From Nitrosopumilaceae archaeon (lineage in GTDB: Archaea > Thermoproteota > Nitrososphaeria > Nitrososphaerales > Nitrosopumilaceae): 64,000 nt of DNA. Positions within the stretch are counted from its first letter, which is position 1. Every line of letters starts with the position of its first letter. The translations under genes were made by a program, and so were the position numbers. The stretch spans positions 1,376,001 to 1,440,000 of the forward strand of contig CBDCCK010000002.1 in assembly GCA_965214835.1 (NCBI GenBank). Direction: 5' to 3'. The notes beneath the pieces were generated by a model. The model did not search any database, was not told the DNA's origin, and saw only the letters and a program-made list of their open reading frames with translations. Below, one piece after another: positions 1-64,000 of the stretch.

Positions 1-497
1 ACGTCAGAGTCGTCCCAGTCCCCCATCTTTACCCGAGTGAAGGATTTCCTCAGACTCCATTGAACCAGACGGTCGTTTTTGGATCGACGAGATAAACCAT
101 CCCACGAACCAGGAAATTACCATGATTAATCACAGATGATTAACCTCAAAACTTCATAATAATCATGTCTGAAGAAGGGGCCGAGACTATCAGAAAATAT
201 GACAGGAACCAAAAGCATGAAAAACAAAGCTGTAAACAGTCACAGGGAGTACGTAGGGTATAACATGGCAAAGTGGAAAAAGATGGGGTTTGGCAGGTGT
301 TACGTATGGTCCAAAAGCCTCAAAACACATCAGATTCGCGCCTCCCTTGGGGATGAGGAGAAAAAAGACGAAGGTCGGTGTCTATTTGATACTGAATTTT
401 CCAGGGCACTCATCTTGTGGGAGGCCTCTCCGGCGGGGAGCCTTCAAGCTTTTGTCTGCATTCCCTCATTGCCTCATCAAAGGCCCGTTCATGCCGG

Positions 498-686
498 TCA
501 ATGTCTGTAAGGTCCTTTTTTGAGACTCTTTCTACCGGATGTCAGCACGATCTTGTCGCCAAGGTCGTAGAACCGTATGTGCTCGCCTGATCTCAAACCT
601 AGGCTTTGTACCATCACGGACGGAAAGACCACAAAAAATGAAGAGTTGCCCTTGATGGAGTCTTCGCTCATGTATCTTTTCCATGC
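498..686 (-). CDS. Small AbrB/MazE/SpoVT-like DNA-binding protein (start uncertain)
   Basis: GNSSFFVVFPSVMVQSLGLRSGEHIRFYDLGDKIVL fits the swapped-hairpin pattern GxS..V.IP......LGL..G..V......D.I.L. Confidence 0.45.
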   Translation of the reverse strand, partial: AWKRYMSEDSIKGNSSFFVVFPSVMVQSLGLRSGEHIRFYDLGDKIVLTSGRKSLKKGPYRH

Positions 687-721
687 CATCCGCAAATGCC
701 GGAGATTCATAGGACTCTGGT

Positions 722-861
722 GCCAAAGGTGCCAAAAAATGGCGCCAAAGGTGCGTTTGGTACCTGTCACATAGGGGCCAAAGGTGCCAAAAAATGGCGC
801 CAAAGGTGCGTTTGGTACCTGTCACATAGGGGCCAAAGGTGCCAAAAAATGGCGCCAAAGG
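722..861. repeat. 55-bp tandem repeat, about 2.5 identical copies, with nested GCCAAA sub-motifs
   Basis: Units start at 722, 777 and 832 (gccaaaggtgccaaaaaatggcgccaaaggtgcgtttggtacctgtcacataggg). Confidence 0.95.
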
Positions 862-983
862 CCCCAATCTCTGAGGGCCAGTAACGGACTTTCGACTCGC
901 ATTAATACACAAAACACGAAAAACGAAACCAAAAACTCCTGGGCCCCCAGACGGGGGCCCTTGACCCCCCACAACCTTCTGGG

Positions 984-1100
984 ACGTGAGTCGTCCCAGT
1001 CCCTTATCTTTACCTGAATGAAAAATTCCCTCATACCCCATTGAACCAAACGACAGTCCACAGATCGACGAGATGAAATCATCTTCCTGGACTGAAATTA
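984..1100. repeat. Degenerate ~120-bp direct repeat of positions 1-120
   Basis: Both copies share gagtcgtcccagtccc..atctttacc...ccattgaacca...gatcgacgagat...gaaatta. Confidence 0.8.
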
Positions 1101-1231
1101 TTAGACCTTGTGCGTATTTGCCAAAAATGACGTAAAAGATGCCTTATTTTTTTGATCTGCACCAATTACACACAAGGTCTATTGGTGAAAGAATGGTTAA
1201 TTTACTGTTTTAGCCACAAAGCAATACAGGC

Positions 1232-2404
1232 ATGGTGTTCACAAAAGACATTTCCGATCTGACATTTTCAGACATCGAGTCGCTGCAGACCTACAAAATA
1301 GCAGAAAGTCACATGCTTGACTACAAGCAGCAACTCATTGATGACAAGAATCTGGTAAAGCATGTTGCGGCTTTTGCAAACACGGGTGGCGGATACATTG
1401 TATTTGGGATAAAGGAATCGGGTATGGGAGGGCATCCCGAATCAATTCCAGGCATTGATGCGTCTGAGATCAACAAGGAAAAAATGGAGCAAATCATACT
1501 TGGAAATATCTCGCCGCGAATACACGTAAGACTGAACGCAGTGGATCATAAAGAAGACGGAAAGCAGGTACTGGTTCTGCAAATACCAGACAGCCAATAC
1601 AAGCCACACTACAACAATAAAACTAACAAGTTTTACAAGAGGTTTGAGTTTGAGGCGGTCTGTATGATGGAGCAGGAGGTATCTGACGCATACAAGAGCC
1701 GATTTTACACAGCAGAGGAAGTTGAAGGATATCTGGCTAACATAAAGGATCCATTTGATAACGAAATGGGCATACTTGGTGAGATTATTGTAATCCCGTC
1801 TTTAACTGATAGGAGGATGATCGATACGGATGGCTACGAGAGATTCGAATGGCTACGCCCCCAGACTGTCAATCCGGAGCCCTCTGGTTGGAGTTATGCG
1901 CCGTCGTATAGCTTTGTGCCCGGATCCCCCAAACCATTCTCTGACGGCATAGAATGTAGTTCTGAAGCAGCTAAGACTAGGCTTATGCTACATAGGAATG
2001 GCTGTGTGCATTATTCTTTGGACTGTGGACAAAAATATGATGGTAGGATTTGGTTGCATGAGCGCTTGCTTGCTGTCAGAATGCTGCATACACTAAAATT
2101 CGCAGTATTGGCATTATCAAGATACAACTACTTTGGCGACGTAAGAATAAGAGTCAGACTGAGACTCAACTCTAAGCATGTCATGTCTATACGTAATTCT
2201 GAACTTCCCCCTGACGCGTTGGAAAAATTCAAGCAAGATAGAGGCATCCAAGTCAACCGGGAGCTTTCTACAGAGTATCTGGAGTCAAACCCCTCCAAGA
2301 TCACCGCCTCAATCATGAATGAGGTCTACAACAACTTTGGCGTATGGCGATGTCGGCTATTTGATGAAAATGGAGACATCAAGACGGATGCGTTTGATCG
2401 GTGA
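1232..2404 (+). CDS. Schlafen/AlbA_2 domain protein with uncharacterised C-terminal domain
   Basis: ESHMLDYK...VAAFANTGGGYIVFGI...PHY...FYKR are AlbA_2 hallmarks. Confidence 0.85.
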   Translation: MVFTKDISDLTFSDIESLQTYKIAESHMLDYKQQLIDDKNLVKHVAAFANTGGGYIVFGIKESGMGGHPESIPGIDASEINKEKMEQIILGNISPRIHVRLNAVDHKEDGKQVLVLQIPDSQYKPHYNNKTNKFYKRFEFEAVCMMEQEVSDAYKSRFYTAEEVEGYLANIKDPFDNEMGILGEIIVIPSLTDRRMIDTDGYERFEWLRPQTVNPEPSGWSYAPSYSFVPGSPKPFSDGIECSSEAAKTRLMLHRNGCVHYSLDCGQKYDGRIWLHERLLAVRMLHTLKFAVLALSRYNYFGDVRIRVRLRLNSKHVMSIRNSELPPDALEKFKQDRGIQVNRELSTEYLESNPSKITASIMNEVYNNFGVWRCRLFDENGDIKTDAFDR

Positions 2405-2570
2405 TGCATGAGGGAACCAAAATAATTTGATGTGGAAGGGATCTTCCCTTGAACCAATAGGCGTGAGCTTGCGTGCAACTGTGATTTTCGTGCCCAGACA
2501 GTTAGGTAGACGTGACCACATACTCGACCCACAATTGAAAGGCTATAAGGAACAAGGATTATCCAAATCC

Positions 2571-2738
2571 ATGGTCAAAGAGGTAATCGGCGGCAGGCCC
2601 GTGGATATCGAAAAGGAAGGCAGCGGGATCAAGATAGTCTTTCACCCCATTGCAAAGGGCGCCAAGCACCCTGATGCGGCAGTATTTTCGATAAAGCTAG
2701 GCAAGAAGGATATAGACACGCTCAAAAAACTGCTATAA
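2571..2738 (+). CDS. Small basic hypothetical protein (55 aa)
   Basis: MVKEVIGGRPVDIEKEG...; TATA-like ctataag about 28 nt upstream of the ATG. Confidence 0.6.
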   Translation: MVKEVIGGRPVDIEKEGSGIKIVFHPIAKGAKHPDAAVFSIKLGKKDIDTLKKLL

Positions 2739-2806
2739 ACATACTGCCAAAATCATAAAAGATACTGCAAAATAGGGTTTTTATACGTCCATTTTTTATA
2801 TAATTT

Positions 2807-3889
2807 ATGAGCGAATCTGAGGCAGGCTCGGTAAATTACAGTTTTGATGCCATTCGCGGAGTCCAGGCCAATCGCGTATACTATGTAGCAGTGTGCCCGA
2901 TGAAGACAATCCCGAAACTATTCATATTCAATGAACATGAGATTCCTGCAAAGATACGGGCCCAAAGGACGCTGCGAGAATCTAGGATTCCAGCCCTCAA
3001 GGACTATATTCTGAGCAATCCAGACGAGTACATCTTTTCATCGCTAACGGCATCAGTTGACGGAAACATGAAGTTCATTCCTGCACAGCATCTGGGTCCT
3101 GACGGCAAGATGGGCAAACTGCTCATTGACATGGAGTCGCGACTGCTCATAAACGACGGCCAGCACAGGCGCAAGGCAATAGAGGAGGCACTCAAAGAAA
3201 GGCCCGAGCTTGGAGGCGAGTCGATATCGGTGGTGTTCTTTGAGGACTCGGGGCTAAAACGCTCCCAGCAGATGTTTGCAGACCTGAACAAGAACGCAGT
3301 AAAGCCATCAAAATCACTTAACATTTTGTACGATAATCGTGATAAATATTCCCAGTTCGTTGTGGAAATGGCAGAGAGCCTGGAGATATTCCGAGACAGG
3401 GTTGAGCTTGAAAAAACCACCATAGGAAAACATGCCAAGGAGGTCTTTACACTTGGAGGGATATCCGATGCCACCAGGAAGCTCCTTGGCAAGGAATCAG
3501 TACGACGTCCCAGCAAGGAGCAAAAGGAGACAATCCTGGAATTTTGGAAGACTGTATCTGAGAATCTTCCAGAGTGGCAAATGCTGATCAAGGGCGACAT
3601 ATCCCCGGACGAGCTGAGGGCCAACTATGTCAACGCACACACGAACTGCATGAACTCGCTTGGAATGGCAGGAAAGGAGATAATCAAGCAGTATCCGGAC
3701 AGCTGGAAAAGAAGGCTCCGACCCCTGTCAAAAATCGACTGGTCACGCACAAACCCCATGTGGGACGGCAACCTCATACAAGGAAAAAAGATGGTTCGTA
3801 CGACCATCGGGATCGCGCTGGGAGCATGCGCCATACTTAGGGAATGCGGAGCTAAGATACCAAAGGCACTGGGGCAGTATGAGAAATGA
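2807..3889 (+). CDS. dndB: DNA sulfur modification protein DndB (DGQHR domain)
   Basis: RAQRTL, INDGQHRRKAI and QQMFADLN motifs; first gene of the dnd operon. Confidence 0.93.
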   Translation: MSESEAGSVNYSFDAIRGVQANRVYYVAVCPMKTIPKLFIFNEHEIPAKIRAQRTLRESRIPALKDYILSNPDEYIFSSLTASVDGNMKFIPAQHLGPDGKMGKLLIDMESRLLINDGQHRRKAIEEALKERPELGGESISVVFFEDSGLKRSQQMFADLNKNAVKPSKSLNILYDNRDKYSQFVVEMAESLEIFRDRVELEKTTIGKHAKEVFTLGGISDATRKLLGKESVRRPSKEQKETILEFWKTVSENLPEWQMLIKGDISPDELRANYVNAHTNCMNSLGMAGKEIIKQYPDSWKRRLRPLSKIDWSRTNPMWDGNLIQGKKMVRTTIGIALGACAILRECGAKIPKALGQYEK

Positions 3890-5310
3890 CTTCCGTGTTT
3901 GACTCAAAACCACTTGAGAAGATATACGAGGAGATTCGCACTGTATACCTCAACGATTCCCGCCCGTGGGTTTTGGGATTCAGTGGGGGAAAGGACTCGA
4001 CCTGCATGGTGCAGCTTGTCTGGGGGGCTCTATCCGCACTACCTGCAGAAAAACTGGATAAAAAGATCTATGTCGTATCCTCTGATACCCTAGTAGAGTC
4101 GCCACAGATCGTAGAGCGCATAACCACGTCGCTGGACAAGATGGAAAAGGCCGCAAAAAAGTCATCCATTCCGATATCGACCAACCTCCTGAGACCCCCC
4201 ATTACCGACACGTTCTGGGTCAGGATTCTCGGCCTCGGATACCCAGCGCCCACCTCAATGTTTAGGTGGTGTACCGACATGCTCAAGATTGCAAACGCCG
4301 ACCGCTTTATCAAAAACAAGGTATCCGAGTACGGCGAGGTCATAGTGCTGCTGGGAACCCGCAAAAGCGAGAGCTCTACCCGGCAGCAGAGCATGAACCT
4401 GCTGGAGATTGAAAACAGCGTTTTGAGCCACCACAAGAAATTTGCCCAGACGTACGTGTATACCCCCCTGGTGGACTTTGAGACCGACGACGTCTGGAAC
4501 TATCTGCTGCAAAACAGGAATCCATGGGGGGACAACAACAGGGATCTTCTGGCCCTGTACCAGGACGCCAACGCCTCAGAGTGCCCCCTCGTAGTGGATA
4601 CCAGCACGCCGTCGTGCGGCAGCGGCAGGTTTGGCTGCTGGACTTGCACCGTGGTGGACAAGCAAAAGTCGCTTGACAGCATGATTGAGAACGGTCAGGA
4701 ATGGATGGAGCCACTAGCCGAGCTGCGCCACGAGCTAAAGCTTACACAGAATCCCGAGACATGGCCCAAGGTACGCCAGATAACGCGCAGAAACGGCCGG
4801 GTGGATCTGAAAAACGACGGATCCGACTATACGCCGGGCCCATACACGCTTGACTTTAGAAAGGAGTATCTACAAAAGCTGCTCAAGGGCCAGGTCAAGA
4901 TACAGAAGCATGATCCTGACATGGTCCTGATTTCCGAAGAGGAGATACACGAGATACAGCGCATCTGGAGGATGGAAAACGGCGACTGGCAGAACACGGC
5001 ATACGGGATTTACCATGATATAACGGGAATCCAGCTGGAATCCGTCACTGACGACACGGGGGGATTTGGCCACGACGAGCAGGCACTGCTTGAGCAGGTC
5101 TGCACCAAGCACAAGGTCCCGTACAAGATCGTAAGCAGCCTGCTAAATGCCGAGGTAGAGCTGCAGACGGGCTCGACGCACTCCAAGATATTTGATAGAA
5201 TCAAAAAGGAGCTTGCAAAGGAGTGGAGGGAAGACATCGACGAGATAAGGGCAGAGCTGTTCGAGCACAGGGATGCGGAGGCAAGGGTGAGGCCAAATGC
5301 GTTTAACTAG
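3886..5310 (+). CDS. dndC: DNA phosphorothioation sulfurtransferase DndC (PAPS reductase family)
   Basis: PW..GFSGGKDST PP-loop, FRWCT, ECPLVVD..TPSCG..RFGCWTCTVV; ATGA overlap with dndB. Confidence 0.96.
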   Translation: MTSVFDSKPLEKIYEEIRTVYLNDSRPWVLGFSGGKDSTCMVQLVWGALSALPAEKLDKKIYVVSSDTLVESPQIVERITTSLDKMEKAAKKSSIPISTNLLRPPITDTFWVRILGLGYPAPTSMFRWCTDMLKIANADRFIKNKVSEYGEVIVLLGTRKSESSTRQQSMNLLEIENSVLSHHKKFAQTYVYTPLVDFETDDVWNYLLQNRNPWGDNNRDLLALYQDANASECPLVVDTSTPSCGSGRFGCWTCTVVDKQKSLDSMIENGQEWMEPLAELRHELKLTQNPETWPKVRQITRRNGRVDLKNDGSDYTPGPYTLDFRKEYLQKLLKGQVKIQKHDPDMVLISEEEIHEIQRIWRMENGDWQNTAYGIYHDITGIQLESVTDDTGGFGHDEQALLEQVCTKHKVPYKIVSSLLNAEVELQTGSTHSKIFDRIKKELAKEWREDIDEIRAELFEHRDAEARVRPNAFN

Positions 5311-7321
5311 GCTGATACTCGATGACGTTGGCGCCTACGGGGGGCACAACGAGTTCGAGTTTCCTACCACGTCTGACAGGCCCATTGTCCTGTATGGCGG
5401 GACCAACGGCGCCGGCAAGTCCACCCTCTTTGAGGCGATCCCCCTGTGCCTGTACGGACAGAGCAGCATGGATGAAAAGATGACAAAAAAACAGTATAAC
5501 CAGAAGATCAGACGGCTCTTTCACAGACACAAGCACAAAAAGACCCAGGCCGGGGAGGCCTCCGTATCGCTGGAGTTCGAATATGCGCAGAATGGAAGGA
5601 TCCTCCAGTACAAGATAACCCGAAACTGGCAGAACAATGACGGCCGTATTGACGAGTTTCTGGCCCTGTACAAGCAGTCTGATGCAGGCAAGGGATATGT
5701 CAGGGTGGATGCCGTGGGCGACTCCCAGATCCAGATGATGATAAACCAGATGATCCCCAGGGCGGTGGCAGGCATGTTCTTCTTTGACGGGGAAAGAATC
5801 AAGGACATTGCAGAGGAAGGCGACGAGCACCTTTACATAAAATCATCCTTTGACAGCCTGCTGGGACTTGACATATCCGACCGGCTCCGGGATGACATCG
5901 GCACGCACATACTGCGAAACTCGGGCGAGGAGGACAAGGAAGTACTTGCAAGGATCGAGGAGATGAACAGGGAGAAGGACGAGGCCGAAAGAAGGCTGGA
6001 GGAGATGCAACAAAAGCGCACATTTTTGAGCGACGATATCTCCAGCAAGAAAAAGGAACTAGATGGAAAAGAGGAGAAGTTCTTCAGGGCGGGCGGCAGC
6101 CGTGCAAAAGACCGGGAAAGGCTGGTAGACGAGAGAGATGAGATTTCCAAGTCCCTAAATTTTGTGGAATCCCAGATAAGAGACATGATCAAAAAAGACC
6201 TGCCGCTTGCAATAGTGCCAGATCAGCTAAGGCAGGTCAGGGAAAAGATCCAAGAGGACGAGGACAGCATCAAATCCAACCTTTCAGGCGATACGGTGAG
6301 GGCAGCCTATGACCACATGATAGGAGAGTTTGAGGCGCATCTGGACATGGACGACCCGGAGACCAAAAGGGCGCTGGTAAAGAAGCTCCGGGACATTGCA
6401 GATGCAAGGACAAGCTTGCTGTCTGACAAGAGACGCCTCACCTTTGACTTTTCACTGTCTGAGATGGCAGCGATGAGGCAAAGGATTGACAGGATACTGG
6501 ATCAGGATCACGAACGCTGGTCGGCACATCATGAGAGTCACAAGCACTATGCAGACCGGCTAGACAGGATATCTGCGCAGCTGGATGTTGCCCCACAGCA
6601 AGACGAGGTGGGCCCCCTGTATTCGAGTATAAAGGAGATCGCGCTGGAGATGGGGGAGATGGAGCAGGAATGCCATACGCTGGAGATGCTAGAGGTGCAG
6701 GAAAAATCCAAAATCGTCCTGCTAAACAGCAAGATACGAAAGCACCTTGCGGCAAAAAGATCCAACCATAGAAACCAGCTGGGACTGGAGTTGGCCCCGA
6801 GGATACAGGATGTCCTGGAGGAGTATTCTGCCAGGCTGCGGGCAAAGAAGATCACACTACTGGAATCCAACATACTGGAGGGGATCAAAAGATGCTTTCA
6901 CAAGTCAAGGCTCATCACTGCCGTCTCAATTGATCCCCAGACATACAGGATCACGCTATACAGCAGGGAGGACGAGATCTCCCGGGACACCCTGTCGCAG
7001 GGCGAGCTCCAGCTGTACGTGACTGCAATCGTGTGGGGACTGGCCAAGACGTCAGGACGCCCGCTGCCATTGATAGTGGACACGCCGCTTGCCAGGCTGG
7101 ATGTGGAGCACAGGGAGAACCTGATCCGCAACTTTTACCCAGAGGCATCACACCAGATAATCATATTTTCCACAAACACCGAGGTCGTGGACTCGTACTA
7201 TGAGATGATAAGGCCGCATGTCTCACAGGCCATGCTTATCCAGTATGATCCCGGGAGCGATACGAGCGTTGTAAGCGACGGATACTTTGGGAGCAAGGAG
7301 GGCAGCTATGTTGCAGTTTGA
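5297..7321 (+). CDS. dndD: DNA sulfur modification ATPase DndD (SMC/Rad50-like)
   Basis: Walker A GTNGAGKST, FFFDGE, coiled coil, LSQGE signature, IVDTPLARLD..HR. Confidence 0.95.
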   Translation: MRLTRLILDDVGAYGGHNEFEFPTTSDRPIVLYGGTNGAGKSTLFEAIPLCLYGQSSMDEKMTKKQYNQKIRRLFHRHKHKKTQAGEASVSLEFEYAQNGRILQYKITRNWQNNDGRIDEFLALYKQSDAGKGYVRVDAVGDSQIQMMINQMIPRAVAGMFFFDGERIKDIAEEGDEHLYIKSSFDSLLGLDISDRLRDDIGTHILRNSGEEDKEVLARIEEMNREKDEAERRLEEMQQKRTFLSDDISSKKKELDGKEEKFFRAGGSRAKDRERLVDERDEISKSLNFVESQIRDMIKKDLPLAIVPDQLRQVREKIQEDEDSIKSNLSGDTVRAAYDHMIGEFEAHLDMDDPETKRALVKKLRDIADARTSLLSDKRRLTFDFSLSEMAAMRQRIDRILDQDHERWSAHHESHKHYADRLDRISAQLDVAPQQDEVGPLYSSIKEIALEMGEMEQECHTLEMLEVQEKSKIVLLNSKIRKHLAAKRSNHRNQLGLELAPRIQDVLEEYSARLRAKKITLLESNILEGIKRCFHKSRLITAVSIDPQTYRITLYSREDEISRDTLSQGELQLYVTAIVWGLAKTSGRPLPLIVDTPLARLDVEHRENLIRNFYPEASHQIIIFSTNTEVVDSYYEMIRPHVSQAMLIQYDPGSDTSVVSDGYFGSKEGSYVAV

Positions 7322-7706
7322 GAACATCAAGGCAAGCTCACGCACGACCCATCTGTTTGGCATGCTCAGGTACAGCACTGCCGTGGAGCCTGAGGCCTGG
7401 GCCCGCCTGTCCCTGTGCCTGTCCATAAAGCAGAGGGGAATTCCCAATCCTGACGAATACAACAAAAAGGGCAGCGAGTTTGAACCGGCAAGGCTGTTTG
7501 CCGGAGATGAAAACATGTACCTTGCCCTCATGATCAACCGCCTAAACCAGGACGGGCTGGATCCGGATACGTATCTCGGAGAGATGACCAGGGCCCATCT
7601 CAACCGGGGGGCCATATCGCTAAAGCAGAGGATCGACGGCCTCTCTGACGTATACGGATTCGTCAGGGAGATGAATCCCGGCAAGTTCCGACTTGCGGAC
7701 GGATAA
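7308..7706 (+). CDS. dndE: DNA sulfur modification protein DndE
   Basis: ARLSLCLS...RAHLNRG pattern; size and position after dndD. Confidence 0.85.
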   Translation: MLQFENIKASSRTTHLFGMLRYSTAVEPEAWARLSLCLSIKQRGIPNPDEYNKKGSEFEPARLFAGDENMYLALMINRLNQDGLDPDTYLGEMTRAHLNRGAISLKQRIDGLSDVYGFVREMNPGKFRLADG

Positions 7707-7707
7707 A

Positions 7708-8886
7708 ATGCAGTCTTTCTCCGAGGCCAAGTCCGGTCAACCCGTCTATCTGGACTCGCATGCAACTACGCCGGTGGACCCGCGCGTCCTAGACGAGATG
7801 ATCCCGTATTTTACGCAGGTGTTTGGGAATGCATCAAGCCTGGATCACTCGTACGGCCATGACGCATCACAGATTGTCCAGGCATCTCGGGAGAAGATCG
7901 GCCGTGCAATTAACGCACACATGGATGAGATCATATTCACGTCAGGCGCCACGGAATCAGACAACCTTGCACTGTGCGGCGTCATGATAAAGAATGCGGA
8001 TCGCGGGAACCACCTGATCACGTGCGTTACAGAGCACAAGGCAGTCCTGGATACGGCGAGGCGTCTTGAAGCCGGAGGCATGGATGTGACATACCTGCCC
8101 GTTGACGAGTTTGGCATGGTTGATCCCAAGGCAGTAAATGACGCGATAACGGACAGGACAGTCCTGATTTCGGTGATGTTTGCAAACAATGAGGTTGGAA
8201 CGATTGCAGACATTGGCGAGATCGGCAAGATAGCGCACGACAATAACGTGCTGTTTCACACGGATGCGGCCCAGGCCGTCGGCCACATGGATATCGATGT
8301 GCAAAGACTCAACATTGATCTTATGTCGTTTTCCTCCCACAAGATTTACGGACCCAAGGGAGTTGGCGCACTCTATGCAAGGGGAGTCATGCCGCGCGTA
8401 AGGCTGGATTCGATAATGCACGGCGGTGGACAGGAGAGGGGCATCCGTTCCGGCACGCTAAACGTTCCCGGAATCGTGGGCTTTGCAAAGGCCCTGGAGA
8501 TCGCCAATAAAGAGATGGAGCAGGAAAACGACAGGTTCAGGAGCTGGACAAGTCAGATGAGGGACAGGTTTGCGGAGATTGGCGGGATTCAAAATGGGCA
8601 TCCCACGAATAGGCTGGCCCACAACCTCAATGTCAGGTTTGACGGAATCGATGGCAAGGCCATCATCAACTCTGTATCCAAGAAACTGGCCATCTCTGCA
8701 GGCTCTGCATGCACGACCCAGGCAGTGGAGCCCTCGCACGTCCTCTTGGCACTTGGATTAAGCGAGGAGCAGGCCCACGCCTCGATCCGAATCGGATGTG
8801 GACGGTTCAACACCCAGACTCAGATCGAGGAGGCCATCGATACGATTGATTCATCCGTACGTGCCCTTGCAAAGATTCGAGCCTGA
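7708..8886 (+). CDS. dndA: Cysteine desulfurase DndA (IscS-like)
   Basis: YLDSHATTP, SGATES, HTDAAQ, SSHKIYGPKG, SAGSAC; operonic with dndE. Confidence 0.9.
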   Translation: MQSFSEAKSGQPVYLDSHATTPVDPRVLDEMIPYFTQVFGNASSLDHSYGHDASQIVQASREKIGRAINAHMDEIIFTSGATESDNLALCGVMIKNADRGNHLITCVTEHKAVLDTARRLEAGGMDVTYLPVDEFGMVDPKAVNDAITDRTVLISVMFANNEVGTIADIGEIGKIAHDNNVLFHTDAAQAVGHMDIDVQRLNIDLMSFSSHKIYGPKGVGALYARGVMPRVRLDSIMHGGGQERGIRSGTLNVPGIVGFAKALEIANKEMEQENDRFRSWTSQMRDRFAEIGGIQNGHPTNRLAHNLNVRFDGIDGKAIINSVSKKLAISAGSACTTQAVEPSHVLLALGLSEEQAHASIRIGCGRFNTQTQIEEAIDTIDSSVRALAKIRA

Positions 8887-9664
8887 TATGAGAGTAAGTG
8901 ATATGGACAAGCGATATCTATACAGATTGACTGTGTGCTCTTTGGCCAAGCGGAACTGAACCTGCTTTTAGCTGTTCACAGTCACCATTCTTCATACTAA
9001 AAGATTATAAAAAAAGGCAGGCACCAATTGTAGGATGGCAACGGACAGCAGCAGATCCTTGTTCAGCAAGCAGATCAATGACATATGCGATCAGGTGGGG
9101 GTATCAAAACCGGACGCCTTTCCAAGATGGATATGCCAGAACATTCTTGGCATTGCTGATGATGAAAAGATTGACGAGGCAGTCTCAATTGGAGGTAAGA
9201 ACGATTACGGAATCGACATATTCCATGCAGAGGAAAGCGGCGACATTACAGAGCAGTACATATGCTGGGTTCAGGCAAAGTTCAGTGAAAACCTGGATCA
9301 TGTTGCCAGGCGGGAGGACATAGAATCGTTTGCAAGTACGCTTGGCCATTTGATGGATTGCCCCCATTCTGCCAATCTAACCTTCAAACAAAAGGCCGTT
9401 GAGTTTGCAAAAATGGTGAAAAAGTATCCCCACATGCGAAAAAAAATGATCTTCGCCGTTGCAGGACATCTAAACAGTCAAGCTCAGGAATTGCTTGGAA
9501 ATTCCAGGTGGAGAGAAGAAAAACTTGGAAATGAGCTGGATTCCAACATTGATCTTGAGATACTTGATTTGGATAAAATTCTCTCTCGTATGACGATTCC
9601 CCATACTCCGACAGTGACGATTAAGTTTGATGGCAATGTGATAGAGCGCATTGATGAGACAACT

Positions 9665-11199
9665 AGACTTTATGCGTAATCGACCGTGATTAAAAATTCC
9701 GTAGGCTTTTCCAAACGCAAATGCGCTGATCGGATCAAATTACCGCATGCATCTCGTGTCATGACGCACGTAAAAGCCAGTTGCGCCAAAAGAACGTGCG
9801 CAACCATGCAGCACGGCAATGTGCCCCGTTGACAAGTCAGAAAGAATGGCGGTCCGTACCGCCGTATGTCATGTGTCTGGCAGCAGATGCAGCTGCTGCA
9901 GCAGCTGGCCATAGTATTTTTTCCTTTTCAACATCGTCTTGAGGTTCTCAAGACCCGTGATTATCTGCATGAAATAATTGAGATCCTTGGCAGTTCCGCC
10001 AAACGGCATGGTAAGAATGCCATATCTTTTGAGCCGCCCTATGTGGTGCTCCACCCTGACGCGAACCCTGCTTATCTGCTTGCGGCGCCTCTTTTGCGTT
10101 GCAGTAAGATCCCCGTCCCTGGGCTTCTTTGGGGGCTGCCTGTGTATGGCGCCCGGAAGCATCTTTTGAATGCCCTCAAATCCCAGGTCGCTGTAAATCA
10201 CAAACGCCTCTTCCGGATCGTCTGCGTTTTTTGCATTCCTCATTGATCCGGTGTGCCTTCCAAAGTCCGGGCCGCCCCCTGCGTTCATCACGCCCTTGTC
10301 GTTGACGCTTCCGTCCACAGTCTTGCCGCAGTGCAGTATGAGGCCGTCCAGGTTCGAGGTAATTATCGTGTTGAACATGTGCCGCTTTTTTCTTCCCGAA
10401 TATCTGGTCTTTCTTGCGGTCCTGTCCCCGGGCCTGTCTACCGGAGTCAGGGTGCCGTCAATCAGGAGCGTCTTTTTTGGGATCAGCACCTCCTCCAGCT
10501 TGCCTGCCGGGGTCTTGCAGATGATGCTTGTTAGCTTTTCGGAGGCAGGCAGGAGCCGGCGCAGTAACACGGCACCGTACCGGAGGTACCTGGACATTGT
10601 GGACTGGTCGACGTCAAACGTTGCGGCCAGATGATGTTGCGTTGCCTTGGTCCTTATGCTCATGAGTACTGCAAGCAGCGCGTGCCTGATGTACAGCTTG
10701 CACCGGTTTCCGGCATCGCCGCCTCTTACGTCGTCCTCCCAGAACAGGGGTCTGTCCTCGTCGTCCATGACTTCTTCCGTAAAGCGCTCCAGTATGATCG
10801 TAAATGACTCCTTTGTGCATCCCGTGACGTTGCGAAGGCGCACCGGATCGCCGATTATGCCGTCTGCAACCTCGATTGCGTGCATCCGCAGAGGCGTCCC
10901 GCCGCGCACGACTCTTTTTGTCTTGTTTTCTTCGGACTGCCACAGTGAGTCCTCAAACGCAAGCTGCTTCCTCATACGCTCGTTTTGCTTGGACATCTGT
11001 TTGTTTTGCTTGGATACCTGCTCGTGTTGCTCGACTAGCATCTCGTGTTGCGCTTGTAACGCTTGAAATGCTTGGAGAGTCTTGTCATTTGAGCCCATAC
11101 AGTTAGGGAATCATACAGATCTTTAGGGTTGTTGGTGTGCAAATAATGATCTATTGTGTCGTATTTTTAGATCAGATGGGCCGATTACGCATAAAGTCT
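9665..11199 (-). mobile_element. IS5-family (ISL2/PIF-like) insertion sequence
   Basis: Perfect 18-bp terminal IR AGACTTTATGCGTAATCG; 3-bp TSD ACT at 9662-9664 and 11200-11202. Confidence 0.92.
9869..11098 (-). CDS. DDE transposase (DDE_Tnp_4-like with HTH)
   Basis: LLIDGT, YSGRKKRH, SDLGFEG and RVRVEHHIGRLK motifs. Confidence 0.92.
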   Translation of the reverse strand: MGSNDKTLQAFQALQAQHEMLVEQHEQVSKQNKQMSKQNERMRKQLAFEDSLWQSEENKTKRVVRGGTPLRMHAIEVADGIIGDPVRLRNVTGCTKESFTIILERFTEEVMDDEDRPLFWEDDVRGGDAGNRCKLYIRHALLAVLMSIRTKATQHHLAATFDVDQSTMSRYLRYGAVLLRRLLPASEKLTSIICKTPAGKLEEVLIPKKTLLIDGTLTPVDRPGDRTARKTRYSGRKKRHMFNTIITSNLDGLILHCGKTVDGSVNDKGVMNAGGGPDFGRHTGSMRNAKNADDPEEAFVIYSDLGFEGIQKMLPGAIHRQPPKKPRDGDLTATQKRRRKQISRVRVRVEHHIGRLKRYGILTMPFGGTAKDLNYFMQIITGLENLKTMLKRKKYYGQLLQQLHLLPDT

Positions 11200-12451
11200 A
11201 CTGGCAAAAAGTCAATCATCGGATATGTGGGAGCAAATGATCTGATTGCAATTGCCAAAGACAACAAAGAGATGTTGTTCCTAGAGAACCCGAGACAGAC
11301 GCTTGGAAAAAGTGCTCCGACTCACAAGGCCATACTCAACACCCTAAGTGATCCGGACATGAGAAAGAAGTTTTGGAAGCTAAACAACGGCATTACAACC
11401 ACTTGTACGGGTTATAGCTCTACAGATGACCAGTCCGCATACAGCATAGAAAACTTCAAGGTTGTAAACGGAAGGCAGACACTGTACACACTAGAGAATT
11501 CCACAAAACCGATAGACGACGTGTTTCTGTTGGTTAGCATACATGAAACGGTAGACGCCAAGGAACGCAACCAAATCAGCGAGGCCACAAACACCCAAAA
11601 CCCAATAAAACCAGCAGATCTGGTAACGAACTATCCGGAGATGACAGATCTTGTATTGCAGTGCAGGGAGAACTTCAATGACTTTTACTTTGAGAGGCAA
11701 ACAAAAGGCTTTGCGGCTGCAACAAAATCCACGCAAAACCGCGTTACAAAAAGACGCGTTATGGAGAAAAGCTCCGTTGCAAGGGCATACTATGCGTATG
11801 CGATAGATCCCAACGAGGCGATGATGCCTGACAAGATTCTGTTTTCTGTAACAAGCGATGCCAACTACTATGACAGGATCTTCAAAGACAGGGACATCAG
11901 GGAGTTGATAATACCCCACATATTCTTGAAGATGCTAAGTGAGCTGCATAAAAAGTGGTGCCGCGAACTAAAGGACGACCAGTCAGACAGGATATCAAGG
12001 AACAAGGGAATCATCAGCAAGGACATTGTAAAATACTATATCCTGAGGTTCGTTCACGAATCCATGCTGGATATTGACGAATCGACTAGGCAGTCAGTCA
12101 AGGACAGGCTGATTGAGGAGTTCAGAGGGTTGGAAAAGAGCGATAAGAATCCAGAGATTCTTGAAGGCGTTGCACAACAGGCCTATAACGCATTCATGAC
12201 CAGTTTTGATATGGCCATGGACAAGACATGGCCGCCTGAGCTGCTTGAGAAGGTAAACAGTGACAAGTACAAGAAAGACGAGCGTGACGTACCAAGCCCG
12301 TATGAGATAATGGATGCGTTAAAGCGAAATGGCGAACGGTTGCTTCCGCACCTGCTGCGCATGAGGGAGCATGCAATAAGCCAAGTGGGCGACAAGGTTC
12401 AAGAAGAGCTTCTCAGACTTGTTGAGTAATTTGCCAATCAATCCTGTAAAC

Positions 12452-12543
12452 GTGTGAGGCCACTTCTTCTTACCGGATAGGTGCAGAAATCACAACTCCA
12501 TGCAAACCCATGCATGGTTGGTTAAGGGTGGGCGACCTCACAC
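12452..12543. mobile_element. 92-bp MITE with 8-bp target duplication
   Basis: Ends GTGTGAGG.../...CCTCACAC; TSD CTGTAAAC at 12444-12451 and 12544-12551. Confidence 0.8.
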
Positions 12544-12674
12544 CTGTAAACTTTTAGGCCTTTCAAGAATCCCACCTTGATCATGTTACATATCTTCTTG
12601 GACAGCACAGTAAGTATCCGGCTCGTTAGAGATTTTTAAGCTGATTTAATAGCTGGCAGTTGGACTTCTGACAT

Positions 12675-13541
12675 ATGACAAGCTACTTTGTTCTGGTAGA
12701 TAGACGTGACTCTGAAAAATTTCGGCGATTTCAGATGGCACAGTTTACCGAAAATACCAAAAAAATTCTAAATGAACACGATGCTGCATATATCTGGGGA
12801 TTTCATGAAACACAAGTCAGAGATACACTCTGGAAGAGAATCATGCAAGACGATCTCGTATGTTTCACGGTTCCAACAAGCAGCTTTAGGGTAATAGGAC
12901 GCGTCTACAAAAAATTTACAGACAACAATACTGGAAAGCAGATGTGGCCAGATGATCTTCGCGCTCAACAGTTCACGTATTTTTTACTCTTTGACAAGCT
13001 ACAAAAGACTTCACTGCGATATAATGAGGTCACAGATAATGCAATGCCGAAGCTTATCGGGCCATTGACTGGAATATACCAAATTAAAAAAGAGTTTCAA
13101 AATGTTCTAAAAATCCAGATGGGTGAAGCTATTCACAGAACCTCAGCAAAACCTAAAACATTCGTAAATCCCAAGATCCCACAAAAAAGCAAATATGAGG
13201 TAAACAGGTTTCTCCGTAATCCAACAATCGTGAAAAAACTAAAAGAAATTTACCAAAATAGATGCCAGGTATGCGGATTTGGCTTCGAGTATGAAAAAGG
13301 CAAGTTTTACTCCGAGGTTCACCACTACAATCCCTTGGAAGAAAATGGCAACGATGGCATGGATAATATGATAGTAGTATGTCCAAACCACCATGCCCAG
13401 TTTGACTATAAGATGATTGCAATTTCATTGGATGAAAGTAGCATTGTAGATAAGAAGGGAACCAAAATAGGCGAGATACACTTTAAGCAAAACCACAAAC
13501 TAAGCAAACAAAATCTTGCAAGCCAACTAAGGATGGAATAA
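12675..13541 (+). CDS. HNH endonuclease with N-terminal EVE/PUA-like putative reader domain
   Basis: CQVCG...EVHH..PL....D...N...VCPNHH..FD; N-terminal WG..W..I...D.V.F pattern. Confidence 0.8.
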   Translation: MTSYFVLVDRRDSEKFRRFQMAQFTENTKKILNEHDAAYIWGFHETQVRDTLWKRIMQDDLVCFTVPTSSFRVIGRVYKKFTDNNTGKQMWPDDLRAQQFTYFLLFDKLQKTSLRYNEVTDNAMPKLIGPLTGIYQIKKEFQNVLKIQMGEAIHRTSAKPKTFVNPKIPQKSKYEVNRFLRNPTIVKKLKEIYQNRCQVCGFGFEYEKGKFYSEVHHYNPLEENGNDGMDNMIVVCPNHHAQFDYKMIAISLDESSIVDKKGTKIGEIHFKQNHKLSKQNLASQLRME

Positions 13542-14642
13542 ACCATGTTGTTTGAAGAGCTGGACATAAAATCATTTTATGATTCTAGAAAGACGGATGT
13601 GTATAATGAATTCTTTAATGCAGTCCTTCCACATTCGAAATACTATAGGAGATTCGGCGGTGTTTTTTCTGCAAAAAGGTTTGCATTAATGGCCGAAGGA
13701 TTACAGGATTTTATCAAGGAAAACAACGGAACTATGGAGCTTGTCATAATACCAATGTTTTCTGAGGAGGACAGGCATGCAATCATGCGCGGTATTGATG
13801 TTCACGACATCATTGCAAAAAACTGGATCAATGATCTTTCAAAAATCAAAGAGAAGTTTCTGGAGGATCATAAAAAAGCATTATCTTGGATGATTGCGAA
13901 TGAATTTCTTACCATAAAATTGATTCTGCCAGAACATGATGATGGAACTATATTTTCCGAGTCGGAAATAAAAGATCAGGCAATATTTAGAAAAGAGATT
14001 GGTATATTGTATAACAAAGACGATGACAGGCCAATCTCTTTTCATGGAACCATAGATAGGGAAGACTCCCAGGTGGGTGAGCTTTACTCAATAGACGTAG
14101 CTAGACACTGGGTTGAAAGTGAGAACGAACAAATTGATTCAGATCATGAGGAATTCACAAACTTTTGGAGCAATGAATCACACCAGCTTGGCTCGATAAA
14201 GTACAAAGTTGTGCCACTATCAAAAAAACTAAACTCGTATTTCAGGCAGATCTCCCCTAAAACCAAGTCCGATATACCTCAACTGAGAAAGCTTCCTGTT
14301 CTAAGAGACTATCAAGAGCAGGCAGCAAAGACGTGGATGAATAGCTCTGGAAAAGGCATTCTTGAGATGGCAACTGGGACGGGCAAGACATTTACTGCAA
14401 TCGAATGTATTAACAAGATAGCAGCCAAAGACGATAAAGCTCTTGTTGTAATCACGGTTCCCTATAGAAATCTTGCAGATCAATGGAAAAAGGAACTATC
14501 CAAATGGGGCATAACATCAACCATTCTTGAATCTAGATCATGGAAGCAGATACTACGTGACGAGGTTTCATACATCAACAAATGATCTGGACCCCGTATT
14601 TTCGAACCACTTTTTGGGCGTTTTTGCGTAGCTCTGGCATCA

Positions 14643-15479
14643 TCATTTGCCTGCCTCCCTTTGGTGCCGTACGACGAACTCCATCGGAGTGAGATATCCA
14701 AGTGAGGAGTGTATTCTGTCATGGTTATAGTCCCTAAATGCCTCCCTTATGACGTCTGAGGCGTCCTGGAAGGAGTCAAATTCATGGGGCCACAGGTATT
14801 CCCTCTTGATGCTTCCGTGAAACGACTCTATGTGGCCGTTTTGTTCTGGCGTCCTGTATGCTATGAGCTCGTGTCTTATTCCCAGCTGTTTCAGGGACTC
14901 CCTGAACATGCGCGACGTATACTGAGAACCGTTGTCTGTCCGCAGGGTCAGCATGCTGCAGTCCGGATCTGCTGCCGATACCGCATCGAGTACGGCCTGA
15001 ACCGCATTCTCCTTTTGCGCCGTGGTATCAAAGGAGTATGCAAGCCACCTGCGCGAAAAGGCATCAAGTACGTTGAAACAGTAGCACCAGCCGTCCCCGC
15101 CGCAGTCCACGTATGTGATGTCTGCCTGCCACAGCCGGTTGGGGGCATCTGGCCTTGTAAGCTTGCGCGAGGCCCGTATTATGTCGTTTTTGGTCTTTTT
15201 GGGCTCGATCCAGCCTATCTGGCGGTAGATTCGCTGTATCTTTTTGCGGTTTACGCGCACGCCAGTCTCGCGCAATATCTGGTTTGCCATCCTCCGGGTT
15301 CCGTACGTCGGCCTTTTCTTGCCTATGGTACGTATGATTGAGACCGTCCCGGGGTCGGCTTTTCTGGCTCGTCTGTCGGCGTCCTTCCTGGCGTAATACC
15401 AGGTGCCCTTTGAGACGCCGCAGTATTCCAGGGCTGTATTGAGGCTCATCTTCTGGTGGCAGATCTGTACGGCATTCAT
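14643..15479 (-). CDS. IS3 transposase OrfB (integrase core)
   Basis: WQADITY, TDNGSQY, PEQNGHIESFH, YN..RIHSSLGY motifs. Confidence 0.93.
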   Translation of the reverse strand: MNAVQICHQKMSLNTALEYCGVSKGTWYYARKDADRRARKADPGTVSIIRTIGKKRPTYGTRRMANQILRETGVRVNRKKIQRIYRQIGWIEPKKTKNDIIRASRKLTRPDAPNRLWQADITYVDCGGDGWCYCFNVLDAFSRRWLAYSFDTTAQKENAVQAVLDAVSAADPDCSMLTLRTDNGSQYTSRMFRESLKQLGIRHELIAYRTPEQNGHIESFHGSIKREYLWPHEFDSFQDASDVIREAFRDYNHDRIHSSLGYLTPMEFVVRHQREAGK

Positions 15480-15763
15480 CCTTTGCTCAGCTCCATTGTT
15501 TTTTTTAAAGCGTCACAGGCCACTGCATACTCGCCTATGATGCGTTTGAGATTCTGGTTCTCCTTTTGCAGGGCAGCCGCTGCCTTGTCATTCCGGCCCA
15601 GGATGGATGCCTTGCCGCCCTCGACGAACCTGTCCATCCACCTGCCAAACGTGGTGGGCGCGATGTTGTGCTTGCGGCACAGCTCGGCAGTGCTGATGCT
15701 GGTCTTGATGGACTCCATCACTATGTCTGTTTTTTCGGCCAATGTGAACTTTTGTTTTTTCAT
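15476..15763 (-). CDS. IS3 transposase OrfA (HTH)
   Basis: KFT.AEK..IV...AELCRKHNI...W; ATGA overlap with orfB and an A8 run near the end. Confidence 0.9.
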   Translation of the reverse strand: MKKQKFTLAEKTDIVMESIKTSISTAELCRKHNIAPTTFGRWMDRFVEGGKASILGRNDKAAAALQKENQNLKRIIGEYAVACDALKKTMELSKG

Positions 15764-16954
15764 GCCCCGTATGCCCTCCTGTCACATACAAATTCTACGC
15801 ATTTGGGTGGTTCGAATTTTATGGGGTCCTCACCACAAATTTGAAGGTGAAAAAATATCTGTGGCTATTGTTTCACATGATTTATTTTCAAATGATTACT
15901 TTGTCAAACAGATAAAACGTTGTAAGATTACTACAATGCTGGTTGCAGATGAAGCACACCACTTGGGCACCGCCATCGCGCGTAATGGGCTTCTAGAGGA
16001 CTATGTCTACAGGTTAGCGCTTTCGGCCACAATTGAGAGATATTTTGATCAGGACGGAACGGATTTTCTGCGTGAATACTTTAAGGGATCGACTGGAGTG
16101 TCAAGTGTTGCGTCTTACCCACTTGAAAAAGCAATAAAGGAAGACAAGTTGTGTGGATACAACTACTATCCGTTTTTCACAGATTTGACAGAAGATGAAT
16201 ACCATGAATACAGGTCTATCACACATAAAGCAGCTAGGTTGTTAAGTTCAACCGATTTTGAAAAACGGAAGAAGGGCGAGGGGCTCATCAAGATGCGTGC
16301 AAAAATCATAAGAGATGCAACCAACAAGCCCGCAGTTCTTGAGAAAATATTAGCGCAGATGCCTAAAATTAAACATCTACTGATATTCTGTTCTGAGAAA
16401 CAGTACGATACTGTCGAGAAAATCCTGAGCAATTCATCAAAACACAGGAAGGATAACAGAACAACCATGTTCAGGAAAATTACTTATGACAATCCAAAAC
16501 TAAAAAAAGACAGAGTGAAAATTCTTGATGGTTTTGCTAATGAAGACTGGGATGTATTGCTATCTAACCGCGTGTTAGATGAAGGGATGGACATTCCACA
16601 AGCGCGAAGCTGTATTGTCATGGCATCTACTGGAAACCCAACCCAATTTATTCAAAGGCGTGGCCGCGTGTTACGCCCATACAGCGAGCCATACTTGGAT
16701 GGAAGCAGAAAAACACATGCAGACATTTATGACATATTGATCAAACCGCAAATTGACAAGTTTGCCGATCGGGATTCAATCCGGCTTGAGATCAGCATGA
16801 TTCGGAATCAGTTCTCAAGAATAAAAAACATGAGTGAGCTTGCCCTGAATAAGCCACACTGTATGAACGAGATTAAAAAATTTACCTACGGGCTGCCGGC
16901 AGAGTGTTTTTCAGCTACTAATAAATAACTACAACCATTCACGTGTGACACAGC

Positions 16955-17185
16955 ATGGCAAAGATTAATCCGCACATTCTAAATACATTAAAAGAATACC
17001 TCGATGAACATCCTGACATTCCAAGCGAAATGGGTGAGTTGGTTAAAAGGCTGTTAGAAATTGAAAGTACTGTTAGAAGTTATGCAGAAACAGGCGGTAT
17101 TGACAAACTATATGATCAACTGCTAGAAAAGTTTGTAGACAATCAAGATTTTGTAGTATGGTGTAAAAATTATGTCAAGCGATAA
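16955..17185 (+). CDS. pbeB: PbeB-like small helical protein
   Basis: 76 aa, lies between the helicase and the SMC-like ATPase and overlaps the next gene. Confidence 0.6.
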   Translation: MAKINPHILNTLKEYLDEHPDIPSEMGELVKRLLEIESTVRSYAETGGIDKLYDQLLEKFVDNQDFVVWCKNYVKR

Positions 17186-19271
17186 AGAACAACTATTCAT
17201 AAAAGAAATACAAATTTCCAACTGTGGGAGATATTACGGTGACGGACACACGATTTTATTTTCCAACTCGCCGGGCAAAAACATCAACATAATAATTGGT
17301 TGGAGCGGCAGAGGAAAATCCACAATTTTTGATCTAATTTATTGGTGTTTTTATGGTGAATTTAGAAACAGCAAAGAAGAGCAGAGCACAACAGATTATG
17401 GGCTTGTTAATGACGACGCTTTGAGTAATCTTCCAAAAGGAAAAAGCGTTACAGCTTCTGTCGTGATCTCATTGCATGACAAGCGTGGTGAAAAATATCG
17501 TCTTACCAGAGAAGTCAAAGCAGTCTGCAACAGAGAATCTGGATCCACCAAATTCGAACAGCTAAACAACTCTCGTGTGTCTGACGGAATTGATTTTGAT
17601 ACATCTGCCAAGCTAGTGTTCAAAAATGATCATGGAGATATGCAAATAGAGGATAATCCAAGCACTATTGAAAATAAGATCAGTCAATATTTCCCAAAAC
17701 ACCTGTCCGACTTCTTCCTGTTCGATGGAGAAGATCTGATTAAATTTAGAACCCAAGGACATGCATCTGAATTGATAAAAAATGGAATTACGAAGATATC
17801 AGGTCTTGGTTTGGTAAGCTATCTGATTAAAAACTCAAGCAAAACTGCAGATAACATTCAAAGATCTTATGGCGGCAAAAGCGCACAAGCTGCACCGCAT
17901 CAGGCAGAAGTCGATCGATTGAAAGGAGAAATTAATGACATTAACGAAAAAATAAGAATGAATACTAAGGAGCTTGACAAGCAAACTGTCTTCAAAGACA
18001 AAATCATTGCGTCTATTGCTAAAAGCGAATCTAGCCAGAAATTAGCAAAGGAGAAAAAAAAGAATGAGGCTTCCATAAAACATACAAAGCAAAATATCCG
18101 AGATATAAATCAGGAATTCAAGGAATTTCTCTTTGAGAATATTCCATATGTTCTCCTAAGGGACACACTAAAAAATGCTGAAGATATCTTTGCCCAACTG
18201 GAACGTGAGGATAAGATACCACCATCAATTTCTAGCAGTGCGATTGATAAAATCCTAAACTCTGATCCATTACGATGCGTATGTGGGAGAGAATTTGAGA
18301 AAAAAGACGCAGAGGGTGAACCATGGAGAATATTAAACCAAATGAAAGATACGATCATAGCGGATGACTTGTCACAAGCAATTTCGTTGGGGCGCAACTT
18401 GCTAAGCCAGATAATGGACAATACAGAAAACCAAAAACTAAAAACTAAATTTAGCAAGCATATAGAAAAAAGGAGGCAGGTGAGAGACGAGCTAAACCTA
18501 CTAAAGGAAAAGGATGAAAACTTGGAGCTAAAGATCAAAGAAACTGCAATCATGGAGGGCGGTGACGACCTCATAACTAGAAAGAAGGAATATACTGACA
18601 AAATAGACAAACTGCATGCAGAAATTGTGTTAGATAAAGATAAGCGCGATAATTTAATTGAAGATTTAGATGTTAGCGAACAAAAGCTCCAAAATGCCAT
18701 GGAAAAAGCAGGCAAGTATGATAAGGAGTTAAACAAGATTTCTCTAGGTAAGGCAGTAAGTAAATTTGCCCAACAATTAGAAAAAAGAATTGAAGAGATT
18801 TTGAGAGAAAAGACAGAGCAAGCAACTAGCAAATACTTCCTTGAAAGCGCCCCAGAAAAAGAGACGTTTGATCATGTGGAGATATCACCTAATTATGACA
18901 TTACGGTTAAAGATGAAAAAAACAAAATCCCCTTGCTCTCAAAGGGTCAAGCACACGTACTTGGATTATCATATGTCGCAGGAATCAGAGAAGTTACAAG
19001 CACTAGCACATTTTTAGTTATTGATTCACCACTTCATAACATTTCAGGCTATGCAAGAAATGACATAGCTATGGCATATTCACAGTACCTACCTGGCGTT
19101 CAAATAATTCTGTTAGTTACTGACACAGAATACCTACAAGGTGATTCCAAGGGGGCAGAACCAGTACAAAAAATCTTGCGGAACAAAGGCAATATCGGGC
19201 AAGAGTATGAGATTCAAAAAATCACCACAGAAAATGGAATAGATAGCAGGAAAGTAACGGTGCAAGGATAA
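17172..19271 (+). CDS. pbeC: PbeC-like SMC/DndD-type ATPase with zinc hook
   Basis: GWSGRGKST, FLFDGE, CVCG hook, LSKGQ, VIDSPL. Confidence 0.8.
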   Translation: MSSDKEQLFIKEIQISNCGRYYGDGHTILFSNSPGKNINIIIGWSGRGKSTIFDLIYWCFYGEFRNSKEEQSTTDYGLVNDDALSNLPKGKSVTASVVISLHDKRGEKYRLTREVKAVCNRESGSTKFEQLNNSRVSDGIDFDTSAKLVFKNDHGDMQIEDNPSTIENKISQYFPKHLSDFFLFDGEDLIKFRTQGHASELIKNGITKISGLGLVSYLIKNSSKTADNIQRSYGGKSAQAAPHQAEVDRLKGEINDINEKIRMNTKELDKQTVFKDKIIASIAKSESSQKLAKEKKKNEASIKHTKQNIRDINQEFKEFLFENIPYVLLRDTLKNAEDIFAQLEREDKIPPSISSSAIDKILNSDPLRCVCGREFEKKDAEGEPWRILNQMKDTIIADDLSQAISLGRNLLSQIMDNTENQKLKTKFSKHIEKRRQVRDELNLLKEKDENLELKIKETAIMEGGDDLITRKKEYTDKIDKLHAEIVLDKDKRDNLIEDLDVSEQKLQNAMEKAGKYDKELNKISLGKAVSKFAQQLEKRIEEILREKTEQATSKYFLESAPEKETFDHVEISPNYDITVKDEKNKIPLLSKGQAHVLGLSYVAGIREVTSTSTFLVIDSPLHNISGYARNDIAMAYSQYLPGVQIILLVTDTEYLQGDSKGAEPVQKILRNKGNIGQEYEIQKITTENGIDSRKVTVQG

Positions 19272-19783
19272 TGTCAGAAGCAACATCACGGAAAAAAATC
19301 GACTTGTCTGCAAGGAAGATTTCTGCAGGGTGGCCCAAGGTTGGATATGACGGCAACGAGAACAACAAGGCCCTTCAGTTCTATGCAAGAAAATCCGGAA
19401 AGACAAAAGAGAGGAGATCCATGTTTGTCGGCAAGAAACTAGCTGACATCTTTATCTATGCCATGGCGTTAGGCAAACATGCAGGACTGAAAGAAGATTA
19501 TGGAAAACAGGGCGACAGACGAGATTCTATAGACATGGAATACATTGCAATTCATCCCGAATACCTGTGGATGATGTTATCTGTAGCATTAGAGGAGGCG
19601 AAGAATAACGGAGAAAATCCATTGGAAATATTTGATGATCCAAGAAATAAGATAATAGGTGTGTGCGAACAGTATGCAAACTACGGTATCAAGTTGCTAA
19701 TATCTATGGATGAGGGTGCAAGCACAGCAGATCCATACAAGGACTACGAGGAAAAGCTCGAAGAATTACTAGAGAATAATTGA
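19271..19783 (+). CDS. pbeD: PbeD-like (DndE-related) protein
   Basis: DIFIYAMALG...CEQYANYGI pattern; position after the ATPase. Confidence 0.65.
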   Translation: MSEATSRKKIDLSARKISAGWPKVGYDGNENNKALQFYARKSGKTKERRSMFVGKKLADIFIYAMALGKHAGLKEDYGKQGDRRDSIDMEYIAIHPEYLWMMLSVALEEAKNNGENPLEIFDDPRNKIIGVCEQYANYGIKLLISMDEGASTADPYKDYEEKLEELLENN

Positions 19784-21927
19784 CTGTAACATGTCCTATC
19801 TGTGACGATTCCTTTGAGTCTCAATCCAAGCTCATGTCCCACTTTGAGATACATAAATCCAAGTCAGTTTTGCAGAGAAAACCCGTCGAGACAGACATGG
19901 CCACAAAAAAGCAGAGTTGCAAAAAAATCAACATCCGGAAAATCTTTGGTGAAGAAATCTTCGAGAGATTAATTTCCGATAAAATCAAAAATGTAGAAAA
20001 CACCGAAGAGATGGTTAACAGGAGACAGTTTGTAGAACAGATAAAAAAGATGGTGTCAAAGCACCCTTTTATCTATGCGCCGTATTTTATTGAGGATGTA
20101 TTTGTTGGGCAAAATGCAGCATTCATACTAAAAAAATATGCAATTCCAAATACTGTAGACTGGCAAAACATAATGCAAAAAACGCTAGGATTGAAGGGCA
20201 AAAGGTACCGCCAGCAGGCGTACAGTAATTCGCTTGAAATGAACATGAAAATACCCACATGGAAGAACAAATATGAGACGTTCAGGGATAATTGCACATT
20301 TTTTGCTGGTGAACTTCTTGAGCTTCTTTTTTACAATCTTTTCTGTTCATCAATTCTTGTTATTATGATGGATCATACAAAAACTGGAGCAGAGCATGGT
20401 GATATAATACTGCGAGCTAGAGAAATCCTTGGAGATAACTTTGACATTTACAAAGTTGTTGACGAGCCACTAAAGAAGAGAATAATTGAAAGATATTTTG
20501 GAAGTGATTTTGAACGTATTGGTGAGGAGATTTTATCCGAGATGATTCGCGAGGGAATTCTCCAAAGGAAGCGAGGTAACTGGAAACTGCTGATCGGCAC
20601 GGTTTCAATAGACAAAATAAAAGATGAGATAGTCAACGAGCTTAGGTTCAATCCAGACATCCACAATGAGACACACATCAGGGATAATGTGACGGCTAGG
20701 CATCCTAGCATACGCCTAATCTTGAATTTGGATGTGTGGAAGACGGCATTGTTTGAACTCGAGGATGAAAAATTGATCCGTCTAGAATCTAGGACAACCA
20801 GCAAAAGCTCGGCACTTGTCTTTCTCAATAAAGATTATCTACGAATCCAACAGAAGCTGAGTGGTCTTGACAATCACCTGCCAGAGTTTCATGGTCGAAA
20901 GATCTCTCCACAGGTGTTTATAGACGAGCTACTCGAGCTGGAACGAGGTGACTTTGGCGACAGAGACGATCAAGTAACCCGAATTGCAGGCCTAGTACTT
21001 GCCGAATCGATAAAGATGCGCGCACCACACGAATCCTTACCCGAGTTTGACTTTTCTACCGACATAACAAACTACAATTTCAGGCCCGAGCAGCTCCAAG
21101 TAATGAAAAGGATGAATTTTGTAATGTGGACCAACATATTTCATTGCAAAGTAATGCTGGAAGAAAAGCTTACGGTAAAAAAATACAAGCGTCTCAAACA
21201 TAATCTACCATCAGAGGATCAAGGAATCGTAGTAACGTTTGTAGAGCCCACGTTAGGTGTAAAGCAAATTCTTGAACAGGACAAATCAATTCAAATAATT
21301 GACAAGGATGATCTAAAATCATGGGCATCAATAACGCCTACAATTCCTGCCAGGAAGGGATCGGTTGTCAGGTTACATTACGATCCAGTATCAGACATGG
21401 AAAGAAGAGTAGCCAAAGTAAACATAATAGACTATGAAAGCGGATTGGCATCAGTCACAGTTTTGCCAGAGGTTAAAGAAGTCACAGTTATGGCAAGGGC
21501 GCTTGAGGAAATCGAAGTGTATAGCAACCAAGTTGATGACTTTGCTGTAATTACAGATAATTATTTTGAATTTCTGACCTGGCTTTCTCAACACTCCGAG
21601 AAACGCGATTTTATCGAGGCAATTTTTGACGGGAATGTGAAGGATCTTAGAAAGATCACGCTAGATAAGAAAAACAACATCTGGGAGATCGAGCTAGCTA
21701 ACAACACGGTAACGATCGAGATGGGAGAAAACAACGCAAACAAAATAGCCAAATGTAGTTGTTATCATGGACTTGATTCCGGCATCCCCTATACGTTTTG
21801 TAAGCATCTGATTACCGCACTGGACAAAATAGGACGGGAAAGGAGTTACTTTGACGAAACATGGAATAGTGAGAACAGTTTCAAGAACGCATTAACAAAG
21901 ATCCTCGCAAAAAATTTTCAGTCTTAG
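19780..21927 (+). CDS. Multidomain protein: C2H2 zinc finger, Mrr-like region and SWIM finger
   Basis: CPIC-x12-H-x3-H; GIVVT...IQIIDKDDL; CSC-x11-CKH; TTG start overlaps the pbeD stop. Confidence 0.65.
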   Translation: MTVTCPICDDSFESQSKLMSHFEIHKSKSVLQRKPVETDMATKKQSCKKINIRKIFGEEIFERLISDKIKNVENTEEMVNRRQFVEQIKKMVSKHPFIYAPYFIEDVFVGQNAAFILKKYAIPNTVDWQNIMQKTLGLKGKRYRQQAYSNSLEMNMKIPTWKNKYETFRDNCTFFAGELLELLFYNLFCSSILVIMMDHTKTGAEHGDIILRAREILGDNFDIYKVVDEPLKKRIIERYFGSDFERIGEEILSEMIREGILQRKRGNWKLLIGTVSIDKIKDEIVNELRFNPDIHNETHIRDNVTARHPSIRLILNLDVWKTALFELEDEKLIRLESRTTSKSSALVFLNKDYLRIQQKLSGLDNHLPEFHGRKISPQVFIDELLELERGDFGDRDDQVTRIAGLVLAESIKMRAPHESLPEFDFSTDITNYNFRPEQLQVMKRMNFVMWTNIFHCKVMLEEKLTVKKYKRLKHNLPSEDQGIVVTFVEPTLGVKQILEQDKSIQIIDKDDLKSWASITPTIPARKGSVVRLHYDPVSDMERRVAKVNIIDYESGLASVTVLPEVKEVTVMARALEEIEVYSNQVDDFAVITDNYFEFLTWLSQHSEKRDFIEAIFDGNVKDLRKITLDKKNNIWEIELANNTVTIEMGENNANKIAKCSCYHGLDSGIPYTFCKHLITALDKIGRERSYFDETWNSENSFKNALTKILAKNFQS

Positions 21928-21951
21928 CACATAGTGAAAAACAAACATTCT

Positions 21952-22085
21952 TCGACATATATGGGCATGAATTATAGTGAAAAACACAAGTTCGTAAAAA
22001 TCCTAGACTTGGTTAAGACGCTCCATGACATCTTGATCTTCACGAACTTTTGTTTCACACATAGTTCATGCCCACATGTGTTCGA
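21952..22085. repeat. Imperfect ~50-bp inverted repeat (MITE-like hairpin)
   Basis: tcgacatatatgggcatgaattatagtgaaaaacacaagttcgt pairs with acgaacttttgtttcacacatagttcatgcccacatgtgttcga. Confidence 0.8.
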
Positions 22086-22110
22086 GAACTCTTAATCGTT
22101 ACTGCTTTTT

Positions 22111-22239
22111 GAGAAATTTATTGGTCTTGTAAAACCTCATTCCGATTATGTCGGCTTAATTATTCAAGGGACAAGACATTATGGCTTGCCCGAATCATGG
22201 GCTGAAAAACTAGAGTTGTTTAAGCAAACACCAGAATGA
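22111..22239 (+). pseudogene. C-terminal remnant of a gamma-glutamylcyclotransferase-like gene
   Basis: PHSDYVGLIIQGTRHYGLPESWAEKL resembles the P..Y...I..G....GLP..Y...L C-terminus; no 5' part. Confidence 0.5.
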
Positions 22240-22257
22240 ATACTGACTTTTTTGATG

Positions 22258-24207
22258 TTATGGTCCCCTATAGTATTGAATGAGTGGAGGATATTTTGGA
22301 TCATCAGGAGTCATGTGACGCTTGACAATAGGTAATGCCATCTTTCCTTCATAGTATTCTTTGTCAATGATTATGATTTGTCTTCCTTTGAGTTCATCTT
22401 CAGCTAACTCGAAGACAAAGTTGTAAAATCCTTTGAATATGTCCACATTCTCTCGTTCGCTGATGTTTTTCATTGGCGTGTCTATGATCAGAAATGTAGG
22501 AAGTAATGTTCCCTTCTTGGCTGCCAGCCTGTGTATTGCCAACGCATAGCACGATTTGAAGATGGTTTTCTTTCCTCCGCTTCCAAGGTTAGCAAAATGT
22601 GTGGTGGTAGGATCGTCAGGCTTTGTTGACGATATGATTGGAATGTAGTTTTTGGGCGAAATCTCTACTTTATGATCTTCTCGCATCCCAGGAAAGTTCA
22701 CTTGCTTGAGCGTGTCCATGAAAATCTTTTCAAGATCTTTTAGAAGCGATTGTTTTTCTAAGGCCTTTTTCTTTTCGTTGTCCAATTCATCTTTCTGTCT
22801 TTCAATTTTTACGGTTAACTTGCCAGCTTCTTTCTGAAATTCATCCACTTTTTGCGGCAATGGAAGAAGTTGTTTTAGATATTGCAATTTTCCTTCAAGC
22901 ATACTTTTGTTTTTCATCAACTCTTTGGTTTGACTAAGATATTTTGAATCATAATCGTGTTGCAGAGATTCTAATCTATCATCCAACAAAGATTTTTCTT
23001 TTCGCTTGTCTGCTAACTTATTTTCAAGAGTTCTTTTTTCTTGTGTCAGTTGCGCAATTGATGAGTCAATTTCTTTGACTCTTTCAACCAAGTCTGAACC
23101 CATTGTCTTGAGATTTTCTACAGGTTCGCTATTGGGTGGTCTGTGACATAACGAACATATGTCAACTTCTTTGTCGTTGCCTAGATGCTGTCCGCACTGT
23201 GGACAAGTATCAAAGTGCAAGTTTCTGAAAACGCCGCGAGCAGCATTTGTCCTATCAATCTTCATGCTAGCTGTGATGTATTCAGATTTCAGTCTATTTT
23301 GATTTGTGATTTGGAAAGAGAGATCCTCGATCTTTTCCTTTATGCTGTCTGCCAAATTACTTACTTGTCTTGATTGTTCTTTCAATTCATCAATGGGGTG
23401 GCTTTTAACAAAGGTTTTCTTGTGTACGGCAGCAAGTTCCATGTTGATTTTTTTCAAGTCTTTTTCGACGGTTTGAATGTTTGCCTGAAGATCTTTGGTC
23501 AACTCAATTCCCGTTTCTTGCAATATGTCACGTAGTTGATTCATTGTGGAAGTTACCGCAGTTTTTTCACTTCGTAAAGCAGCTATGTCAGTCTCAAGTT
23601 TTGTAACTTTTTCAAAATGAAAACCAAAGATAAATCGAACGGCATCTTGGCTCTTATTGCGTTTGAATTGGTCATCCCCATTGTAAAGATAAAAAAATGA
23701 GCTGTCAATTCGATCTTGATCAAGATAGCAGTACCACATAAGGTCACGGAAACTAAGCCGTACCATCTCGCTCTCTATGTTGTGTTTGCTTTTACGAACA
23801 AATGGAGGCTCAAGGCCTGCTAGATAGAAAAGAAGGTCCGACATTGATTCCACCTTTGTGTCAGGTATGAGGAATTTTTCTTTCTGTCCTCTGATTGGGA
23901 TCTGCATAGCCATAGGTTCTCCTTGTGGAGGTTCTCTCCATGCGGAAATAACGGAGTTTTCTCCTTTCGTTCTGTCTAACCTCACTGAATACTTTCCTAT
24001 ATCAAGTTCGAGACTTACGCTAACAAACTCCTGTTGCATTGCGGGTGTTTCTTTAAGATCTCCGCCAAGACAAAAATTAATCAGTCTTGGCATAGTTGAC
24101 TTTCCTGCTCCAATTTTTCCATAAAAATAAGATATTGAATCAGAGAATGGTATTTCGTAATCTGCTCGTTTGGTTCTAAGAATTAACTTGCGGAATTTTA
24201 TTTTCAT
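22258..24207 (-). CDS. lmuB: Lamassu/ABC-three-component SMC-like ATPase (LmuB)
   Basis: GKIGAGKS, LSFRDL..Y.YLDQ, CPQC/CSLC, LGSGG, LIIDTP. Confidence 0.85.
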   Translation of the reverse strand: MKIKFRKLILRTKRADYEIPFSDSISYFYGKIGAGKSTMPRLINFCLGGDLKETPAMQQEFVSVSLELDIGKYSVRLDRTKGENSVISAWREPPQGEPMAMQIPIRGQKEKFLIPDTKVESMSDLLFYLAGLEPPFVRKSKHNIESEMVRLSFRDLMWYCYLDQDRIDSSFFYLYNGDDQFKRNKSQDAVRFIFGFHFEKVTKLETDIAALRSEKTAVTSTMNQLRDILQETGIELTKDLQANIQTVEKDLKKINMELAAVHKKTFVKSHPIDELKEQSRQVSNLADSIKEKIEDLSFQITNQNRLKSEYITASMKIDRTNAARGVFRNLHFDTCPQCGQHLGNDKEVDICSLCHRPPNSEPVENLKTMGSDLVERVKEIDSSIAQLTQEKRTLENKLADKRKEKSLLDDRLESLQHDYDSKYLSQTKELMKNKSMLEGKLQYLKQLLPLPQKVDEFQKEAGKLTVKIERQKDELDNEKKKALEKQSLLKDLEKIFMDTLKQVNFPGMREDHKVEISPKNYIPIISSTKPDDPTTTHFANLGSGGKKTIFKSCYALAIHRLAAKKGTLLPTFLIIDTPMKNISERENVDIFKGFYNFVFELAEDELKGRQIIIIDKEYYEGKMALPIVKRHMTPDDPKYPPLIQYYRGP

Positions 24208-24755
24208 AGGTCTATCTTCTCCCCAAATTTCATGTCATGAAGTTCTGGTACTAATTCATACATTAAGTCTTTTAGTCTAGTTGCGCTTAGTCTTCCAAAA
24301 TTTGAGTAGATTATATCAGAACGGTTAACAAAGTCGTCCATTCCTTCATATTCGCCAAGTTTCTCGGCGGTTTCTTTGCCCTTTTGAGTAATTTGTATTT
24401 CGACTGCTTTATTGTTGGTTGCTACTTGTATCAGTCCTTTTGATTCCAGTATTGCAAGATATTGATAGTAACGATGATCCCATGGGCCGTATCGGAATCT
24501 AACCATTTTAGATTCCACACTTGTTTTTTCGTGTGGTCGGATATTTGGATTGTCAGTAGAATTGAATTTACTTAGAGCACACTCCAAAACCGTAGGATAT
24601 CTTAGCAAAAAGTCTAGTTTTACCAATTTTGTTATTCCTTTGACCTGTTTCATGTTACGTCCTCCTAGTTTTGATAGCAGTATCAAGATACGAGATGTAT
24701 GCAGTTCAAAGTTGCTATCCAAGTCAAGAATCTGTTTGATTATCTGAAAGCTCAA
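24204..24755 (-). CDS. lmuC: ABC-3C middle component (LmuC-like, wHTH)
   Basis: KLVKLDFLLRYP...RYGPWD.RYY; overlaps both neighbours. Confidence 0.8.
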   Translation of the reverse strand: MSFQIIKQILDLDSNFELHTSRILILLSKLGGRNMKQVKGITKLVKLDFLLRYPTVLECALSKFNSTDNPNIRPHEKTSVESKMVRFRYGPWDHRYYQYLAILESKGLIQVATNNKAVEIQITQKGKETAEKLGEYEGMDDFVNRSDIIYSNFGRLSATRLKDLMYELVPELHDMKFGEKIDL

Positions 24756-25972
24756 TTTGCATCCTCCATTTTTTGATTGTTGAACCAGATCTTACAATCT
24801 CCAGTCAAAATGCCGATTATGCCCTTCAATACCTCGTATTTTATTCCAAAAACATCGCGTGCTCTAGTTCTGGCTATGCCTCTGAGCCGGCCCTCTAATG
24901 ATTTTAGCATGTCGGTACCGTATAATGCATCGTCATTTTTTGAATCAGTTTCAGATTCTGCCGCTTCGTTTTCTAATAGGGTTTGCAAATGATCAATTTC
25001 TTGTTTGATTGCTTCTGGTTCACCATTTCTTTTGTTGTATTCCTCAAAGAAGTGATTCTGTGCAGAGTAAGCCAAGTTTTTCATACTGTTGATTTCCATT
25101 ATGCCTATTCCTCCTGCTGCCATTTTTTGTTCCATTAATTCCACGGTTCCAGTCTTTAACTGAAACTCTGTAGGGTTGTTTGACACCAAGTAGACAATCC
25201 GTTCATTCTCTACAATTTCTCCGATTGTTTCAGGGAGGATTTGTTTTGATTTGACTTCCCGCCGTAATTGTTTTCCTTCGCCATCTTCAACAAATGTAAT
25301 ATAGTCTTTGATAGAATTCTCTGTTACCTTGGATGATTTCTTCGAAATAGCTAGGACCAGCATGTTAAGTAAAGAAGATAATTTAGGAACAGAAAGATTA
25401 GAACACTTTTCAATTTTAGACAAATAATCAGTTGTTATTTTACTTTCTATGTCATCAAGTGACGGTCCTTTCAAAATTTCTGTTTTTGACAAAACCGAAA
25501 CTACATCCGTTTTATTTATCGAATTGCTATCAGAGAGTTTTTCAACATACTCCTTGACATCAGAATTCAAATCGTTTGGATTTTCTTGTAATGATTTTAT
25601 TATTCTCTCCAGGTTTTTGGTTTTTTTAAAACCAATATTTGAAACAAAAATAAACTTTTCAAAAGTGTCAGGAAAACCCTGATTTAGGTTAATGAATCTG
25701 TTAAGACTTTTAATTACATCGGGATCATTATAGCTAAATTCTGGTTTTGATTCAGAAGTTTTGATTTGAATTGAAACAAGTTTATCGTTGCATAAAACAC
25801 CTAGAACGTCATCTGCAAGTTCACAAAATAATTGTTTATACGTAATTTCTTTTCTATACATTTGGATAGCAAGTAATATCGTATACAAATGCTGGTATCT
25901 ATATCGTCTTAGAACATCATCGCCGGTTGCAGGAACTTTAGCAATTTCTTCTATTTTGTCCACATCTATCAC
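24752..25972 (-). CDS. lmuA: Lamassu effector: Cap4/DUF4297-like endonuclease plus ABC-3C CTD (LmuA)
   Basis: GDD....Y.YQ, E..DD, QIKT nuclease motif; C-terminal G....LT.DC.IW. Confidence 0.8.
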   Translation of the reverse strand: MIDVDKIEEIAKVPATGDDVLRRYRYQHLYTILLAIQMYRKEITYKQLFCELADDVLGVLCNDKLVSIQIKTSESKPEFSYNDPDVIKSLNRFINLNQGFPDTFEKFIFVSNIGFKKTKNLERIIKSLQENPNDLNSDVKEYVEKLSDSNSINKTDVVSVLSKTEILKGPSLDDIESKITTDYLSKIEKCSNLSVPKLSSLLNMLVLAISKKSSKVTENSIKDYITFVEDGEGKQLRREVKSKQILPETIGEIVENERIVYLVSNNPTEFQLKTGTVELMEQKMAAGGIGIMEINSMKNLAYSAQNHFFEEYNKRNGEPEAIKQEIDHLQTLLENEAAESETDSKNDDALYGTDMLKSLEGRLRGIARTRARDVFGIKYEVLKGIIGILTGDCKIWFNNQKMEDAN

Positions 25973-26009
25973 TCATCAATTACAGGGTAGTTAAAGATAG
26001 ATCCACGAT

Positions 26010-26067
26010 GGAACTGGAACATCTTGGTATATCGTGCATTAGTATCTACCGCAGACGTTCCAGTTCC
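26010..26067. repeat. 58-bp palindrome upstream of the Lamassu operon
   Basis: ggaactggaacatct ... agacgttccagttcc (14/15 complementary). Confidence 0.75.
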
Positions 26068-26351
26068 GGCTACTCAGTAATCTGGGCGTGAAAATTCCAC
26101 TCAAATTTACTACTCGTACCTAATTCTATGGGCGACCTAAACACATGCTGGAGTACATTTGACAAGGTTATTAAAAAATGGGCGATACTGTACTGTAAAT
26201 GACCCTGGAGACGAGCAAGGCACTGTTTCACGATCAGCTGGAGCAGATACGCAACCAGACCGGGCCCTCGCTACGATCAGTGATTTACATGGGGCCATGA
26301 CAGAGAAGCCTGATTCACGCCTAAGACTTGGACTGCAGATGCTGCAACATT

Positions 26352-27665
26352 TTATGACGTTTTTGTTTTTCTGGCCCACTCATTCAACTCTGTTATTACT
26401 GTGTTACGGTAGTTTGTTGCAGGGTTTTCGTGGGATGTTAGCATGTACTCCCCCCACAGGTTGCCGCTGCCTTTTAACACATCGCGTATTGATGAGCTGC
26501 CTCTTTTGTTTTCTGTGTCATATACATATCCCGCATAGGTTGAGTCAGGCTCCAGCCAAGTTATCTGCATATCCGGAATGAACTGTGGCAGGTTTTTGAC
26601 AATGTTCATGCTTGCATCATGGGCTATGCGTCCCAGCATAGAATCGATCACGATAAAATGATTTTTTTCCGCAATGTCACGCATGGCTACAATGCATGAC
26701 ACGGCAAGGCAGTATGTGAGCCCTGCACCGAGCACCGATGGCGGCCTTCCGGGATCCGAGGGACTCTCTGGATCGCATACTGTCACGGTACAGTCTGATC
26801 CGATCTCTACCTTGGAAAAGGGATTATGTGGTGTCAGTCGCAGAAAATACTCGGTGGTTTTGTCAGCAACTGTATTCCTGAACCTCTCTAGCAGGGCATC
26901 CCTGTGCTGACCGAGTATTTTTTCGATGGTTCTTGCCAACGCACTTATGTTGTGACGTGATTGCGACTCTGTTTTTAGATCCATGTCTTTGAGTAGTTCG
27001 TCACGTGTTTCTCTGATGTGTCTTATGGCATCTCCAACAACTGAAAGGCCGGATATCTTTTCCATTCCGACTCTTATCTTGTTTTTGCCATCTGAATCAA
27101 AGAAGGAGCCCAGCAACTCATCGTCAACGAGAAAATACCATGACATGTACTCTGGGAGCACGTCCAGTATGGCATCACAGGCACAAGGCAATTCTGTGCA
27201 CACATCCCATTTGGCAGATTGTTTTGTCCTACGGACAAACTCCAGAGCAGGTGTAATTTCAATGCCTGCAGGCAGGATGCCTCCCACATCGTCCCGGCGA
27301 ACAAGCCGTGAAGATTCCTGCCTCTTGATAAAATGCACCCTGCGTTTTATTGCATATAGCGGCTCGTCCCCCTCGTAAAGATGGACCTCTACAGACGTCT
27401 CGTCCTCATCGCCAGGATTCAGTGACTGCAGCACGTCGCGGTTGATGATGCACATGTCACGAGGGTTTTTCTCAGATCTGAACTTCCCATAAAGGCACCA
27501 GTAAACGGCATCCAATATTGTGGTCTTGCCCCTTCCGTGGGCGCCCGTGATTACCGTAATCGTTTTTTGCGAATCCACGGATAATTCAACTGCAGCAGTG
27601 TCCTTGTATATTCCATAGTTTTTCAGCATGATTTTTCCTAGGCGCACGCCTGTGTTAGGAACCAT
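26352..27665 (-). CDS. Short PbeC/DndD-like ATPase lacking most of the coiled coil, copy 1
   Basis: Walker A GAHGRGKT, YWCLYG; degenerate signature (LGAG) and Walker B/D-loop (IDSMLGRI); start probably ATG 27665. Confidence 0.75.
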   Translation of the reverse strand: MVPNTGVRLGKIMLKNYGIYKDTAAVELSVDSQKTITVITGAHGRGKTTILDAVYWCLYGKFRSEKNPRDMCIINRDVLQSLNPGDEDETSVEVHLYEGDEPLYAIKRRVHFIKRQESSRLVRRDDVGGILPAGIEITPALEFVRRTKQSAKWDVCTELPCACDAILDVLPEYMSWYFLVDDELLGSFFDSDGKNKIRVGMEKISGLSVVGDAIRHIRETRDELLKDMDLKTESQSRHNISALARTIEKILGQHRDALLERFRNTVADKTTEYFLRLTPHNPFSKVEIGSDCTVTVCDPESPSDPGRPPSVLGAGLTYCLAVSCIVAMRDIAEKNHFIVIDSMLGRIAHDASMNIVKNLPQFIPDMQITWLEPDSTYAGYVYDTENKRGSSSIRDVLKGSGNLWGEYMLTSHENPATNYRNTVITELNEWARKTKTS

Positions 27666-27861
27666 GTTTGTTGCAGAACTCCTGTATGTCTTCATTACCG
27701 GCATGTCTTGTGAGAATTTTGCCCAGATTGGTTTTGTAGTTTTTGCCGTCTGCCAGATCCATCTGTTCCTCTGCCTTGAGAACCTCCTTTAGTATGTCCT
27801 TTATCCTGTCTGGGGCATCGTAGGCATCTATCTCTTTCAGAATGAGATCATTAACGGGCAC
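27655..27861 (-). CDS. PbeB-like small protein, copy 1
   Basis: Similar to 16955-17185 (N..IL...P..I..L...L..E...N.D....C); same overlap with the downstream ATPase. Confidence 0.65.
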   Translation of the reverse strand: MPVNDLILKEIDAYDAPDRIKDILKEVLKAEEQMDLADGKNYKTNLGKILTRHAGNEDIQEFCNKHGS

Positions 27862-28635
27862 AGCATGACTATGCAAGCATGTCTTAAAAACTATAGTCGG
27901 CGCTTGCATAGCCTCCTCCTTGTACCAGATCCGGATTCGGCTCACCCCGGTTTTTAACTACCTGTACCTGAATTCTTCCTGATCCGTCTTACGGTTATAT
28001 CCATGGACTCTGCCATCCTAGCGTTGGTGAGGGTGCCCTTTCTCTTTTACCGTACAATCCATCGTACCTAGCTTTCCTTTAGTTTCATGCTGTTTGGGCG
28101 CCCAAGGCCCACGTATTTGCGCGGCCTCTGCCGCTAGACCCACACACCCATGCCTCCGCTGCGGGCAGGCTTGCTCATCTTCTCCTGGCCGACCTTGTAT
28201 ACTCGGAAAAGGGATGAACAACTTTTCGGACGAGATAGATTATAATCATGATCTCACTAAATTGAGAAGCAATCATGAAATCTTTTGATGCCAAAAGCAA
28301 GCTTGGAGCGGGAATCCTTTACATCATAAATTCAGGTATTGTATTTGAGACAAAAATCAAGGCTTGATTTTGCAGATTCCATTGACAATTCTTAGAACGC
28401 ACTAGGCTGGGCTCAAGCATGGGGTGATGGCAGAACAGGTAGGGAGAGTAGCCTAATGCTGTGGAAGGCGCTGAAACTCTTGAAATTGCCAGGGAGCTGA
28501 TTCGAAATTAGCAAATTCTGATTATTTGTGAACGGATTTGCATAATGATGGTGCACGAGTACCTTCTGGGATGCCCCTAATTGATCTGTTTCGGTCAAAA
28601 TTGGCTATCCTGGGTTACTTCTGGGAAGACTGCAT

Positions 28636-28725
28636 GTAAGAGTTTACCCCTCAGGCTGTACTGCTGGCCGGAGCCTTCATGGTCACGCCTGCCACGTTGT
28701 ATCTTGGGGGGGGGTAAACTCTTAC
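28636..28725. mobile_element. ~90-bp MITE, GTAAGAG family, copy 1
   Basis: Perfect 15-bp IR GTAAGAGTTTACCCC; homologous copies at 29180-29270 and 63514-63604. Confidence 0.85.
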
Positions 28726-28747
28726 CAATAAATCAAACTCGGGGGGA

Positions 28748-28864
28748 CAGTCTTCCCAGAAGTACGTGATTCATGACTGTGCAGATGGCAGTGGGCGAAT
28801 CTGCAGGCATCACAATTTGATTTGTTTCAAATCCGGGGCCGTTTTTGGGCTACTGGGAAGACTG
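28748..28864. mobile_element. 117-bp ISH3-type MITE
   Basis: Ends CAGTCTTCCCAG.../...CTGGGAAGACTG; 4-bp TSD GGGA; same IR as 32683-33236. Confidence 0.75.
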
Positions 28865-29082
28865 GGGACGGTCATGCCGGCACACATCCTGAATGCGCGG
28901 GGACTGACAATCTAGCAAGTAATTTCATGGATTACGTACGCCTTGCCTGCATTTGGATCGGGTTGGCGTACATTATGTGCCCATTTGATCAAAATTTGCT
29001 AATTTCGAATCAACTCTCAGGGATCGTCGCGTGTCGGTTAGGTGTTGAGAAACCTCAGACAGAGTCGCCGGAGCCCCAGGGA

Positions 29083-29179
29083 AACATGGACAGGGATCGT
29101 CGCGTGTTGGCTAGACTGAGGCGCAAGGGCTGGTCCGTGCTGCGCTTTTGGGAGCATGACATCATGGGCAATCCTGACA
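29083..29179 (+). pseudogene. Vsr/DUF559-like endonuclease C-terminal remnant
   Basis: NMDRDRRVLARLRRKGWSVLRFWEHDI. Confidence 0.7.
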
Positions 29180-29270
29180 GTAAGAGCTCACCCCCTCCAG
29201 AAAATACGACGTGGTAGGCACGGTGATCAAGGCTCCGACCAGCAGAGTCGCCTGAGGGGTAAACTCTTAC
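29180..29270. mobile_element. ~90-bp MITE, GTAAGAG family, copy 2 (inverted relative to copy 1)
   Basis: gtaagagctcacccc...ggggtaaactcttac; interior resembles the reverse complement of copy 1. Confidence 0.85.
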
Positions 29271-29320
29271 GACTGCATAGGGTCTATAATTTATATGACA
29301 GCGCAAGAGTTCTGGTTACG

Positions 29321-29584
29321 TTGTATGATAAATCAGATTTTGCAATTACGTTTGTAATACAAGGTAAAGAGTTTGCGATTATAGTCATGCCGGATGAAAT
29401 TATAAAAAATGCTGTAAAAAAAGCACAGGAAAAATCTGGCAATAAAGACAAGCCGGACGATTTGAAGGTTAGAACGGAAGAAGGCAAAATACTCGATCAG
29501 AACAAGAGTTTTAGCGATCAAGGAATCACAAACCCAACAAAACTATTTCTTGATAAAGGTCCGGGCCGCGGTGGAAGAAGATAG
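29321..29584 (+). CDS. Ubiquitin-like protein (DUF2604-like, BilA position)
   Basis: Beta-grasp pattern AVKKAQEKSGN...EGKILD..KSF...GI....LFL ending GRGG-RR; TTG start about 26 nt after TTTATA. Confidence 0.8.
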   Translation: MYDKSDFAITFVIQGKEFAIIVMPDEIIKNAVKKAQEKSGNKDKPDDLKVRTEEGKILDQNKSFSDQGITNPTKLFLDKGPGRGGRR

Positions 29585-30012
29585 CGATTTTAGAACCAAA
29601 GGTATCCAGAATAAAATTCACCAAGGCCGTCCAAGAGCTAGAATCTGTACAAAAGACCTATGAGGAAATTTGGAGAGTGCGATATGCGCAATACCCAACA
29701 ATACTGTTAGATGTTCTTTTTGCACGAGGAATCACGCTTTTACTGAATCTGGAAAATTGGGATTTCCTTCCTCCACAAGCTACCTTGATCAGTACGGATC
29801 TGCAAAGTAAGACAACACGGTCGCCCGGACACCACATCGTCCTCAATAAAAACACAGGCCGATTGTGGTTTTGCAGTCCGGGATTCTCTGAGTATCATAC
29901 GCATTACCCGGAAGACAGGTGGGATCTCATAAGGGGGACTTATCTAGGAAGCATAACGGGCATAGTAAAACAGGCATGCAATATGATTGGCAGGACAAAT
30001 CGTAATGAATGA
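29581..30012 (+). CDS. CEHH-family E2-like protein (BilB-like); start codon unclear
   Basis: NWDFLPP...FCSPGFSEYHTH...W; frame open from 29557 and encodes EPKVSRIKF. Confidence 0.75.
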   Translation: MAILEPKVSRIKFTKAVQELESVQKTYEEIWRVRYAQYPTILLDVLFARGITLLLNLENWDFLPPQATLISTDLQSKTTRSPGHHIVLNKNTGRLWFCSPGFSEYHTHYPEDRWDLIRGTYLGSITGIVKQACNMIGRTNRNE

Positions 30013-30484
30013 TGCGAGCCTTGCTAAAGTTTCACGGATAAAAATTCCAAGACAGGTCATAAACGAAACCTTTGATTTTTTGCAAAAACACGGTGACAAA
30101 CATGTGGAATCTCACGCGCTGTTGGTTGGAAAAGAAGCGGCGAGGGTGTTCAGCGTGTCTGCCGTATGGTTTCCAAAACAACGCGGGACATCTTGCTCCT
30201 ATGAAGTGCCGGAGGAGGAAGTGTTTCAAATTAACAAACGGCTAAACCTAGAGAGAAAAACGGCAATCTGTCAGGTACACACACATCCCTGCGGTGCGTT
30301 CCACAGCGGCATAGATGATGATGGATCGGCATTAATGTTGCCGGGATCTGTCAGCATCGTGATACCGAATTTCGGGTTTGTTCCACGCGAAGAACTAAAT
30401 CGGTGGGAGGTGTACAGGCTTGAGGACGGCATATGGCAGCACGTATCAGAGCGGGAGGTGAAACGCTTATTTCGCGTCACGTGA
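30005..30484 (+). CDS. JAB/MPN metalloprotease (deubiquitinase, BilC-like)
   Basis: E...QVHTHP...FHS..DD JAMM motif. Confidence 0.9.
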   Translation: MNDASLAKVSRIKIPRQVINETFDFLQKHGDKHVESHALLVGKEAARVFSVSAVWFPKQRGTSCSYEVPEEEVFQINKRLNLERKTAICQVHTHPCGAFHSGIDDDGSALMLPGSVSIVIPNFGFVPREELNRWEVYRLEDGIWQHVSEREVKRLFRVT

Positions 30485-31986
30485 CACCCAATGAAGAAGG
30501 CATAGTTCAAAAGAACATTACGGCAATGTCGATGATATCCAAATATGAGTCTGCCAGCATTAGATCGCTGCTAGACTCGTTTAAAGTCAGGGTGGTACTC
30601 TCAGAAAACGACACGAATGAGAATTATGAATGTGCGTGCAATGTCACATTAAACCTCCTTACAAGGTTTTTAAATTCGGTACATTATGCAGGTCCGAAAA
30701 GCATTCTAAGAATGCCGCCGTCTTGCAGGTCAAAGATTCGCTGTGACGACGCGAATGGTGACGACGCGTCCATGCACCTGATATTTGGAAATCACAAACC
30801 AATGCCTAATTCGTTGTATGTTTCGTCCTCTGGCTGGAGCGTTTACCTGTCTCAGGACAGTCCGTGCGGTTGGAAGCCCTTGGTCATAAACCGCCTGGCA
30901 GCAGCGTATGCTGGAGGACTGGCGGTGGGGGAGGTTTTAAAGAATGTCTTGGATGATGCCCCATCTGAAAAAATAGATCGGTTCGAATATGACTTGGTTA
31001 CACACGGCAGGTCGGTGCAGCCCGTTACGAAACCTCCGGTTCCAAAAATCCTGGATCTTGGTGATTTGACGATTGTGGGTTGTGGGGCAATAGGACAGGC
31101 ACTGTGTTTTGGTTTGGAATCCATTACGTCTCTTGCAGGAAGGATGACCCTGATCGATCATGATATGTTGGAGACCTCAAATGAGCAGAGATACGTCCTG
31201 GCGTTCCCAGAGAACCGGAGGGAAAACAAGGCATTGCATATGTGCAAATTCTTGGCCCGCAACAACCCCCTCCTGAACTTGGTTGGGGTTCCAATGAGCT
31301 ATGAGGATCACGCAAATGCCGTCAATATGCCCGTAGGAAGCAGAGCCACGGTGGCTGTGGACAACATTCTTACCAGATTGAACGTGCAGGCGGGATTGCC
31401 AAGAGTACTCTGGAACGCATGGACAGACGTGTCTGACGCAGGGTTGAGATACGGGATTGGCAGGCATGCTCTAGATGACAGGTACGAATGCATCTGGTGT
31501 GCCTATTTTCCCACAGGTAAGCAACCTACGGAAATGGAAATGAATTCAATGCTGACGGGGTTTTCACATAAGGAGATACAACGGAAGCTTGATCAGGGTG
31601 AAAAGTGCACTAGCAAGGATTTGAAACGAATTCACAAACATACTAGCATCCCAATGAACATATTGATCAAAAACAAGAACCGCCCGTTTGCGGACGTGCT
31701 ACACGGGGAGTGCGGCGTATATGCGCTAGGGAATCGAGGAAATGACGCCACAGCCCCTGTGCCACATGTGCCGTTTCTTGCTGGGGTGTTCCTCGCATCC
31801 CAAATCGTACTGGAATCACTACAGCCGTCACCGTCGCAGGCAAGTCCCACCCATCATTATTCCAGCGTGGATTTCGACGGCATGGGGTTTCCAAGACCCG
31901 ATTGCGCGGTAAAAAAACTGAGAAATCCAAAATGCCTATGCAATGATCAAGACTACAAAGACGCCTATGCCGAAAGATGGAACTGA
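30481..31986 (+). CDS. E1/ThiF-family activating enzyme with inactive N-terminal adenylation-like domain (BilD-like)
   Basis: VGCGAIG, IDHD...SNEQRY, AVDN...R, CIWC...C...CLC; GTGA overlap with JAB. Confidence 0.85.
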   Translation: MTPNEEGIVQKNITAMSMISKYESASIRSLLDSFKVRVVLSENDTNENYECACNVTLNLLTRFLNSVHYAGPKSILRMPPSCRSKIRCDDANGDDASMHLIFGNHKPMPNSLYVSSSGWSVYLSQDSPCGWKPLVINRLAAAYAGGLAVGEVLKNVLDDAPSEKIDRFEYDLVTHGRSVQPVTKPPVPKILDLGDLTIVGCGAIGQALCFGLESITSLAGRMTLIDHDMLETSNEQRYVLAFPENRRENKALHMCKFLARNNPLLNLVGVPMSYEDHANAVNMPVGSRATVAVDNILTRLNVQAGLPRVLWNAWTDVSDAGLRYGIGRHALDDRYECIWCAYFPTGKQPTEMEMNSMLTGFSHKEIQRKLDQGEKCTSKDLKRIHKHTSIPMNILIKNKNRPFADVLHGECGVYALGNRGNDATAPVPHVPFLAGVFLASQIVLESLQPSPSQASPTHHYSSVDFDGMGFPRPDCAVKKLRNPKCLCNDQDYKDAYAERWN

Positions 31987-32062
31987 TATGTTCTTGTACC
32001 TGTGCCTGTCCATGGGTGCATTGCCGTGGAATCTGACTGCCGTCAAAACTAAACAGTGGTGT

Positions 32063-32425
32063 TTAGCCGTGTGGAGGTTCGATTATGTCATCCATGATTT
32101 TTTTGCACACCGTGTTGTAAAATTCTGATGTCACAAAACATACACTTCGCCGAACCATACTGCTTTTTATCAAGCCGATCCGGTGACACATGACTTGACT
32201 TTCTTCTCGCAGTTCAATACTTTCAAGATGACTTGGCAAAATTCTGATCAGATACTTGTCAGGGCTCATGTTGCTAGTAATTCCCGCACACAAGACAAAA
32301 CCACTGCTGTCGTTAAAATCCTGCCGAGATATTACCAGTAAGGGACGGGTTTTTCTTTCCCTCTGGTCTGCATACCCCGGATCCGCTAAAATGATTTCCC
32401 TTGGAGCAAGTTCATGATAAGCCAT
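32063..32425 (-). CDS. PemK/MazF family toxin
   Basis: RKTRPLLVIS..DFN......AGITS motif. Confidence 0.85.
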   Translation of the reverse strand: MAYHELAPREIILADPGYADQRERKTRPLLVISRQDFNDSSGFVLCAGITSNMSPDKYLIRILPSHLESIELREESQVMCHRIGLIKSSMVRRSVCFVTSEFYNTVCKKIMDDIIEPPHG

Positions 32426-32456
32426 TTGCAAACAACGTGGTTATTAGCTATTATTC

Positions 32457-32639
32457 TCAGTCGTCCCACATTACCCTGGTAAACTGTTCCATGTCATCTT
32501 CAGCATCCTTTATCGGTTCATTCTCCCTTATACCCAATGAGACCAAGGGTTTGTCCTTGGATATGTTGCTTGATTGAATAAACCTTTTCGGAATGGTTTT
32601 CACCTCGTACGTCTTGTCTGCATCATACGCATTCTCCAT
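32457..32639 (-). CDS. Small protein, candidate antitoxin
   Basis: 60 aa with acidic C-terminus, directly upstream of the toxin. Confidence 0.45.
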   Translation of the reverse strand: MENAYDADKTYEVKTIPKRFIQSSNISKDKPLVSLGIRENEPIKDAEDDMEQFTRVMWDD

Positions 32640-32682
32640 GGCATGTATCGTATTACACGTTTTTTAAACCTAGTGAGGATTC

Positions 32683-33236
32683 CAGTCTTCCCAGAAGTAA
32701 CTCAGGGAGGCACCGGTGGAGGGGGCTTGAGCAGCGTCCTATGGTCTGATGTACGGCACTTGATCACGTCATTGAGGCACTGCTGGTCGATCATGGGATC
32801 CTCGGAAATGATCCCCGTTATGTACCTCATCATCGCGTTTGCCATGACCAATGCGTTGAAGACTGCCGTCGAGTACACAAAGTACAGCATCCTTGCGGCC
32901 GGGCTCTTGCTGTGAGTCCTAATCCTTGCGTTCTCTACCATCCGGTATCCTGTCTCGATCCCCCACCTGCGGCTGTACTCGTCCGGATCTATTCCGGGCA
33001 CGTTGGTTGCAAATCCGATGAGCCGTTCTTGTGCAGGCAGCTCCTCCTCCTTGATCCTATCTGACCGCTTTTTCCTTCTCTTTGTGATGACCATGGTGTA
33101 TCGTGCGGATCCGGCCTTCCTAAAAGTGACCGACTCGTGGCGGTGCAGGAGCATGCGGATCTGCAGGCGACCTCATCTGAGTATCTGAGTTGTTTCTAGC
33201 CTGGGATAATCTGATGTGGTACTTCTGTGAAGACTG
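32683..33236 (-). mobile_element. Internally deleted ISH3/IS4-like element with transposase C-terminal fragment
   Basis: IRs cagtcttcccagaagta / tacttctgtgaagactg; FATN...YSRRWGIETGYR. Confidence 0.8.
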
Positions 33237-33284
33237 TTGTAGTGATTTGGTTGTTGATGCAGACAGGCTACTACATCCCGGCAG

Positions 33285-33335
33285 AAAGGTTTCATGGCTT
33301 GCAAATGCCGGTTTCGTGATGATATCAGCTGGCAA
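33285..33335 (-). pseudogene. Possible 5' stub of an SspB/DUF4007-like gene
   Basis: TTG-PADIITKPAFASHETF with GAGGAGG upstream, overlapping the desulfurase 3' end. Confidence 0.45.
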
Positions 33336-34521
33336 CGTTGCTTGCCTCCTCGACGGGTGGTTTGGAACCGGCCGATCTGGCAAGTTCGGCGGCTTTTGCA
33401 ATCTCCTCTACGGCCTTTTGGATGTCCCTCATTGTGTTTTGCTTTCCGATGGATACCCGAATACACTCGTCTGCAGCCGTCTCGTCCAGACCCATTGCCA
33501 GGAGCACGTGCGAGGGCCCCATGGCAGATGACGAGCATGCGCTTCCGGAGGATATCGCGATGTTCTTTGCGTTTGTGATCACGGCATCGGCCAGCACTCC
33601 CCTGATTCTGATATTGGACGTGTTTGGAAGGCGCTCTGCAGTCTCGCCGTTTATCGTAATATCTGGAACGGCCTTTTTTATCCTGCTTTCAAAGTTGTCG
33701 CGCAGCATCATGATCTTTTCAGATATCCTGCTGTCCTCAAGGCGTATCAGCTCGCACGCCTTGCCAAACCCGACAATTGCAGGGGTGTTTTCCGTCCCGC
33801 TGCGCACGTTTGCCTCTTGGCCTCCCCCCAGAATTGAGGCATGCAGGGTCTTGCGTATGGGGCGCGTTGCAATCAGGGCCCCGCATCCCTTGGGACCGTA
33901 CATCTTGTGGCTGCTGCAGGTGGCGGCGTCTATTCCCAGATCCATTATGCTTACCGGGATCTTTCCCACCGCCTGCGTTATGTCGCTGTGCAGGTATGCC
34001 CCTGCGTCATGTGCGACCTGGGCCAGCTCCCTTATCGGGTTTATCACCCCGGTCTCGCTGTTTGCCATCATTATGGACACCAGGTCTGCGGGATAGTCCC
34101 TGAGGAATGCCTTGAGGGCCTTTGGGCTGATCGTGCCGTCCAACCCTACTGGAATGGGCATTATGGAGATCATGTCCCGCCTGAACATGTCCAGGCAGGG
34201 CTCTATTACGGACCTGTGCTCTGTTGCCCCGTACAATATCCTGCAGTCATGGAGCATGTACTTTCCAAAGCTGCAGAGTATCAGGTTGTTTGCCTCAGTC
34301 GCACCCGAGGTAAAAAACACGTCCATGGCGCTGCATCCGACGGTAAGGGCCAGATCCTCGCGTGCCTGGTCCAGCATGTCTGCCACATCCGCGCCCTCAT
34401 CGTGCGCGCTGGACGGGTTTGCAAAGTGCTCTGTGTGCATTTTGTTCATGGCATCAACTACGCGCTGGTCTACCGGCGTGGCAGCGTTGTAATCAAGATA
34501 CACCAATGAGAAGACATGCAA
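33325..34521 (-). CDS. Second cysteine desulfurase (IscS/DndA/SspA-like)
   Basis: YLDYNAATP, SGATEAN, HSDITQ, SSHKMYGPKG, SSGSAC. Confidence 0.92.
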   Translation of the reverse strand: MHVFSLVYLDYNAATPVDQRVVDAMNKMHTEHFANPSSAHDEGADVADMLDQAREDLALTVGCSAMDVFFTSGATEANNLILCSFGKYMLHDCRILYGATEHRSVIEPCLDMFRRDMISIMPIPVGLDGTISPKALKAFLRDYPADLVSIMMANSETGVINPIRELAQVAHDAGAYLHSDITQAVGKIPVSIMDLGIDAATCSSHKMYGPKGCGALIATRPIRKTLHASILGGGQEANVRSGTENTPAIVGFGKACELIRLEDSRISEKIMMLRDNFESRIKKAVPDITINGETAERLPNTSNIRIRGVLADAVITNAKNIAISSGSACSSSAMGPSHVLLAMGLDETAADECIRVSIGKQNTMRDIQKAVEEIAKAAELARSAGSKPPVEEASNVAS

Positions 34522-34579
34522 TGCCGCACATTATAAAGATGAGGCAGCGTTTCAGATCAGAATTTTTGTGAAATTCCAA

Positions 34580-34654
34580 AGTTCGAATACTGCACAGAAG
34601 AGTTCGAATCCCAAAACGCGCTAGTTCGAATACTGCACAAAAGAGTTCGAATCC
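34580..34654. repeat. 43-bp-period repeat containing four AGTTCGAAT motifs
   Basis: agttcgaatactgcacaRaagagttcgaatcc at 34580 and 34623; a fifth motif near 34729. Confidence 0.85.
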
Positions 34655-34958
34655 TTTTTTGTGAAAATGGTTATATTCCGTTTGTCAGGAACAAATACTG
34701 TCATGGAATCTGCTCATGGAAACTCAAGAGTTCGAATCTCATCGGGCCCATCCTTGGATTCATGTGCGGTGCGCGAAAGCTGGGACGAGCTGGATCCGGT
34801 GCAAAAGCAAAGCTGATTCAAAGGCATACAACGGCAAACCCTCACAGAAGTCGGCGGGTTCGAAACGGACACCTACCGAAACTGCCGGTGCCACGGACGG
34901 GTTCCGTGCAAGTGCAGATGAAAAATCGGCCTCAAATGTAATCCGCTCTTGGAACAGG

Positions 34959-35100
34959 ATGGTGGCAAATCCTGCAAAACAACTGCTTGGCAACGACGAC
35001 GTGCGCAGGTGGTATGACAACCTACACAGTTCAAGCAGGCTGCTTGTGTTCTTTGTGTCTGTCTTTGTGTATAACATGTGGGCCATCGAGCGCAACAGGG
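34959..35100 (+). pseudogene. Fused relics: integrase N-terminus and transposase C-terminus
   Basis: LLGNDDVRRWYDNL followed by RLLVFFVSVFVYNMW, which resembles RLLLFYMSVILYNLW of the 38889 transposase. Confidence 0.5.
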
Positions 35101-35437
35101 ATGACATATGGTGCAAGAGAAGAGTATGTGGTCACCTACCCCTATCAATCAGGCATGAATTGGCAGGCACAATTATGATTTTCGTGCCTAGCTAGTAAGG
35201 GGACGTGACCTTATACAGAGAAGGGACTTTACACTGTTGCCGGTCGCATGCGCGCTTCTCATGGCTTCTAGGAGAAGCCCTGCAGAATACGGGTTTGCCG
35301 ATCCGCCACCGCAGAGCCGCGGTGGCTTTTGCGAGGTTGTATTTCCGTCTACTGCTTGAAGTACACGCGGTGACATGTGGATCTACAGGCAACTTAATTT
35401 GAATTGTTTCGAATTTGGAACCGTTTTATGGAGTACT

Positions 35438-35517
35438 AGACTTTATGCGTAATCGGTTCAGATCTAGGATTATCACGAACAAATTCGCCTCATTCAGGTC
35501 GATTACGCATAAAGTCT
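35438..35517. mobile_element. 80-bp MITE with the IRs of the IS5-family element at 9665
   Basis: AGACTTTATGCGTAATCG...CGATTACGCATAAAGTCT. Confidence 0.9.
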
Positions 35518-38500
35518 ACAGTTTGTAATGATGAGGCAAACGTGCTTCGGCAGCGTCCTTCAGGGTACCGCTTTTGATGTCATGTATCATCGCTTTGAGA
35601 TTTTTCTCAAAGTGTGGTGAATCCCCCTCGCTTGTGGTTATCAATCTGTCTACAAGGCCTAGGTTTTTGTATTCTGTCAGTTTTTGATCCCATCTTTTTG
35701 AATATTTTTTATCACGTAGAAGACCAAGGTGTTCGACGTAGAACTTGCCATTAATCTTAAAGTCTGGCTTTATTTTGGATTGCTCGTACAGATCCATGGG
35801 TTCATATTCAAAGTCTATGTTGGATTCATCAAGCATCTTTGCAATCATCCATTCGATCTTGGAGCGCACCTCTAACACTCTGCCGTCTTTTGTACGGAGG
35901 TGATACGACCTGAATGGAGAATTTTTAAACCCGAACATCAGGGTTTTTTTGTCCGTAATCGAGGAATTTCCAAACACACGATTCAGCATATCTGGGAGGC
36001 CACCTGATAGATCACTTTTGATCAGCAAGTGCAGTTTTGTCTTGGTTCGTGTCAGTCCCGTATACAGCAGCTCACGGGACACGAACTGCTTGATATCAGA
36101 TATGATGAACAGAACGTGGTCGAACCCGCTCCCCTGAGACTTGTGAACAGTTATGGCGTATCCAAGATCAAACTTCAAGTCGCCGCTGTCGCCTTGTTTG
36201 CTGTTAATCTCGTCACGAATCCTGCCGTCGTTCACATAATCGTATTTTTGTCGAAGATCCTCGAGCTCTTCAAAGTAGGGTGAACCGTCATGCCTTATGT
36301 ATCCAAGCGATCCGTTGGCCAGTCCAAGATTCCAAAACTCCTTTCCGTTTTGGGTTACTTTAAGATAGATGTTTTTCTCGCATATCACTTTGTCACCGGG
36401 AACAAAAGGATCCTTGTAAGCATTGCTTATTGGCGTTGTAGATGAGCTGTTCTGATCGGTACCCGTGGCGGCAAGCCGATTTAGTATTACGGTTCCAAAG
36501 TCACGCACCCTTCTTGGTGCCAGCATCTGAATTCTGTCTAGTTTGATCTCCTTTTTGTTGTCATTGCAGACGATATTGCTAATAGCATCTCGAATCGATG
36601 TATTATCTGCGCATGCTGCTATTTCGGAGAGTATTTTAGTTATGTTCTGTTCAAGTTCGTACATATCCTCAAAATAGCAGATCTCAAGTGTTTTGTCAGT
36701 ATGGGTAAGTGCCTGCTTTATCTCGCACAAGGAGGGTTCCTTGTCGTGTTCAAACAACCCAGCCAGAGATCCCAATGCGGTGTTAGAATCAAACCTAAGG
36801 TTGTCCTCTAGCCGGATGTGGTTGTTATCGCGATGTTTGTTTTTCAGGTAGTGTATGGTGTCTACAAACGGGATCCCGTATCCTATCGGAGGTAACTGCT
36901 TTTCATCACCTGTGATTATCAGGTGTTTTAGGCTGGCACGATCTATGGTTAGTAGCAGGACGGCCATCTGAGCCTGGTCTACCATCGAGGCCTCATCGAT
37001 TATCAGGACGCGTGGTTTTAGCTTTACCTGTTTAACAGAATCTTCAAGATCAGCCAGACACTCAAGTCTATGATCTAATACCTTCTTTAGATTGTATTTG
37101 TATTTATCACGTACTCCTTTTTCAGAAGTACTGTTCGCAGAATACAGTAGTTTGTGGATTGTGGATATGGAGATAGAGTTTTTTGTTGCTGCCTCCATAT
37201 CTGGACAATGATCCTTTATCCGTTTCTGGATGACTAGGGATGCCTTTCCTGTGGGTGTGACAACATAAACCGGCTTGACGTTGTTTTTGGCAAAATGGCA
37301 GATCAGCTGGACTATTGTGTCTGTCTTACCGCTACCTGCTCTCCCAGACAATACAAATAATCCGTGGGCAAAGATATTGCGGTACATATCTTGCCGCCTC
37401 TGGATAGACATGTCTGATAATTTTTCACTCAGATGCGGTGTAAATTTTTTGGATGGTGTGTCAAGTTCATAGCATTTGTCTAACTGTTTTTTTACAAAAT
37501 ATTCTGTGATTGATTCCAACTTTCGAATGCTTTTCAGCTGGTAGGTTACATCACCATCCGTACTAGGATGCGGACATATATCGAATCTGTCTGCAAATGT
37601 AGGCATGCCTTCAAGTGATCGAAGCTTGTTCCGGCCGATGCTGAGTTTCTTGTGTATGTAATACAGTGGATAATTCTCTAGCTGCTCTACTACGCTGTCT
37701 CTTGAAAGATACGTAGAGCCAGATTTGTCTGCATGATCCTTTAGAATCTTCGTTACTGCAGCTCTCAACCGTTCTGGAGAATCCGAGTTAAACCCGTAAT
37801 ACCAGTCGGCATAACTAGGATCTGGAATCATGGCTATATCGATTTGGTATAGTGACGGTTCGTCTTCCGGCTCGATCTTTGAGTTTTCTAGGATCATATA
37901 CGGGTCATGTTCCATATCCTCTACAGTATGTATGTCCAACAATCCTATGACATGGTTAAGCTGGACATCAGAAAAGTCAAACCTTGAGAGAAACTCCAAT
38001 TCTTTTTTCTGGTTTTTTATGATCCTACACACCCTGACCATCCTTCCATTCGATTCCTGCATGTCGGGTGGAAGCCTGTCCAGATTTTCAAAGTCATCTT
38101 TTATGATGTTTCGCATCTCCGATGCAAGATCTGGCACAAGCTGTTCGTCAAAATCTTTTTCCAAGATCAAGCGCAACGCGGTGTCAAGACTAGGATACCT
38201 TCCACGCTCTTTCCATGCAATCTCAAGCATACGATCAAGCTGCATGTCAATTCGGTCTAGCCGTCCGGAATCTATCAATCCGTCCTTTTTCATGGATCTT
38301 AGCGATCTTCTCAGGAGGTACAGGAGGTATATTGCCTTGTCATGCGAGATGTGTTTTGAGACATATTTGAAATCAGGGATCATGTTAGACTCCTCTATGG
38401 GGATCATCATGTCTTCCACAGCAGTCCCTCGAACATCCTGTGCAGGTACCGGCACCGCGCCATCATCATGAATGTCACTGTTGTGACTGTCGTACCACTG

Positions 38501-38802
38501 TAGGTATTCTTGGTATGGTAGTACAAAACTGCATTCCGGATCTAATCGGATCTTGAACTGCCACGCCGACTTGGGAAAGTTTTTCATGTTGGGACTGCTA
38601 CGCATACTCCGTAAGAACTCATCACTCATGTCATAATCCTGTGGTTTTGTGACATCGGATATCAGCCCCGCACCCACTAGAAGATACTTATGATCATCTC
38701 CAGTTAGGGGGTTGCTGTAGTTGCAGTAAGTAAACACTAGTGATTTTTTGTGTTTTAGCTCGCCAAGAAACAAGTCCGTTTTGCTGGCCAACTCCTTCAA
38801 AT

Positions 38803-40218
38803 CAGTAGTTCCTCGATGTACTTTTGCAGGCACGATAATTACGCAATTTGCCGAGATTTTTTGACCATCATACTATAGATCAGGCGGTGTGCCAACCATC
38901 ATCATGATACCAACACAAAACGACGTGTTTGCACACCAGTTTGACATAACATCGAGACAGTTTAAAACATTGCGACGGCGGTTTTCCAAGCTCGGGCTGG
39001 CCGTCTCAAAGAGTCGCAACGCAGTGTATGGCCACATCGACGCACTGCGCGTTCTATATTTCATGTCTGAGAGGAAGATGTTTGCAGAATCTGCCGTGAC
39101 GCACCTTCGCAGGCGGGCCTCAAAATGCAGCAGGCAGCAGCATGACGACGGGGCTGCCTCCAAGGGCGGCGCGTATAGTTGCCGTACGCCTAGTCCGGAC
39201 TGGATCCTAAAGGCGATCCGGGGCGTCAGCCTGGATGATGCGCAAAAGTGGTGCAGCTCCATGCTGCAGCATACGGTAAGGTGCGCCCGCAGGTCAGGCA
39301 TGCTGCACAACACGGACGTCGTGGCAGTGGACGTTACCGACGTGGAATACTATGGCAAGGGCCTGGAGGATATCGCCAGAAAGTCAAAGCCCAAGAACGG
39401 CACGTCGACGTTTCTCTCGCACATTACCATGCACGGAATAGGATCAGATGACGGGTCTGACCTCGTGCTTTCCTCGCTGCAGCTTCCAAAAGAGGCAAAA
39501 CTGGCCGATTTCGTGCCTAAAATGATCCGCAAGGCGTCCAGATCAGGGATGAGGATCAAGACGTTCCTGTATGACCGCGGGTTCTTTAACGTGGACTGCA
39601 TGAGGGCTGCAGAAACAAGCACGGGCAGCTACATCATGCCTGCCGTCAAGAACAGGAGGATAGTGGCGGCAATAGAGGAGCATGACCGCGGAGAACGCGG
39701 TGCGGTATCAAAATATACAATGACCAACAAGGACGGCAAGAGCGCCACATTCAGGCTAGTCATTGTGGAAAAGGACGAGGTAGAAAAGGACGGCACGGCA
39801 GCAGCAAAGAAGGACAAGGCAGAAGAGACCATAGCCGACAGGTATCTGGTCTTTGCCACCAACATGTCTGCTAAAAGTGCAGAGGCAGTCATTGAGCAGA
39901 TACCGGAGGAGTACCGCAGTCGGTGGGGAATCGAGACCGGGTTCAGGGTGATCAAGGGGATAATGGGCAAGACGTGCAGCAATTCCCCGGTCGTCAGGCT
40001 GCTGCTGTTCTATATGTCTGTCATACTGTACAACCTGTGGAGGACTGCCGTGTTCATAGACGTGGAATCCAAGTGGGACGGATTTGCAGGAGGGAAGGGG
40101 TTTACCATGATGCTGTTTGTCGCGTGCATTGTCGATGCGGCCGACTCGTTTGTAAACGATCGCGGAAAGTAGCGGAGGTGCCGTGTCGGGTCTGCAAAAG
40201 TACATCTAGGAAGTACTG
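38803..40218 (+). mobile_element. ISH3-family insertion sequence
   Basis: 27-bp IR cagtaSttcctMgatgtacttttgcag (2 mismatches); 4-bp TSD AAAT. Confidence 0.92.
38889..40172 (+). CDS. ISH3/IS4-like DDE transposase
   Basis: AVDVTD..YYG, YDRGF, FATN, YRSRWGIETGFR. Confidence 0.92.
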   Translation: MPTIIMIPTQNDVFAHQFDITSRQFKTLRRRFSKLGLAVSKSRNAVYGHIDALRVLYFMSERKMFAESAVTHLRRRASKCSRQQHDDGAASKGGAYSCRTPSPDWILKAIRGVSLDDAQKWCSSMLQHTVRCARRSGMLHNTDVVAVDVTDVEYYGKGLEDIARKSKPKNGTSTFLSHITMHGIGSDDGSDLVLSSLQLPKEAKLADFVPKMIRKASRSGMRIKTFLYDRGFFNVDCMRAAETSTGSYIMPAVKNRRIVAAIEEHDRGERGAVSKYTMTNKDGKSATFRLVIVEKDEVEKDGTAAAKKDKAEETIADRYLVFATNMSAKSAEAVIEQIPEEYRSRWGIETGFRVIKGIMGKTCSNSPVVRLLLFYMSVILYNLWRTAVFIDVESKWDGFAGGKGFTMMLFVACIVDAADSFVNDRGK

Positions 40219-40776
40219 AAATCTACATATCTAGATATTTCTGGTTTTTTTCCATATCCTATTGAAAACGGCCAGGAAAATATCGTGAATGGATCTATTT
40301 TATGTTCGAGTGGAGGTATGTCTGCAAAATTTGGATCTAGATCTGCAAACGGGTGTTTGTCTTGAATGGTACAGTTTGCATCACCCTGTAGGTTTATGGA
40401 CCAGTAGCATGGAGGCACGTATCCTGTCTTGCTTATCTCCTTGATGGACATGCCTTTGAATTTCTCCTCCTGATCCAAGTCTATCCTTCGTTGGAGTCTT
40501 GTTGAAAGAAGGGAATAGTTTCCGGTGCAATAGATGTTGCTTCTCGGATCCTTGCAGACGTGGCCATTCCATCCAGAATCATGCCACGCTAGTCTGATGG
40601 ACAGATGCTTCGTCAATGTTTGTAGAATATATCTAGATGTAATTAAGGTAACTATACTTGTAATCATAAATTCTTGAAGGCCAATTACTGCCGGTAAGAG
40701 TATCTGATCGTGAAGTACTTCAGGAGCTTTTGCCCGTCAGCATACCAAGATTATAAGCAGACGGCATGATGATCAA

Positions 40777-42624
40777 GTGATGTCCAATGAGCAGATGAAG
40801 GCACAGTTCATGAAGGAGATACAGGACATTTCCAAAGAGCACAACATAAAGGACTATCAGGCATTCCCACGGTGGGTGTGTGCCAACATCCTGGATATTG
40901 ACAGCGAGCTTGATGTTGATGAAGCGGTAAGCATTGATGGCCCCAACGACTATGGTATTGACATACTATACATTGACGATGGAGACGAAACTAACCAGTC
41001 CGTGTGGATTGTTCAGTCAAAATTCAGCAACACGCTAGACCATACGGTGGATCGAGAGGAGATCCTGTCTTTTAGAGAGACCCTGAGATATTTGGAAAAC
41101 TGTCCGGGAGATACCAATTCTGATTTTAAGCAAAAGTCCAGAGACTATAACATACTACGGCAAGAAAACCCCGGCTTGAAGAAGATAATGCTTTTTGCCG
41201 TCACAGGCCACCTAAACGATCAGGCAAGGCAGCTTATTCAGGACGAACGCAACAAGCTTTCCCAGGACACCGATATCGAAATACTAGATCTGGGTGAGGT
41301 TCTCTCACATGTGCAAACTCCCAGTACCCCAGACATCAAAGTTCACTTTAATGGCAACATAATAAAGCGCCCCGATCCCACCACCAAGAAGGAATCAATC
41401 GTAGGGCATGTAAGTGCACATGAACTGATCAAGTCCATAAGGCCGTACAGGCGCTCCGTTTACCTGGAAAATCCGCGTGAACACCTGAGCATGTCGTCAA
41501 CAAACAGGGAAATCCTAAGGACCGTTACTGATTCGGAGAGGAGAAAGAAGTTCTGGAAACTAAACAATGGCATTACTGCCGTATGTGATGGCTTTGAGGA
41601 AACCGCGCCTAACGAGTTCATCGTCAAGAACCTCAAAGTCGTAAACGGAAGACAGACGACATTTGCCCTGGAAAAATCACCAGAGACAATAGATGGCATA
41701 TTTGTGACACTGATCATACATGAGACGGCAGACGACGACGAGCGCATACTGATAAGCCAGACTACAAACACACAAAACCCGATCAGACCCATCGACTTGA
41801 TAGCAACTGCCAACGAGCTGCGTGATCTTGTGTCACAGTGCAGAATACGCTTTCCTAGCTTTTATTTTGAGAGGCAAACCAAGGGATTCGATTCTGCATC
41901 TTCACGCATACAGAACAGTGTAACGCCATGCAGACTCTTGGAGAAAAACACCACTGCGAGGGCATATTATGCATACGCAATTGATCCCAACGGTGCCATG
42001 ATGCCAGACAGGGATCTGTTCTCGCTTACAGAACGCACCGAATACGACAGGGTGTTTTTGAACCGCAGGATCGAGGAGATGATAATACCGCACATATTCC
42101 TAAAGACCCTGGATGAGCTGTGTGGCAACTGGCGCAAAAAATCCCGAGCCGGGGATCCTAAAGACAGTGTCAAATACAAAAGACAGGCCCAGATATTTGG
42201 CAAGCGGATTACAAAGTACTTTGTCTTGCGATTCATAGGAATTACAATGTCGGAAATAAGAAACGATCAGCGGCAGTCCGTTGAGGAAGAAATCATCAAG
42301 GTGTTTCGGGATCTGGGGATGCGCGACAGGATTCCAGAGTCGCTTCTTGACGTGGTTGAGGCCACATGTACAAGCTTTATGCTCTGGTTTGACTCGCGCA
42401 AGGGGGACACGTGGCCCACTGCACTATACGAAAAAACCTCTGCGCCGGGATACAGGATGGATGAGAACGAGGTTCCTGCACCATACGATATCATGTATGG
42501 GCTAAAAAAACACGGTAGCAAGATACTGCAGTCACTTGATGATGAGAGAAGGCGGCGCATGGAACTTGATGATGGCAGAGATGCGATAAGGTCAAAACTC
42601 TTGGGCTTTGTGCCAGAGAAGTGA
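40777..42624 (+). CDS. AIPR family protein (intact paralog)
   Basis: DYGID...QSKF N-terminal motif; ENPR, FWKLNNGIT, VVNGRQT, TNTQNPI. Confidence 0.9.
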   Translation: MMSNEQMKAQFMKEIQDISKEHNIKDYQAFPRWVCANILDIDSELDVDEAVSIDGPNDYGIDILYIDDGDETNQSVWIVQSKFSNTLDHTVDREEILSFRETLRYLENCPGDTNSDFKQKSRDYNILRQENPGLKKIMLFAVTGHLNDQARQLIQDERNKLSQDTDIEILDLGEVLSHVQTPSTPDIKVHFNGNIIKRPDPTTKKESIVGHVSAHELIKSIRPYRRSVYLENPREHLSMSSTNREILRTVTDSERRKKFWKLNNGITAVCDGFEETAPNEFIVKNLKVVNGRQTTFALEKSPETIDGIFVTLIIHETADDDERILISQTTNTQNPIRPIDLIATANELRDLVSQCRIRFPSFYFERQTKGFDSASSRIQNSVTPCRLLEKNTTARAYYAYAIDPNGAMMPDRDLFSLTERTEYDRVFLNRRIEEMIIPHIFLKTLDELCGNWRKKSRAGDPKDSVKYKRQAQIFGKRITKYFVLRFIGITMSEIRNDQRQSVEEEIIKVFRDLGMRDRIPESLLDVVEATCTSFMLWFDSRKGDTWPTALYEKTSAPGYRMDENEVPAPYDIMYGLKKHGSKILQSLDDERRRRMELDDGRDAIRSKLLGFVPEK

Positions 42625-43063
42625 CTGCCATACAAAGCCATGCTGCGCAATTGGAAGGATTTCCGGCGATGCTTCTAAGCTCTAACAGCTTCGTGCCTAA
42701 AAACCCAACACTGAAATTTTAATCGGCTAGGCGGCCTTGGGCTTTGGTTATGTCCAAACCCCCCCTTGCAGCAAAATTCGCGCCTGTATGCTGTAGTAAC
42801 CTAGTCTATTACCAGTATCTCCTCTCAATATATGCCGGTTCAGAAAAGCGGTAACTCGTATGAAGTTCGGCCTGTATGATGCCATTGGATGGAACCTTGG
42901 GGTGCAAAACAACACGAGTGCACCACAAGGCTTGGCATGCAGATGGAGGTGGCCTGAGGTGAGCTGTGCGGCGACCCCCTCGCTACGATCAGTGATTTAC
43001 ATGGGGCCATGACAGAGAAGCCTGATTCACGCCTAAGACTTGGACTGCAGATGCTGCAGCATT

Positions 43064-44377
43064 TTATGACGCTTTTGTTTTTCTGGCCCACTCATTCAAC
43101 TCTGTTATTACTGTGTTACGGGAGTTTGTTGCAGGGTTTTCGTGGGATGTTAGCATGTATTCCCCCCACAGGTTGCCGCTGCCTTTTAACACATCGCGTA
43201 TTGATGAGCTGCCTCTTTTGTTTTCTGTGTCATATACATATCCCGCATAGGTTGAGTCAGGCTCCAGCCAAGTTATCTGCATATCCGGAATGAACTGTGG
43301 CAGGTTTTTGACAATGTTCATGCTTGCATCATGGGCTATGCGTCCCAGCATAGAATCGATCACGATAAAATGATTTTTTTCTGCAATGTCACGCATGGCT
43401 ACAATGCATGACACGGCAAGGCAGTATGTGAGCCCTGTACCGAGCACCGATGGCGGCCTTCCGGGATCCGAGGGACTCTCTGGATCGCATACTGTCACGG
43501 TACAGTCTGATCCGATCTCTACCTTGGAAAAGGGATTATGTGGTGTCAGTCGCAGAAAATACTCGGTGGTTTTGTCAGCAACTGTATTCCTGAACCTCTC
43601 TAGCAGGTCATCCCTGTGCTGACCGAGTATTTTTTCGATGGTTCTTGCCAACGCACTTATGTTGTGACGTGATTGCGACTCTGTTTTTAGATCCATGTCT
43701 TTGAGTAGTTCGTCACGTGTTTCTCTGATGTGTCTTATGGCATCTCCAACAACTGAAAGGCCGGATATCTTTTCCATTCCGACTCTTATCTTGTTTTTGC
43801 CATCTGAATCAAAGAAGGAGCCCAGCAACTCATCGTCAACGAGAAAATACCATGACATGTACTCTGGGAGCACGTCCAGTATGGCATCACAGGCACAAGG
43901 CAATTCTGTGCACACATCCCATTTGGCAGATTGTTTTGTCCTACGGACAAACTCCAGAGCAGGTGTAATTTCAATGCCTGCAGGCAGGATGCCTCCCACA
44001 TCGTTCCGGCGAACAAGCCGTGAAGATTCATGCCTCTTGATAAAATGCACCCTGCGTTTTATTGCATATAGCGGCTCGTCCCCCTCGTAAAGATGGATCT
44101 CGACAGACGTCTCGTCCTCATCGCCAGGATTCAGTGATTGCAGCACGTCGCGGTTGATGATGCACATGTCATGAGGGTTTTTCTCAGATCTGAACTTCCC
44201 ATAAAGGCACCAGTAAACTGCATCCAGTATTGTGGTCTTGCCCCTTCCGTGGGCTCCCGTGATTACCGTAATCGTTTTTTGCGAATCCACGGATAATTCA
44301 ACTGCAGCAGTGTCCTTGTATATTCCATAGTTTTTCAACATGATTTTTCCTAGGCGCACGCCTGTGTTAGGAACCAT
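43064..44377 (-). CDS. Short PbeC/DndD-like ATPase, copy 2
   Basis: 8 amino-acid differences from copy 1; ORF intact. Confidence 0.75.
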   Translation of the reverse strand: MVPNTGVRLGKIMLKNYGIYKDTAAVELSVDSQKTITVITGAHGRGKTTILDAVYWCLYGKFRSEKNPHDMCIINRDVLQSLNPGDEDETSVEIHLYEGDEPLYAIKRRVHFIKRHESSRLVRRNDVGGILPAGIEITPALEFVRRTKQSAKWDVCTELPCACDAILDVLPEYMSWYFLVDDELLGSFFDSDGKNKIRVGMEKISGLSVVGDAIRHIRETRDELLKDMDLKTESQSRHNISALARTIEKILGQHRDDLLERFRNTVADKTTEYFLRLTPHNPFSKVEIGSDCTVTVCDPESPSDPGRPPSVLGTGLTYCLAVSCIVAMRDIAEKNHFIVIDSMLGRIAHDASMNIVKNLPQFIPDMQITWLEPDSTYAGYVYDTENKRGSSSIRDVLKGSGNLWGEYMLTSHENPATNSRNTVITELNEWARKTKAS

Positions 44378-44573
44378 GTTTGTTGCAGAACTCCTGTATG
44401 TCTTCATTACCGGCATGTCTTGTGAGAATTTTGCCCAGATTGGTTTTGTAGTTTTTGCCGTCTGCCAGATCCATCTGTTCTTCTGCCTTGAGAACCTCCT
44501 TTAGTATGTCCTTTATCCTGTCTGGGGCATCGTAGGCATCTATCTCTTTCAGAATGAGATCATTAACGGGCAC
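44367..44573 (-). CDS. PbeB-like small protein, copy 2
   Basis: Same protein sequence as copy 1. Confidence 0.65.
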   Translation of the reverse strand: MPVNDLILKEIDAYDAPDRIKDILKEVLKAEEQMDLADGKNYKTNLGKILTRHAGNEDIQEFCNKHGS

Positions 44574-44673
44574 AGCATGACTATGCAAGCATGTCTTAAA
44601 AAACTATAGTCGGCGCTTGCATAGTCTCCTCCTTGTACCAGATCAGGATTCGGCCCACCCCGGTTTTTAACTA

Positions 44674-44752
44674 TAGCAACGGGCATAAGTCTTTGAGTCA
44701 AAGTAGGTCATAACTACACGTAAAAAACCTCAATTATTTCTGCTCGTTGCTA
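44674..44752. mobile_element. 79-bp MITE with TA duplication (IS630/Tc1-like)
   Basis: IR tagcaacgRgca; absent from copy 1, whose empty site reads aacTAcctg. Confidence 0.88.
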
Positions 44753-45273
44753 TACCTGTACCTGAATTCAAGAATGGATCCACATCTTCCTGATCCGTCT
44801 TACGGTTATATCCATGGACTCTGCCATCCTAGCGTTGGTGAGGGTGCCCTTTCTCTTTTACCATACAATCCATCGTACCTAGCTTTCCTTTAGTTTCATG
44901 CCGTTTGGGCGCCCAAGGCACGCGTATTTGCGCGGCCTCTGCCGCCAGACCCACACATCCATGCCTCCGCTGCGGGCCAGGCTTGCTCATCTTCTCCTGG
45001 CCGACCTTGCATACTCGGAAAAGGGGCGAACAACTTTTCGGACAAGGTAGATTATAACCATGATCTCACTAAAAAATTGAGAAGCAATCATGAAATCTTT
45101 TGATGCCAAAAGCAAGCTTGGAACGGGAATCCTTTACATCATAAATTCAGGTATTGTATTTGAGGCAAAAATCAAGGCTTGATTTTGCAGATTCCATTTA
45201 CAATTCTTAGAACGCATTAGGCTGGGCTCAAGCATGGGGTGATGGCAGAACAGGTAGGGAGAGTAGCCTAATG

Positions 45274-45426
45274 CTGTGGAAGGTGCTGAAATTCCTGAAA
45301 TTCCTGAAATTGGGCCGTGTGGGAAGGTGCTGAAATTCCTGAAATTCCTGAAATTGGGCCGTGTGGGAAGGTGCTGAAATTCCTGAAATTCCTGAAATTG
45401 GGCCGTGTGGGAAGGTGCTGAAATTG
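45274..45426. repeat. 44-bp tandem repeat (about 3.5 copies) with nested 9-bp CTGAAATTC units
   Basis: Units start at 45317, 45361 and 45405; degenerate copies near 45535-45590. Confidence 0.95.
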
Positions 45427-45689
45427 TAACAGGCCGGGCTCTGGAAGTTCAGGCACGAATTTTGCCATCAAAGAAGGCCGATCAAACAGAATTTGTACCT
45501 AAAATCGTAAATCACTTCCAGAACCCGATCTGCTACCTGAAATTGCTGAAATTTCCAAGAGTGGGCCGTGCTGTGGTGGTTGCTGAAATCAGGAACCGGT
45601 GTCGTCTTTCGTAAACCCAAGAGGCAGTTTTAGACCCTTTAAAAATTCCTGATGGTCATAATGCATCACAAAAAAAGAAGAAATTGGGA

Positions 45690-46298
45690 TCAATCATGAC
45701 CGTTCAAAAACACGGTTTCGGTTCCGTGTCTAACTTGCATGTTCTGTGATGGATATGGAGTCAGAGATGGATGCCCCGCCCCGTTTGGGGTGGCCGTGTT
45801 TCCGGCAGATGCTTTTGCTATGGTGTCAAGATATACCAGTCCCGCCGAGACGCTGACGTCAATGTCAACGCTAGGATACATCACACCCAATTGCTCTCGG
45901 ATCTGATCCAGTCTGTCTTCCTGCGACGGGTGGACTGATATCTCCAGAACGTCGCCTACTTTACCCAAGACAGTGATTTCCAAGCCTTCAAGAAACTCCA
46001 CATGATTTTCCGGTATGTGATCTTCGTACCCAAATCCTATCAGGTTAAGCTCGTCATAAGCCTGTCCGAACTCTGCGGTTATCGGGGTATCGCCAGGTGC
46101 TAGTCTAAGCATGTCCCGTGTAATCTCTGGGTGTATCTTGTATGATTCCAGATTCGCGATATCAAACGTATTGCCTGTTGGGCCGACATCTGTAAAGTCC
46201 TCTTTTCCTGGTATGATCTGCACATATGCACTGTCAACTCCCAACATGACCAAAAGTGTAGCTGCCAGCACCGGCATTAGCGCTTTTTTAAAAGTCAT
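45690..46298 (-). CDS. Exported hypothetical protein, possibly truncated
   Basis: N-terminal signal peptide; acidic body. Confidence 0.55.
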   Translation of the reverse strand: MTFKKALMPVLAATLLVMLGVDSAYVQIIPGKEDFTDVGPTGNTFDIANLESYKIHPEITRDMLRLAPGDTPITAEFGQAYDELNLIGFGYEDHIPENHVEFLEGLEITVLGKVGDVLEISVHPSQEDRLDQIREQLGVMYPSVDIDVSVSAGLVYLDTIAKASAGNTATPNGAGHPSLTPYPSQNMQVRHGTETVFLNGHD

Positions 46299-46308
46299 TG
46301 CTATACTT

Positions 46309-46800
46309 CAGTAGTTGAAAATGTAACCCCCTTTTTAAGTGTCTGATTGTTTTGAACAAATTGATATGATTTTTTGTCCAGTCGATCTATAAACAACGCC
46401 GTTCCAGTCTACCCTGATGGGCAAGCAGGGCAGACAGAAACACCGGACAAGCTACGGCCAGAGCAAATTCAAGCTGCTGGTTGCCGCAATGGGTCTGCTG
46501 CAGATCAAGTTCTCCTCAAGGCACAACGCCATGTGGGGCCTGGCCGACGCCGCCCATCTGGTCGTGGCCATGTGCGAGCACTCCAAATGTGCAAACGAGA
46601 CCGTTCAAAAGCGCCTGTACCTCAAGATGGAGAGCGCCAGGGTCGCGGTGCCCACCTCGGCCTGGCTTCTCGGGAAGCTGAAATCCATGAGACCGTTCAC
46701 GATGGAGAAAAGGTGCGATGCAATGCTGCATTACACGGCCGCCGAGGCGGTGGGCAGGCAGCTTTGCTCCCTCCAAAGGAGCCACAAGTCCCCCTGTTGC
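46309..46800 (+). pseudogene. ISH3-like transposase N-terminal fragment with left end
   Basis: Starts CAGTAGTT; the 46417 ORF aligns with the N-terminus of the 38889 transposase (FK.L...N A.....DA...P...W.L...C..ML..T). Confidence 0.7.
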
Positions 46801-47023
46801 CGCACTCCTGGCAGTCAGGATTTTCAGATATCTAAGAAAAAAGTAAATTTTTTTCTTGTTTGTCTTCTCTTAGGTTTTGTTACATCAAATTTTGGGAAAC
46901 CCTGTTTTTCTAAAACACCCTTGCTTAATTCTATTTTAAGAAAATCACCATCATCCTCTAATTTTTTTACAGCACAACTGTTGAGTAATTCTTGAAAATC
47001 AAATGACGGCAATGTGATGGAAA

Positions 47024-47338
47024 CTATACGCCTAAAAGCAAAGCTACTTTATCCACTTTGAGAGGTTTATGAGATTTTCGTAGACCGTGTACATCTTTAC
47101 GTATTTGTCTGATTTTAGTAGGAGTGGTAACCACAGTGCCACCAACGCAATATTTAGTGCTCTGGATTTCAGTATTTGTGATAAAAGCTTCTGTTATGCC
47201 GTCAACCTTCACTAGCACATCTCGCAATCCTTTACAATCATGTGGCGTGCTAGCACATCGGAGTAATACGGTGCCGTCAACGAGTGTGTTTTTATGCATG
47301 GAAGTTGCCTCGATTGTTTTTAGACAAGTCAGGCCCAT
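47024..47338 (-). CDS. Small hypothetical protein (possible Lrp/AsnC ligand-binding-like fold)
   Basis: Alternating beta/alpha pattern; weak. Confidence 0.35.
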   Translation of the reverse strand: MGLTCLKTIEATSMHKNTLVDGTVLLRCASTPHDCKGLRDVLVKVDGITEAFITNTEIQSTKYCVGGTVVTTPTKIRQIRKDVHGLRKSHKPLKVDKVALLLGV

Positions 47339-47426
47339 AAAACTTTCGATGTTTGCTTTTAAACTGAATTTCCAGATTAGGCTTTGCGTAATCGCCGCAG
47401 ATCAAGAAAACCAGGCAGTTTTTACG

Positions 47427-47783
47427 TCATTTTTGGCAATTATGCATGAGGTCTATATTAGATTCCCAATATGCAACTATTGCACTTTCAGAGTAGGTAA
47501 ATTTTTCAAGATAGTCGATGTCTTTTTCCCATTCATTAATTGCTTTTATTACCAGTTCTACATTTCCTTCAGCAAACTCATATCCTCCTGACGCGGTTCT
47601 AGTAGACGTCCCAGCTTGCTCAAAAACATATCCTATTTTTCCATCATGTATTTTGCTTTCTTTCGTCCACGACGCATTGAAAGGACAAAATGTGTAATTG
47701 TATTCATCCGAATAATAGATGGTCATCGGCACAGATATTATTGGAATTAGAGTCAAAAATAAAATCCTGTTAACTTTCATCAT
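47427..47783 (-). CDS. Hypothetical membrane-anchored protein
   Basis: MMKVNRILFLTLIPIISVPM hydrophobic N-terminus. Confidence 0.45.
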   Translation of the reverse strand: MMKVNRILFLTLIPIISVPMTIYYSDEYNYTFCPFNASWTKESKIHDGKIGYVFEQAGTSTRTASGGYEFAEGNVELVIKAINEWEKDIDYLEKFTYSESAIVAYWESNIDLMHNCQK

Positions 47784-47799
47784 AACAAAAGAAAAGGAA

Positions 47800-48411
47800 C
47801 TAGATGGCCTCATTGAGTGCCTTGTCCAATAGCTTGCCATCCCTATGCCTGTCATTGTATGCCTTGCCGTCAACAACCTTGTATTTTCCGTACTTGCCAA
47901 GCTCTACAAAGTAGAATCCGTCATCACCAAAGACGGGATCGTCTTTGCCGTGTCCCACATGAAGTATGACTTTTTCACCGATTTCAAACTGTGGTTCAAA
48001 GCCGTGCATGTAGAATTTGCCGGATTCATACACGCCGCCCAGGTAAACGGTAAACTGGTCGCCTTCCTTCAATTTGAGATCTGGAGTGATATCCTTGGCT
48101 TTTTCATCAATCTCAATTATTATCGGTACAAAGCCAAGCTGGTTTTTTGATTCGTCACTCCAATCAATCGGATCCCCCACAGAACGAACCGTTCCCTTGA
48201 CTGTTAACACCACTGTGGACTTGGTTTCACTGATTTCTTGGGTTGCCAGCATGACGTCGGTTGGGGCAACAGCAATGTTTGGATTTGCCCCTGTGATGTC
48301 AGATTGCACATAAACATAACTCTCATCAGACGAACTCAATGATGCTACCATGCCAATTGAAACAGCAGCGATGACAACAATGCTAGATATGACTAATTTT
48401 TGCCTGTTCAT
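47800..48411 (-). CDS. Exported hypothetical protein
   Basis: N-terminal TM/signal; beta-rich body (F..GE.VIL). Confidence 0.65.
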   Translation of the reverse strand: MNRQKLVISSIVVIAAVSIGMVASLSSSDESYVYVQSDITGANPNIAVAPTDVMLATQEISETKSTVVLTVKGTVRSVGDPIDWSDESKNQLGFVPIIIEIDEKAKDITPDLKLKEGDQFTVYLGGVYESGKFYMHGFEPQFEIGEKVILHVGHGKDDPVFGDDGFYFVELGKYGKYKVVDGKAYNDRHRDGKLLDKALNEAI

Positions 48412-48531
48412 TTTTTTCTCCTATGCATAATGATCATTTATGTCATTTAGATCCTCTGTTCTAAGCTGTGATTGATCAGAGTTGTACCCACTCTTCATCG
48501 CATAGTACGTCCACTAAATAATGGATAATAA

Positions 48532-48649
48532 GTAACAGGATAGCCCCTGCCTAGGCAGCAATCAGACATACATTTGCCTGCAGTTGTGATTTTCATGCCT
48601 GGCCGGCAAGGGACATGGCATCAACCCTGCATAGGGGCTATCCTGTTAC
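48532..48649. mobile_element. 118-bp MITE (IS66-like ends)
   Basis: Perfect 17-bp IR GTAACAGGATAGCCCCT; 8-bp TSD GATAATAA. Confidence 0.9.
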
Positions 48650-49106
48650 GATAATAATACTGCCACACCGTGCCTATTTTGACACAAGAATATTCGGTTT
48701 TTATCTGTGCGCACTATGGTATGACCGGGGTTGTCTCCTAATTCCACCTGCCTGATTCAACCTGCATGTCTTTCTGAATTTTCGCCCTTTTGCACGCCTG
48801 ATCCATGTGGCATCCCAACGGTTTTCAGGAATCCTGACGAATTAGGAAACAACCTCAGTATGACCGTCCCAAGCGCCCCAATGCCATACATGGTGGCAAG
48901 CCTGCAAGGTGGCCAAACCTGTGTGTGATCACGCAATCTGGGTTTCGCCGAAAATAATGTTGGTACGAGGTCACCTAGCCCCTCAGATGTGGGAAGTTTC
49001 GCTTGGGTAAGAGTCTGCCCACCCGTGCTTTTATACGCACGGCGATCTTTTATGAAATTCAGGATTCTGGATGGATTTAAATAGGATAAGTTCAGATCAA
49101 ACTAAC

Positions 49107-49214
49107 ATGGCAAGCGCAGTAGACGGATGGCCGGTATGGATTCCACTTATTGTAGGTTTAGCACCAGGTTTGGTATACTGGTTGGCAATTACCGCAATGA
49201 AGAAGAGACGTTAG
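49107..49214 (+). CDS. 35-aa single-TM small protein, not in the ORF track
   Basis: MASAVDGWPVWIPLIVGLAPGLVYWLAITAMKKRR; TTTAAATA about 25 nt upstream; T-tracts downstream. Confidence 0.75.
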   Translation: MASAVDGWPVWIPLIVGLAPGLVYWLAITAMKKRR

Positions 49215-49333
49215 ACGCCTATTACTATTCTTTTTATTCTGTTTTCTAGCGCAGTTGGGTTAAACCTGCTAAGCTACTTGTTTACATTATGATATGTCCT
49301 ACAAAATTAAACCCCCAGGATCTATCTTAAAGC

Positions 49334-50389
49334 ATGAATGCCCTGCTATTTGCAGTTGTTTTGACGATGATTTTTGTCCCTGCACACCCCTCGTTTTCCC
49401 AGGCCGTGGACAGCGATACTGCGATATCCGTAGTCACCACCAGCGACGTGCCATACGTCTATCAGAACTCGGAGGGATACACCACGGTCGTAGGGGAGGT
49501 TGAAAACCGTAACCGCCTTACTGCCATGTCCGACATTGTAGTAGTTGCCACCTTCCTTGACGCCTCCGGAAACGTGCTGGATATAAGCAGGGGGGGCCCC
49601 CTGCTTACGGTTGTCGGCGCCCAGTCGACCTCCCCTTACGTCATAACCTCCACCGTCAGGGATCCGGACATAGCGTTCGTCTCCGTTGACGTTGCGGCGT
49701 TCAACTCGTCCCCCTCCAAGGAGGACGGACTGGAAATCGATCACATAGACGTCTTGCATGCCGAAACGCTAGAGTTCTCCGCCACAATCTCCAACTCCGG
49801 CAACTCCCCGTCGACTGACACCAGGGTCTATCTGGCATACTATGACGTGTTTGATCCACCGAGGCTCTTGAGCGTCGAGACAATCGAGGCAGGCGACATC
49901 CCGATAGGCCAGACACTGGACATTGAGTTCTCCGGCATCCCAAGCCCCCGGGCGGTGGGATTTCAAGTACTTGCAGAGTCTGACACCATGACGTCAAGTC
50001 CGCTAGACATAGACATTCCGGAGCAGCAGCTGATTACACGCATGGTGTCGATCTCTGATCTCTCAGTATCCGATGATCAGGGAAGGCCGGCATCAAGCGT
50101 TCCGGCCGGAGCCGAGGTCAGCATAGGAAGCAGGCTGCTGTTCCAGTCTACTGCCAACGACCGAATCCAGTCATATGTGTACTATGTGCAGATCAAGCAG
50201 TCAGGCGTGCCGTACGTGGAGTTCATAGGAAGCACCGCGGGAACGATATACAACACCCCGTCATCGGACGTCTCGGTCCTGTGGACTCCTGCAAACCCCG
50301 GCCTGTACTTTGTCGAGACCTTTGTCTGGGATGCCCAGAACGTGCCCATTGCACCAAAGGGCCCGGTCTCGCTAGTCCTGGTGCGCTAG
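49334..50389 (+). CDS. Exported Ig-like repeat protein (FxLYD-like)
   Basis: Signal peptide; VVGEVEN...ATFLDASG; YFVETFVW. Confidence 0.7.
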   Translation: MNALLFAVVLTMIFVPAHPSFSQAVDSDTAISVVTTSDVPYVYQNSEGYTTVVGEVENRNRLTAMSDIVVVATFLDASGNVLDISRGGPLLTVVGAQSTSPYVITSTVRDPDIAFVSVDVAAFNSSPSKEDGLEIDHIDVLHAETLEFSATISNSGNSPSTDTRVYLAYYDVFDPPRLLSVETIEAGDIPIGQTLDIEFSGIPSPRAVGFQVLAESDTMTSSPLDIDIPEQQLITRMVSISDLSVSDDQGRPASSVPAGAEVSIGSRLLFQSTANDRIQSYVYYVQIKQSGVPYVEFIGSTAGTIYNTPSSDVSVLWTPANPGLYFVETFVWDAQNVPIAPKGPVSLVLVR

Positions 50390-50423
50390 TAGGTTTATTT
50401 TCAGACAGGACGCCCACTAGCAT

Positions 50424-50888
50424 ATGGCCCAGTTTGAGACCGCAGCCATGGGGGGAACGTTTGATCTCCTGCACAGGGGCCACCTTGAGCTGCTCGGCCG
50501 GGCGTTCTCGGCATCGTCCCTTGTCATCATTGGGCTGACAAGCGACGACTTTGCGGCCCGGCGCGGCAAGACGACATTTCACAACTATGTGCAGAGGCTT
50601 GGGAACCTGTCCGCCCTGATCAGGAAGCATTTCCCAGACGCAAAATACCAGATAAGGCGCCTTGACGATGACTTTGGGCCCGCCGTGCTAGAGGAGGGGG
50701 TGCAGGCGCTAGTCGTCAGCGACGAGACCAGCAGCCAGGGACGGGTTCTCAACGACATGCGAAAAAGGCGCGGCCTTGCCCCGGTCAGGGTCATAGTCGT
50801 CCCAATGATCCTAGCCAGGGACGGGCAGCCCATATCCAGCACGAGGCTGAGGAACTCCGAGGTCGATTTTGACGGGAATCCGAGTTGA
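50424..50888 (+). CDS. coaD: Phosphopantetheine adenylyltransferase (archaeal)
   Basis: GGTFDLLHRGH, VVSDET, ISSTRLR. Confidence 0.9.
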   Translation: MAQFETAAMGGTFDLLHRGHLELLGRAFSASSLVIIGLTSDDFAARRGKTTFHNYVQRLGNLSALIRKHFPDAKYQIRRLDDDFGPAVLEEGVQALVVSDETSSQGRVLNDMRKRRGLAPVRVIVVPMILARDGQPISSTRLRNSEVDFDGNPS

Positions 50889-50948
50889 CCCGGAGCTCCT
50901 CTAACTTTGAGCTATGCAACTAAAGCAGGATTCTGAGACCCATCACCC

Positions 50949-51278
50949 GTGGCAATCATCGACAGGATGCTCAAAAAGCTAGACGACGACGTCTCCTGCA
51001 TGCAGAGGGGGCTGCAGCCAGACAGCCTGGCACACTGGTACGGAGTCGTGATCCGGGAGGCAAGGCGGCTTGCCCCCGCCCACCTGCAGGACAAAATCAG
51101 CGTAAGGCAGGATCCCATACTTTTGATGAGGTTCAACCTGGACGTGTCAAAGCGCGCCGTCAGGTACCTGATGATGGCAGTAGACGACAATCTCGAGAGG
51201 ATGCCCTACACCACGAGGCTGTACTTTCTCAGGGTCCAAGAGGCGCTGGCCGGGGAGGCTGACAGGTCCCTGGCATGA
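50949..51278 (+). CDS. Hypothetical protein
   Basis: Compact ORF with host-like codon usage among core genes. Confidence 0.65.
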   Translation: MAIIDRMLKKLDDDVSCMQRGLQPDSLAHWYGVVIREARRLAPAHLQDKISVRQDPILLMRFNLDVSKRAVRYLMMAVDDNLERMPYTTRLYFLRVQEALAGEADRSLA

Positions 51279-51279
51279 A

Positions 51280-51561
51280 TCACCCCTTGGTTATCTCCAC
51301 ATCCCCGGCAGAGGCTGCCGTCCCCACGATCCTATGCCTGTGCTCCAGGACGGACTGGACAAAGTCTGCGAACCTGTCTGCATTGCCGCCGTCCTTGAAC
51401 ATGATGCTGTGCGCGGATCCGTCCCTGACTGCGATTACCACCTCGCCTCCAACTATGTTCAGAATCTTCGTGATGCAAGTCTCCCTGCCCCGGTCCCGGT
51501 AGATGAGGCCGGCAAGCTTTTGGGCCTCGTACCCGTCCTCGCAGCTGACTCGGATCCTCAC
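51280..51561 (-). CDS. Hypothetical protein coupled to trpS
   Basis: GTGA overlap with the trpS stop. Confidence 0.7.
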   Translation of the reverse strand: MRIRVSCEDGYEAQKLAGLIYRDRGRETCITKILNIVGGEVVIAVRDGSAHSIMFKDGGNADRFADFVQSVLEHRHRIVGTAASAGDVEITKG

Positions 51562-52670
51562 TTGTCCTGCAGGAGAAACTCCCCCAGCCGGTCCCTGGCC
51601 GCCTCCCTCCTCTCCTGGTGTGATGCCAGGAACTCGTTTATCCTGTCAATCAGGATCGCCTTTAGCTCCCCCGTCAGCATCCTGCCTGACTTGTAGTCGT
51701 CATGGATTGCCCTGAGCCTAGAGTCGTCGGGCTCGAAGAATATCCTGAGATACTGGTAGGACACGTCGACGTCCGGATCCCCGCCCAGCCTCCTGTGCTC
51801 GCCGACGTCGGGCCGCCCCCCGGAGAAGGCGTACCTGTTTATCTTTTTTCTGACCGTATCCGGTGCATCGGTCGTGTATATGGTCCCGTTCTCGTCTGAG
51901 GCAGACATCTTCCCGCCGGGCCCCTGCAGCGAGGGAATCATGATGTTGTGGATAAGCGCCGGCTTTGGCCTTCCCATCCTGGGTGCCGCATCCCTTGTCA
52001 GCCTAAAGTGGGGATCCTGGTCGACTCCCAGCGGAATCAGGACCGGCCTGTCCTCCATGAAGCACGGCGCGGACTGGAGCGCCGTGTAGAAGATCATCCC
52101 GATGTTGGTCTGGCCGGTAAACCCGAAGGTGGCCTTTGTGTTGGAAAAGTTGATCCTCTTGGCAACCTCGGCCGCTATCGGGTAAAGCGTCCGGATGTCC
52201 CTCGTGTTGATTATTATCCTCGTCTTCTCGGGCCTGAATCCCAGCGCGATAAAGTCAAGCGCGTTCTCATATGCAAGATCCCTGGTCTCACCCAGCGACA
52301 GGCCCTGCTTTGAGAAGAACTTTTCGTCGTCTGTCAGCTGAAAGTACATGCTTGCGCCGAATCTGTCCTGCAGCCACTTTGCAAAGACCCACGGAACAAG
52401 ATGCCCTATGTGCGTGTGCCCGGAGGGGCCCCTGCCCGTATACAGAAAGAACCCGTTCCCCCTCCGGTACTCGTCTAGGATCCGCCCCAGATCCCTGTGC
52501 GAGAAGAACACCCCGCGCCTGAGCATAAAGTGGTCCTCCCCCGCCGCCTCCCTGATCCTCCCGAGCAGCTCCTGTGAGATCTTTTGCGTTCCAAACTGCC
52601 GGGTTAGCCTGTCATAGTCGATGTTCCCCTCGACATGCCAGGGGGTAACGACAAAATCATCAGCTGGCAT
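51558..52670 (-). CDS. trpS: Tryptophanyl-tRNA synthetase
   Basis: VTPW, YTGRGPS..HIGH, DQDPHFR, KMSAS. Confidence 0.97.
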   Translation of the reverse strand: MPADDFVVTPWHVEGNIDYDRLTRQFGTQKISQELLGRIREAAGEDHFMLRRGVFFSHRDLGRILDEYRRGNGFFLYTGRGPSGHTHIGHLVPWVFAKWLQDRFGASMYFQLTDDEKFFSKQGLSLGETRDLAYENALDFIALGFRPEKTRIIINTRDIRTLYPIAAEVAKRINFSNTKATFGFTGQTNIGMIFYTALQSAPCFMEDRPVLIPLGVDQDPHFRLTRDAAPRMGRPKPALIHNIMIPSLQGPGGKMSASDENGTIYTTDAPDTVRKKINRYAFSGGRPDVGEHRRLGGDPDVDVSYQYLRIFFEPDDSRLRAIHDDYKSGRMLTGELKAILIDRINEFLASHQERREAARDRLGEFLLQDK

Positions 52671-52721
52671 CCACAGAATCTTGGGTTAAGGTTTAAAAAG
52701 TCTTTTTGGGACTTTTTGCTA

Positions 52722-54110
52722 TTGTCCCGGGTCCTGCACGACATTGAAAAAAAAATCATCAGGGAGCTGCAGGACTCGGCAGCATCAACGCCTGAAAAGC
52801 TAGGGCAAAGAACCGGGCTGTCCGCCGACCAGGTCAGGCGCGGGGTCGAGTGGCTCCGGCTCAAGGGCCTTGTTACCGTAGATGAGACAGTCGAGGTCGC
52901 CGTCTCCCTTGGAAAAAACGGCCTGGACGCGCTGGAAAACGGACTGCCCGAGCGCCGGCTGCTGGACCTGGTCAGGGGCGGGGCGCAGAAAATCGCCGAC
53001 CTGCAAGAACAGCTGGGATCCCTCTTTGGCCCCGCAATGGGGGCCGCAAAGCGCAGCGGCTGGGTTCAGGCGGCAGGCGGCGAGGTGTCCCTTGCAAGAT
53101 ATCCCGGCAGGCTGTCCACAGAGCACGTCCTTGAGCACATAGGCAGGGGCGCGGTCCGGCCGGACACGATGCCCGATCCGGGATCATACAACCTCCTCAG
53201 GGGGCGCCCCGATTATATCGTGGAGAGTATAATAAAGTCAAGGACCGTCCGGCTTGCCGATTCTGCCAGGGGCATCGATCCCGACATATCGGGCGGCATG
53301 GACGTGGAGGCCGAGGTTCCGCCCTCATTTGCCGCAAGGCGGCACCCCCTAAAGGAGACGATTGGGGAGATCCGGGAGGTCTTTGTCACGCTGGGATTCT
53401 CCGAGATAACAGGCAGCCTCTCGCAGCCCAGCTTTTGGAACTTTGATGCGCTGTTCACCCCGCAGGATCACCCCGCGCGCGAGATGCAGGACACCTTCTA
53501 TCTGGACGGGCCAAGTGCCGGGCGGGTCGCCACCGCACAGCAGGTCAGCAACGTCTCTGCATCCCACAGGAGGGGATGGCGGTACCGCTGGGACGCGGGG
53601 GAGGCAAGAAGAATGGTTCTGCGCACGCACACGACCTGCGTCACCATCCGTCACCTGGCAGAGAGCAGGCCGGAGGAGGCCCGCGTGTTCTCGCTGGGCA
53701 GGGTGTTCAGGAACGAAAAGACCAGCTACAAGCACTTGGCGGAGTTTCACCAGGTGGAGGGCGTGCTGGTCGGGGCGGGATCTACGCTCCGCGACCTGAT
53801 GGGCATTCAGAGGGAGTTTTACAGGAGGATCGGGATTACCAAGGTAAAGTTCTGGCCGACGTTTTTCCCGTATACAGAGCCCTCGCTGCAGACCATGGTA
53901 TACAATGAAAGGCTTGGCAGGTGGGTGGAGCTGTTCGGCATGGGGATCTTCAGGCCCGAGGTCACGCGGCCGCTGGGAATCACGAGGCCCGTGCTTGCAT
54001 GGGGCGGGGGCATTGAAAGGATCGCGATGCTCCGGTACGGGCTTGACGACGTCCGCGAGCTCTACAACAACGACCTTGGCTGGCTGAGGGGTGCATCACG
54101 ATGCCGGTAG
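52722..54110 (+). CDS. pheS: Phenylalanyl-tRNA synthetase alpha subunit
   Basis: FWNFDALF.PQDHPAREMQDTF, LRTHTT, FPYTEPS; probable TTG start. Confidence 0.96.
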   Translation: MSRVLHDIEKKIIRELQDSAASTPEKLGQRTGLSADQVRRGVEWLRLKGLVTVDETVEVAVSLGKNGLDALENGLPERRLLDLVRGGAQKIADLQEQLGSLFGPAMGAAKRSGWVQAAGGEVSLARYPGRLSTEHVLEHIGRGAVRPDTMPDPGSYNLLRGRPDYIVESIIKSRTVRLADSARGIDPDISGGMDVEAEVPPSFAARRHPLKETIGEIREVFVTLGFSEITGSLSQPSFWNFDALFTPQDHPAREMQDTFYLDGPSAGRVATAQQVSNVSASHRRGWRYRWDAGEARRMVLRTHTTCVTIRHLAESRPEEARVFSLGRVFRNEKTSYKHLAEFHQVEGVLVGAGSTLRDLMGIQREFYRRIGITKVKFWPTFFPYTEPSLQTMVYNERLGRWVELFGMGIFRPEVTRPLGITRPVLAWGGGIERIAMLRYGLDDVRELYNNDLGWLRGASRCR

Positions 54111-55738
54111 TCGGGCTGAGCCTCTCGCGGATGCAGAAGCTCCTGGGGGGCAGGGCCTCCGGGAGGGCCATCCTTGAGACGCTGCCGTTTCTGGGCCTGG
54201 ACATAGAGTCCGAGTCCGGCGACGACGTAAGGGTGGAGTACAGCCCCAACAGGCCCGACTATTCGACTGACTATGGGATATCTATGGGACTCGAGGGGCT
54301 GCTGGGCATCAGGAGGGGGGGAGTGGACCTGAGGATCCGCAAGGGCAGCTACCGGATCAGGGCGGACCCGTCCGTCTCCCGAGTGCGTCCCTGTATCACG
54401 GGAGTCTGTGCGCTGGGACGCACAGTTGACGAGGACATGATAAGGCAGCTGATCTCCATGCAGGAGGACCTGCACTCTGGGATAGGCAGGAGGCGCAAAA
54501 AGTCCTCGATAGGAATCCATGATCTTGGCGCGGTATCGTTTCCCCTGCGGTACACGACGGTGCGCCGCAGCCACGAGATGACCCCGCTCAACGAGGCCGG
54601 GCCGATGAGCATCAAGAGGATCCTTTCGGACACCCGGACGGGACAAGACTATGGCCACCTGCTGGGCAGCTCGGGATCCGTCCCCGTTATAATCGACTCG
54701 CAGGGAGGAACCGTCTCGCTTCCGCCCGTAATCAACGCGTCTGCGACTGCAGTCACGCCCGGGACCCGCGGCCTGTTCGTCGAGGTCACGGGCATGGACA
54801 GGGAGGACGTCGAGGACGCGCTGTCGGTCGTGGCCGTCACCCTGCAGAGGGCCGGATTCGGGCTATACCAGGTGAGGATATCGGGCGCCGGGAACTCGAC
54901 GCCCTCCCTTGCAGGAAGGAGGATGCTGCTTGATCCGGGGCTAGTCGGCCAGTCGCTGGGACTGCAGCTGCCGCCGCCTGCCATCATATCATCGCTCAAA
55001 AAGTCCAGGATAACTGCAGTGCGGCGGGGCAAAAGGATCCAGTGCATGATTCCGCGGTACCGATTTGACATCCTGGGGCCGATGGATATTGTAGAGGAGG
55101 TCGCCCTGGGATACGGCATTGAGAGGATCCTGCCTAGGCTCCTGCCGTCGCAGACGGTTGGCAGTGCCGGCCACACGGCAAGGCGCCTGCGGATGGTGGA
55201 TGACATGCTGACGGGACTCGGGTACACGGAGGCCCTCAACTCCAGCCTTACCAGCACGGACGCCCTGTACGGGCCGGCCAACCGCCCTCCGGAGGGCGCC
55301 ATATCGGTCCTTGACTCCAAGAGCCGGGAGCACACGATCCTCAGGGACTCGATACTGCCCGGGCTGGTGCGGAACCTGTCTGCAAACATACACCAGGCAT
55401 ACCCGCAGAGGCTCTATGAGACCGGCACGGTCTTTGCTGCCGGGAGCCCCGTCTGCGAGCGGGTCAGCCTTGCGGCGGTAGCTGCCCACGGGGATGCCAA
55501 CTATTCGGAGCTAAAGTCCGTGCTGCAGTCTGCGCTTCGTACCGGCTTTGGCATCGCCGTCGAGACCCGGGCCTCCAATGATCCGCTCTTTGAGGACGGC
55601 CGGTCCGCAGACGTGCTGGCCGCAGGCAGGAGGGTCGGAACAATAGGCCAGGTCAGCTCGGCCGCCCTTGAGCGCCTCAGGATCCGCGTCCCCGTCGTGG
55701 GCTTTGAGGTGGTCCTGACTGGATTAATATTTGATTAG
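54101..55738 (+). CDS. pheT: Phenylalanyl-tRNA synthetase beta subunit
   Basis: PNRPD, SIGIHD, R.DI....DIVEEVA..YG. Confidence 0.95.
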   Translation: MPVVGLSLSRMQKLLGGRASGRAILETLPFLGLDIESESGDDVRVEYSPNRPDYSTDYGISMGLEGLLGIRRGGVDLRIRKGSYRIRADPSVSRVRPCITGVCALGRTVDEDMIRQLISMQEDLHSGIGRRRKKSSIGIHDLGAVSFPLRYTTVRRSHEMTPLNEAGPMSIKRILSDTRTGQDYGHLLGSSGSVPVIIDSQGGTVSLPPVINASATAVTPGTRGLFVEVTGMDREDVEDALSVVAVTLQRAGFGLYQVRISGAGNSTPSLAGRRMLLDPGLVGQSLGLQLPPPAIISSLKKSRITAVRRGKRIQCMIPRYRFDILGPMDIVEEVALGYGIERILPRLLPSQTVGSAGHTARRLRMVDDMLTGLGYTEALNSSLTSTDALYGPANRPPEGAISVLDSKSREHTILRDSILPGLVRNLSANIHQAYPQRLYETGTVFAAGSPVCERVSLAAVAAHGDANYSELKSVLQSALRTGFGIAVETRASNDPLFEDGRSADVLAAGRRVGTIGQVSSAALERLRIRVPVVGFEVVLTGLIFD

Positions 55739-56176
55739 CGGCGTGGATTCATTGCCCAAAAGAGCAGTGCACGCAGACGGATCAGGATGATGCAGATCGT
55801 ATCGATTCCGGTGATTCCTGGTTCACCCAGGCGTGCTACATCTGGGCAGCCCCGGCAAAAGAGCCGAGGGAGGATGATGGCTATGCCGATGATCCTGCGC
55901 GAGTCAGAGCCGGGGGACACTTTTTTGAGCGTATCACAGGCGAGACTGGCAGTCTTGCACCCGGCCTCCTGCTGTCGCCTCCGGCATCCATGTCACTCCT
56001 GCGCTGCCTTGCGGCGCATTTTATCTGCCGCCCCGTGGGTGCCTGCATCCGTCGCTTGATCGGTAACGCGCAAGGCATTTACCCGCCTTCAGATCTTAGG
56101 CGGAACTAATTTTCATATGATACACTGGCTGTTTTCAGAAAAACAGTTAAACGCAGAAAACCCCCAACAGTATTTC

Positions 56177-56599
56177 ATGGCAAACTACTGGCTGGCAAAG
56201 CAGGAGCCGGGCGGGCCGCGGGGATACAGCCTTGAGCAGCTCAAGGCCGACAAGAGGACCGTCTGGGACGGCGTCCACAACAACCTTGCGCTCAAGCACA
56301 TGAAAAACATGAGAAAGGGAGATCTTGCACTGTTCTACCACACCGGCACCGAGCGGCAGGCGGTAGGAATCATGGAGGTTGCAAGGAACCCGTACCCGAA
56401 CCCCGAGGAGGACAATGAGCGATTCATCGTAGTCGACGTACGGTACAGGGAGCACCTCAAGAACCCGGTAACCCTGGATCAGATGAAAAAAGAGCCCAAG
56501 TTTGCAAGCTGGGAGCTGCTGAGAATCTCCAGGCTCTCGGTCATGCCCGTACCCGTGGACATATGGAACAGGATACTGCAAATGTCCAAAGGACGATGA
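56177..56599 (+). CDS. EVE domain protein
   Basis: YWL.K.EP, WDGV.N..A, GD...FYH, RLSVMPV. Confidence 0.9.
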   Translation: MANYWLAKQEPGGPRGYSLEQLKADKRTVWDGVHNNLALKHMKNMRKGDLALFYHTGTERQAVGIMEVARNPYPNPEEDNERFIVVDVRYREHLKNPVTLDQMKKEPKFASWELLRISRLSVMPVPVDIWNRILQMSKGR

Positions 56600-56643
56600 G
56601 AAAAGGCGCGTGCCCCGCCTTTGGCGGACTTGCAGGGTGACAC

Positions 56644-57354
56644 CTATGGCCTGGAATCCCCGTGAATTCTGTTATAATGCTCGATTGACCCCTGCAGCGC
56701 CTCTCTGGATACCAGGCCGCCGGACCGTATCTTTCCAAAGAGTTCGGGGTAGATGAACTCGCGCTCTGAGTACTCTAGTATCCTGTCGTACTCCCCTGCA
56801 AAGTAATGGGGTATCTCCCCGGAGCCCAGCGTCGACTTTACCGGAAAGCCGTAGGCGTGTGCAAGAACGTCGTGTTTGAGACCCTTGATCTGGTAGTCGT
56901 TGAGCGACAGGTGCAGCTGGAGCAGGTCCACGACCTCGGGCCTGTTTATTATCCTCTGGTACAACTGCTCTTCTTCTGCAATCTGGTGGTGGCGCATCCT
57001 GCTGTACAGGAAAAACAGGTCGAATCCCAGGATGTTGTGTCCGATTATCTTGAGCCTGTCCTCGGCCGATCCCCTCTGCAGATCCACCACCGTGTTGTAG
57101 AATTTCCGCAGTATCTCCTTTTCTCCGGACTCCCACTCCTTTAGCCTGAAGGTGTGCGCGTTGTTGACCCTGTACGTTATGAGAATGACCTTGCCATCAA
57201 ACGGCGTCAGCCCGCCGCGCTCGAACTTCCAGTACAGTTTGCGGTTCTCCGAATCCCTGGACAGCACTCCCGAGTCGACCTGCCGCTTTAGCTCAAAGTA
57301 CTCCTCGGAGGTAAAGCTTGGCGCCGTCTCTATATCCACGAACAGGTCCACCAT
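56644..57354 (-). CDS. RNase H-fold 3'-5' exonuclease-like protein
   Basis: VDIET (ExoI) and GHNILGFD (ExoII). Confidence 0.75.
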   Translation of the reverse strand: MVDLFVDIETAPSFTSEEYFELKRQVDSGVLSRDSENRKLYWKFERGGLTPFDGKVILITYRVNNAHTFRLKEWESGEKEILRKFYNTVVDLQRGSAEDRLKIIGHNILGFDLFFLYSRMRHHQIAEEEQLYQRIINRPEVVDLLQLHLSLNDYQIKGLKHDVLAHAYGFPVKSTLGSGEIPHYFAGEYDRILEYSEREFIYPELFGKIRSGGLVSREALQGSIEHYNRIHGDSRP

Positions 57355-57399
57355 GGTATTTCTATACAATACTGCTTGAATTTATGTGATTTAGGCAAT

Positions 57400-57477
57400 A
57401 GACTTTATGCGTAATCGGTTCAGATCCAGGATTATTACGAACAAATTCATCTCATTCGGGCAGATTACGCAAAGTCT
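57400..57477. mobile_element. 78-bp MITE, same family as 35438-35517
   Basis: Same left IR and homologous interior; right IR has a 2-bp deletion. Confidence 0.85.
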
Positions 57478-57670
57478 ATACATTGAAAATCCCTTTGAGG
57501 ATGATTCCTGAGTTGGGCCACATTTGTGAAGACTGATCAAATCATAGCCTGCTGCACAACCTCGATTTTAGGCACGAAAAACCGGCTGTTTTTACGCGTT
57601 CAGGCCCCGGTTGTGCAACAAGCTAAGAACCAAAGCAAGTTTATTAATAGAAACTCGTGCAACAAACCGC

Positions 57671-57784
57671 ATGGAAAGTGTCAAAAAGGACAAAGATGTC
57701 ACAGATGCAGAATACATCAGAAAGATAGCAAAACAATGCATAAAGGACAACGAGCTGATCTTCAAGGCACTGTCTAAAATATGA
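57671..57784 (+). CDS. 37-aa candidate antitoxin of doc, not in the ORF track
   Basis: MESVKKDKDVTDAEYIRKIAKQCIKDNELIFKALSKI; ATGA overlap with doc. Confidence 0.6.
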   Translation: MESVKKDKDVTDAEYIRKIAKQCIKDNELIFKALSKI

Positions 57785-58414
57785 CAGAATACCTCACTGT
57801 CCAGACCATACTACACTTGCACTGTGTTGTTAAGGAACATTTTCATGAGGACATATCTACTGGTAAGATTGACAGAAACAAAATCCAATCAATTATAGAC
57901 AAACCCAAGAGGGTAATTGCTGGTCAGGAAAGTATATCCAACAATATACACAAAGGCCGCGTGCATTATGGAGGCATTTTGCAGAGAGCACATATTTGCA
58001 GATGGAAACAAGCGAACTGCGGTACTTGCAATGTTTACATTCCTTACTATTAACAACCATAACATTGCACTACCGTTCAGTACGGTAAAGTATACTGTGA
58101 AGATTGCGCAACAAGTCGAACAAAGGCCGGAAGACATAGATGCGTTGATCACAGATATCAGCGAGTGGATCGAGGCGCGATCATCGACAAACATTAAAGG
58201 TCACAGAAAGAAAATGATACGATATGTGATCCTGCCGTGGATTGCATTGCTACTGCTGCAATTGTCGATGGTTGGAATTCCAATACACTACCTGATACTG
58301 CGGGATTGGTTTCAGACCAAGACACATCCAGAATACAAATACCGCCTTTGGTTTGCACTAAAGTTTATCATAGTGGTTCCTGCAAAACTAAAGCAGATTA
58401 CAAGACAACAATAA
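57781..58414 (+). pseudogene. doc: Doc/Fic family toxin with a frameshift near 57930 and a hydrophobic C-terminal extension
   Basis: YLT...I..LH in one frame; YPTIYTKAA...HIFADGNKRTA in another. Confidence 0.8.
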
Positions 58415-58432
58415 GTGGCAATTAAAAGATCT

Positions 58433-58497
58433 TGAATACATATGGGCATGAAATGCGCAGGAAGACGCTTTTTGATGATCAAAGACTTTCAATCACC
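58433..58497. repeat. ~65-bp direct repeat (second copy at 60123-60187)
   Basis: tgaaYacatRtgggcatgaa...ggaagacgctttttgatgatcaaa. Confidence 0.85.
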
Positions 58498-58756
58498 ACC
58501 ATAGTTCCAAGACTGATATCCATGTTGGGTGCCTACCTATCATGCTCTGGTGTCATTCCCTCGTGCTTGAAATTCTCTACCTGCTGATCAGACCGACGGG
58601 TGCTTGGCATGGGAGGCGGGGGTTTGCTCCTAGAGATCTCGGAATACCAAATCTGCGTAATAGACCAGACCGCTGCAGCACATAGGCGCGAATTCTGCCG
58701 CAAGTGGGTTTGGATGTGACTGAAAACCGGGGCGGCCGGGATAATTTTGACATATC

Positions 58757-59989
58757 GTGGCCGTTTCGATAAAAACGATCGATTTTCGGCTGTACGCACT
58801 GCCTGGATCCCGCCCACAAACACATAAAATCCGCATATCGGGAGATTCTGCATTGATTCAGCTACCCCTGCAGATAGAGTCAGGCATCGCCGCCATCTTG
58901 GCAATCGTTGCCGCAGTCATAGTCAGCGCAGTCTTTTACGGCATATCTCAAAGAAAGATATCTGCAATCAACAAGAGGCTGCAGCCGCTGAGCGGCCTGG
59001 ATCCGAAGATACAGTACGACGTATCAAGAATCGAGACTGACCTAAAGGCGGCATACGAGGATCTGACCTCACTGAAGACCAACCTGCCGCATACAAACGA
59101 GGTCACGTCCGTACAGGAGAACATGCAGAGGCTCTGCTCTGACTTTACAATTCTGAAGGAGGACATAGCCGATCAGATGAACAAGTTCAAGCTTGGGACC
59201 ACCGAGGATCTGAACAAGACAAGGGACGAGATGATAAAAAACGCGACACAGACGATTACAGAGCACGCAAGCAGCCACCTGGCACAAAACAGCGTATCCA
59301 GAGATGAGTTTGAGGATCTCAAGGAGCGAATCGAGAAGATGCTGGGCGCCGACGAGGTCACAGAGAGGATGGAGATCCTGGAATCGCTGTTTGACTCGCA
59401 GCAGATCAGGACGCTGAACTGGCAGTGCAAGCTGATTAAACTGCTAAACGGGGGGCTGGCGCCCGACGCTGAAGAGGATCTCATCATATCGGAGGGAATC
59501 CCCAAGTCCAGCTGCGACAAGTTCCTCAAAAAACTGGCAGACGGCGGCATCGTCGAGACAAAGAAGATATCCGCGTTTTACCTGGTACCCGAGTACGAGT
59601 GGATCTACAGCTATGTCGACAATCCAGACTGGTTGCAGAATAGGCTGGAGAGCACCATCAAGAAGGAGAGCCAGTACCAGGACTACATAAGGGACAACCT
59701 GCACCTGGTGGAGGACGGGCTGCTGCTAGAAAAGTCAGAGTACAACCTAGAGACGGGGCCGGTTGACTTTTTGTGCAGGGATGCAAACGGGGTGGCAGTA
59801 CTGCTGGAGCTAAAGTATCCTTCGGCTACAACCGCCGTAAAGCGGCAGATAATGGGATACAAAAACGACTATGAGCAAAAATCCGGCAGAACCGATTCCA
59901 GGTTCATCGTGGTCGCCCCGCAGGTTCCAGAGAAGCTAAAGGGGCTGCTTGCCGCAGACGGCATCGAGTACCGGGAGGTCGACTTTTAG
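58757..59989 (+). CDS. Membrane-anchored coiled-coil protein with C-terminal NucS-like endonuclease (start probably TTG near 58852)
   Basis: TM helix, coiled coil, E...Q..I..N...EY....G.VD.L..D......ELK......QI..Y. Confidence 0.75.
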   Translation: MAVSIKTIDFRLYALPGSRPQTHKIRISGDSALIQLPLQIESGIAAILAIVAAVIVSAVFYGISQRKISAINKRLQPLSGLDPKIQYDVSRIETDLKAAYEDLTSLKTNLPHTNEVTSVQENMQRLCSDFTILKEDIADQMNKFKLGTTEDLNKTRDEMIKNATQTITEHASSHLAQNSVSRDEFEDLKERIEKMLGADEVTERMEILESLFDSQQIRTLNWQCKLIKLLNGGLAPDAEEDLIISEGIPKSSCDKFLKKLADGGIVETKKISAFYLVPEYEWIYSYVDNPDWLQNRLESTIKKESQYQDYIRDNLHLVEDGLLLEKSEYNLETGPVDFLCRDANGVAVLLELKYPSATTAVKRQIMGYKNDYEQKSGRTDSRFIVVAPQVPEKLKGLLAADGIEYREVDF

Positions 59990-60260
59990 TGAATCCCGCC
60001 AGAAGGTCTGCATGCCGGCATCACGGCGGCTCTGGAGTCCGGGCCGGCGTCCCCTGATCCCGTTTGGCACCCCCTGCACTGCGCCGCCCATCCGAGGGGG
60101 CCATGGTGACGATCAAAAACTCTGAACACATGTGGGCATGAATTATGAGGGAAGACGCTTTTTGATGATCAAATGCCTTCAATCTCCAATATATGAGACC
60201 GCGGTGTGAATGACGTGCCTGCATTTGCGGTCTCAACATGCCAGACATCCTCTCACTGCA

Positions 60261-60749
60261 TTATGCCATAGTCCATATCGCAACTATGAACATGATTGCA
60301 TGAATGGCAGCAAACAGGAGTGGAATCCATCTTTCTATATCCGTCACCTTTGTGTATGGTTTATTCCTGCTTTTTTCCGTCAGGGACCACTCTTGCCTGA
60401 AAAGTTCTGCAGGCAGGTGCCGTTCAAGCTCGTGGATCAATTGGAATTTTGCATCGTTCAGATCGCGGTGTGACTTGATGATCTTGTACCAGAGCCACGA
60501 CACTGCTACTCCTATGACAAGGACCGGGATCGTCCAGTACCACTGGCCTAGGAGCAACGGCTGAAATCCATACACAGCTACCAGTGCGGCGCTCAGTGTA
60601 AGGAGGTAGCGGCTGGCAGACACCCGCCTGGCACTGACATTATCTGCGGTCTGGACGTATGCCTTGTATTGCTCAAGGATTATGGCAGTGCAGGGATCAT
60701 CACACAGTTTCTTGTCTTGGCGGATCAGGTTCTCATGCAAGTCAGACAT
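60261..60749 (-). CDS. Small integral membrane protein (RipA-like, 2-3 TM)
   Basis: EQYK.YV..AD..S.RR...W...I.S...LN.AKF..I..LE..LP......EW. Confidence 0.7.
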   Translation of the reverse strand: MSDLHENLIRQDKKLCDDPCTAIILEQYKAYVQTADNVSARRVSASRYLLTLSAALVAVYGFQPLLLGQWYWTIPVLVIGVAVSWLWYKIIKSHRDLNDAKFQLIHELERHLPAELFRQEWSLTEKSRNKPYTKVTDIERWIPLLFAAIHAIMFIVAIWTMA

Positions 60750-60752
60750 GCG

Positions 60753-60971
60753 TTATCGTGCCTCTTCAAGGTGTTCTGGGCCATTCCGTATTGATCCGAA
60801 GGTCTTGCTGGCCCATAATACTGGCGTGTATTTTTTGCAATCCCTGCAGGATCGACTCGGCAGTAAAAAGCACGACTCCTTGCAGATGAGGGAGTATGGC
60901 ATCCTTGCTCGGCCAACCAGTGACCACTTTAGCACTTTGTTATTTGCAGGGATGACAAATATGCACTCCAC
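60753..60971 (-). CDS. Small Cys-rich protein
   Basis: Fills the gap with 3-bp spacing on both sides; CxxxC...CxxC. Confidence 0.45.
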   Translation of the reverse strand: MECIFVIPANNKVLKWSLVGRARMPYSLICKESCFLLPSRSCRDCKKYTPVLWASKTFGSIRNGPEHLEEAR

Positions 60972-60974
60972 GCA

Positions 60975-61349
60975 TCATTCCCCCAAAATATCAGCAATTT
61001 CGGCTGTGTTCCAGTAGGTGATTGTATCAAACTCATGCATGGCATTTGGGATCCGGTGCATCCTGTAGCGGTGAAGCCGTATCCCGATCACCTCTTTGTA
61101 CTGCCGGTGGGCCTCATGGATCTCCCAGCTGACGGCCTTGCTTCTGCATGTGTTTCTTCCGATTGCCACGATTACCGCACTGGACATGTATATCAGATCG
61201 CTGACTTTACTCTTCCATCCATACTCAAACGGCTCTTTAACAGAATAGTCTCTAAACCAAAATGGAAACCGCTCATCTTTTGCCTGCATTCTAAGCAGGT
61301 TTACCATGTGTTTGTCAACTGCATCAAAACTGATGAAAACGTTCCTCAT
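60975..61349 (-). CDS. TIR-like domain protein (DUF1863/ThsB-like)
   Basis: RNVFISF...DYSVKEP...IVAIG..T..S..V.WEI..A. Confidence 0.85.
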   Translation of the reverse strand: MRNVFISFDAVDKHMVNLLRMQAKDERFPFWFRDYSVKEPFEYGWKSKVSDLIYMSSAVIVAIGRNTCRSKAVSWEIHEAHRQYKEVIGIRLHRYRMHRIPNAMHEFDTITYWNTAEIADILGE

Positions 61350-61465
61350 GTTTTTCCGGATGTCTTTACGTCCTATCCGTTTTTGAATGTTTGTGGCAAG
61401 ACTGAAGGCAGTATTGGGACAGTCCAAAGACGTAGCCACAGTTTCACATGGTGCAGATGCAGATC

Positions 61466-61900
61466 TCAGGCCTCCAGCTTGCGAATGACCTTTTTGAATT
61501 CCGCAAACAGCTCATCCAGGGTCGGGGTAAAGTAGACTCCGTCAAGGCCGTTTTTGTGGCCTATCATCTTTTCTGCGATGTTATAGTTTACCAAGTTGTC
61601 CATCTTGAGTACGGCGTTGAACCTCTTTCTGAATCCGTGGGCTATCTGCACGTCATAGCGGCCGTCGCACTTCTTGATATTCCGCTTTTTGATACCGCCC
61701 TGTATATGGCGGTTCTGGCACCATTCCATCTCGCTGGGATGTGGTGCTTCTTGCTGCAAAGACCGGCGTGTCCACTTTGAATGTCTCCCCGTGCTCCTTG
61801 CAATGGTTGTGGTATTTCTCTAGCACTCTTGATGCCTGCGGCGTGAGAAAGGCCCAATACTCTTCCAGATGGCCCGCATAGATCCTGACTGCGTTGCATT
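61466..61900 (-). pseudogene. Tyrosine integrase C-terminal relic (frameshifted)
   Basis: HGFRKRF...EKMIGH...Y catalytic residues; upstream part in another frame. Confidence 0.8.
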
Positions 61901-62013
61901 TGCACGGCATTCTCCAGGATTGACGCAGGGAACTGCTTCGTGATAGTCACATCAAATTGGAGCTTGCTCACAAGGTTACGCTGGTCAAAAACTACAGATT
62001 CTGCCCGCCAATA

Positions 62014-62942
62014 TCATGCAGACGTCTTGGAGTATCCAGAAATGTATGCCTGTCCGTTCTGGTTTTCTATTATTTTGATGGCAGGTGTGTTCATAATTGT
62101 CAGTGCTGAGGCGTGGTGTATTGAGAGAATGATGTCTTGCAGATCATGATCTTTTTCCATCTCTACTATCTTCAATCCAGTACTTTGGCATACTGGCATG
62201 GGTATGTGTCTTGAATGTGACTTGGTCATGTTTTGATCCGTTAAAAGGCGTATGATGTCATTAATTTTTTGCTGGACTAGTTCATGGCCGAGTTTTAAAT
62301 CATCTTTGAACATGGAACCGGACAGGTAGTCTAATGCAAGCTCCTTGGACCAAGATATTGCCTTCTTGCAGTTTTCAACTAGTGATGGTGGATAACGTGA
62401 TATGATCGGCCCCACACGTTGATCTTGCTCCTATCATTTTTCATCTCCTTGCTTGCATGATAAAATTCTGACACGATCCCAGATGCGGCCAGACCGTTTA
62501 TCTGCGGATCGATAGGCCCCAGGCTGGATTGCTTTCCCATCAATATTTCCTTGCACGCACAAGCTATAATCGTCCCGCCGGACATGGCAAGTTGTGGGAT
62601 AACCGCCCTCATGTCTCCGTGAAGTTTCTGATTAAGATAGTCTATGAGAGATTCCGTAGCTGCTATATCTCCCCCGGGGGTATGCAGTATTATGTCAAGA
62701 CCTTTGGAGACATCCAGTCCTCGCATCACACTCATGAACCCATTTTTGTCATTGTCGTTAATCGACATCAATGCGGCAATGCTCCTGACAGGCTTTTGTA
62801 GCCATCCAGAGTAGTACAGTATCGTGTTTCGGCCTGTCTTTTCGGACATTTTCGTAAGATATCTCCTTCTCACTGTATCATATTTGGTGTCTGGAGCTCT
62901 TTCCTCCAGTACCTCCTTTTGAATCTCGCTAAAACTGGGCAT
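62014..62942 (-). pseudogene. ClpP-class/S49 (SDH_sah-like) serine protease, frameshifted near 62412
   Basis: LHTPGG, AMSGGT, SLGPIDPQ; C-terminal SHSRHI in a second frame. Confidence 0.8.
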
Positions 62943-62950
62943 CGTGTTTT

Positions 62951-63079
62951 CTAGGAATGAGAGCTTAGGCTCAGGCCATCTAAATCCAAATCATCATCGT
63001 CATCATCATAATAATACTTGGAATTCCTGTAGTACCTTTCAGGCTTGTACTGAATTTCAAAGTCTACGTCTTCTGTCAT
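62951..63079 (-). CDS. 42-aa acidic, Tyr-rich peptide upstream of the protease
   Basis: MTEDVDFEIQYKPERYYRNSKYYYDDDDDD...; 7-8 bp gaps to both neighbours. Confidence 0.4.
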   Translation of the reverse strand: MTEDVDFEIQYKPERYYRNSKYYYDDDDDDLDLDGLSLSSHS

Positions 63080-63086
63080 GTTAACT

Positions 63087-63509
63087 TCAACTGCTGTGGC
63101 TTTTAGGGTTATCTACAGCATCTGCAATCATGCCCAGAATGAGACCTGTGATTCCTCCAACAAGTGCGCCATTTTTCCTGTTCCGTTTCATTGCCACGGC
63201 ACCGATCGCGGCACCCACAGGAGCTGCCATTACGGCATATGGAACGCCCACATCATCTTTGAGATGCCCGATCGGGTCGTTGTGTGGGTCTACCCTGTCC
63301 ACATGCGCCGTTCTGTCACTTTTGACATGAACATTGTTAGGACACCTTGTACCAAAGAACTCTTGGCATTCACTTGTGTCTATGCAATCAGGCAGAACGA
63401 CGTCTTGTCCGTAATCGACACCAGTGCTGTCTATGAACCTTCGTGCATCACGTGGAGTAATCATAATGCTCATACCTCGCTGAATTATATAAAGTTCTGC
63501 GGTTGCCAC
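63087..63509 (-). CDS. Hypothetical protein with glycine-zipper membrane tail
   Basis: HVDRVDP...GHL..D; GAAIGA...GALVGGITG. Confidence 0.6.
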   Translation of the reverse strand: MATAELYIIQRGMSIMITPRDARRFIDSTGVDYGQDVVLPDCIDTSECQEFFGTRCPNNVHVKSDRTAHVDRVDPHNDPIGHLKDDVGVPYAVMAAPVGAAIGAVAMKRNRKNGALVGGITGLILGMIADAVDNPKSHSS

Positions 63510-63513
63510 GATC

Positions 63514-63604
63514 GTAAGAGTTTATCCCTCAGGCGACACTGCTGGTCGGAGCCTTTATGATCACGTCTGCCACGCCGTATCTCGGGGAAGGGGGGCACTC
63601 TTAC
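63514..63604. mobile_element. ~90-bp MITE, GTAAGAG family, copy 3
   Basis: gtaagagtttatccc...gggcactcttac. Confidence 0.8.
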
Positions 63605-63783
63605 CTCACAACGCAGTTGCGCGTAGAATCCTTAAACATGACACATGGATAACAGCTCGAGAGGCATTGTCCAATTTTGGTACTAAACCTATAAATATAT
63701 TCATCACAATAATTGGACAAATGTTATATACTAAAATCAGACACGCAGAAAAAATTCGAAAATTGTACAGGTTACAAAGTACA

Positions 63784-64000
63784 ATGGCGTCCAGGCAACA
63801 CAAGGAAACAGGTTCCAGACTCGGTTTTAAGAAATACAGCAGGTACTATTACGAATTAATAAAAAAACTGCATGAAGAAAAGGTGTTAGATGAAAGAGGC
63901 GTTTTCATCGATAATACAATCAATCTGTGGCTAGCAGAATTGTCTATGGTTTTATCAAAAAGGGAAACAGAAGTTCTAGGCAGCAGGATACCATTTTTGA
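63784..64000 (+). CDS. Partial hypothetical ORF running off the window
   Basis: Open frame from ATG 63721/63784 to the end. Confidence 0.45.
   Translation, partial: MASRQHKETGSRLGFKKYSRYYYELIKKLHEEKVLDERGVFIDNTINLWLAELSMVLSKRETEVLGSRIPFL

Follow-up and report, generated by a model that had tools for sequence, protein, structure and literature searches.

What kind of defence system is encoded by the 19-kb gene run that begins with dndB in a Nitrosopumilaceae archaeon (GCA_965214835.1), and which of its genes belong to that system? The run lies in a 64,000-nucleotide stretch, CBDCCK010000002.1:1376001-1440000, referred to here as the window, whose numbering is used throughout. A first-pass annotation had described an expanded phosphorothioation (PT) system in a thaumarchaeon, spanning positions 2807 to 21927. 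Both ends are correct, as they coincide with the start of dndB (2807) and the stop of a zinc-finger (ZnF/SWIM) gene (21927). The host indeed belongs to the ammonia-oxidising archaea: the archaeal AmoA model, silent in all 14 control genomes, reaches 384 bits here, and all 15 related loci come from Nitrososphaerota or Nitrosopumilaceae. Family matches in PADLOC, Pfam and NCBIfam identify the locus as a dnd plus pbe system, and their scores bear out the gene families first named (DndB, DndC, DndD, DndE, DndA, AIPR, HNH, PbeA and PbeC). The locus is a thaumarchaeal Dnd-Pbe variant with two conserved extra genes for putative nucleases (HNH and ZnF/SWIM). It probably serves PT defence in the Dnd-Pbe manner, in a version typical of this family's ammonia-oxidising archaea, with a restriction half that has most likely been inactivated.

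The run had been read as 12 co-oriented genes, many of them overlapping. The count of 12 is right and overlaps are seen at many junctions (3886/3889, 5297/5310, 7287/7321, 7693/7706, 17172/17185, 19271/19271 and 19780/19783), but the run is interrupted by three minus-strand transposase ORFs (9869-11098, 14643-15479 and 15476-15763) from two insertion sequences. Two genes are broken as a result: the plus-strand ORFs 9035-9679, 11137-12429, 13545-14585 and 15456-16928 are the halves of AIPR and pbeA. Neither insertion sequence appeared in the first-pass annotation; both lie on the strand opposite to the locus. The features are as follows.

2807..3889, plus strand: dndB, 360 aa, intact (Pfam DndB 395.9 bits, 1.9e-118; PADLOC DndB 1.8e-136; TIGR03233 414.9 bits, cut-off 328)
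3886..5310, plus strand: dndC, 474 aa, intact (PADLOC DndC 1.1e-181; TIGR03183 511.7 bits, cut-off 290.4)
5297..7321, plus strand: dndD, 674 aa, intact (PADLOC DndD 1.4e-159; TIGR03185 442.4 bits, cut-off 245.85)
7287..7706, plus strand: dndE, 139 aa (Pfam DndE 45.4 bits against 25; PADLOC DndE 1.2e-33)
7693..8886, plus strand: dndA, IscS-type cysteine desulfurase, 397 aa (PADLOC DndA 8.6e-160; Aminotran_5 283.5 bits)
9035..9665, plus strand: AIPR/AbiU-like gene, 5' part, residues 1-210 (PADLOC AbiU positions 5-214 of 537, E 6.5e-4)
9666..11198, minus strand: IS5-family insertion sequence, 1533 bp, transposase ORF 9869-11098 (Pfam DDE_Tnp_4 and HTH_Tnp_4; IS5 family NF033581)
11201..12429, plus strand: AIPR/AbiU-like gene, 3' part (Pfam AIPR 115.2 bits; PADLOC AbiU positions 218-491 of 537)
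12675..13541, plus strand: PUA-like (EVE/YTH-type) plus HNH endonuclease gene, 288 aa, first gene of the pbe operon (structure model, fold matches)
13545..14582, plus strand: pbeA, 5' part, 346 aa, N-terminal PLD-like region and helicase motif I (PADLOC PbeA positions 2-345 of 672, 1.7e-71; TIGR04095 positions 9-102 of 451)
14583..15835, minus strand: IS3-family insertion sequence, 1253 bp, orfB 14643-15479 and orfA 15476-15763 (rve, rve_3, HTH_21; transpos_IS3 226.6 bits)
15840..16928, plus strand: pbeA, 3' part, 362 aa, Helicase_C (PADLOC PbeA positions 350-670 of 672, 1.5e-88; TIGR04095 positions 108-445 of 451)
16955..17185, plus strand: pbeB candidate, 76 aa (ORF; overlaps the pbeC start by 14 nt; position conserved in relatives)
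17172..19271, plus strand: pbeC, CxC-type ABC ATPase, 699 aa (PADLOC PbeC 2.4e-70; AAA_23)
19271..19783, plus strand: pbeD, 170 aa, assigned by position and size (conserved after pbeC in relatives)
19780..21927, plus strand: C2H2 zinc finger, helical domain, two winged helices, restriction-endonuclease-like domain, beta domain and SWIM zinc finger, 715 aa (structure model)

The dndB-C-D-E-A module (2807-8886) is intact throughout and encodes together the DndC sulfurtransferase, the DndD ABC ATPase, DndE, DndB and a cysteine desulfurase. DndB, DndC and DndD exceed the NCBIfam equivalog cut-offs, while DndE (TIGR03184, 41.9 bits against 71.85) and DndA (TIGR03235, 409.9 bits against 480) fall under theirs. 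Characteristic motifs are found in DndB (DGQHR at residue 117), DndC (PP-loop SGGKDS at residue 33), DndD (Walker A GTNGAGKS at residue 35) and DndA (GSAC at residue 337), and the single DndC match in the whole genome is the one at this locus. Because genes and motifs are intact, the module would be expected to write PT marks on host DNA. No DndF/G/H-type match is found among the 20 ORFs scanned by PADLOC, in line with the first-pass remark that the bacterial partner dndFGH is missing from the window. The dnd_assoc_1 and dnd_assoc_2 models have no match in the whole genome, but are also silent in every control genome.

The second module is a six-gene operon (12675-21927) comprising the PUA-like (EVE/YTH)-HNH gene, pbeA, pbeB, pbeC, pbeD and the 715-aa ZnF/SWIM gene. 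Its closest described counterpart is DndCDEA-PbeABCD of Haloterrigena jeotgali A29 (Xiong et al. 2019, PMC6459918), which, in the accessible part of that report, has a PT modification module followed in the same order by pbeA (PLD-like plus ResIII/helicase), a small pbeB, pbeC (DndD-like ATPase) and a small pbeD; the PADLOC PbeA and PbeC models match the window strongly. The haloarchaeal Pbe proteins are described there as blocking the replication of viral, non-PT DNA in a PT-dependent manner and as requiring all four pbe genes, and PbeABCD of the present locus would correspond to this module by analogy. As far as the accessible text allows a comparison, the window differs in having dndB, a PUA-like-HNH gene before pbeA, the 715-aa wHTH/REase-like/SWIM gene after pbeD, and a pbeA split by an insertion sequence; PbeB and PbeD are 76 and 170 aa here versus 66 and 152 in H. 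jeotgali. The accessible part of PMC10853773 describes PbeA as an HKD nuclease plus SF2 helicase, PbeB as a small protein, PbeC as a CxC ATPase and PbeD as a DndE cognate. The locus likewise resembles the CxC ABC-ATPase/DndE-anchored conflict systems covered in that text, with a CxC ATPase, an HKD-like plus SF2 helicase protein and a small protein next to a canonical DndD-DndE system.

PbeC has the features of a DndD-like ABC ATPase with CxC, namely a Walker A motif at residue 43 and CVC at 369-371. The two small proteins are recognised by their places, between pbeA and pbeC and after pbeC, and both ORFs are kept in relatives. At the same position, pbeB shows tblastn identities of 48-54% in four related loci (L003, L004, L005 and L058) and 25-29% in three others (L011, L016 and L059); counterparts of pbeD after pbeC are ORFs of 151-167 aa with 29-62% identity. 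No family match was found for pbeB, nor for pbeD in Pfam, PADLOC or NCBIfam, and hhalign of eight PbeD against six DndE sequences, both shallow alignments, gives a non-significant probability of 0.3%. The pbeB ORF is shorter than ordinary ORF cut-offs.

The HNH protein is modelled with a pLDDT of 90.5. Its residues 178-288 match the HNH domain of TagI (Z 16.0, rmsd 1.5, 109 aligned, 30% identity), and residues 1-151 match the McrB N-domain bound to m5C DNA (Z 11.3, rmsd 3.4, 146 aligned). VcaM4I aligns with Z 8.5 over 216 residues, but with an rmsd of 14.0; Foldseek values are 4e-9 for TagI and 7.9e-7 for VcaM4I. The zinc and catalytic residues C197, C200, H216, H217, N231, C236, H239 and H240 are invariant in 72 sequences. 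This arrangement of an N-terminal modified-base reader fold and a C-terminal beta-beta-alpha-Me HNH domain with zinc ligands is the type IV layout, and the protein is predicted from its model to be a type IV modification-dependent restriction enzyme, which would cut DNA carrying modified bases. TagI (SRA-HNH, PDB 6ghs) and VcaM4I (PDB 6yex) share the layout. Unlike TagI, the reader domain here is nearest to the archaeal McrB N-domain and PH1033 (Z 9.9) rather than SRA, and unlike both, the gene is embedded in a pbe operon. The accessible text of PMC10853773 notes that the genes right after Dnd modification genes often encode HNH nucleases, and gives their type as wHTH(SBD)+SAD(SRA)+HNH, whereas the N-domain in the window is PUA-like, of the EVE/YTH kind. 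ScoMcrA-type PT-dependent HNH enzymes (NF045808) have in common with it the HNH core and a genomic link to PT systems. An SBD-HNH identity of the ScoMcrA type was nevertheless rejected: NF045808 reaches 36.3 bits, where 180 is required, and over the HNH part only, the N-domain is PUA-like with no SBD-type winged helix, and ScoMcrA 5zmm aligns solely over the HNH region (Z 4.9). The HNH gene may be an independent passenger, since TagI and other type IV HNH enzymes work on their own.

The ZnF/SWIM gene, whose first 4 nt are shared with the end of pbeD, encodes a protein with no sequence-level match to any PDB chain and, in Pfam, only a weak C2H2 match. Its structure model (pLDDT 88.5, pTM 0.80) contains winged helices at residues 178-275 (Z 10-11.7) and 276-360 (Z 8.7), followed by a nuclease-like domain whose residues 376-554 match MspJI (Z 7.1) and AspBHI (Z 7.0) and whose residues 388-520 match AF1548 (Z 7.9); RPB5 also matches this domain (Z 7.3). 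Foldseek places FokI at 3.2e-4 and MspJI at a probability of 0.98, with probabilities of 0.96-0.98 overall but TM values of 0.12-0.19, and a language-model search (Atlas) returns Mrr_cat at 0.77, a score that on the tool's own scale is no more than a lead. The scores of the modelled domain are thus in a middling range (Z 7.0-7.9, Foldseek E 3e-4, TM 0.16). Among residues that may be catalytic, D396 is invariant, and D391, D394, D397, E418, D424, H455 and K457 are conserved in at least 90% of 80 sequences. The SWIM signature CxCxnCxH (C659, C661, C674 and H676) is invariant in 80/80 sequences; the Pfam SWIM model does not match the window protein, and one homologue (P0095) has a precomputed PF04434 match. 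At the other end, C5/C8/H21/H25 agree with the family consensus CPxC...H...H. At the fold level only, the protein resembles FokI/MspJI/AspBHI/Mrr-type restriction enzymes in having DNA-binding winged helices ahead of what the model suggests is a restriction-endonuclease-like domain, and differs from them by the extra C2H2 and SWIM fingers. The combination of two winged helices, a restriction-endonuclease-like domain and a SWIM finger in the model suggests a DNA-reading nuclease or adaptor, which would work together with the Pbe helicase/ATPase machine. The family is small (159 cluster representatives) and found only in Nitrososphaerota. None of the terms SWIM, C2H2, zinc, Thaumarchaeota or Nitroso- appears in the main text of PMC10853773; its supplementary tables may list such loci.

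Do these two genes belong with pbe? Among 400 other genomes sampled from the same family, pbeC (called at E<=1e-40) occurs in 20, with HNH adjoining it in 14, ZnF/SWIM in 12 and neither in six; at two loci (L060 and L070) HNH is present without a ZnF gene inside about 6.4-6.6 kb. A second draw of 400 family genomes, with the same listed genome handles as the first, contains the ZnF family in 20 genomes: 13 have ZnF and pbeC, seven ZnF only, seven pbeC only and 373 neither, counts that come from related and hence non-independent genomes. Anchoring on ZnF instead recovers HNH-pbeA-(B)-C-D plus ZnF in 8 of 15 loci, in the same order in seven. It had been proposed that three extra nuclease-like genes accompany dnd/pbe, and that a lack of any co-occurrence elsewhere would speak against this. 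HNH and ZnF/SWIM pass this test and, judged by gene neighbourhood, are recurrent partners of this pbe clade. AIPR does not, having no match in any related dnd/pbe locus examined.

The AIPR domain is recognisable, yet no single intact protein is encoded, as the IS5-family element splits the gene. The element has a 22-nt inverted repeat (9664-9685/11179-11200, TA included) and a TA duplication (9664-9665 and 11199-11200), across which the AIPR frame runs on; the frame is continuous once the element and one duplicate are removed. Related copies of the element in the genome are at 94% identity and lower. An intact AIPR paralogue lies in the same window (40777-42624), and is 44% identical to the 5' part over its residues 2-203 and 46% identical to the 3' part over residues 203-612. 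The dndA-HNH gap, where AIPR sits here, is only about 60-160 bp in six relatives, which together with the missing matches marks AIPR as inserted locally rather than as part of the system. A neighbouring Lamassu system is likewise found in none of the related loci examined, and by this comparison both are local additions. As in AbiU/AIPR abortive-infection proteins, the Pfam AIPR and PADLOC AbiU models span both halves, but the gene here is interrupted and not conserved with dnd/pbe. An unrelated abortive-infection gene of this AbiU-like kind would have entered between dndA and HNH and then been split by the IS5-family element.

These observations bear on how the accessory genes relate to PbeABCD. 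Grouping all 12 genes in one supercluster, with AIPR, HNH and SWIM each an effector added to a single expanded PT system, would account for the strand that all genes share over 19 kb and for their defence-type families (Pfam, PADLOC). It is highly improbable, given an AIPR gene that has no match in the related loci, is broken by an insertion sequence, has an intact paralogue of its own in another context 29 kb off, and is set 148 bp from dndA and 245 bp from HNH where the other genes overlap or abut. What survives of the proposed additional effectors is HNH and ZnF/SWIM, in a locus whose restriction half is most likely crippled. These two could instead be self-contained defence genes that share a defence-island slot with pbe without working with PbeABCD. 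The closest solved HNH relatives, TagI and VcaM4I, are single-protein restriction enzymes; the ZnF family, to judge from its neighbourhoods, is not exclusive to Pbe, since 7 of 20 ZnF-positive genomes lack pbeC and the family adjoins an SNF2-helicase/NOV_C/methylase module in five loci; and the ZnF gene is inverted and relocated in L010, while in L055, too, ZnF or pbeCD-ZnF is oriented differently. We nonetheless regard this as rather unlikely. Gene order and tight junctions (a pbeD/ZnF overlap of 1-4 nt in the window, L003 and L004; HNH and pbeA 1-3 nt apart in the window and L004) are kept across loci spanning 0.30-0.60 GC and 25-70% protein identity, and pbeC is present in 13/20 ZnF-positive versus 7/380 ZnF-negative genomes. 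Simple island hitch-hiking does not usually give such a pattern, as the unrelated local passengers AIPR and Lamassu are wholly unconserved. A tentative reading, which we hold as possible but short of probable, is that ZnF/SWIM is an obligate fifth subunit of the thaumarchaeal Pbe machine, a mark-reading nuclease or adaptor docking on SF2-helicase motors, and that a second, methylation-based SNF2/NOV_C system re-uses the family as a portable adaptor. If so, ZnF/SWIM would supply the DNA-cutting or self/non-self reading step never found for PbeABCD.

Whether the restriction half still works is a separate matter. Both insertion sequences have inverted-repeat ends and target-site duplications; the IS3-family element has TG...CA ends and a 4-bp duplication, CAAA, at 14579-14582 and 15836-15839. 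It is present in eight genome copies at 100% identity, including this one, with ends at the same bases in all, and such an actively spreading element would have landed in pbeA. The split separates helicase motif I (Walker A, GTGKT at residue 278 of the 5' part) from motif II (DEAH, residue 37 of the 3' part, which also has the QRRGR motif), and the halves are in one frame once the element and one CAAA are removed. In 8/8 related loci pbeA is a single ORF of 686-706 aa that continues where the 5' half in the window stops. PbeA homology is clear (the H109-x-K/R111 motif is kept in 9/9 sequences; NF042964, PLD-like, 3.5e-9), but no single PLD/HKD-like plus SF2 helicase protein is encoded. With AIPR and pbeA both split, the restriction half is most likely crippled, and the present state is most likely PT modification without effective Pbe restriction, i.e. 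an orphaned modification module. The HNH gene upstream of the element and the genes downstream may still be expressed.

Continued PT restriction despite the insertions, whether by residual pbeBCD(+ZnF) activity, by excision of the element in part of the population or by read-out transcription from it, would fit the intact ORFs and motifs of pbeB, pbeC, pbeD, ZnF and HNH, and deletion of pbeA in the haloarchaeon left pbeBCD with low-level resistance (accessible part of PMC6459918), a caveat for any loss of function. We consider it improbable, with motif I severed from motif II and no other PbeA-like gene of comparable score in the genome, where both matches fall in this locus (the top one at C2:1391849-1392883). 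In three public runs both pbeA/IS junctions are represented in contigs, with 30 nt for each, and no contig from four runs joins pbeA across the element, although contigs drop rare variants and a minority IS-free allele could escape.

The pbe half is, as first observed, more AT-rich than the dnd half: dnd genes have a GC content of 0.495-0.557, against 0.342-0.417 from HNH to SWIM. From the AIPR 3' part to SWIM, without the IS3-family element, the value is 0.401; the genome mean is 0.526 in 2-kb windows, 2.2% of which are at or below 0.40. Eight related loci show the same tendency at any genome GC, their HNH-to-SWIM blocks lying 2-11 GC points under their dnd genes. Part of the contrast is thus intrinsic to the genes, and base composition lends the proposed modular assembly little weight. 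The relative order and orientation of the dnd and pbe modules do vary between genomes, making them separable units.

For the plus-strand open reading frames (ORFs) between 2807 and 21927, family matches were sought in Pfam, PADLOC and NCBIfam. The principal features of this region, and of the system that follows it, are:

2807-8886, plus strand, dndB-C-D-E-A module, intact, with overlapping junctions
9666-11198, minus strand, IS5-family element in AIPR (from its inverted repeat and sequence)
9869-11098, minus strand, IS5-family transposase, DDE_Tnp_4 (Pfam and NCBIfam)
12675-13541, plus strand, PUA-like + HNH gene, 3 nt upstream of pbeA
14643-15479, minus strand, IS3-family orfB (Pfam and NCBIfam)
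15476-15763, minus strand, IS3-family orfA (Pfam and NCBIfam)
16955-17185, plus strand, pbeB-matching ORF of 76 aa, between pbeA and pbeC and overlapping pbeC
17172-19271, plus strand, pbeC, encoding Walker A and, at residues 369-371, CVC
19271-19783, plus strand, pbeD-matching ORF of 170 aa, following pbeC
19780-21927, plus strand, 715-aa zinc-finger (ZnF)/SWIM gene, its start overlapping the pbeD stop by 4 nt
22258-25972, minus strand, complete Lamassu-type system, directly 3′ of the ZnF gene

The signature motifs of the dnd module are kept in DndB (DGQHR at residue 117), DndC (SGGKDS at residue 33), DndD (Walker A at residue 35) and DndA (GSAC at residue 337). DndB, DndC and DndD exceed their NCBIfam equivalog cut-offs; DndE lies over the Pfam cut-off and under that of TIGR, and DndA is an IscS-type desulfurase scoring slightly below the NCBIfam DndA equivalog cut-off. 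A DndC search identified this locus as the sole one in the genome (2 contigs, 3.22 Mb, GC 0.526). The host had been called a thaumarchaeon, correctly so, since the genome encodes an archaeal AmoA (384 bits; 0/14 control genomes positive in the same search) and the records of all 15 ZnF-related loci are titled Nitrososphaerota, Nitrosopumilaceae, Nitrosopumilus, Cenarchaeum or Nitrosopelagicus. Phosphorothioate (PT) genes of ammonia-oxidising archaea such as this one have already been published (PMC6790972, PMC6459918). Upstream of dndB lie a Schlafen AlbA_2 protein (1232-2404) and, directly 5′, a 103-aa ORF (2427-2738) for which a family search gave no match. The last ~55 residues of this ORF are conserved (37-64% identity) in at least five relatives, beside dndB or elsewhere within the dnd-pbe locus (L004 at 13265-13447; L050, L053, L055, L070), where the matching ORFs are about 55-60 aa long in the cases checked. 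This C-terminal part may be a small dnd-linked gene.

PbeA is described in PMC10853773 as an HKD nuclease fused to an SF2 helicase, PbeB as a rapidly evolving small protein, PbeC as a CxC ABC ATPase and PbeD as the cognate of DndE; PMC6459918 gives lengths of 66 aa for PbeB and 152 aa for PbeD. Judged by sequence and gene order, counterparts of all four genes are present in the window, plus two extra genes. The small ORFs at 16955-17185 and 19271-19783 match no family in PADLOC or NCBIfam, and both their position and their sequence are conserved among relatives. Profile comparison of PbeD with DndE was not significant (probability 0.3%, with shallow profiles). The tripeptide HSK at PbeA residues 30-32 was considered as an HKD motif and rejected, as it is not kept in relatives.

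The first-pass annotation had listed AIPR and pbeA among its 12 co-oriented genes; both are broken by insertion sequences. The element in pbeA, bounded at 14583-15835 by BLAST against the genome, is one of 8 genomic copies that are 100% identical and share the same end bases. It ends in TG...CA and is flanked by CAAA on each side. With the element and one CAAA taken out, 13545-14582 reads in frame into 15840-16928, restoring 708 codons. The two halves match PADLOC PbeA over positions 2-345 and 350-670, and TIGR04095 ('DNA phosphorothioation system restriction enzyme') over positions 9-102 and 108-445. All 8 related loci carry pbeA as a single ORF of 686-706 aa, which runs on exactly where the 5′ half in the window stops. 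The insertion parts the helicase motifs, with GTGKT (motif I) before it and DEAH after it. In three public runs, all belonging to one study, contigs span both junctions, from unique sequence to 30 nt inside each end of the element. No contig of the public runs joins across the element in pbeA, although a rare allele may escape contigs, and none of their joints shows an IS-free allele for either insertion.

The IS5-family element in AIPR carries a 22-nt inverted repeat (9664-9685 / 11179-11200) that takes in the flanking TA dinucleotides on both sides; the frame 9035-9665 runs on into 11201-12429 when read over one TA. The two parts correspond to positions 5-214 and 218-491 of PADLOC AbiU. An intact paralogue of 615 aa, encoded at 40777-42624, is 44% identical to the first part over its residues 2-203 and 46% identical to the second over 203-612. 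Contigs of four runs (X1, X2, X4, X5) link the inverted-repeat ends at high depth with 39-40 other letters between them. This joint, 9685->11181, was rejected as an IS-free allele because of the intervening letters; it looks like a miniature, MITE-like derivative of the element elsewhere in the genome or community.

The first of the extra pbe-operon genes encodes a two-domain protein (model pLDDT 90.5). Sequence searches match the C-terminal part to TagI (3.5e-12) and also to E. coli McrA; in the model, residues 178-288 fit the HNH domain of TagI with Z 16.0 and rmsd 1.5 over 109 aligned residues at 30% identity. Residues 1-151 adopt a PUA-like fold, nearest to the N-domain of Thermococcus McrB in complex with m5C DNA (Z 11.3), with further matches to PH1033 (Z 9.9) and, at Z 8-9, to YTH domains. 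Foldseek returned TagI (4e-9) and VcaM4I (7.9e-7). Both are stand-alone enzymes, and the reader of VcaM4I is an EVE domain. Over 216 residues VcaM4I aligns with Z 8.5 and an rmsd of 14.0; the two domains are therefore placed differently in the HNH protein. From the modelled folds we read it as a predicted type IV, modified-base-dependent nuclease. A PT reader of the sulfur-binding domain (SBD) type was rejected on fold and family score: NF045808 gave 36.3 bits, where the cut-off is 180, and covered the HNH part alone.

The 715-aa protein at the other end of the operon lacks both a Pfam domain and a named homologue, C2H2 alone appearing in Pfam below threshold, and a sequence search of PDB chains gave no match. 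Its full-length homologues number about 100, at ~740 aa each and nearly all unnamed; the family profile retrieves only 159 of 1.84 billion cluster representatives at E<=1e-3, and all loci found belong to Nitrososphaerota. In an alignment of 80 sequences, the C-terminal SWIM signature CxC...CxH (C659, C661, C674, H676) is invariant. Conservation is also strong in the middle of the protein, at the block GDFDDxDDQVTRIAGL, and at least 90% of the sequences keep D424, H455 and K457. The family consensus also holds an N-terminal CPxC...H...H finger, to which the window protein conforms with C5, C8, H21 and H25. The database version is 697 aa long and begins past the first finger residues; their inclusion in the family alignment argues for the upstream TTG as the putative start. 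The model (pLDDT 88.5, pTM 0.80) contains two winged helices, the first at 178-275 (Z up to 11.7) and the second at 276-360 (Z 8.7), followed by a region, ~376-554, similar to restriction-endonuclease folds (AF1548, Z 7.9; RPB5, Z 7.3; MspJI, Z 7.1, rmsd 3.6, 129 aligned; AspBHI, Z 7.0). The best Foldseek matches were FokI (3.2e-4) and MspJI (probability 0.98), with low TM. A language-model look-up with residues 366-585 returned Mrr_cat-type clusters exclusively (0.77, a lead-level score). This domain is likely nuclease-like as a predicted fold, an assignment that is not secure. Complex prediction of the protein with PbeD scored 0.00, which counts neither for nor against pairing.

Recurrence of these genes was examined by tblastn with all window proteins at 15 ZnF-anchored loci from species-representative genomes. 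Eight of them (L003, L004, L005, L007, L008, L010, L011, L016) carry HNH-pbeA-(pbeB)-pbeC-pbeD together with ZnF, in identical order in 7/8, the ZnF gene of L010 being inverted and relocated. The dnd genes were seen in 7/8, L003 beginning at a contig end. Free of ZnF anchoring, PbeC (E<=1e-40) was sought in 400 additional genomes from this family, and the DNA surrounding each match was searched. PbeC matched in 20/400, with HNH next to it in 14 and ZnF in 12 of the 20. Two loci (L060, L070) have HNH and lack ZnF within the 6.4-6.6 kb obtained. Neither gene was found at 6/20 loci, whose PbeA is 31-36% identical to that of the window; L049, among these six, is a contig of 6.7 kb that stops at pbeC. 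A ZnF profile run on a second draw of 400 family genomes, whose listed handles coincide with the first, also matched 20: 13 had ZnF and PbeC and 7 ZnF only, with 7 having PbeC only and 373 neither. As these genomes are related and not independent, the counts are given without a statistic.

A phylum-wide TIGR04095 scan of 400 genomes (E<=1e-20) returned mostly generic SF2 helicases. Among the best 8 loci, the only ones followed up (open frames 698-755 aa), both HNH and ZnF accompany pbeA in 3/3 of the close clade, and ZnF in 0/5 of the distant ones. A metagenome scan with PbeC yielded one remote locus only, at 20% identity, left out of the counts. The AIPR and Lamassu genes had no match in any related locus of the ZnF-anchored, phylum-wide or PbeC-anchored sets; weak LmuB rows in these loci coincide with pbeC. 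One genome of the window's own genus (G068) has two dnd-pbe loci (L053, L052), one of the HNH/ZnF type and the second divergent, lacking ZnF and matching HNH only weakly (24% identity). In L005 / L051, pbeD and ZnF lack a continuous ORF, though tblastn matches cover both; the two genes are probably frameshifted, and the restriction half would then be decaying here as well.

At five loci (L012-L015, L017) the ZnF gene occurs away from pbe, beside a recurrent set that is complete in L015 and L017 and partial in the others. This set comprises two ~400-aa proteins with no Pfam or PADLOC match, a SNF2/ZorD-like helicase (~650 aa), a NOV_C-domain protein (~320 aa) with a PD-T4-1 / TmtA-like C-terminus, and an N6/N4 DNA methylase; L015 additionally has an EcoO109I-like enzyme. 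The set may be an undescribed defence system. Its association with ZnF shows that the 715-aa protein is not Pbe-specific; the family thus occurs with two distinct 'DNA mark + SF2 helicase' modules, and a role as a helicase-coupled reader/nuclease fits. With or without pbe, metallo-beta-lactamase/RMMBL and 'HNH_repeat' proteins (one with Mrr_N) recur in the ZnF flanks (L003, L004, L007, L008, L009, L012, L013, L055), and could reflect a shared integration hot spot or further partners.

Modular assembly had been proposed from base composition, a reading with weak support. The dnd genes are genome-like (GC 0.495-0.557), against 0.342-0.417 from HNH to ZnF and 0.368 in Lamassu; only 2.2% of 2-kb genomic windows have GC <=0.40. 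The HNH-ZnF block is also 2-11 GC points under the dnd genes in 8 relatives, so the contrast is partly intrinsic to the genes, yet the 13-point gap of the window is the largest seen. This gap fits a pbe block acquired later or separately. The relative order and orientation of the dnd and pbe modules differ among loci (L004, L010, L055), and according to PMC6459918 DndCD and PbeAC co-evolve weakly (rho 0.107).

Dnd, Pbe, type IV HNH enzymes, AIPR, IS elements and PT genes in these archaea are already known. Two things appeared in no text searched (for PMC10853773, its main text): the conserved six-gene pbe operon with a PUA-like-HNH head and a wHTH/REase-like/SWIM tail, and the 715-aa wHTH / REase-like / SWIM family itself. 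A full-text literature search for SWIM, phosphorothioate and DndD found no paper. DndABCDE is established elsewhere to write PT (PMC6459918). PbeABCD stops non-PT viral DNA from replicating, and full protection takes all four genes (PMC6459918); its antiviral mode is contested, one study seeing no DNA cleavage and the other arguing that nucleases must take part (PMC6459918, PMC10853773). Gene identities, motifs, IS insertions and recurrence are evident at the level of sequence. The HNH enzyme would provide cover against viruses carrying modified bases, and the ZnF/SWIM protein may be a DNA reader or nuclease working with the Pbe helicase/ATPase. Two more predicted nucleases inside the pbe operon of globally important nitrifying archaea are concrete candidates for testing. 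The IS3 insertion would abolish PbeA function and leave PT modification orphaned, residual pbeBCD activity being possible. The window would then capture defence decay under way, with the restriction helicase cut by an 8-copy IS and the modification genes whole. Such loss may be one route to the 'orphan' PT modification systems common in surveys.

The surrounding defence island, including the dnd-pbe region, spans roughly 45-50 kb and ends before the tRNA-synthetase genes at 51558-55738. No tRNA gene occurs in the 64-kb window, hence there is no tRNA-linked island border. Promoter and terminator scans did not exceed shuffled sequence (33 vs 25.6 +/- 5.9; 17 vs 12.0 +/- 3.5) under a bacterial-type model, inapplicable to archaea. 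The Lamassu-type system scores 2.3e-101 for LmuB, 5.2e-16 for LmuC and 5.4e-22 for the Cap4 nuclease domain of LmuA. Beyond it, a ~2.2 kb direct repeat, 96-99% identical (26265-28487 and 42977-45302), encodes in each copy a 450-aa short PbeC/DndD-like ATPase matched in its head parts only, the two proteins being 98% identical. About 14.5 kb of further defence-type genes lie between the copies: Bil-like ubiquitin-type genes at 29156-31986 (a DUF2604 protein, JAB with BilC 8.7e-14, and ThiF/E1 with BilD 1.1e-12), a second class-V cysteine desulfurase (33325-34521, minus strand), a 1105-aa UvrD/RecD-like helicase matching the PADLOC candidate PDC-S68 at 1.1e-218 (35516-38833, minus strand), a further DDE transposase (38889-40172) and the intact AIPR/AbiU paralogue. 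Farther along are a stand-alone EVE-domain protein (56117-56599), a Fic fragment (57917-58414) and a NucS_C-domain protein (58757-59989).

Follow-up and report, generated by a model that had tools for sequence, protein, structure and literature searches.

The window, a 64,000-nt stretch of DNA from a Nitrosopumilaceae archaeon, an ammonia oxidiser, carries within a defence island two copies of a unit that consists of two genes on the minus strand. Blastn between the two regions delimits copy 1 at 26265..28487 (2223 nt) and copy 2 at 42977..45302 (2326 nt). The larger gene of each copy encodes an ATPase of the PbeC family that is devoid of the long coiled-coil arm (hereafter armless PbeC), and the smaller gene directly upstream encodes a PbeB-like protein. 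PbeC is the CxC-type coiled-coil ABC ATPase of PbeABCD (Xiong 2019, PMC6459918; Krishnan et al. 2024, PMC10853773), a system in which each of the four genes is reported to be required for protection (PMC6459918). The unit holds only the B-like and the C-like gene and does not represent a complete PbeABCD system. Blastx of its flanks recovered no trace of pbeA, of pbeD or of the operon's fifth gene (best E=0.21), and a PbeD of the DndE type was found neither as an ORF nor by blastx, be it within the two units or in the sequence next to them. Transposase, integrase and effector genes are likewise absent from the unit. The genome (3.22 Mb in 2 contigs, 99.95% complete) contains exactly two copies, both of them chromosomal.

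The ATPase ORFs, at 26352..27704 and 43064..44416, each encode 450 aa, with 442 of the 450 residues identical and 8 different. The start codon is likely to be M14 (ATG at 27665 and 44377, respectively), since the alignment column of M14 is invariant, 8 of 9 homologues begin there, and residues 1-16 have pLDDT values below 50. Armless PbeC would then occupy 26352..27665 in copy 1 and 43064..44377 in copy 2, with a length of 437 aa, and its gene would share 11 nt with the 3' end of the small ORF. The PbeB-like protein of copy 1 is encoded at 27655..27861 and has 68 aa when read from the GTG at 27861 (alternative starts are TTG 27876, ATG 27909 and GTG 27945); copy 2 encodes the same protein at 44367..44573. 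A putative TATA-like box, TTTTTAAG, can be read from the minus strand at 27883..27890, 21 nt upstream of the GTG start, and its region has one additional T in copy 2. A gene of 55-80 aa that lies just upstream of the ATPase and overlaps it is also the layout of the Pbe operons at L018-L020 and of the resident operon. The preliminary description of this DNA, which had reported two copies of a module with intact ORFs and 8 amino acid differences, a PbeB-like gene overlapping a PbeC of about 437 aa, and neither pbeA nor pbeD, is borne out on all of these points.

Positions 26265-27960 match 42977-44673 with 98.7% identity over 1697 nt, and positions 27974-28487 match 44785-45302 with 95.6% identity over 518 nt. 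There is no sequence likeness between the copies past either end of the unit, and its ends showed neither terminal inverted repeats nor a target-site duplication. An 83-nt MITE (44672..44754), of which the genome contains 8 further copies with 96-99% identity, is inserted ahead of the PbeB-like gene of copy 2 and is absent from copy 1. Both copies include a degenerate 5'-end remnant of an rve-type IS on the minus strand (27974..28240 in copy 1 and, as placed by blastn between the copies and alignment, 44785..45053 in copy 2), which comprises the terminus and the start of the HTH ORF, with stops. Elsewhere in the genome, 9 near-full-length sites (11 if two short partial matches are counted) resemble it with 70-76% identity, and an intact relative of this IS, with HTH and rve-like ORFs, is present in L040. 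The distal 250 nt of the unit (28241..28487) match only two places in the genome, namely the two copies. A search of 25900-29400 against Rfam returned one match (mir-2558, E=0.45), far under the gathering score.

The chance that the duplication is an assembly artefact of one true copy, which the preliminary description had named as a way in which it could fail, is negligible: nothing speaks positively for it, short-read contigs stopping at the repeat boundary (record 15 of X3 begins exactly at 42977), whereas the copies differ at 21 positions in 1697 nt and by a 110-nt indel, both flanks are unlike, the genome was assembled as 2 contigs, and contigs from public runs span the left junction of copy 1 (X1, which may be the source sample; 11,963 nt, 0 differences) and of copy 2 (X5, from another study). 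The X5 contigs cover 42372-43110 and 43102-44714 in copy 2. They leave copy 1 uncovered, and it should be noted that contigs cannot prove absence.

Copy 1 is located 380 nt upstream of a Lamassu LmuB-LmuC-LmuA system (22258-25972), in the same orientation, and an AbiU-like gene lies beside copy 2. Like the module, Lamassu has a coiled-coil ABC ATPase and, alongside it, a small accessory subunit. However, copy 2 has no Lamassu neighbour, and the module shows no sequence relationship with either LmuB or LmuC. Besides the two copies, the genome holds only the resident PbeC and DndD, and no cognate full-length partner.

Anatomy and descent of the armless PbeC

PADLOC assigned the protein to PbeC with E=4.2e-42 through both head halves. 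The N-terminal half (aa 23-242) corresponds to profile positions 4-208 of 618, and in another PbeC model the C-terminal half (aa 268-392) corresponds to positions 498-619 of 636; the part between them is absent. Pfam AAA_23 was matched as well (2.6e-15). About 275 aa of coiled coil have been lost (286 missing alignment columns), and in place of the long insert, which amounts to about 400 residues in CxC-type ATPases as described in PMC10853773, a stub of about 55 aa is retained (helices 221-241 and 247-290). The nearly invariant C..C columns of the CxC zinc hook fall within the gap. A shortened coiled coil and a missing hook had been noted before, and both observations hold. The armless PbeC resembles the PbeC of PbeABCD in its Rad50-like split head, its nesting in the PbeC clade, the overlapping pbeB before it and its location in a Dnd/Pbe island, but differs from it in the loss of coiled coil and hook, in its altered signature and in the absence of a DndE-type PbeD and an HKD-SF2 PbeA from the module. 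It is 262 aa shorter than its 699-aa relatives.

The AF2 model of the armless PbeC has a pLDDT of 87.9 and a pTM of 0.87. The best Foldseek match of this predicted fold was the Rad50 head 5dny_D (E=1.5e-17), with 3qku_A also among the best. These matches are engineered constructs of a Rad50 head with a short coiled coil; short-armed Rad50 forms are thus products of the laboratory, whereas the armless PbeC is natural. It differs from Rad50 and SMC proteins further in that sequence identity is only 10-15% and that the module has no nuclease partner. PtuA (Septu/retron), AriA (PARIS) and RecF are SMC/Rad50-like heads without long arms that serve as nucleotide-dependent switches. Unlike the armless PbeC module, they have a working signature motif and an effector partner, and the armless PbeC shows no specific sequence relationship to them. 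Its identification as RecF was rejected (28.2 bits against an NCBIfam equivalog cut-off of 172, E=1e-6), as was that as PtuA, for which the match was weak (E=5e-4) and far below the cut-off.

The armless PbeC is 27% (27-29%) identical to the resident PbeC and 51-56% identical to a separate clade of 699-aa PbeC proteins. It is therefore no recent derivative of the resident PbeC, and the earlier view of a paralogue derived from the resident operon has to be abandoned. Homologues with the internal deletion do exist. Two metagenomic short forms, P0013 and P0014 (389 and 392 aa), are 47-51% identical to the armless PbeC, and in a tree of 41 rows, from which the arm columns were excluded and P0115 was left out, they form a single clade with the two copies of the window (100/99). 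This clade is nested in the 699-aa PbeC clade (100/100), which places the armless protein in the PbeC family, and the branch leading to the window's copies is long (0.65 changes per site). A further short form, P0065 (367 aa), adjoins P0032 (97/84) and represents a separate origin. Arm loss and an altered signature have accordingly evolved twice independently, which suggests that there is a more widely used path from immune coiled-coil ABC ATPases to regulators. P0115 is a protein of 498 aa with a partly shortened arm and an altered Walker B motif. P0280 is a third allele of the window's gene; its frame is open, it diverges past residue 438, and its 3' junction differs. The heads of the short P0014 and the full-length P0009 are 62% identical, and the two are probably encoded on one contig, since they share their sources, the number of their contigs (2) and the length of the longest of these (22,358 nt).

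The short form is very rare. A search of 5.8 billion clusters gave 127 matches, and among the 120 of these that are listed there were 3 short-form clusters. Five other short entries, P0031 (236 aa), P0040 (380 aa), P0060 (396 aa), P0222 (418 aa) and P0225 (545 aa), were treated as fragments because only one half was matched and/or their contigs measured 1.3-1.4 kb; P0040 and P0060 terminate in unrelated sequence. Among the matches listed in the metagenome scan, locus L017 was irrelevant (48% identity over 39 residues). Relatives were found in 24 of 400 other genomes of the family (E<=1e-15) and in 17 of 400 other genomes of the class (E<=1e-20), two samples that overlap, and all had open frames of 679-767 aa, with no short form. 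The 149 candidate stretches from IMG/VR contained no relative, 50,697 phage records gave two distant matches (24.5% and 28.5% identity over about half of the query) and no short form, and plasmid records gave 12 matches, all below 60% identity, also with no short form; those covering both head halves spanned about 1.9 kb of DNA, like full-length genes. The word 'truncated' does not occur in the main text of PMC10853773, although the supplements of that paper and of PMC6459918 might list truncated CxC/PbeC forms. The two-gene module is real and, apparently, undescribed.

Motif states of the short forms

Motif states were scored against 60 full-length relatives in a 65-row alignment. G59 and K60 of Walker A and D354 of Walker B are kept in all five short forms. 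F193, an F in 57 of the 60 relatives, is gone from all five and is V in the window's copies. In the signature motif, S326 (S in 57/60) has become G in four of the five short forms, including the window's copies, G328 (G in 60/60) is S in P0065, and position 329, which is Q or E in all 60 relatives, has lost this identity in all five short forms and is L in the window's copies. The latter thus read LGAGL or LGTGL rather than the canonical LSxGQ/E. For the lineage, a change of S to G and of Q/E to L or Y is proposed. P356, present in 59 of the 60 relatives, is M in the window's copies, and E389, present in all 60, is T in the window's copies only. Retention of Walker A, the change of LSxGQ to LGAG/LGTG and that of DSPL to DSML had been described correctly. 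The reported change of FDGE to VDDE stands in part: D194 and E196 are retained, so that F alone has been lost. Loss of P356 and E389, together with the long branch, could mean lost catalysis or the beginning of decay.

The PbeB-like protein and a possible role as head cap

The PbeB-like protein aligns end to end with 17 PbeB proteins encoded upstream of PbeC genes, and N4, I7 and E31 are the three invariant columns in the resulting 18 sequences. It is 39-41% identical to the PbeB proteins of four Nitrosopumilaceae Pbe operons (L018, L019, L020 and L026) and 19% identical, in an end-to-end alignment, to the resident PbeB, against which BLASTP alone gave no alignment. None of the Pfam, PADLOC and NCBIfam models was matched significantly. 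In CxC systems, PbeB has been characterised as a 'rapidly evolving small protein' (PMC10853773) with a size of 66 aa (PMC6459918). The protein of the window is alike in having 68 aa and in being encoded directly upstream of, and overlapping with, the ATPase start, but the near-invariant INP motif reads VND. According to the CxC-system literature, PbeB is 'mostly disordered' and possibly a negative regulator (PMC10853773, PMC6459918), whereas the PbeB-like protein of the window is predicted to form a helical clamp on the neck of the ATPase. The predicted complex of the two proteins scored 0.62, compared to 0.00 for the best of 3 controls. Of 80 solved complexes, 58 attained this mark, as did 2 out of 110 mismatched pairs; these counts apply only roughly here, as the alignments were our own, and the score may partly reflect solved Rad50-Mre11 and SMC-kleisin complexes. 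Three runs had at least 87% of contacts in common, with a partner pLDDT of at least 76, and placed the interface at residues 218-237 and 249-271. This predicted arrangement, with a small helical partner at the base of the coiled coil, is similar to that of the Rad50 head with the Rad50-binding domain of Mre11 (PDB 3qku, 5dny) and of the SMC neck with the kleisin N-domain. P0013 and P0014 lack residues 222-265, and thus most of the predicted interface, so that the PbeB contact is not common to the short-form clade.

We consider it probable that the module is a head-and-neck-only descendant of a PbeC/CxC ATPase, accompanied by its own PbeB, in which the hook-bearing arm of about 275 aa was lost from a member of the 699-aa clade, the signature was altered and the product was kept by selection. 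As for its function, we tentatively propose that the armless head caps the heads of full-length ATPases and thereby restrains a Pbe-type machine, while PbeB clamps the neck. In ABC ATPases the signature serine touches the ATP that is held by the opposite head. Since Walker A and Walker B are intact, the armless PbeC would still bind ATP, and since the arms and the signature serine are missing, it would not be able to form the usual ATP-sandwiched homodimer. It might instead join a head that still has its signature, namely that of a full-length CxC/PbeC-type ATPase, so that the resulting pair would be asymmetric and one of its sites degenerate. Capping of the full-length head in this manner would alter the working of the Pbe-type machine, most likely by holding it back. 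The PbeB-like protein would clamp the retained neck as the Rad50-binding domain of Mre11 or the kleisin N-domain does. Degenerate-signature ABC subunits typically operate in asymmetric heterodimers, as in the transporters TAP1/2 and CFTR, which have one degenerate ATP site. A degenerate signature with nucleotide binding kept is common to these and the armless PbeC; its heterodimerisation is suggested here by analogy.

The probable location of P0014 and the full-length P0009 on one contig speaks for head capping, and the lack of a cognate full-length partner in this genome speaks against it. The preliminary idea of a regulator of the resident DndD, PbeC or LmuB is weakened, because an IS interrupts the resident pbeA and because the PbeB/neck pair looks, from its sequence (19% identity), orthogonal to its resident counterpart. 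On the decoy for viral proteins, another role named in the preliminary description, the analysis bears only through the viral, phage and plasmid collections, which gave no short form. Cross-talk with the resident Pbe system is therefore doubtful.

If armless PbeC heads with PbeB were a recurrent class of caps, PbeB would in every Pbe system be a folded subunit that binds the neck, functioning like the Rad50-binding domain of Mre11 or the kleisin N-domain, rather than a disordered regulator. A natural head-and-neck PbeC encoded with PbeB makes the binding of PbeB to the ATPase neck a testable claim, and the pair would offer biochemical and structural work a soluble unit of minimal size. The module bears in this respect on the antiviral action of PbeABCD and on the roles of PbeB and the ATPase arms as presented in PMC6459918 and PMC10853773, and it is a candidate for a built-in modulator or inhibitor of phosphorothioate-linked defence. 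The broader view that armless, signature-less PbeC heads with PbeB are recurrent natural 'head caps', with at least two independent origins, that attach to full-length CxC/PbeC ATPases and hold a nuclease-helicase machine off is speculative and, at present, unlikely to be right; such caps would be either a safety catch of the host or an anti-Pbe weapon of a mobile element.

Alternatively, the two genes may be an autonomous module, in which the ATPase, alone or with PbeB, acts as a nucleotide-state switch or sensor that needs no full-length PbeC and signals to effectors encoded elsewhere, like the short-armed PtuA or AriA. We regard this as a possibility of some weight, though not a probable one. 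Constraint persists even though the genome has no cognate full-length PbeC, the gene is intact in both copies and in the P0280 allele, the two Walker motifs have been kept along long branches, PtuA-type ATPases are among the weak sequence matches, and the putative TATA-like box lies in an upstream region that belongs to the unit itself. However, no effector gene lies in the unit, the two neighbourhoods are unlike (Lamassu versus an AbiU-like gene), the altered signature speaks against ATP-driven self-dimerisation, and the rarity of the family also counts against an autonomous role.

A rather improbable reading is that the module is selfish, anti-defence cargo, with a dominant-negative head and a PbeB sponge by which a mobile element disarms the Pbe-type systems of its hosts or of competitors, and that its movement left the two copies behind. 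A head-only, signature-less design would fit a poison subunit, and the IS-end remnant in the same orientation within the unit, the two sites with sharp boundaries, and the divergence of P0280 past residue 438, which suggests a third context, agree with movement. Indeed, the IS-end remnant, the two sites and the unlike 3' junction of P0280 lend some support to the mobilised derivative that had been suggested earlier. Against a cargo role stand the scarcity of relatives in IMG/VR, phage and plasmid records described above, unit ends at which neither terminal inverted repeats nor a target-site duplication could be seen, the lack of a transposase or integrase and the chromosomal location of both copies within a defence island.

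Lastly, it is improbable that the module is a functionless relic, i.e. a fragment of a broken Pbe operon that was copied in association with an IS and is drifting towards loss. The island is indeed ridden with IS, and its genes for an AbiU-like protein and a PDC-S68 helicase are split, as is the resident pbeA; the module has neither pbeA nor pbeD, P356 and E389 are gone on a long branch, and the lack of coverage of copy 1 in the second study is a weak hint in the same direction. Nevertheless, the 437-codon frame has stayed open along this branch and in three alleles, the ATP-binding residues are retained, and the sister short forms are conserved. Between the copies, the ATPase genes differ by 8 synonymous and 8 non-synonymous changes, which corresponds to a dN/dS of 0.29 (binomial P=0.016, from 16 changes only), the PbeB-like genes differ by 1 synonymous and 0 non-synonymous changes, and the non-coding portions of the unit differ by 4.4%. 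This dN/dS comparison between the copies gives no support to the decaying pseudogene that the preliminary description had named as another way in which it could fail. The frames have also remained open over about 50% amino acid divergence from P0013 and P0014, and the module, judged by its sequence, looks maintained rather than decaying.

Composition of the duplicated unit

The repeat unit, as delimited by a DNA comparison of its two copies, extends from 26265 to 28487 (copy 1) and from 42977 to 45302 (copy 2). Each copy carries, on the minus strand, a 450-aa ORF for an armless PbeC-type ATPase (26352..27704 and 43064..44416) that is preceded and overlapped by a small ORF. The copies are 98.7% identical over 1697 nt spanning the genes and 95.6% identical over 518 nt upstream, copy 2 has about 110 additional nt at 44674-44784, and the flanks outside both unit ends showed no likeness when compared between the copies. 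As the preliminary description had it, both ATPase ORFs are intact and differ by 8 aa (442/450 residues identical). Exactly two such units occur in the 3.22-Mb genome (2 contigs, 99.95% complete); after them, the best matches to the short ATPase are the PbeC of the ordinary Pbe operon in the window (the resident PbeC, 28-29% identity) and DndD.

The product of the ATPase gene is most likely 437 aa long, as M14 is an invariant alignment column and the start of 8 of 9 aligned homologues, and residues 1-16 were poorly modelled by AlphaFold (pLDDT < 50). With M14 as start, the ATPase gene and the end of the small ORF, stop codon included, have 11 nt in common, in line with the earlier reading of a ~437-aa protein overlapped by a PbeB-like gene. 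Pfam recognised only the N-terminal P-loop part (AAA_23, 2.6e-15), while the PADLOC PbeC models matched aa 23-242 (profile 4-208 of 618) and aa 268-392 (profile 498-619 of 636), with no match in between. In the confident AlphaFold model (pLDDT 87.9, pTM 0.87), the head bears a stub of two helices (221-241 and 247-290). The structures most like this model are those of Rad50 heads next to which a little coiled coil is retained (5dny_D, E=1.5e-17; 3qku_A), and the closest solved sequences by profile are Rad50 and SMC heads; no DndD or PbeC structure appeared among the solved profile matches. Arms and hook are absent and about 55 aa of coiled coil are kept, close to the ~60 aa without zinc hook noted before.

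The longest version of the small ORF differs between the copies (96 aa vs 73 aa) owing to a 1-nt indel. The stretch common to both can be aligned over its full length with small ORFs directly upstream of PbeC in 17 Pbe operons, N4, I7 and E31 being invariant, with 39-41% identity to the PbeB proteins of the Pbe loci L018, L019, L020 and L026. Identity to the resident PbeB is 19%, and BLASTP against this protein alone gave no match. The homologue starts align with a GTG at 27861, giving a 68-aa protein and leaving the indel outside the gene; with this start both copies encode an identical protein, with 1 synonymous difference. A TTTTTAAG box 21 nt upstream of the GTG may mark an archaeal promoter and, with it, a leaderless transcript.

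When the 450-aa ATPase and the 68-aa protein were modelled together, the predicted complex scored 0.62 in 3 of 3 runs, a mark that 58 of 80 solved complexes attained, as against 2 of 110 mismatched pairs, which is a rough guide only, our own alignments having been used. The best of 3 controls scored 0.00, the three runs had at least 87% of contacts in common, and the partner pLDDT was at least 76. The predicted interface comprises ATPase residues 218-237 and 249-271, the retained neck, and is reminiscent of the way Mre11 binds Rad50 through its Rad50-binding domain and kleisin binds the SMC neck. Because Rad50-Mre11 and SMC-kleisin complexes have already been solved, part of the score may derive from them. 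Such a contact would explain why about 55 aa of coiled coil were kept in the window lineage, and would imply that PbeB, as a subunit of Pbe systems at large, binds the ATPase neck.

Motif changes, relatives and origin

Motif states were compared with those of 60 full-length relatives in an alignment of 65 rows. G59 and K60 of Walker A, D354 of Walker B, and Q380, each present in 60/60 full-length relatives, are kept in 5/5 short forms, that is, relatives with both head halves and without the arm; the reported retention of Walker A therefore holds. Of the reported change of FDGE to VDDE, the loss of the phenylalanine stands (F193, F in 57/60, to V), but the acidic pair is not lost, since D194 and E196 are kept; position 199 (D in 31/60) is G. 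The altered signature (LSxGQ to LGAG/LGTG) was confirmed as S326 (57/60) to G and Q/E329 (60/60) to L, and DSPL to DSML as P356 (59/60) to M. The latter change, E389 (60/60) to T and V385 (52/60) to E occur in the window copies only, and the 'GRI' after Walker B is nothing unusual for the family (G in 22/60, R in 16/60).

The short ATPase is not a recent derivative of the resident PbeC, to which its two halves are 27% and 25% identical. Among 5.8 billion protein clusters, its closest relatives are 699-aa proteins (51-56% identity) and also P0013 and P0014, short forms of 392 and 389 aa, respectively. A short-form profile search returned 127 proteins at E<=1e-20 and, among the matches listed, no short form other than P0013, P0014 and the window's own cluster had both halves. 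An exhaustive search of representatives (2546 matches at E<=0.001) added P0065 (367 aa), armless with both halves. The named relatives are Nitrosopumilus and Nitrosopumilaceae MAGs, with an operon of dndD ... pbeA (686-692 aa), pbeB (66-69 aa), pbeC (695-711 aa), a 153-154-aa gene and a 710-801-aa gene. Searches of 400 further genomes from the family (24 with matches, all open frames of 679-767 aa) and 400 further genomes from the class (17 with matches) turned up no short form.

In a tree of 41 rows built from head columns only (alignment columns 245-590 removed), the window copies, P0013 and P0014 form one clade (100/99) within the 699-aa clade (100/100), the window pair lying at the end of a long branch (0.65). 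P0065 is placed elsewhere, beside the 696-aa P0032 (97/84; branch 1.0 vs 0.15), and the starred branches force at least two origins of short forms. The window protein lacks alignment columns 268-411 and 418-560, and P0013 and P0014 lack 251-578, so that their neck is gone too. The deletion boundaries thus differ. The substitutions common to the clade (F to V, D to G at 199, S to G, Q to L/Y) are in keeping with a single founding event and later trimming. As judged from sequence, the armless, signature-less PbeC derivative with its own PbeB is conserved despite its rarity, and such forms arose independently at least twice; the preliminary interpretation is supported in part. P0065 reads VVIDGV and MSASH at its motifs. 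In P0115 (498 aa), another shortened PbeC relative, the arm is partly reduced and the Walker B aspartate is replaced (LMGMPL).

The surrounding defence island

The window covers a defence island whose GC content is 35-50% (~1-50 kb), next to housekeeping genes, with aminoacyl-tRNA synthetases from ~51.5 kb at ~60% GC. The difference from the 59-63% GC over the synthetase genes (50-56 kb) suggests that a high-GC host acquired the island from elsewhere. It opens with dndB, dndC and dndD (2807-7321), a dndA/iscS-like gene (7693-8886) and an AbiU-like gene (9035-9679 and 11137-12429) split by the DDE_Tnp_4 transposase gene of an IS5-type element (9869-11098). The HKD-SF2-type pbeA (13545-14585 and 15456-16928) is likewise split by an IS3-family element with an rve transposase (14643-15479, minus strand), so that the resident Pbe system is probably inactive. 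Its pbeB (16955-17185) and pbeC (17172-19271) are followed by a PbeD-like gene (19271-19783, 35% identity to that of L020) and a conserved fifth gene of 715 aa (19780-21927; 29% identity, E=2e-81, to L020 12561-14693). The latter had no match in Pfam, PADLOC or NCBIfam, is conserved in Nitrosopumilus Pbe operons, ends in a SWIM-finger-like CxC...CxH motif and is a candidate fifth Pbe gene for this family.

Further on lie Lamassu lmuB/lmuC/lmuA (22258-25972), a Bil-like ubiquitin-type conjugation set (DUF2604 protein, 29156-29584; BilC-like JAB protein, 29987-30484; BilD/E1-like protein, 30433-31986), a second dndA/iscS-like cysteine desulfurase gene far from dndBCD (33325-34521), a PDC-S68-type helicase gene whose N part (40206-40667) and C part (35516-38833) are separated by the DDE_Tnp_1 transposase gene of an IS4-type element (38889-40172), and a second, intact AbiU-like gene (40777-42624).

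Possible roles of the short ATPase

In ABC ATPases, each ATP site is completed by the signature serine of the opposite head; a head that lacks this serine forms no productive homodimer, but can pair with a serine-bearing head. The short ATPase would accordingly pair with a signature-bearing head rather than with itself, and on this general ground we tentatively favour its docking on full-length CxC/PbeC-type heads as a cap or modulator. P0014 and the full-length P0009 agree in sources, contig count and longest contig (22,358 nt) and are probably on one contig, which fits such docking. The genome itself tells against docking: a cognate full-length PbeC is absent from it, its resident PbeB and PbeC look orthogonal as a pair, and its resident pbeA is broken. 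An autonomous nucleotide switch is a rival reading, somewhat less likely.

Mobile anti-defence cargo is an improbable reading. The unit contains the degenerate 5' end of an rve-type IS (27974-28240, oriented as the unit genes; 9 other near-full-length genome sites and 2 short partial matches, 70-76%) and, in copy 2 only, an 83-nt MITE with short terminal inverted repeats (44672-44754; 8 other genome copies at 96-99% identity, plus many partial). No terminal repeats or target-site duplication were seen at the unit ends, and no short form was found in IMG/VR (0/149 candidate stretches), phage records (2 distant matches) or plasmid records (12 distant matches, those with both head halves spanning ~1.9 kb, like full-length genes). 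Contig depth over the MITE was very high in four runs. MITE-like elements lie directly beside copy 1 (28489-29021 and 28636-29270), one of 533 nt whose 45-nt inverted ends are 80% complementary; a second arm pair has 79-nt arms and a relative at 63512-63604. At the right end of copy 2 begins a tandem array (45278-45425; 44-nt unit, 3.4 copies, 9-nt sub-repeat CCTGAAATT). Copy 1 stops within a unit of this kind, a hint that copy 2 may have been the source.

That the module is a relic is less probable still. The copies differ by 8 synonymous and 8 non-synonymous changes (dS 0.026, dN 0.0077, dN/dS 0.29), where ~77% non-synonymous changes would be expected under neutrality (binomial P=0.016); outside the coding sequence, the units diverge by 4.4%. 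Frames of 389-450 codons have remained open over ~50% protein divergence and the ATP-binding residues are intact. A decaying pseudogene does not look like this, although 16 changes make a small sample.

An assembly artefact is hardly credible, and a misassembled duplication very unlikely, since the left junction of copy 1 is bridged by a public contig of sequencing run X1, which may be the source sample (11,963 nt, 0 differences), and that of copy 2 by contigs of run X5 from another study, which additionally cover 43102-44714 with 0 differences. A third allele, P0280 (439 aa; 3 ENA contigs, longest 5281 nt), carries the copy 2 residue at 7/7 differing positions before residue 438 and unrelated sequence past it, and may represent a third genomic context or a rearranged strain.

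Follow-up and report, generated by a model that had tools for sequence, protein, structure and literature searches.

The closest described relatives of the locus analyzed here are the bacterial BilABCD operons, known as Type I and Type II. The Type II operon of Ensifer aridi TW10, with the structures 8TYX, 8TYY, 8TYZ and 8TZ0, encodes a ubiquitin-like protein (Ubl), a CEHH/E2 protein, a JAB protease and an E1, in this order. According to the preprint text, E. aridi BilC cleaves after a conserved Gly, and Type II Ubls bear up to nine further residues behind it (10.1101/2023.09.26.559546). Type I Bil, as in Collimonas sp. OK412, is stated at abstract level to interfere with phages by placing its Ubl on the central tail fibre (10.1101/2023.09.04.556158), and its Ubl is described as two beta-grasp domains (10.1101/2023.09.26.559546). 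In archaea, the supplementary table of the Type II preprint has one operon, that of Ca. Heimdallarchaeota LC_3 (10.1101/2023.09.26.559546), and ISG15-like systems are noted for a single archaeal taxon in another preprint. The first-pass annotation of our locus was not aware of a characterised archaeal example, a statement that needs qualifying, as the Heimdallarchaeota operon is already tabulated.

The window, i.e., the whole stretch of 64,000 nt that was analyzed, covers forward-strand positions 1,376,001-1,440,000 of contig CBDCCK010000002.1 (GCA_965214835.1, Nitrosopumilaceae archaeon). The ORF map and family matches place four closely spaced genes at 29321-31986 on the + strand, in the order Ubl, CEHH/E2, JAMM protease and E1 (Table 1), and the ORF map and motif coordinates agree with where the first-pass annotation had put them. 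That annotation had likened the order to bacterial BilABCD, and it is exactly the Type II (CEHH/6C) order given in the preprint (10.1101/2023.09.26.559546). In the HMM and Foldseek comparisons with BilA-D that had been suggested as a check, the E. aridi counterpart is the best or the only specific solved relative of each of the four proteins. Since the order is as published and all four proteins match those of E. aridi by sequence or fold, the operon belongs to Type II Bil as a diverged member and is not a new architecture. We consider it likely that the four genes form a Type II BilABCD operon in the low-GC defence island of an ammonia-oxidising archaeon, and that it acts by the conjugation and antiviral mechanism proposed below.

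Table 1. Features of the archaeal Bil-type operon, in window coordinates.
Feature	Position	Strand	Basis or remark
TATA-box-like TTTATAT	29290-29296	+	Read from sequence, about 25-31 nt 5' of the Ubl start
BilA-type Ubl precursor, 87 aa, TTG start	29321-29584	+	Pfam DUF2604, PDB, AF2/Foldseek
Ubl Gly84-Gly85	29570-29575	+	
Ubl Arg-Arg	29576-29581	+	Followed by TAG
E2 open frame	29557-30012	+	
BilB-type E2 (CEHH family), 143 aa if ATA start	29581-30012	+	Profile vs PDB, AF2/Foldseek
E2 HHIV	29830-29841	+	
E2 FCSPGFSEYHTH	29869-29904	+	
E2 catalytic Cys codon	29872-29874	+	Cys98 from ATA 29581, Cys106 in the open frame
E2 EYHTH	29890-29904	+	
BilC-type JAB/JAMM protease, 159 aa, ATG (alternative TTG 29987)	30005-30484	+	Pfam, PADLOC, PDB
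BilD-type E1, ATG 30433 (517 aa) or GTG 30481 (501 aa)	30433-31986	+	Pfam, PADLOC, PDB
E1 GCGAIG	31078-31095	+	Residues 216-221
E1 DHDMLETSNEQRY	31156-31194	+	
E1 CIWC	31489-31500	+	Residues 353-356, Zn-type Cys pair
E1 Cys427 codon	31711-31713	+	
E1 CLC	31933-31941	+	Residues 501-503, Zn-type Cys pair

The host is an ammonia-oxidising archaeon, and its contig is archaeal and non-chimeric. The window occupies 1.38-1.44 Mb of a 3.21-Mb contig (3,209,351 bp) that also carries archaeal SSU and LSU rRNA and archaeal amoA, and the genome is rated 99.95% complete. The locus also recurs in other data: a 3468-nt contig from another sample spans 29241-32100 with 0 differences, and a 486-nt contig found in two runs of another study spans 29208-29693 with four substitutions and no indel. 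It is extremely improbable that the four genes are bacterial DNA misassembled into an archaeal contig, even though Type II Bil is known chiefly from Rhizobiaceae (preprint 10.1101/2023.09.26.559546). One relative does come from a 2.7-kb contig of an alphaproteobacterial bin; however, in the class of that MAG only 2 of 401 sampled genomes gave matches, the MAG itself counted. The nearest relatives of the E2 and the E1 come instead from genomes of the same class as the host, including a 1.87-Mb Nitrosopumilus chromosome, and a dispersed repeat with 41 matches listed across the host genome adjoins the operon. Chimerism with bacterial DNA, which the first-pass annotation had named as a risk to its own reading, is thus contradicted by the rRNA, amoA, the relatives within the class and the genome-wide repeat. 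The 96-nt stretch that holds the repeat is unstructured in the fold test (z = 0.46), and tRNA and Rfam scans of the whole window found nothing. The operon may be transcribed from an archaeal promoter at the TATA-box-like element in front of the Ubl gene, giving an mRNA with no leader or almost none. No RNA run was listed among seven runs with the sequence, a result that carries no information about expression.

The Ubl is of the BilA type. It matches Pfam DUF2604 (E 8.1e-12, 45.8 bits, cut-off 25) and, in the PDB, BilA 8tyx_A (E 3.5e-4), with ubiquitin matching as well. The AF2 model (pLDDT 82.2) is a single beta-grasp whose best Foldseek matches are 8tyx_A and 8tyz_B (TM 0.81/0.85), followed by ubiquitin; the Caldiarchaeum Ub:Rpn11 complex 6fno_D is also among the fold matches (TM 0.71). 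Together with the C-terminus ...DKGPGRGGRR*, this bears out the earlier description of a single-domain Ubl ending in GRGG-RR. At E up to 1, neither the Ubl nor the E2 was matched by the PADLOC BilA and BilB models, and NCBIfam gave nothing specific. GRGG is kept in 7/7 aligned Ubls of the clade, and what follows the GG varies between nothing, Q, RR and ITNP. Like the E. aridi Ubl, the protein thus has one beta-grasp and a short tail behind a conserved Gly, whereas most Ubls of the clade stop exactly at GG. Trimming of the RR by the JAB protease can reasonably be predicted, because the preprint reports cleavage behind the conserved Gly by E. aridi BilC and tails of up to nine residues on Type II Ubls.

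The single E2 sequence found 0 matches in the PDB at E up to 1, and profiles and fold searches were therefore needed for its identification. The E2 family profile matches BilB 8tyz_C at E 1.6e-39, and for a profile of the clade alone 8tyz_C is the sole PDB match (E 6.3e-4), with WFCSPG aligned to FLCMAG (C138). The match to Pfam Metal_CEHH (PF14455; E 1.1e-4) has 22.2 bits and is under the cut-off of 25; this family is matched by 31/51 aligned E2 relatives. The AF2 model is confident (pLDDT 90.5, pTM 0.86), and its top three Foldseek matches are BilB chains (8tz0_C, 8tz0_D and 8tyz_C, TM 0.68-0.76), followed by E2s of the UbcH7/UbcH5 type. The absence of an E2-like fold in the CEHH protein would have spoken against the first-pass annotation, and the model shows such a fold, shared with both BilB and eukaryotic E2s. 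As in E. aridi, the C-terminal helices of eukaryotic E2s are lacking, but identity to BilB is 17-20% over the structural alignment and the protein is under the Pfam and PADLOC thresholds.

Among 51 E2 sequences the Cys, the Gly and the first His are invariant. The C, the E and the first H of the CEHH residues are present here, while the His at +2 (EYHTH) falls in a column that varies within the clade. Compared with the E. aridi-like members, the clade is two residues shorter at the fourth CEHH position, where no residue is conserved among its members, and an invariant His of the clade lies 13 residues N-terminal to the Cys (HIV...WFC). A search of 168 candidates gave no fused form of the E2 at E up to 0.001, a result of little weight. 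One E2-JAB fusion (P0021, 340 aa) was seen in a representative search.

The start of the E2 gene is unusual. The first ATG, GTG or TTG in its frame is GTG 29677, while the region homologous to its relatives begins near 29587, 5' of that codon. Hence an overlap of the Ubl and E2 genes requires that translation of the E2 begin with the Ile codon ATA 29581; the E2 start and the Ubl stop would then overlap as ATAG. The overlapping genes of the first-pass annotation are thus confirmed for E2/JAB (8 nt, ATGAATGA) and for JAB/E1, but for Ubl/E2 only with a non-canonical start. This layout is common in the clade: in 5/8 informative loci no ATG, GTG or TTG precedes the VSRxKF helix, which is conserved, and each of these five carries ATA or ATT at the equivalent position. 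ATA 29581 sits 5-7 nt 3' of an SD-like GGUGG that is made by the Arg-Gly-Gly codons of the Ubl, and the 16S rRNA of the host ends in ...GGAUCACCUCCU at its 3' end. The E2 is probably translated from this near-cognate codon, with initiation coupled to termination of the Ubl. An Ile-codon start would be unusual because the start codons named in the available text of a review of archaeal translation are AUG, GUG and UUG alone; a term search of a review on translational coupling (PMC12548453) likewise returned neither "near-cognate" nor AUU/AUA in the text available.

Two frameshift models were considered in place of an Ile-codon start. In the start-less loci the E2 frame is -1 relative to the Ubl frame, and a Ubl-E2 fusion made by a -1 frameshift was for this reason considered; by eye, the shift span of 22-28 nt has no X XXY YYZ heptamer, and such a fusion is unlikely. 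The other model was a +1 shift starting from GTG 29571, which is out of frame; no conserved shift site was observed.

Decay is another explanation for the missing start codon, i.e., the operon may be non-functional, with the E2 not made at all or made from GTG 29677 as an N-terminally truncated, inactive protein. The conserved N-terminus without a canonical start before it would fit this explanation, as would the short public E2 gene calls of relatives (P0005, 111 aa; P0013, 97 aa). In addition, in a genome of the same genus (G003) the E2 frame is truncated and the E1 is split, and adjacent defence genes are disrupted by insertion sequences; because of this decayed copy and the several IS-broken genes of the island, the operon described here could be decaying too. 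However, start-less loci share only about 50% protein identity and the frame is open in each. The 32 upstream E2 codons have dN/dS values of 0.10-0.32 and form helix 14-30 in the confident AF2 model. Moreover, the catalytic residues are intact in all four proteins, and the Ubl-E2 junction is unchanged in a variant strain from another study. We therefore regard decay as unlikely and retain the reading of a translated E2.

Whether the clade keeps its E2 genes start-less deliberately, with AUA or AUU initiation by ribosomes arriving directly from the Ubl stop, is a separate matter on which we lean slightly to the doubtful side. If true, the output of E2 would be tied to that of Ubl and held far lower. 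It would also mean that near-cognate starts are in conserved use in archaea, and that E2 genes of this kind are invisible to gene callers.

The JAB protease and the E1 match their E. aridi counterparts far beyond chance. The JAB protease aligns over its full length with BilC 8tyx_B (E 4.3e-13) and also matches PADLOC BilC (E 8.9e-14) and Pfam Prok-JAB (25.5 bits, cut-off 25). Its active-site residues E35, H92-T-H94, S101 and D104 (numbered from ATG 30005) are all present, and E33 and D106, the mutated active-site positions of 8tyx_B, align with E35 and D104, i.e., the protease is intact as first described.

The E1 matches BilD 8tyz_A at E 1.2e-34 (residues 88-516 vs 80-506), PADLOC BilD at E 1.1e-12 (residues 45-276) and Pfam ThiF at E 2.6e-9. 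Of its two possible starts, GTG 30481 forms a GTGA overlap with the JAB stop and suits the N-termini of the relatives better. It has an inactive N-terminal lobe, an active adenylation lobe with D-x-D...SN-x-QRY motifs and an insert with Cys427, the layout also found in E. aridi. Cys427 aligns with C417 of 8tyz_A, which the preprint text describes as the putative catalytic Cys of the E. aridi E1 (10.1101/2023.09.26.559546). The two-lobed E1 with a Cys-bearing insert of the first-pass annotation is therefore recovered in the alignment with 8tyz_A.

Other systems resemble the operon less. Type I BilABCD shares the four functions and their order, and the PADLOC BilC and BilD models match our JAB protease and E1; however, the Ubl has one beta-grasp here and the BilA and BilB models are silent, and Type I membership was therefore rejected. 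Type II CBASS Cap2/Cap3 has a similar E1 adenylation core, seen as matches of PADLOC E1-E2 models to residues ~210-295 (E down to 5.4e-9), and the JAB partner recalls Cap3, but our operon encodes its E1 and E2 in separate genes, includes a Ubl gene and has neither CD-NTase nor effector. Archaeal SAMP/UbaA systems share the archaeal host, a beta-grasp protein with a terminal GG, a ThiF-type E1 and JAMM proteases. SAMP systems have no E2, and sulfur-carrier systems have neither E2 nor JAB. Here an E2 is present, BilA and ubiquitin come closest to the Ubl, and the E1 scores 16.5 bits against a cut-off of 450 for NF047750, the SAMP-activating E1 family. These features separate the operon from SAMPs as the first-pass annotation had stated; a Ubl that serves solely as a sulfur carrier, its own counter-hypothesis, is not supported, as E2 and JAB are both present. 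The same annotation had set the operon apart from the E1-E2-RING systems of Caldiarchaeum subterraneum and Asgard archaea. These are archaeal too and combine a Ub-like protein, E1, E2 and an Rpn11-like JAMM protease, but our E2 is of the CEHH/BilB type and not of the canonical UBC type, and no RING or zinc-finger E3 was found among the Pfam matches of the four genes and 31 neighbouring ORFs; membership of this group was thus rejected as well.

Within the class of the host, a BilB-type E2 was matched in 8/401 sampled genomes and belongs to at least two lineages, with Nitrosopumilus sp., Nitrososphaera sp. and a Cenarchaeum symbiont as named relatives. The tree used was a quick IQ-TREE tree (SH-aLRT only, midpoint root), from which we claim neither donor nor direction of transfer. 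When viral contigs were scanned with the clade E2 alignment, 39 pattern matches were obtained and 0 were confirmed.

The operon has DndBCDA, PbeA/C, LmuA/C/B, two AbiU genes and PDC-S68 as neighbours, in agreement with the defence island of the first-pass annotation, and its GC content is 46.8% compared with 52.6% for the genome. Several genes of this island are broken by insertion sequences.

By analogy with E. aridi, BilC would strip the two C-terminal Arg from the Ubl precursor and expose Gly85. BilD would then adenylate Gly85 and hold the Ubl as a thioester on Cys427, from which it would pass to the Cys of the E2. The E2 would join the Ubl to target lysines without an E3, and BilC could also take it off again. 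Such conjugation would most likely interfere with the assembly or replication of viruses, as in bacterial Type I Bil, and we infer both the conjugation and the antiviral function of the archaeal operon from these relatives. The first-pass annotation had attributed conjugation to phage structural proteins to Bil in general; at abstract level this holds for Type I, but the Type II text gives no protection data, and the words "plaque" and "protection" are absent from the text of the preprint as available (10.1101/2023.09.26.559546). For this reason the antiviral role is argued from Type I and from the gene neighbourhood.

A working conjugation pathway could also serve another purpose, such as housekeeping modification, proteasome targeting, SAMP-like stress regulation or sulfur transfer. 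In the preprint text, the defence role of Type II Bil is a prediction and conjugation by E. aridi BilD/BilB in E. coli is non-specific (10.1101/2023.09.26.559546), both of which leave room for such roles. A cysteine desulfurase gene (33325-34521, opposite strand) lies 1.3 kb downstream of the operon and could point to sulfur transfer; however, DndA/SspA models match it at E 1e-119 or better. Sulfur-carrier systems, moreover, do without the E2 found here, and the low E1 score argues against the SAMP-activating family. The patchy spread over the class is ill-suited to housekeeping, and the operon stands amid Dnd, Pbe, Lamassu, AbiU and PDC-S68 in a low-GC island. A role other than antiviral defence is thus improbable, and interference with viruses remains our preferred interpretation.

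Collectively, our results extend the complete E1-E2-Ubl-DUB pathway known from bacterial Type II Bil to ammonia-oxidising archaea, organisms of global importance whose virus defences have scarcely been studied. Archaeal Bil will be under-counted in surveys, because the E2 of this clade escapes the PADLOC BilA/BilB models, Pfam CEHH and gene callers. Since the Ubl ends in GR-GG, tryptic digestion would leave a Lys-GG remnant identical to that of ubiquitin, and standard diGly proteomics could be used. The distinct archaeal clade offers a concrete system for asking whether Ubl tagging counters archaeal viruses.

The operon at 29321-31986 belongs to the published Type II Bil family as a diverged member, and its architecture is not new. 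Its four closely packed genes lie on the + strand, and the gene map and family matches bear out the first-pass annotation, which had read them as a complete Ubl-CEHH/E2-JAB-E1 operon. Genes 2 and 3 overlap by 8 nt (ATGAATGA). For the E1, GTG 30481 is the start that agrees with the N-termini of its relatives; with it, genes 3 and 4 share 4 nt (GTGA). The E1 has an extra N-terminal lobe, GCGAIG, two Cys pairs and an insert bearing a Cys. By Pfam, the Ubl is DUF2604 (E 8.1e-12), gene 3 Prok-JAB and gene 4 ThiF; gene 2 scores 22.2 bits against Metal_CEHH, below the cut-off of 25. PADLOC matched the JAB to BilC (E 8.9e-14) and the E1 to BilD (E 1.1e-12), and its models gave no match for the Ubl or the E2.

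Features of the Bil operon and of the surrounding defence island (window positions)
Feature	Position	Strand	Details
Gene 1, Ubl	TTG 29321-29584	+	87 aa, C-terminus DKGPGRGGRR
Gene 2, CEHH/E2	frame open 29557-30012	+	includes WFCSPGFSEYHTH
Gene 3, JAB	ATG 30005-30484	+	full JAMM signature E35, H92xH94, S101, D104
Gene 4, E1	ATG 30433 or GTG 30481, to 31986	+	ThiF-type, ~500 aa
DndB-DndC-DndD-DndA phosphorothioation cluster	2807-8886		complete
PbeA-type helicase, split	13545-14585 and 15456-16928		interrupted by rve-integrase gene 14643-15479 (-)
Lamassu-like system, three genes	22258-25972	-	LmuA (Cap4-type nuclease domain), LmuC, LmuB (SMC-like ATPase)
Second, orphan DndA/SspA-like cysteine desulfurase gene	33325-34521	opposite Bil E1	1.3 kb downstream of E1
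PDC-S68 helicase, broken	35516-40667		N-terminal part 40206-40667 cut off by DDE transposase gene 38889-40172

CEHH/6C operons have been renamed Type II BilABCD, with the order Ubl-CEHH/E2-DUB-E1 and a CEHH protein that is a diverged E2 (Chambers et al., 10.1101/2023.09.26.559546). The window operon is of the same kind as that of Ensifer aridi and shares its gene order. The E1 matched E. aridi BilD (8tyz_A) over residues 88-516 (E 1.2e-34), with Cys427 aligned to C417, the putative catalytic cysteine (10.1101/2023.09.26.559546). The JAB matched BilC (8tyx_B, E 4.3e-13) and keeps both of the BilC residues mutated in the same study (10.1101/2023.09.26.559546). Among PDB chains the Ubl matched BilA (E 3.5e-4) and also ubiquitin; its AF2 model (pLDDT 82.2) lies nearest BilA (TM 0.81/0.85), then ubiquitin. 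As a single sequence the E2 matched nothing in the PDB. A profile built from the ten sequences closest to it had BilB (8tyz_C) as sole match (E 6.3e-4), with the window WFCSPG placed on FLCMAG, and a profile of the wider 51-sequence BilB-type E2 family reached E 1.6e-39 against the same chain; PF14455 was matched by 31 of these 51 members. The first-pass annotation would have been undermined by a CEHH protein lacking an E2-like fold, and an E2 fold was found: when the E2 AF2 model (pLDDT 90.5, pTM 0.86) was run through Foldseek, the top three structures were BilB chains (TM 0.68-0.76, probability 1.00), and UbcH7, UbcH5, Cdc34 and other eukaryotic E2s came next. Chains of BilA, BilB, BilC and BilD were thus all matched by HMM or Foldseek, i.e., by sequence or fold, which supports the proposed BilABCD order and composition.

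A contig chimeric with bacterial DNA had also been named as a danger to this reading. The window is C2:1376001-1440000 of the host genome (G000; 3.22 Mb, two contigs, rated 99.95% complete), and the same 3,209,351-bp contig carries archaeal SSU and LSU rRNA genes (best models in their clans) and archaeal amoA (E 1.4e-115; matched in 0 of 14 control genomes). Therefore, the host is an ammonia-oxidising archaeon; it is placed in the same family as the Nitrosopumilus sp. genome carrying the related loci L011/L015. GC content is 46.8% in the operon, 37% in the Ubl gene and 52.6% in the genome, with values of 41-47% in the 10-kb bins that cover contig positions 1.39-1.42 Mb (window ~14000-44000). 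This low GC suits a horizontally acquired island. Judged by their model scores, the defence neighbours are DndB/C/D/A, PbeA, PbeC, Lamassu LmuA/C/B, two AbiU-like AIPR proteins and the PDC-S68 helicase, accompanied by a MazF-like toxin and several transposases.

Two of these defence genes, the PbeA-type and PDC-S68 helicases, are disrupted by insertion sequences. A block of ~2.2 kb, consisting of a truncated PbeC/SMC-like ATPase gene and downstream DNA, occurs twice in direct orientation (26265-28487 and 42977-45302; matched segments 93-99% identical). The ~14.5 kb between the copies holds the Bil operon, mazF, the desulfurase gene, the PDC-S68 helicase, a transposase and an AbiU-like gene, and the block pair may be a recombination or excision site. 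Just downstream of the E1 are a MazF/PemK-like toxin gene (32063-32431, -) and a small ORF upstream of it (32457-32639, -). Directly 5' of the Ubl gene lies a dispersed repeat of ~75 nt (29195-29272), with further window copies at ~28636-28705 (-) and 63512-63604; in all, the host genome has at least 41 matches (77-86% identity, 100% to itself). Its depth in public sequencing runs is far higher than that of its flanks, and its fold is not notably structured (z 0.46); MITE-like or REP-like elements are candidates. Just 5' of the repeat, residues 71-120 (29033-29217, +) of ORF 28822-29217 match PF18741 below the cut-off (E 3.2e-4), and this C-terminal part seems to be left over from a Vsr/DUF559-type endonuclease.

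In the host's class 401 genomes were sampled, and the profile of the clade, i.e., the closest relatives of the window E2, matched 8 of them, G000 counted (8 of 351 among those at least 90% complete), in 6 of 81 genera. The whole E2 family is small, with 71 cluster representatives among 1.84 billion proteins at E <=1e-3, 34 at <=1e-10 and 10 at <=1e-30. E1 relatives at E <=1e-10 number 42, the named ones being from a Nitrososphaera sp. MAG and a Cenarchaeum symbiont MAG, and complete four-gene operons occur in L010, L011 and L012. In an E2 tree (quick search, SH-aLRT, midpoint root), the window and four other genomes of the class fall in a 15-row clade with support 93, and the E2s of two more genomes from the class lie in the opposite half, which is E. 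aridi-like. At least two E2 lineages are therefore present in the class. The same-genus genome G003 has a decayed operon copy in GC-rich DNA (L003/L020), in which the E2 frame is reduced to 89 aa, the E1 falls into two frames and no upstream Ubl was seen. A 2705-bp contig (L013/L029) of a MAG labelled Alphaproteobacteria encodes an E2 that shares 45-50% identity with the archaeal clade and whose frame has one TAA. The broader family profile matched 2 of 401 genomes of that class, this MAG counted; besides it, 1 of 400 matched, and even that weakly, and the contig's E2 may reflect a binning error or transfer. Two relatives' proteins are differently built: P0021 (340 aa) joins a BilB-type E2 and a BilC-type JAB in one natural fusion protein, and in P0033 (207 aa) ~45 residues ahead of the E2 part resemble the first strands of the clade Ubl (INFVVNGKEV...).

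The E2 frame contains no ATG, GTG or TTG from the upstream stop (29554-29556) to GTG 29677. The stretch from ~29587 aligns to the N-terminal region (VSRxKF) of E. aridi BilB and of related proteins, and it forms helix 14-30 in the confident E2 model. Eight distinct clade loci have a readable Ubl-E2 junction, a count that leaves out L013 and L027 (contig ends), L020/L003 (decayed), and L021 and L022 (other lineages). Five of them have no canonical start before the VSRxKF helix (the window, L010, L023, which equals L024 in sequence, L025 and L026), and three do: L011 (GTG), L012 (ATG, ATGA overlap) and L019 (GTG, TAGTG overlap). All five start-less loci have ATA or ATT at the same place, 5-7 nt 3' of GGTGG in the Arg-Gly-Gly codons of the Ubl; L019 has the equivalent ATA and then its GTG. 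Since the host 16S rRNA ends ...GGAUCACCUCCU, GGUGGU could pair with it, one G-U pair included. Over the 32 codons before the first canonical start, Nei-Gojobori dN/dS was 0.27 (L025/L026), 0.10 (L010/L023) and 0.32 (window/L010), two more pairs having saturated synonymous sites and no ratio; these codons evolve under purifying selection. The junction is not an assembly slip, because independent contigs carry the same sequence: one, found in another sample, shows no difference across 29241-32100, and a 486-nt contig in both runs (X5 and X6) of a different study has four substitutions, none in 29557-29630, and no indel. Collectively, we conclude from the sequence that the E2 N-terminal stretch is most probably translated. 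Most economically, translation would start at the Ile codon and be coupled to termination of the Ubl gene. Termination-reinitiation coupling has been described in archaea (PMC6728339). The accessible text of a review of archaeal translation names just AUG, GUG and UUG as starts (PMC7531240), and an Ile-codon start would therefore be unusual.

In Type II systems, the site at which BilC cleaves the Ubl follows a conserved Gly, beyond which lie up to nine residues, and E1 and E2 attach the Ubl to lysines (10.1101/2023.09.26.559546). By homology to E. aridi BilABCD, the window BilC would take Arg86-Arg87 off the Ubl, BilD would adenylate Gly85 and form a thioester on Cys427, and the Ubl would be handed to the E2 cysteine; the E2 would then modify lysines without an E3, and BilC would undo the modification. 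Four of seven aligned clade Ubls end exactly at GG, the others in Q, RR and ITNP. As most already end in GG, trimming is a variable feature, as in bacteria. Phage interference has been reported for Type I Bil (10.1101/2023.09.04.556158), and together with the island context this suggests an antiviral role. The accessible text of the Type II preprint, in its preprint version, makes no mention of plaques or protection (10.1101/2023.09.26.559546).

The first-pass annotation knew of no characterised archaeal example. The Type II survey counted 162 operons, most of them from Rhizobiaceae; in its accessible supplement the one archaeal entry is Candidatus Heimdallarchaeota archaeon LC_3, and no entry is named Nitroso-, Thaumarch- or Cenarch- (10.1101/2023.09.26.559546). 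ISG15-like systems also occur in one archaeal taxon (10.1101/2024.10.26.620412). What the window adds to the Type II family is an ammonia-oxidiser clade that gene callers and standard models partly miss, an E2 gene in that clade that is conserved and lacks a canonical start, and a Ubl that, because it ends GR-GG, is amenable to diGly proteomics.
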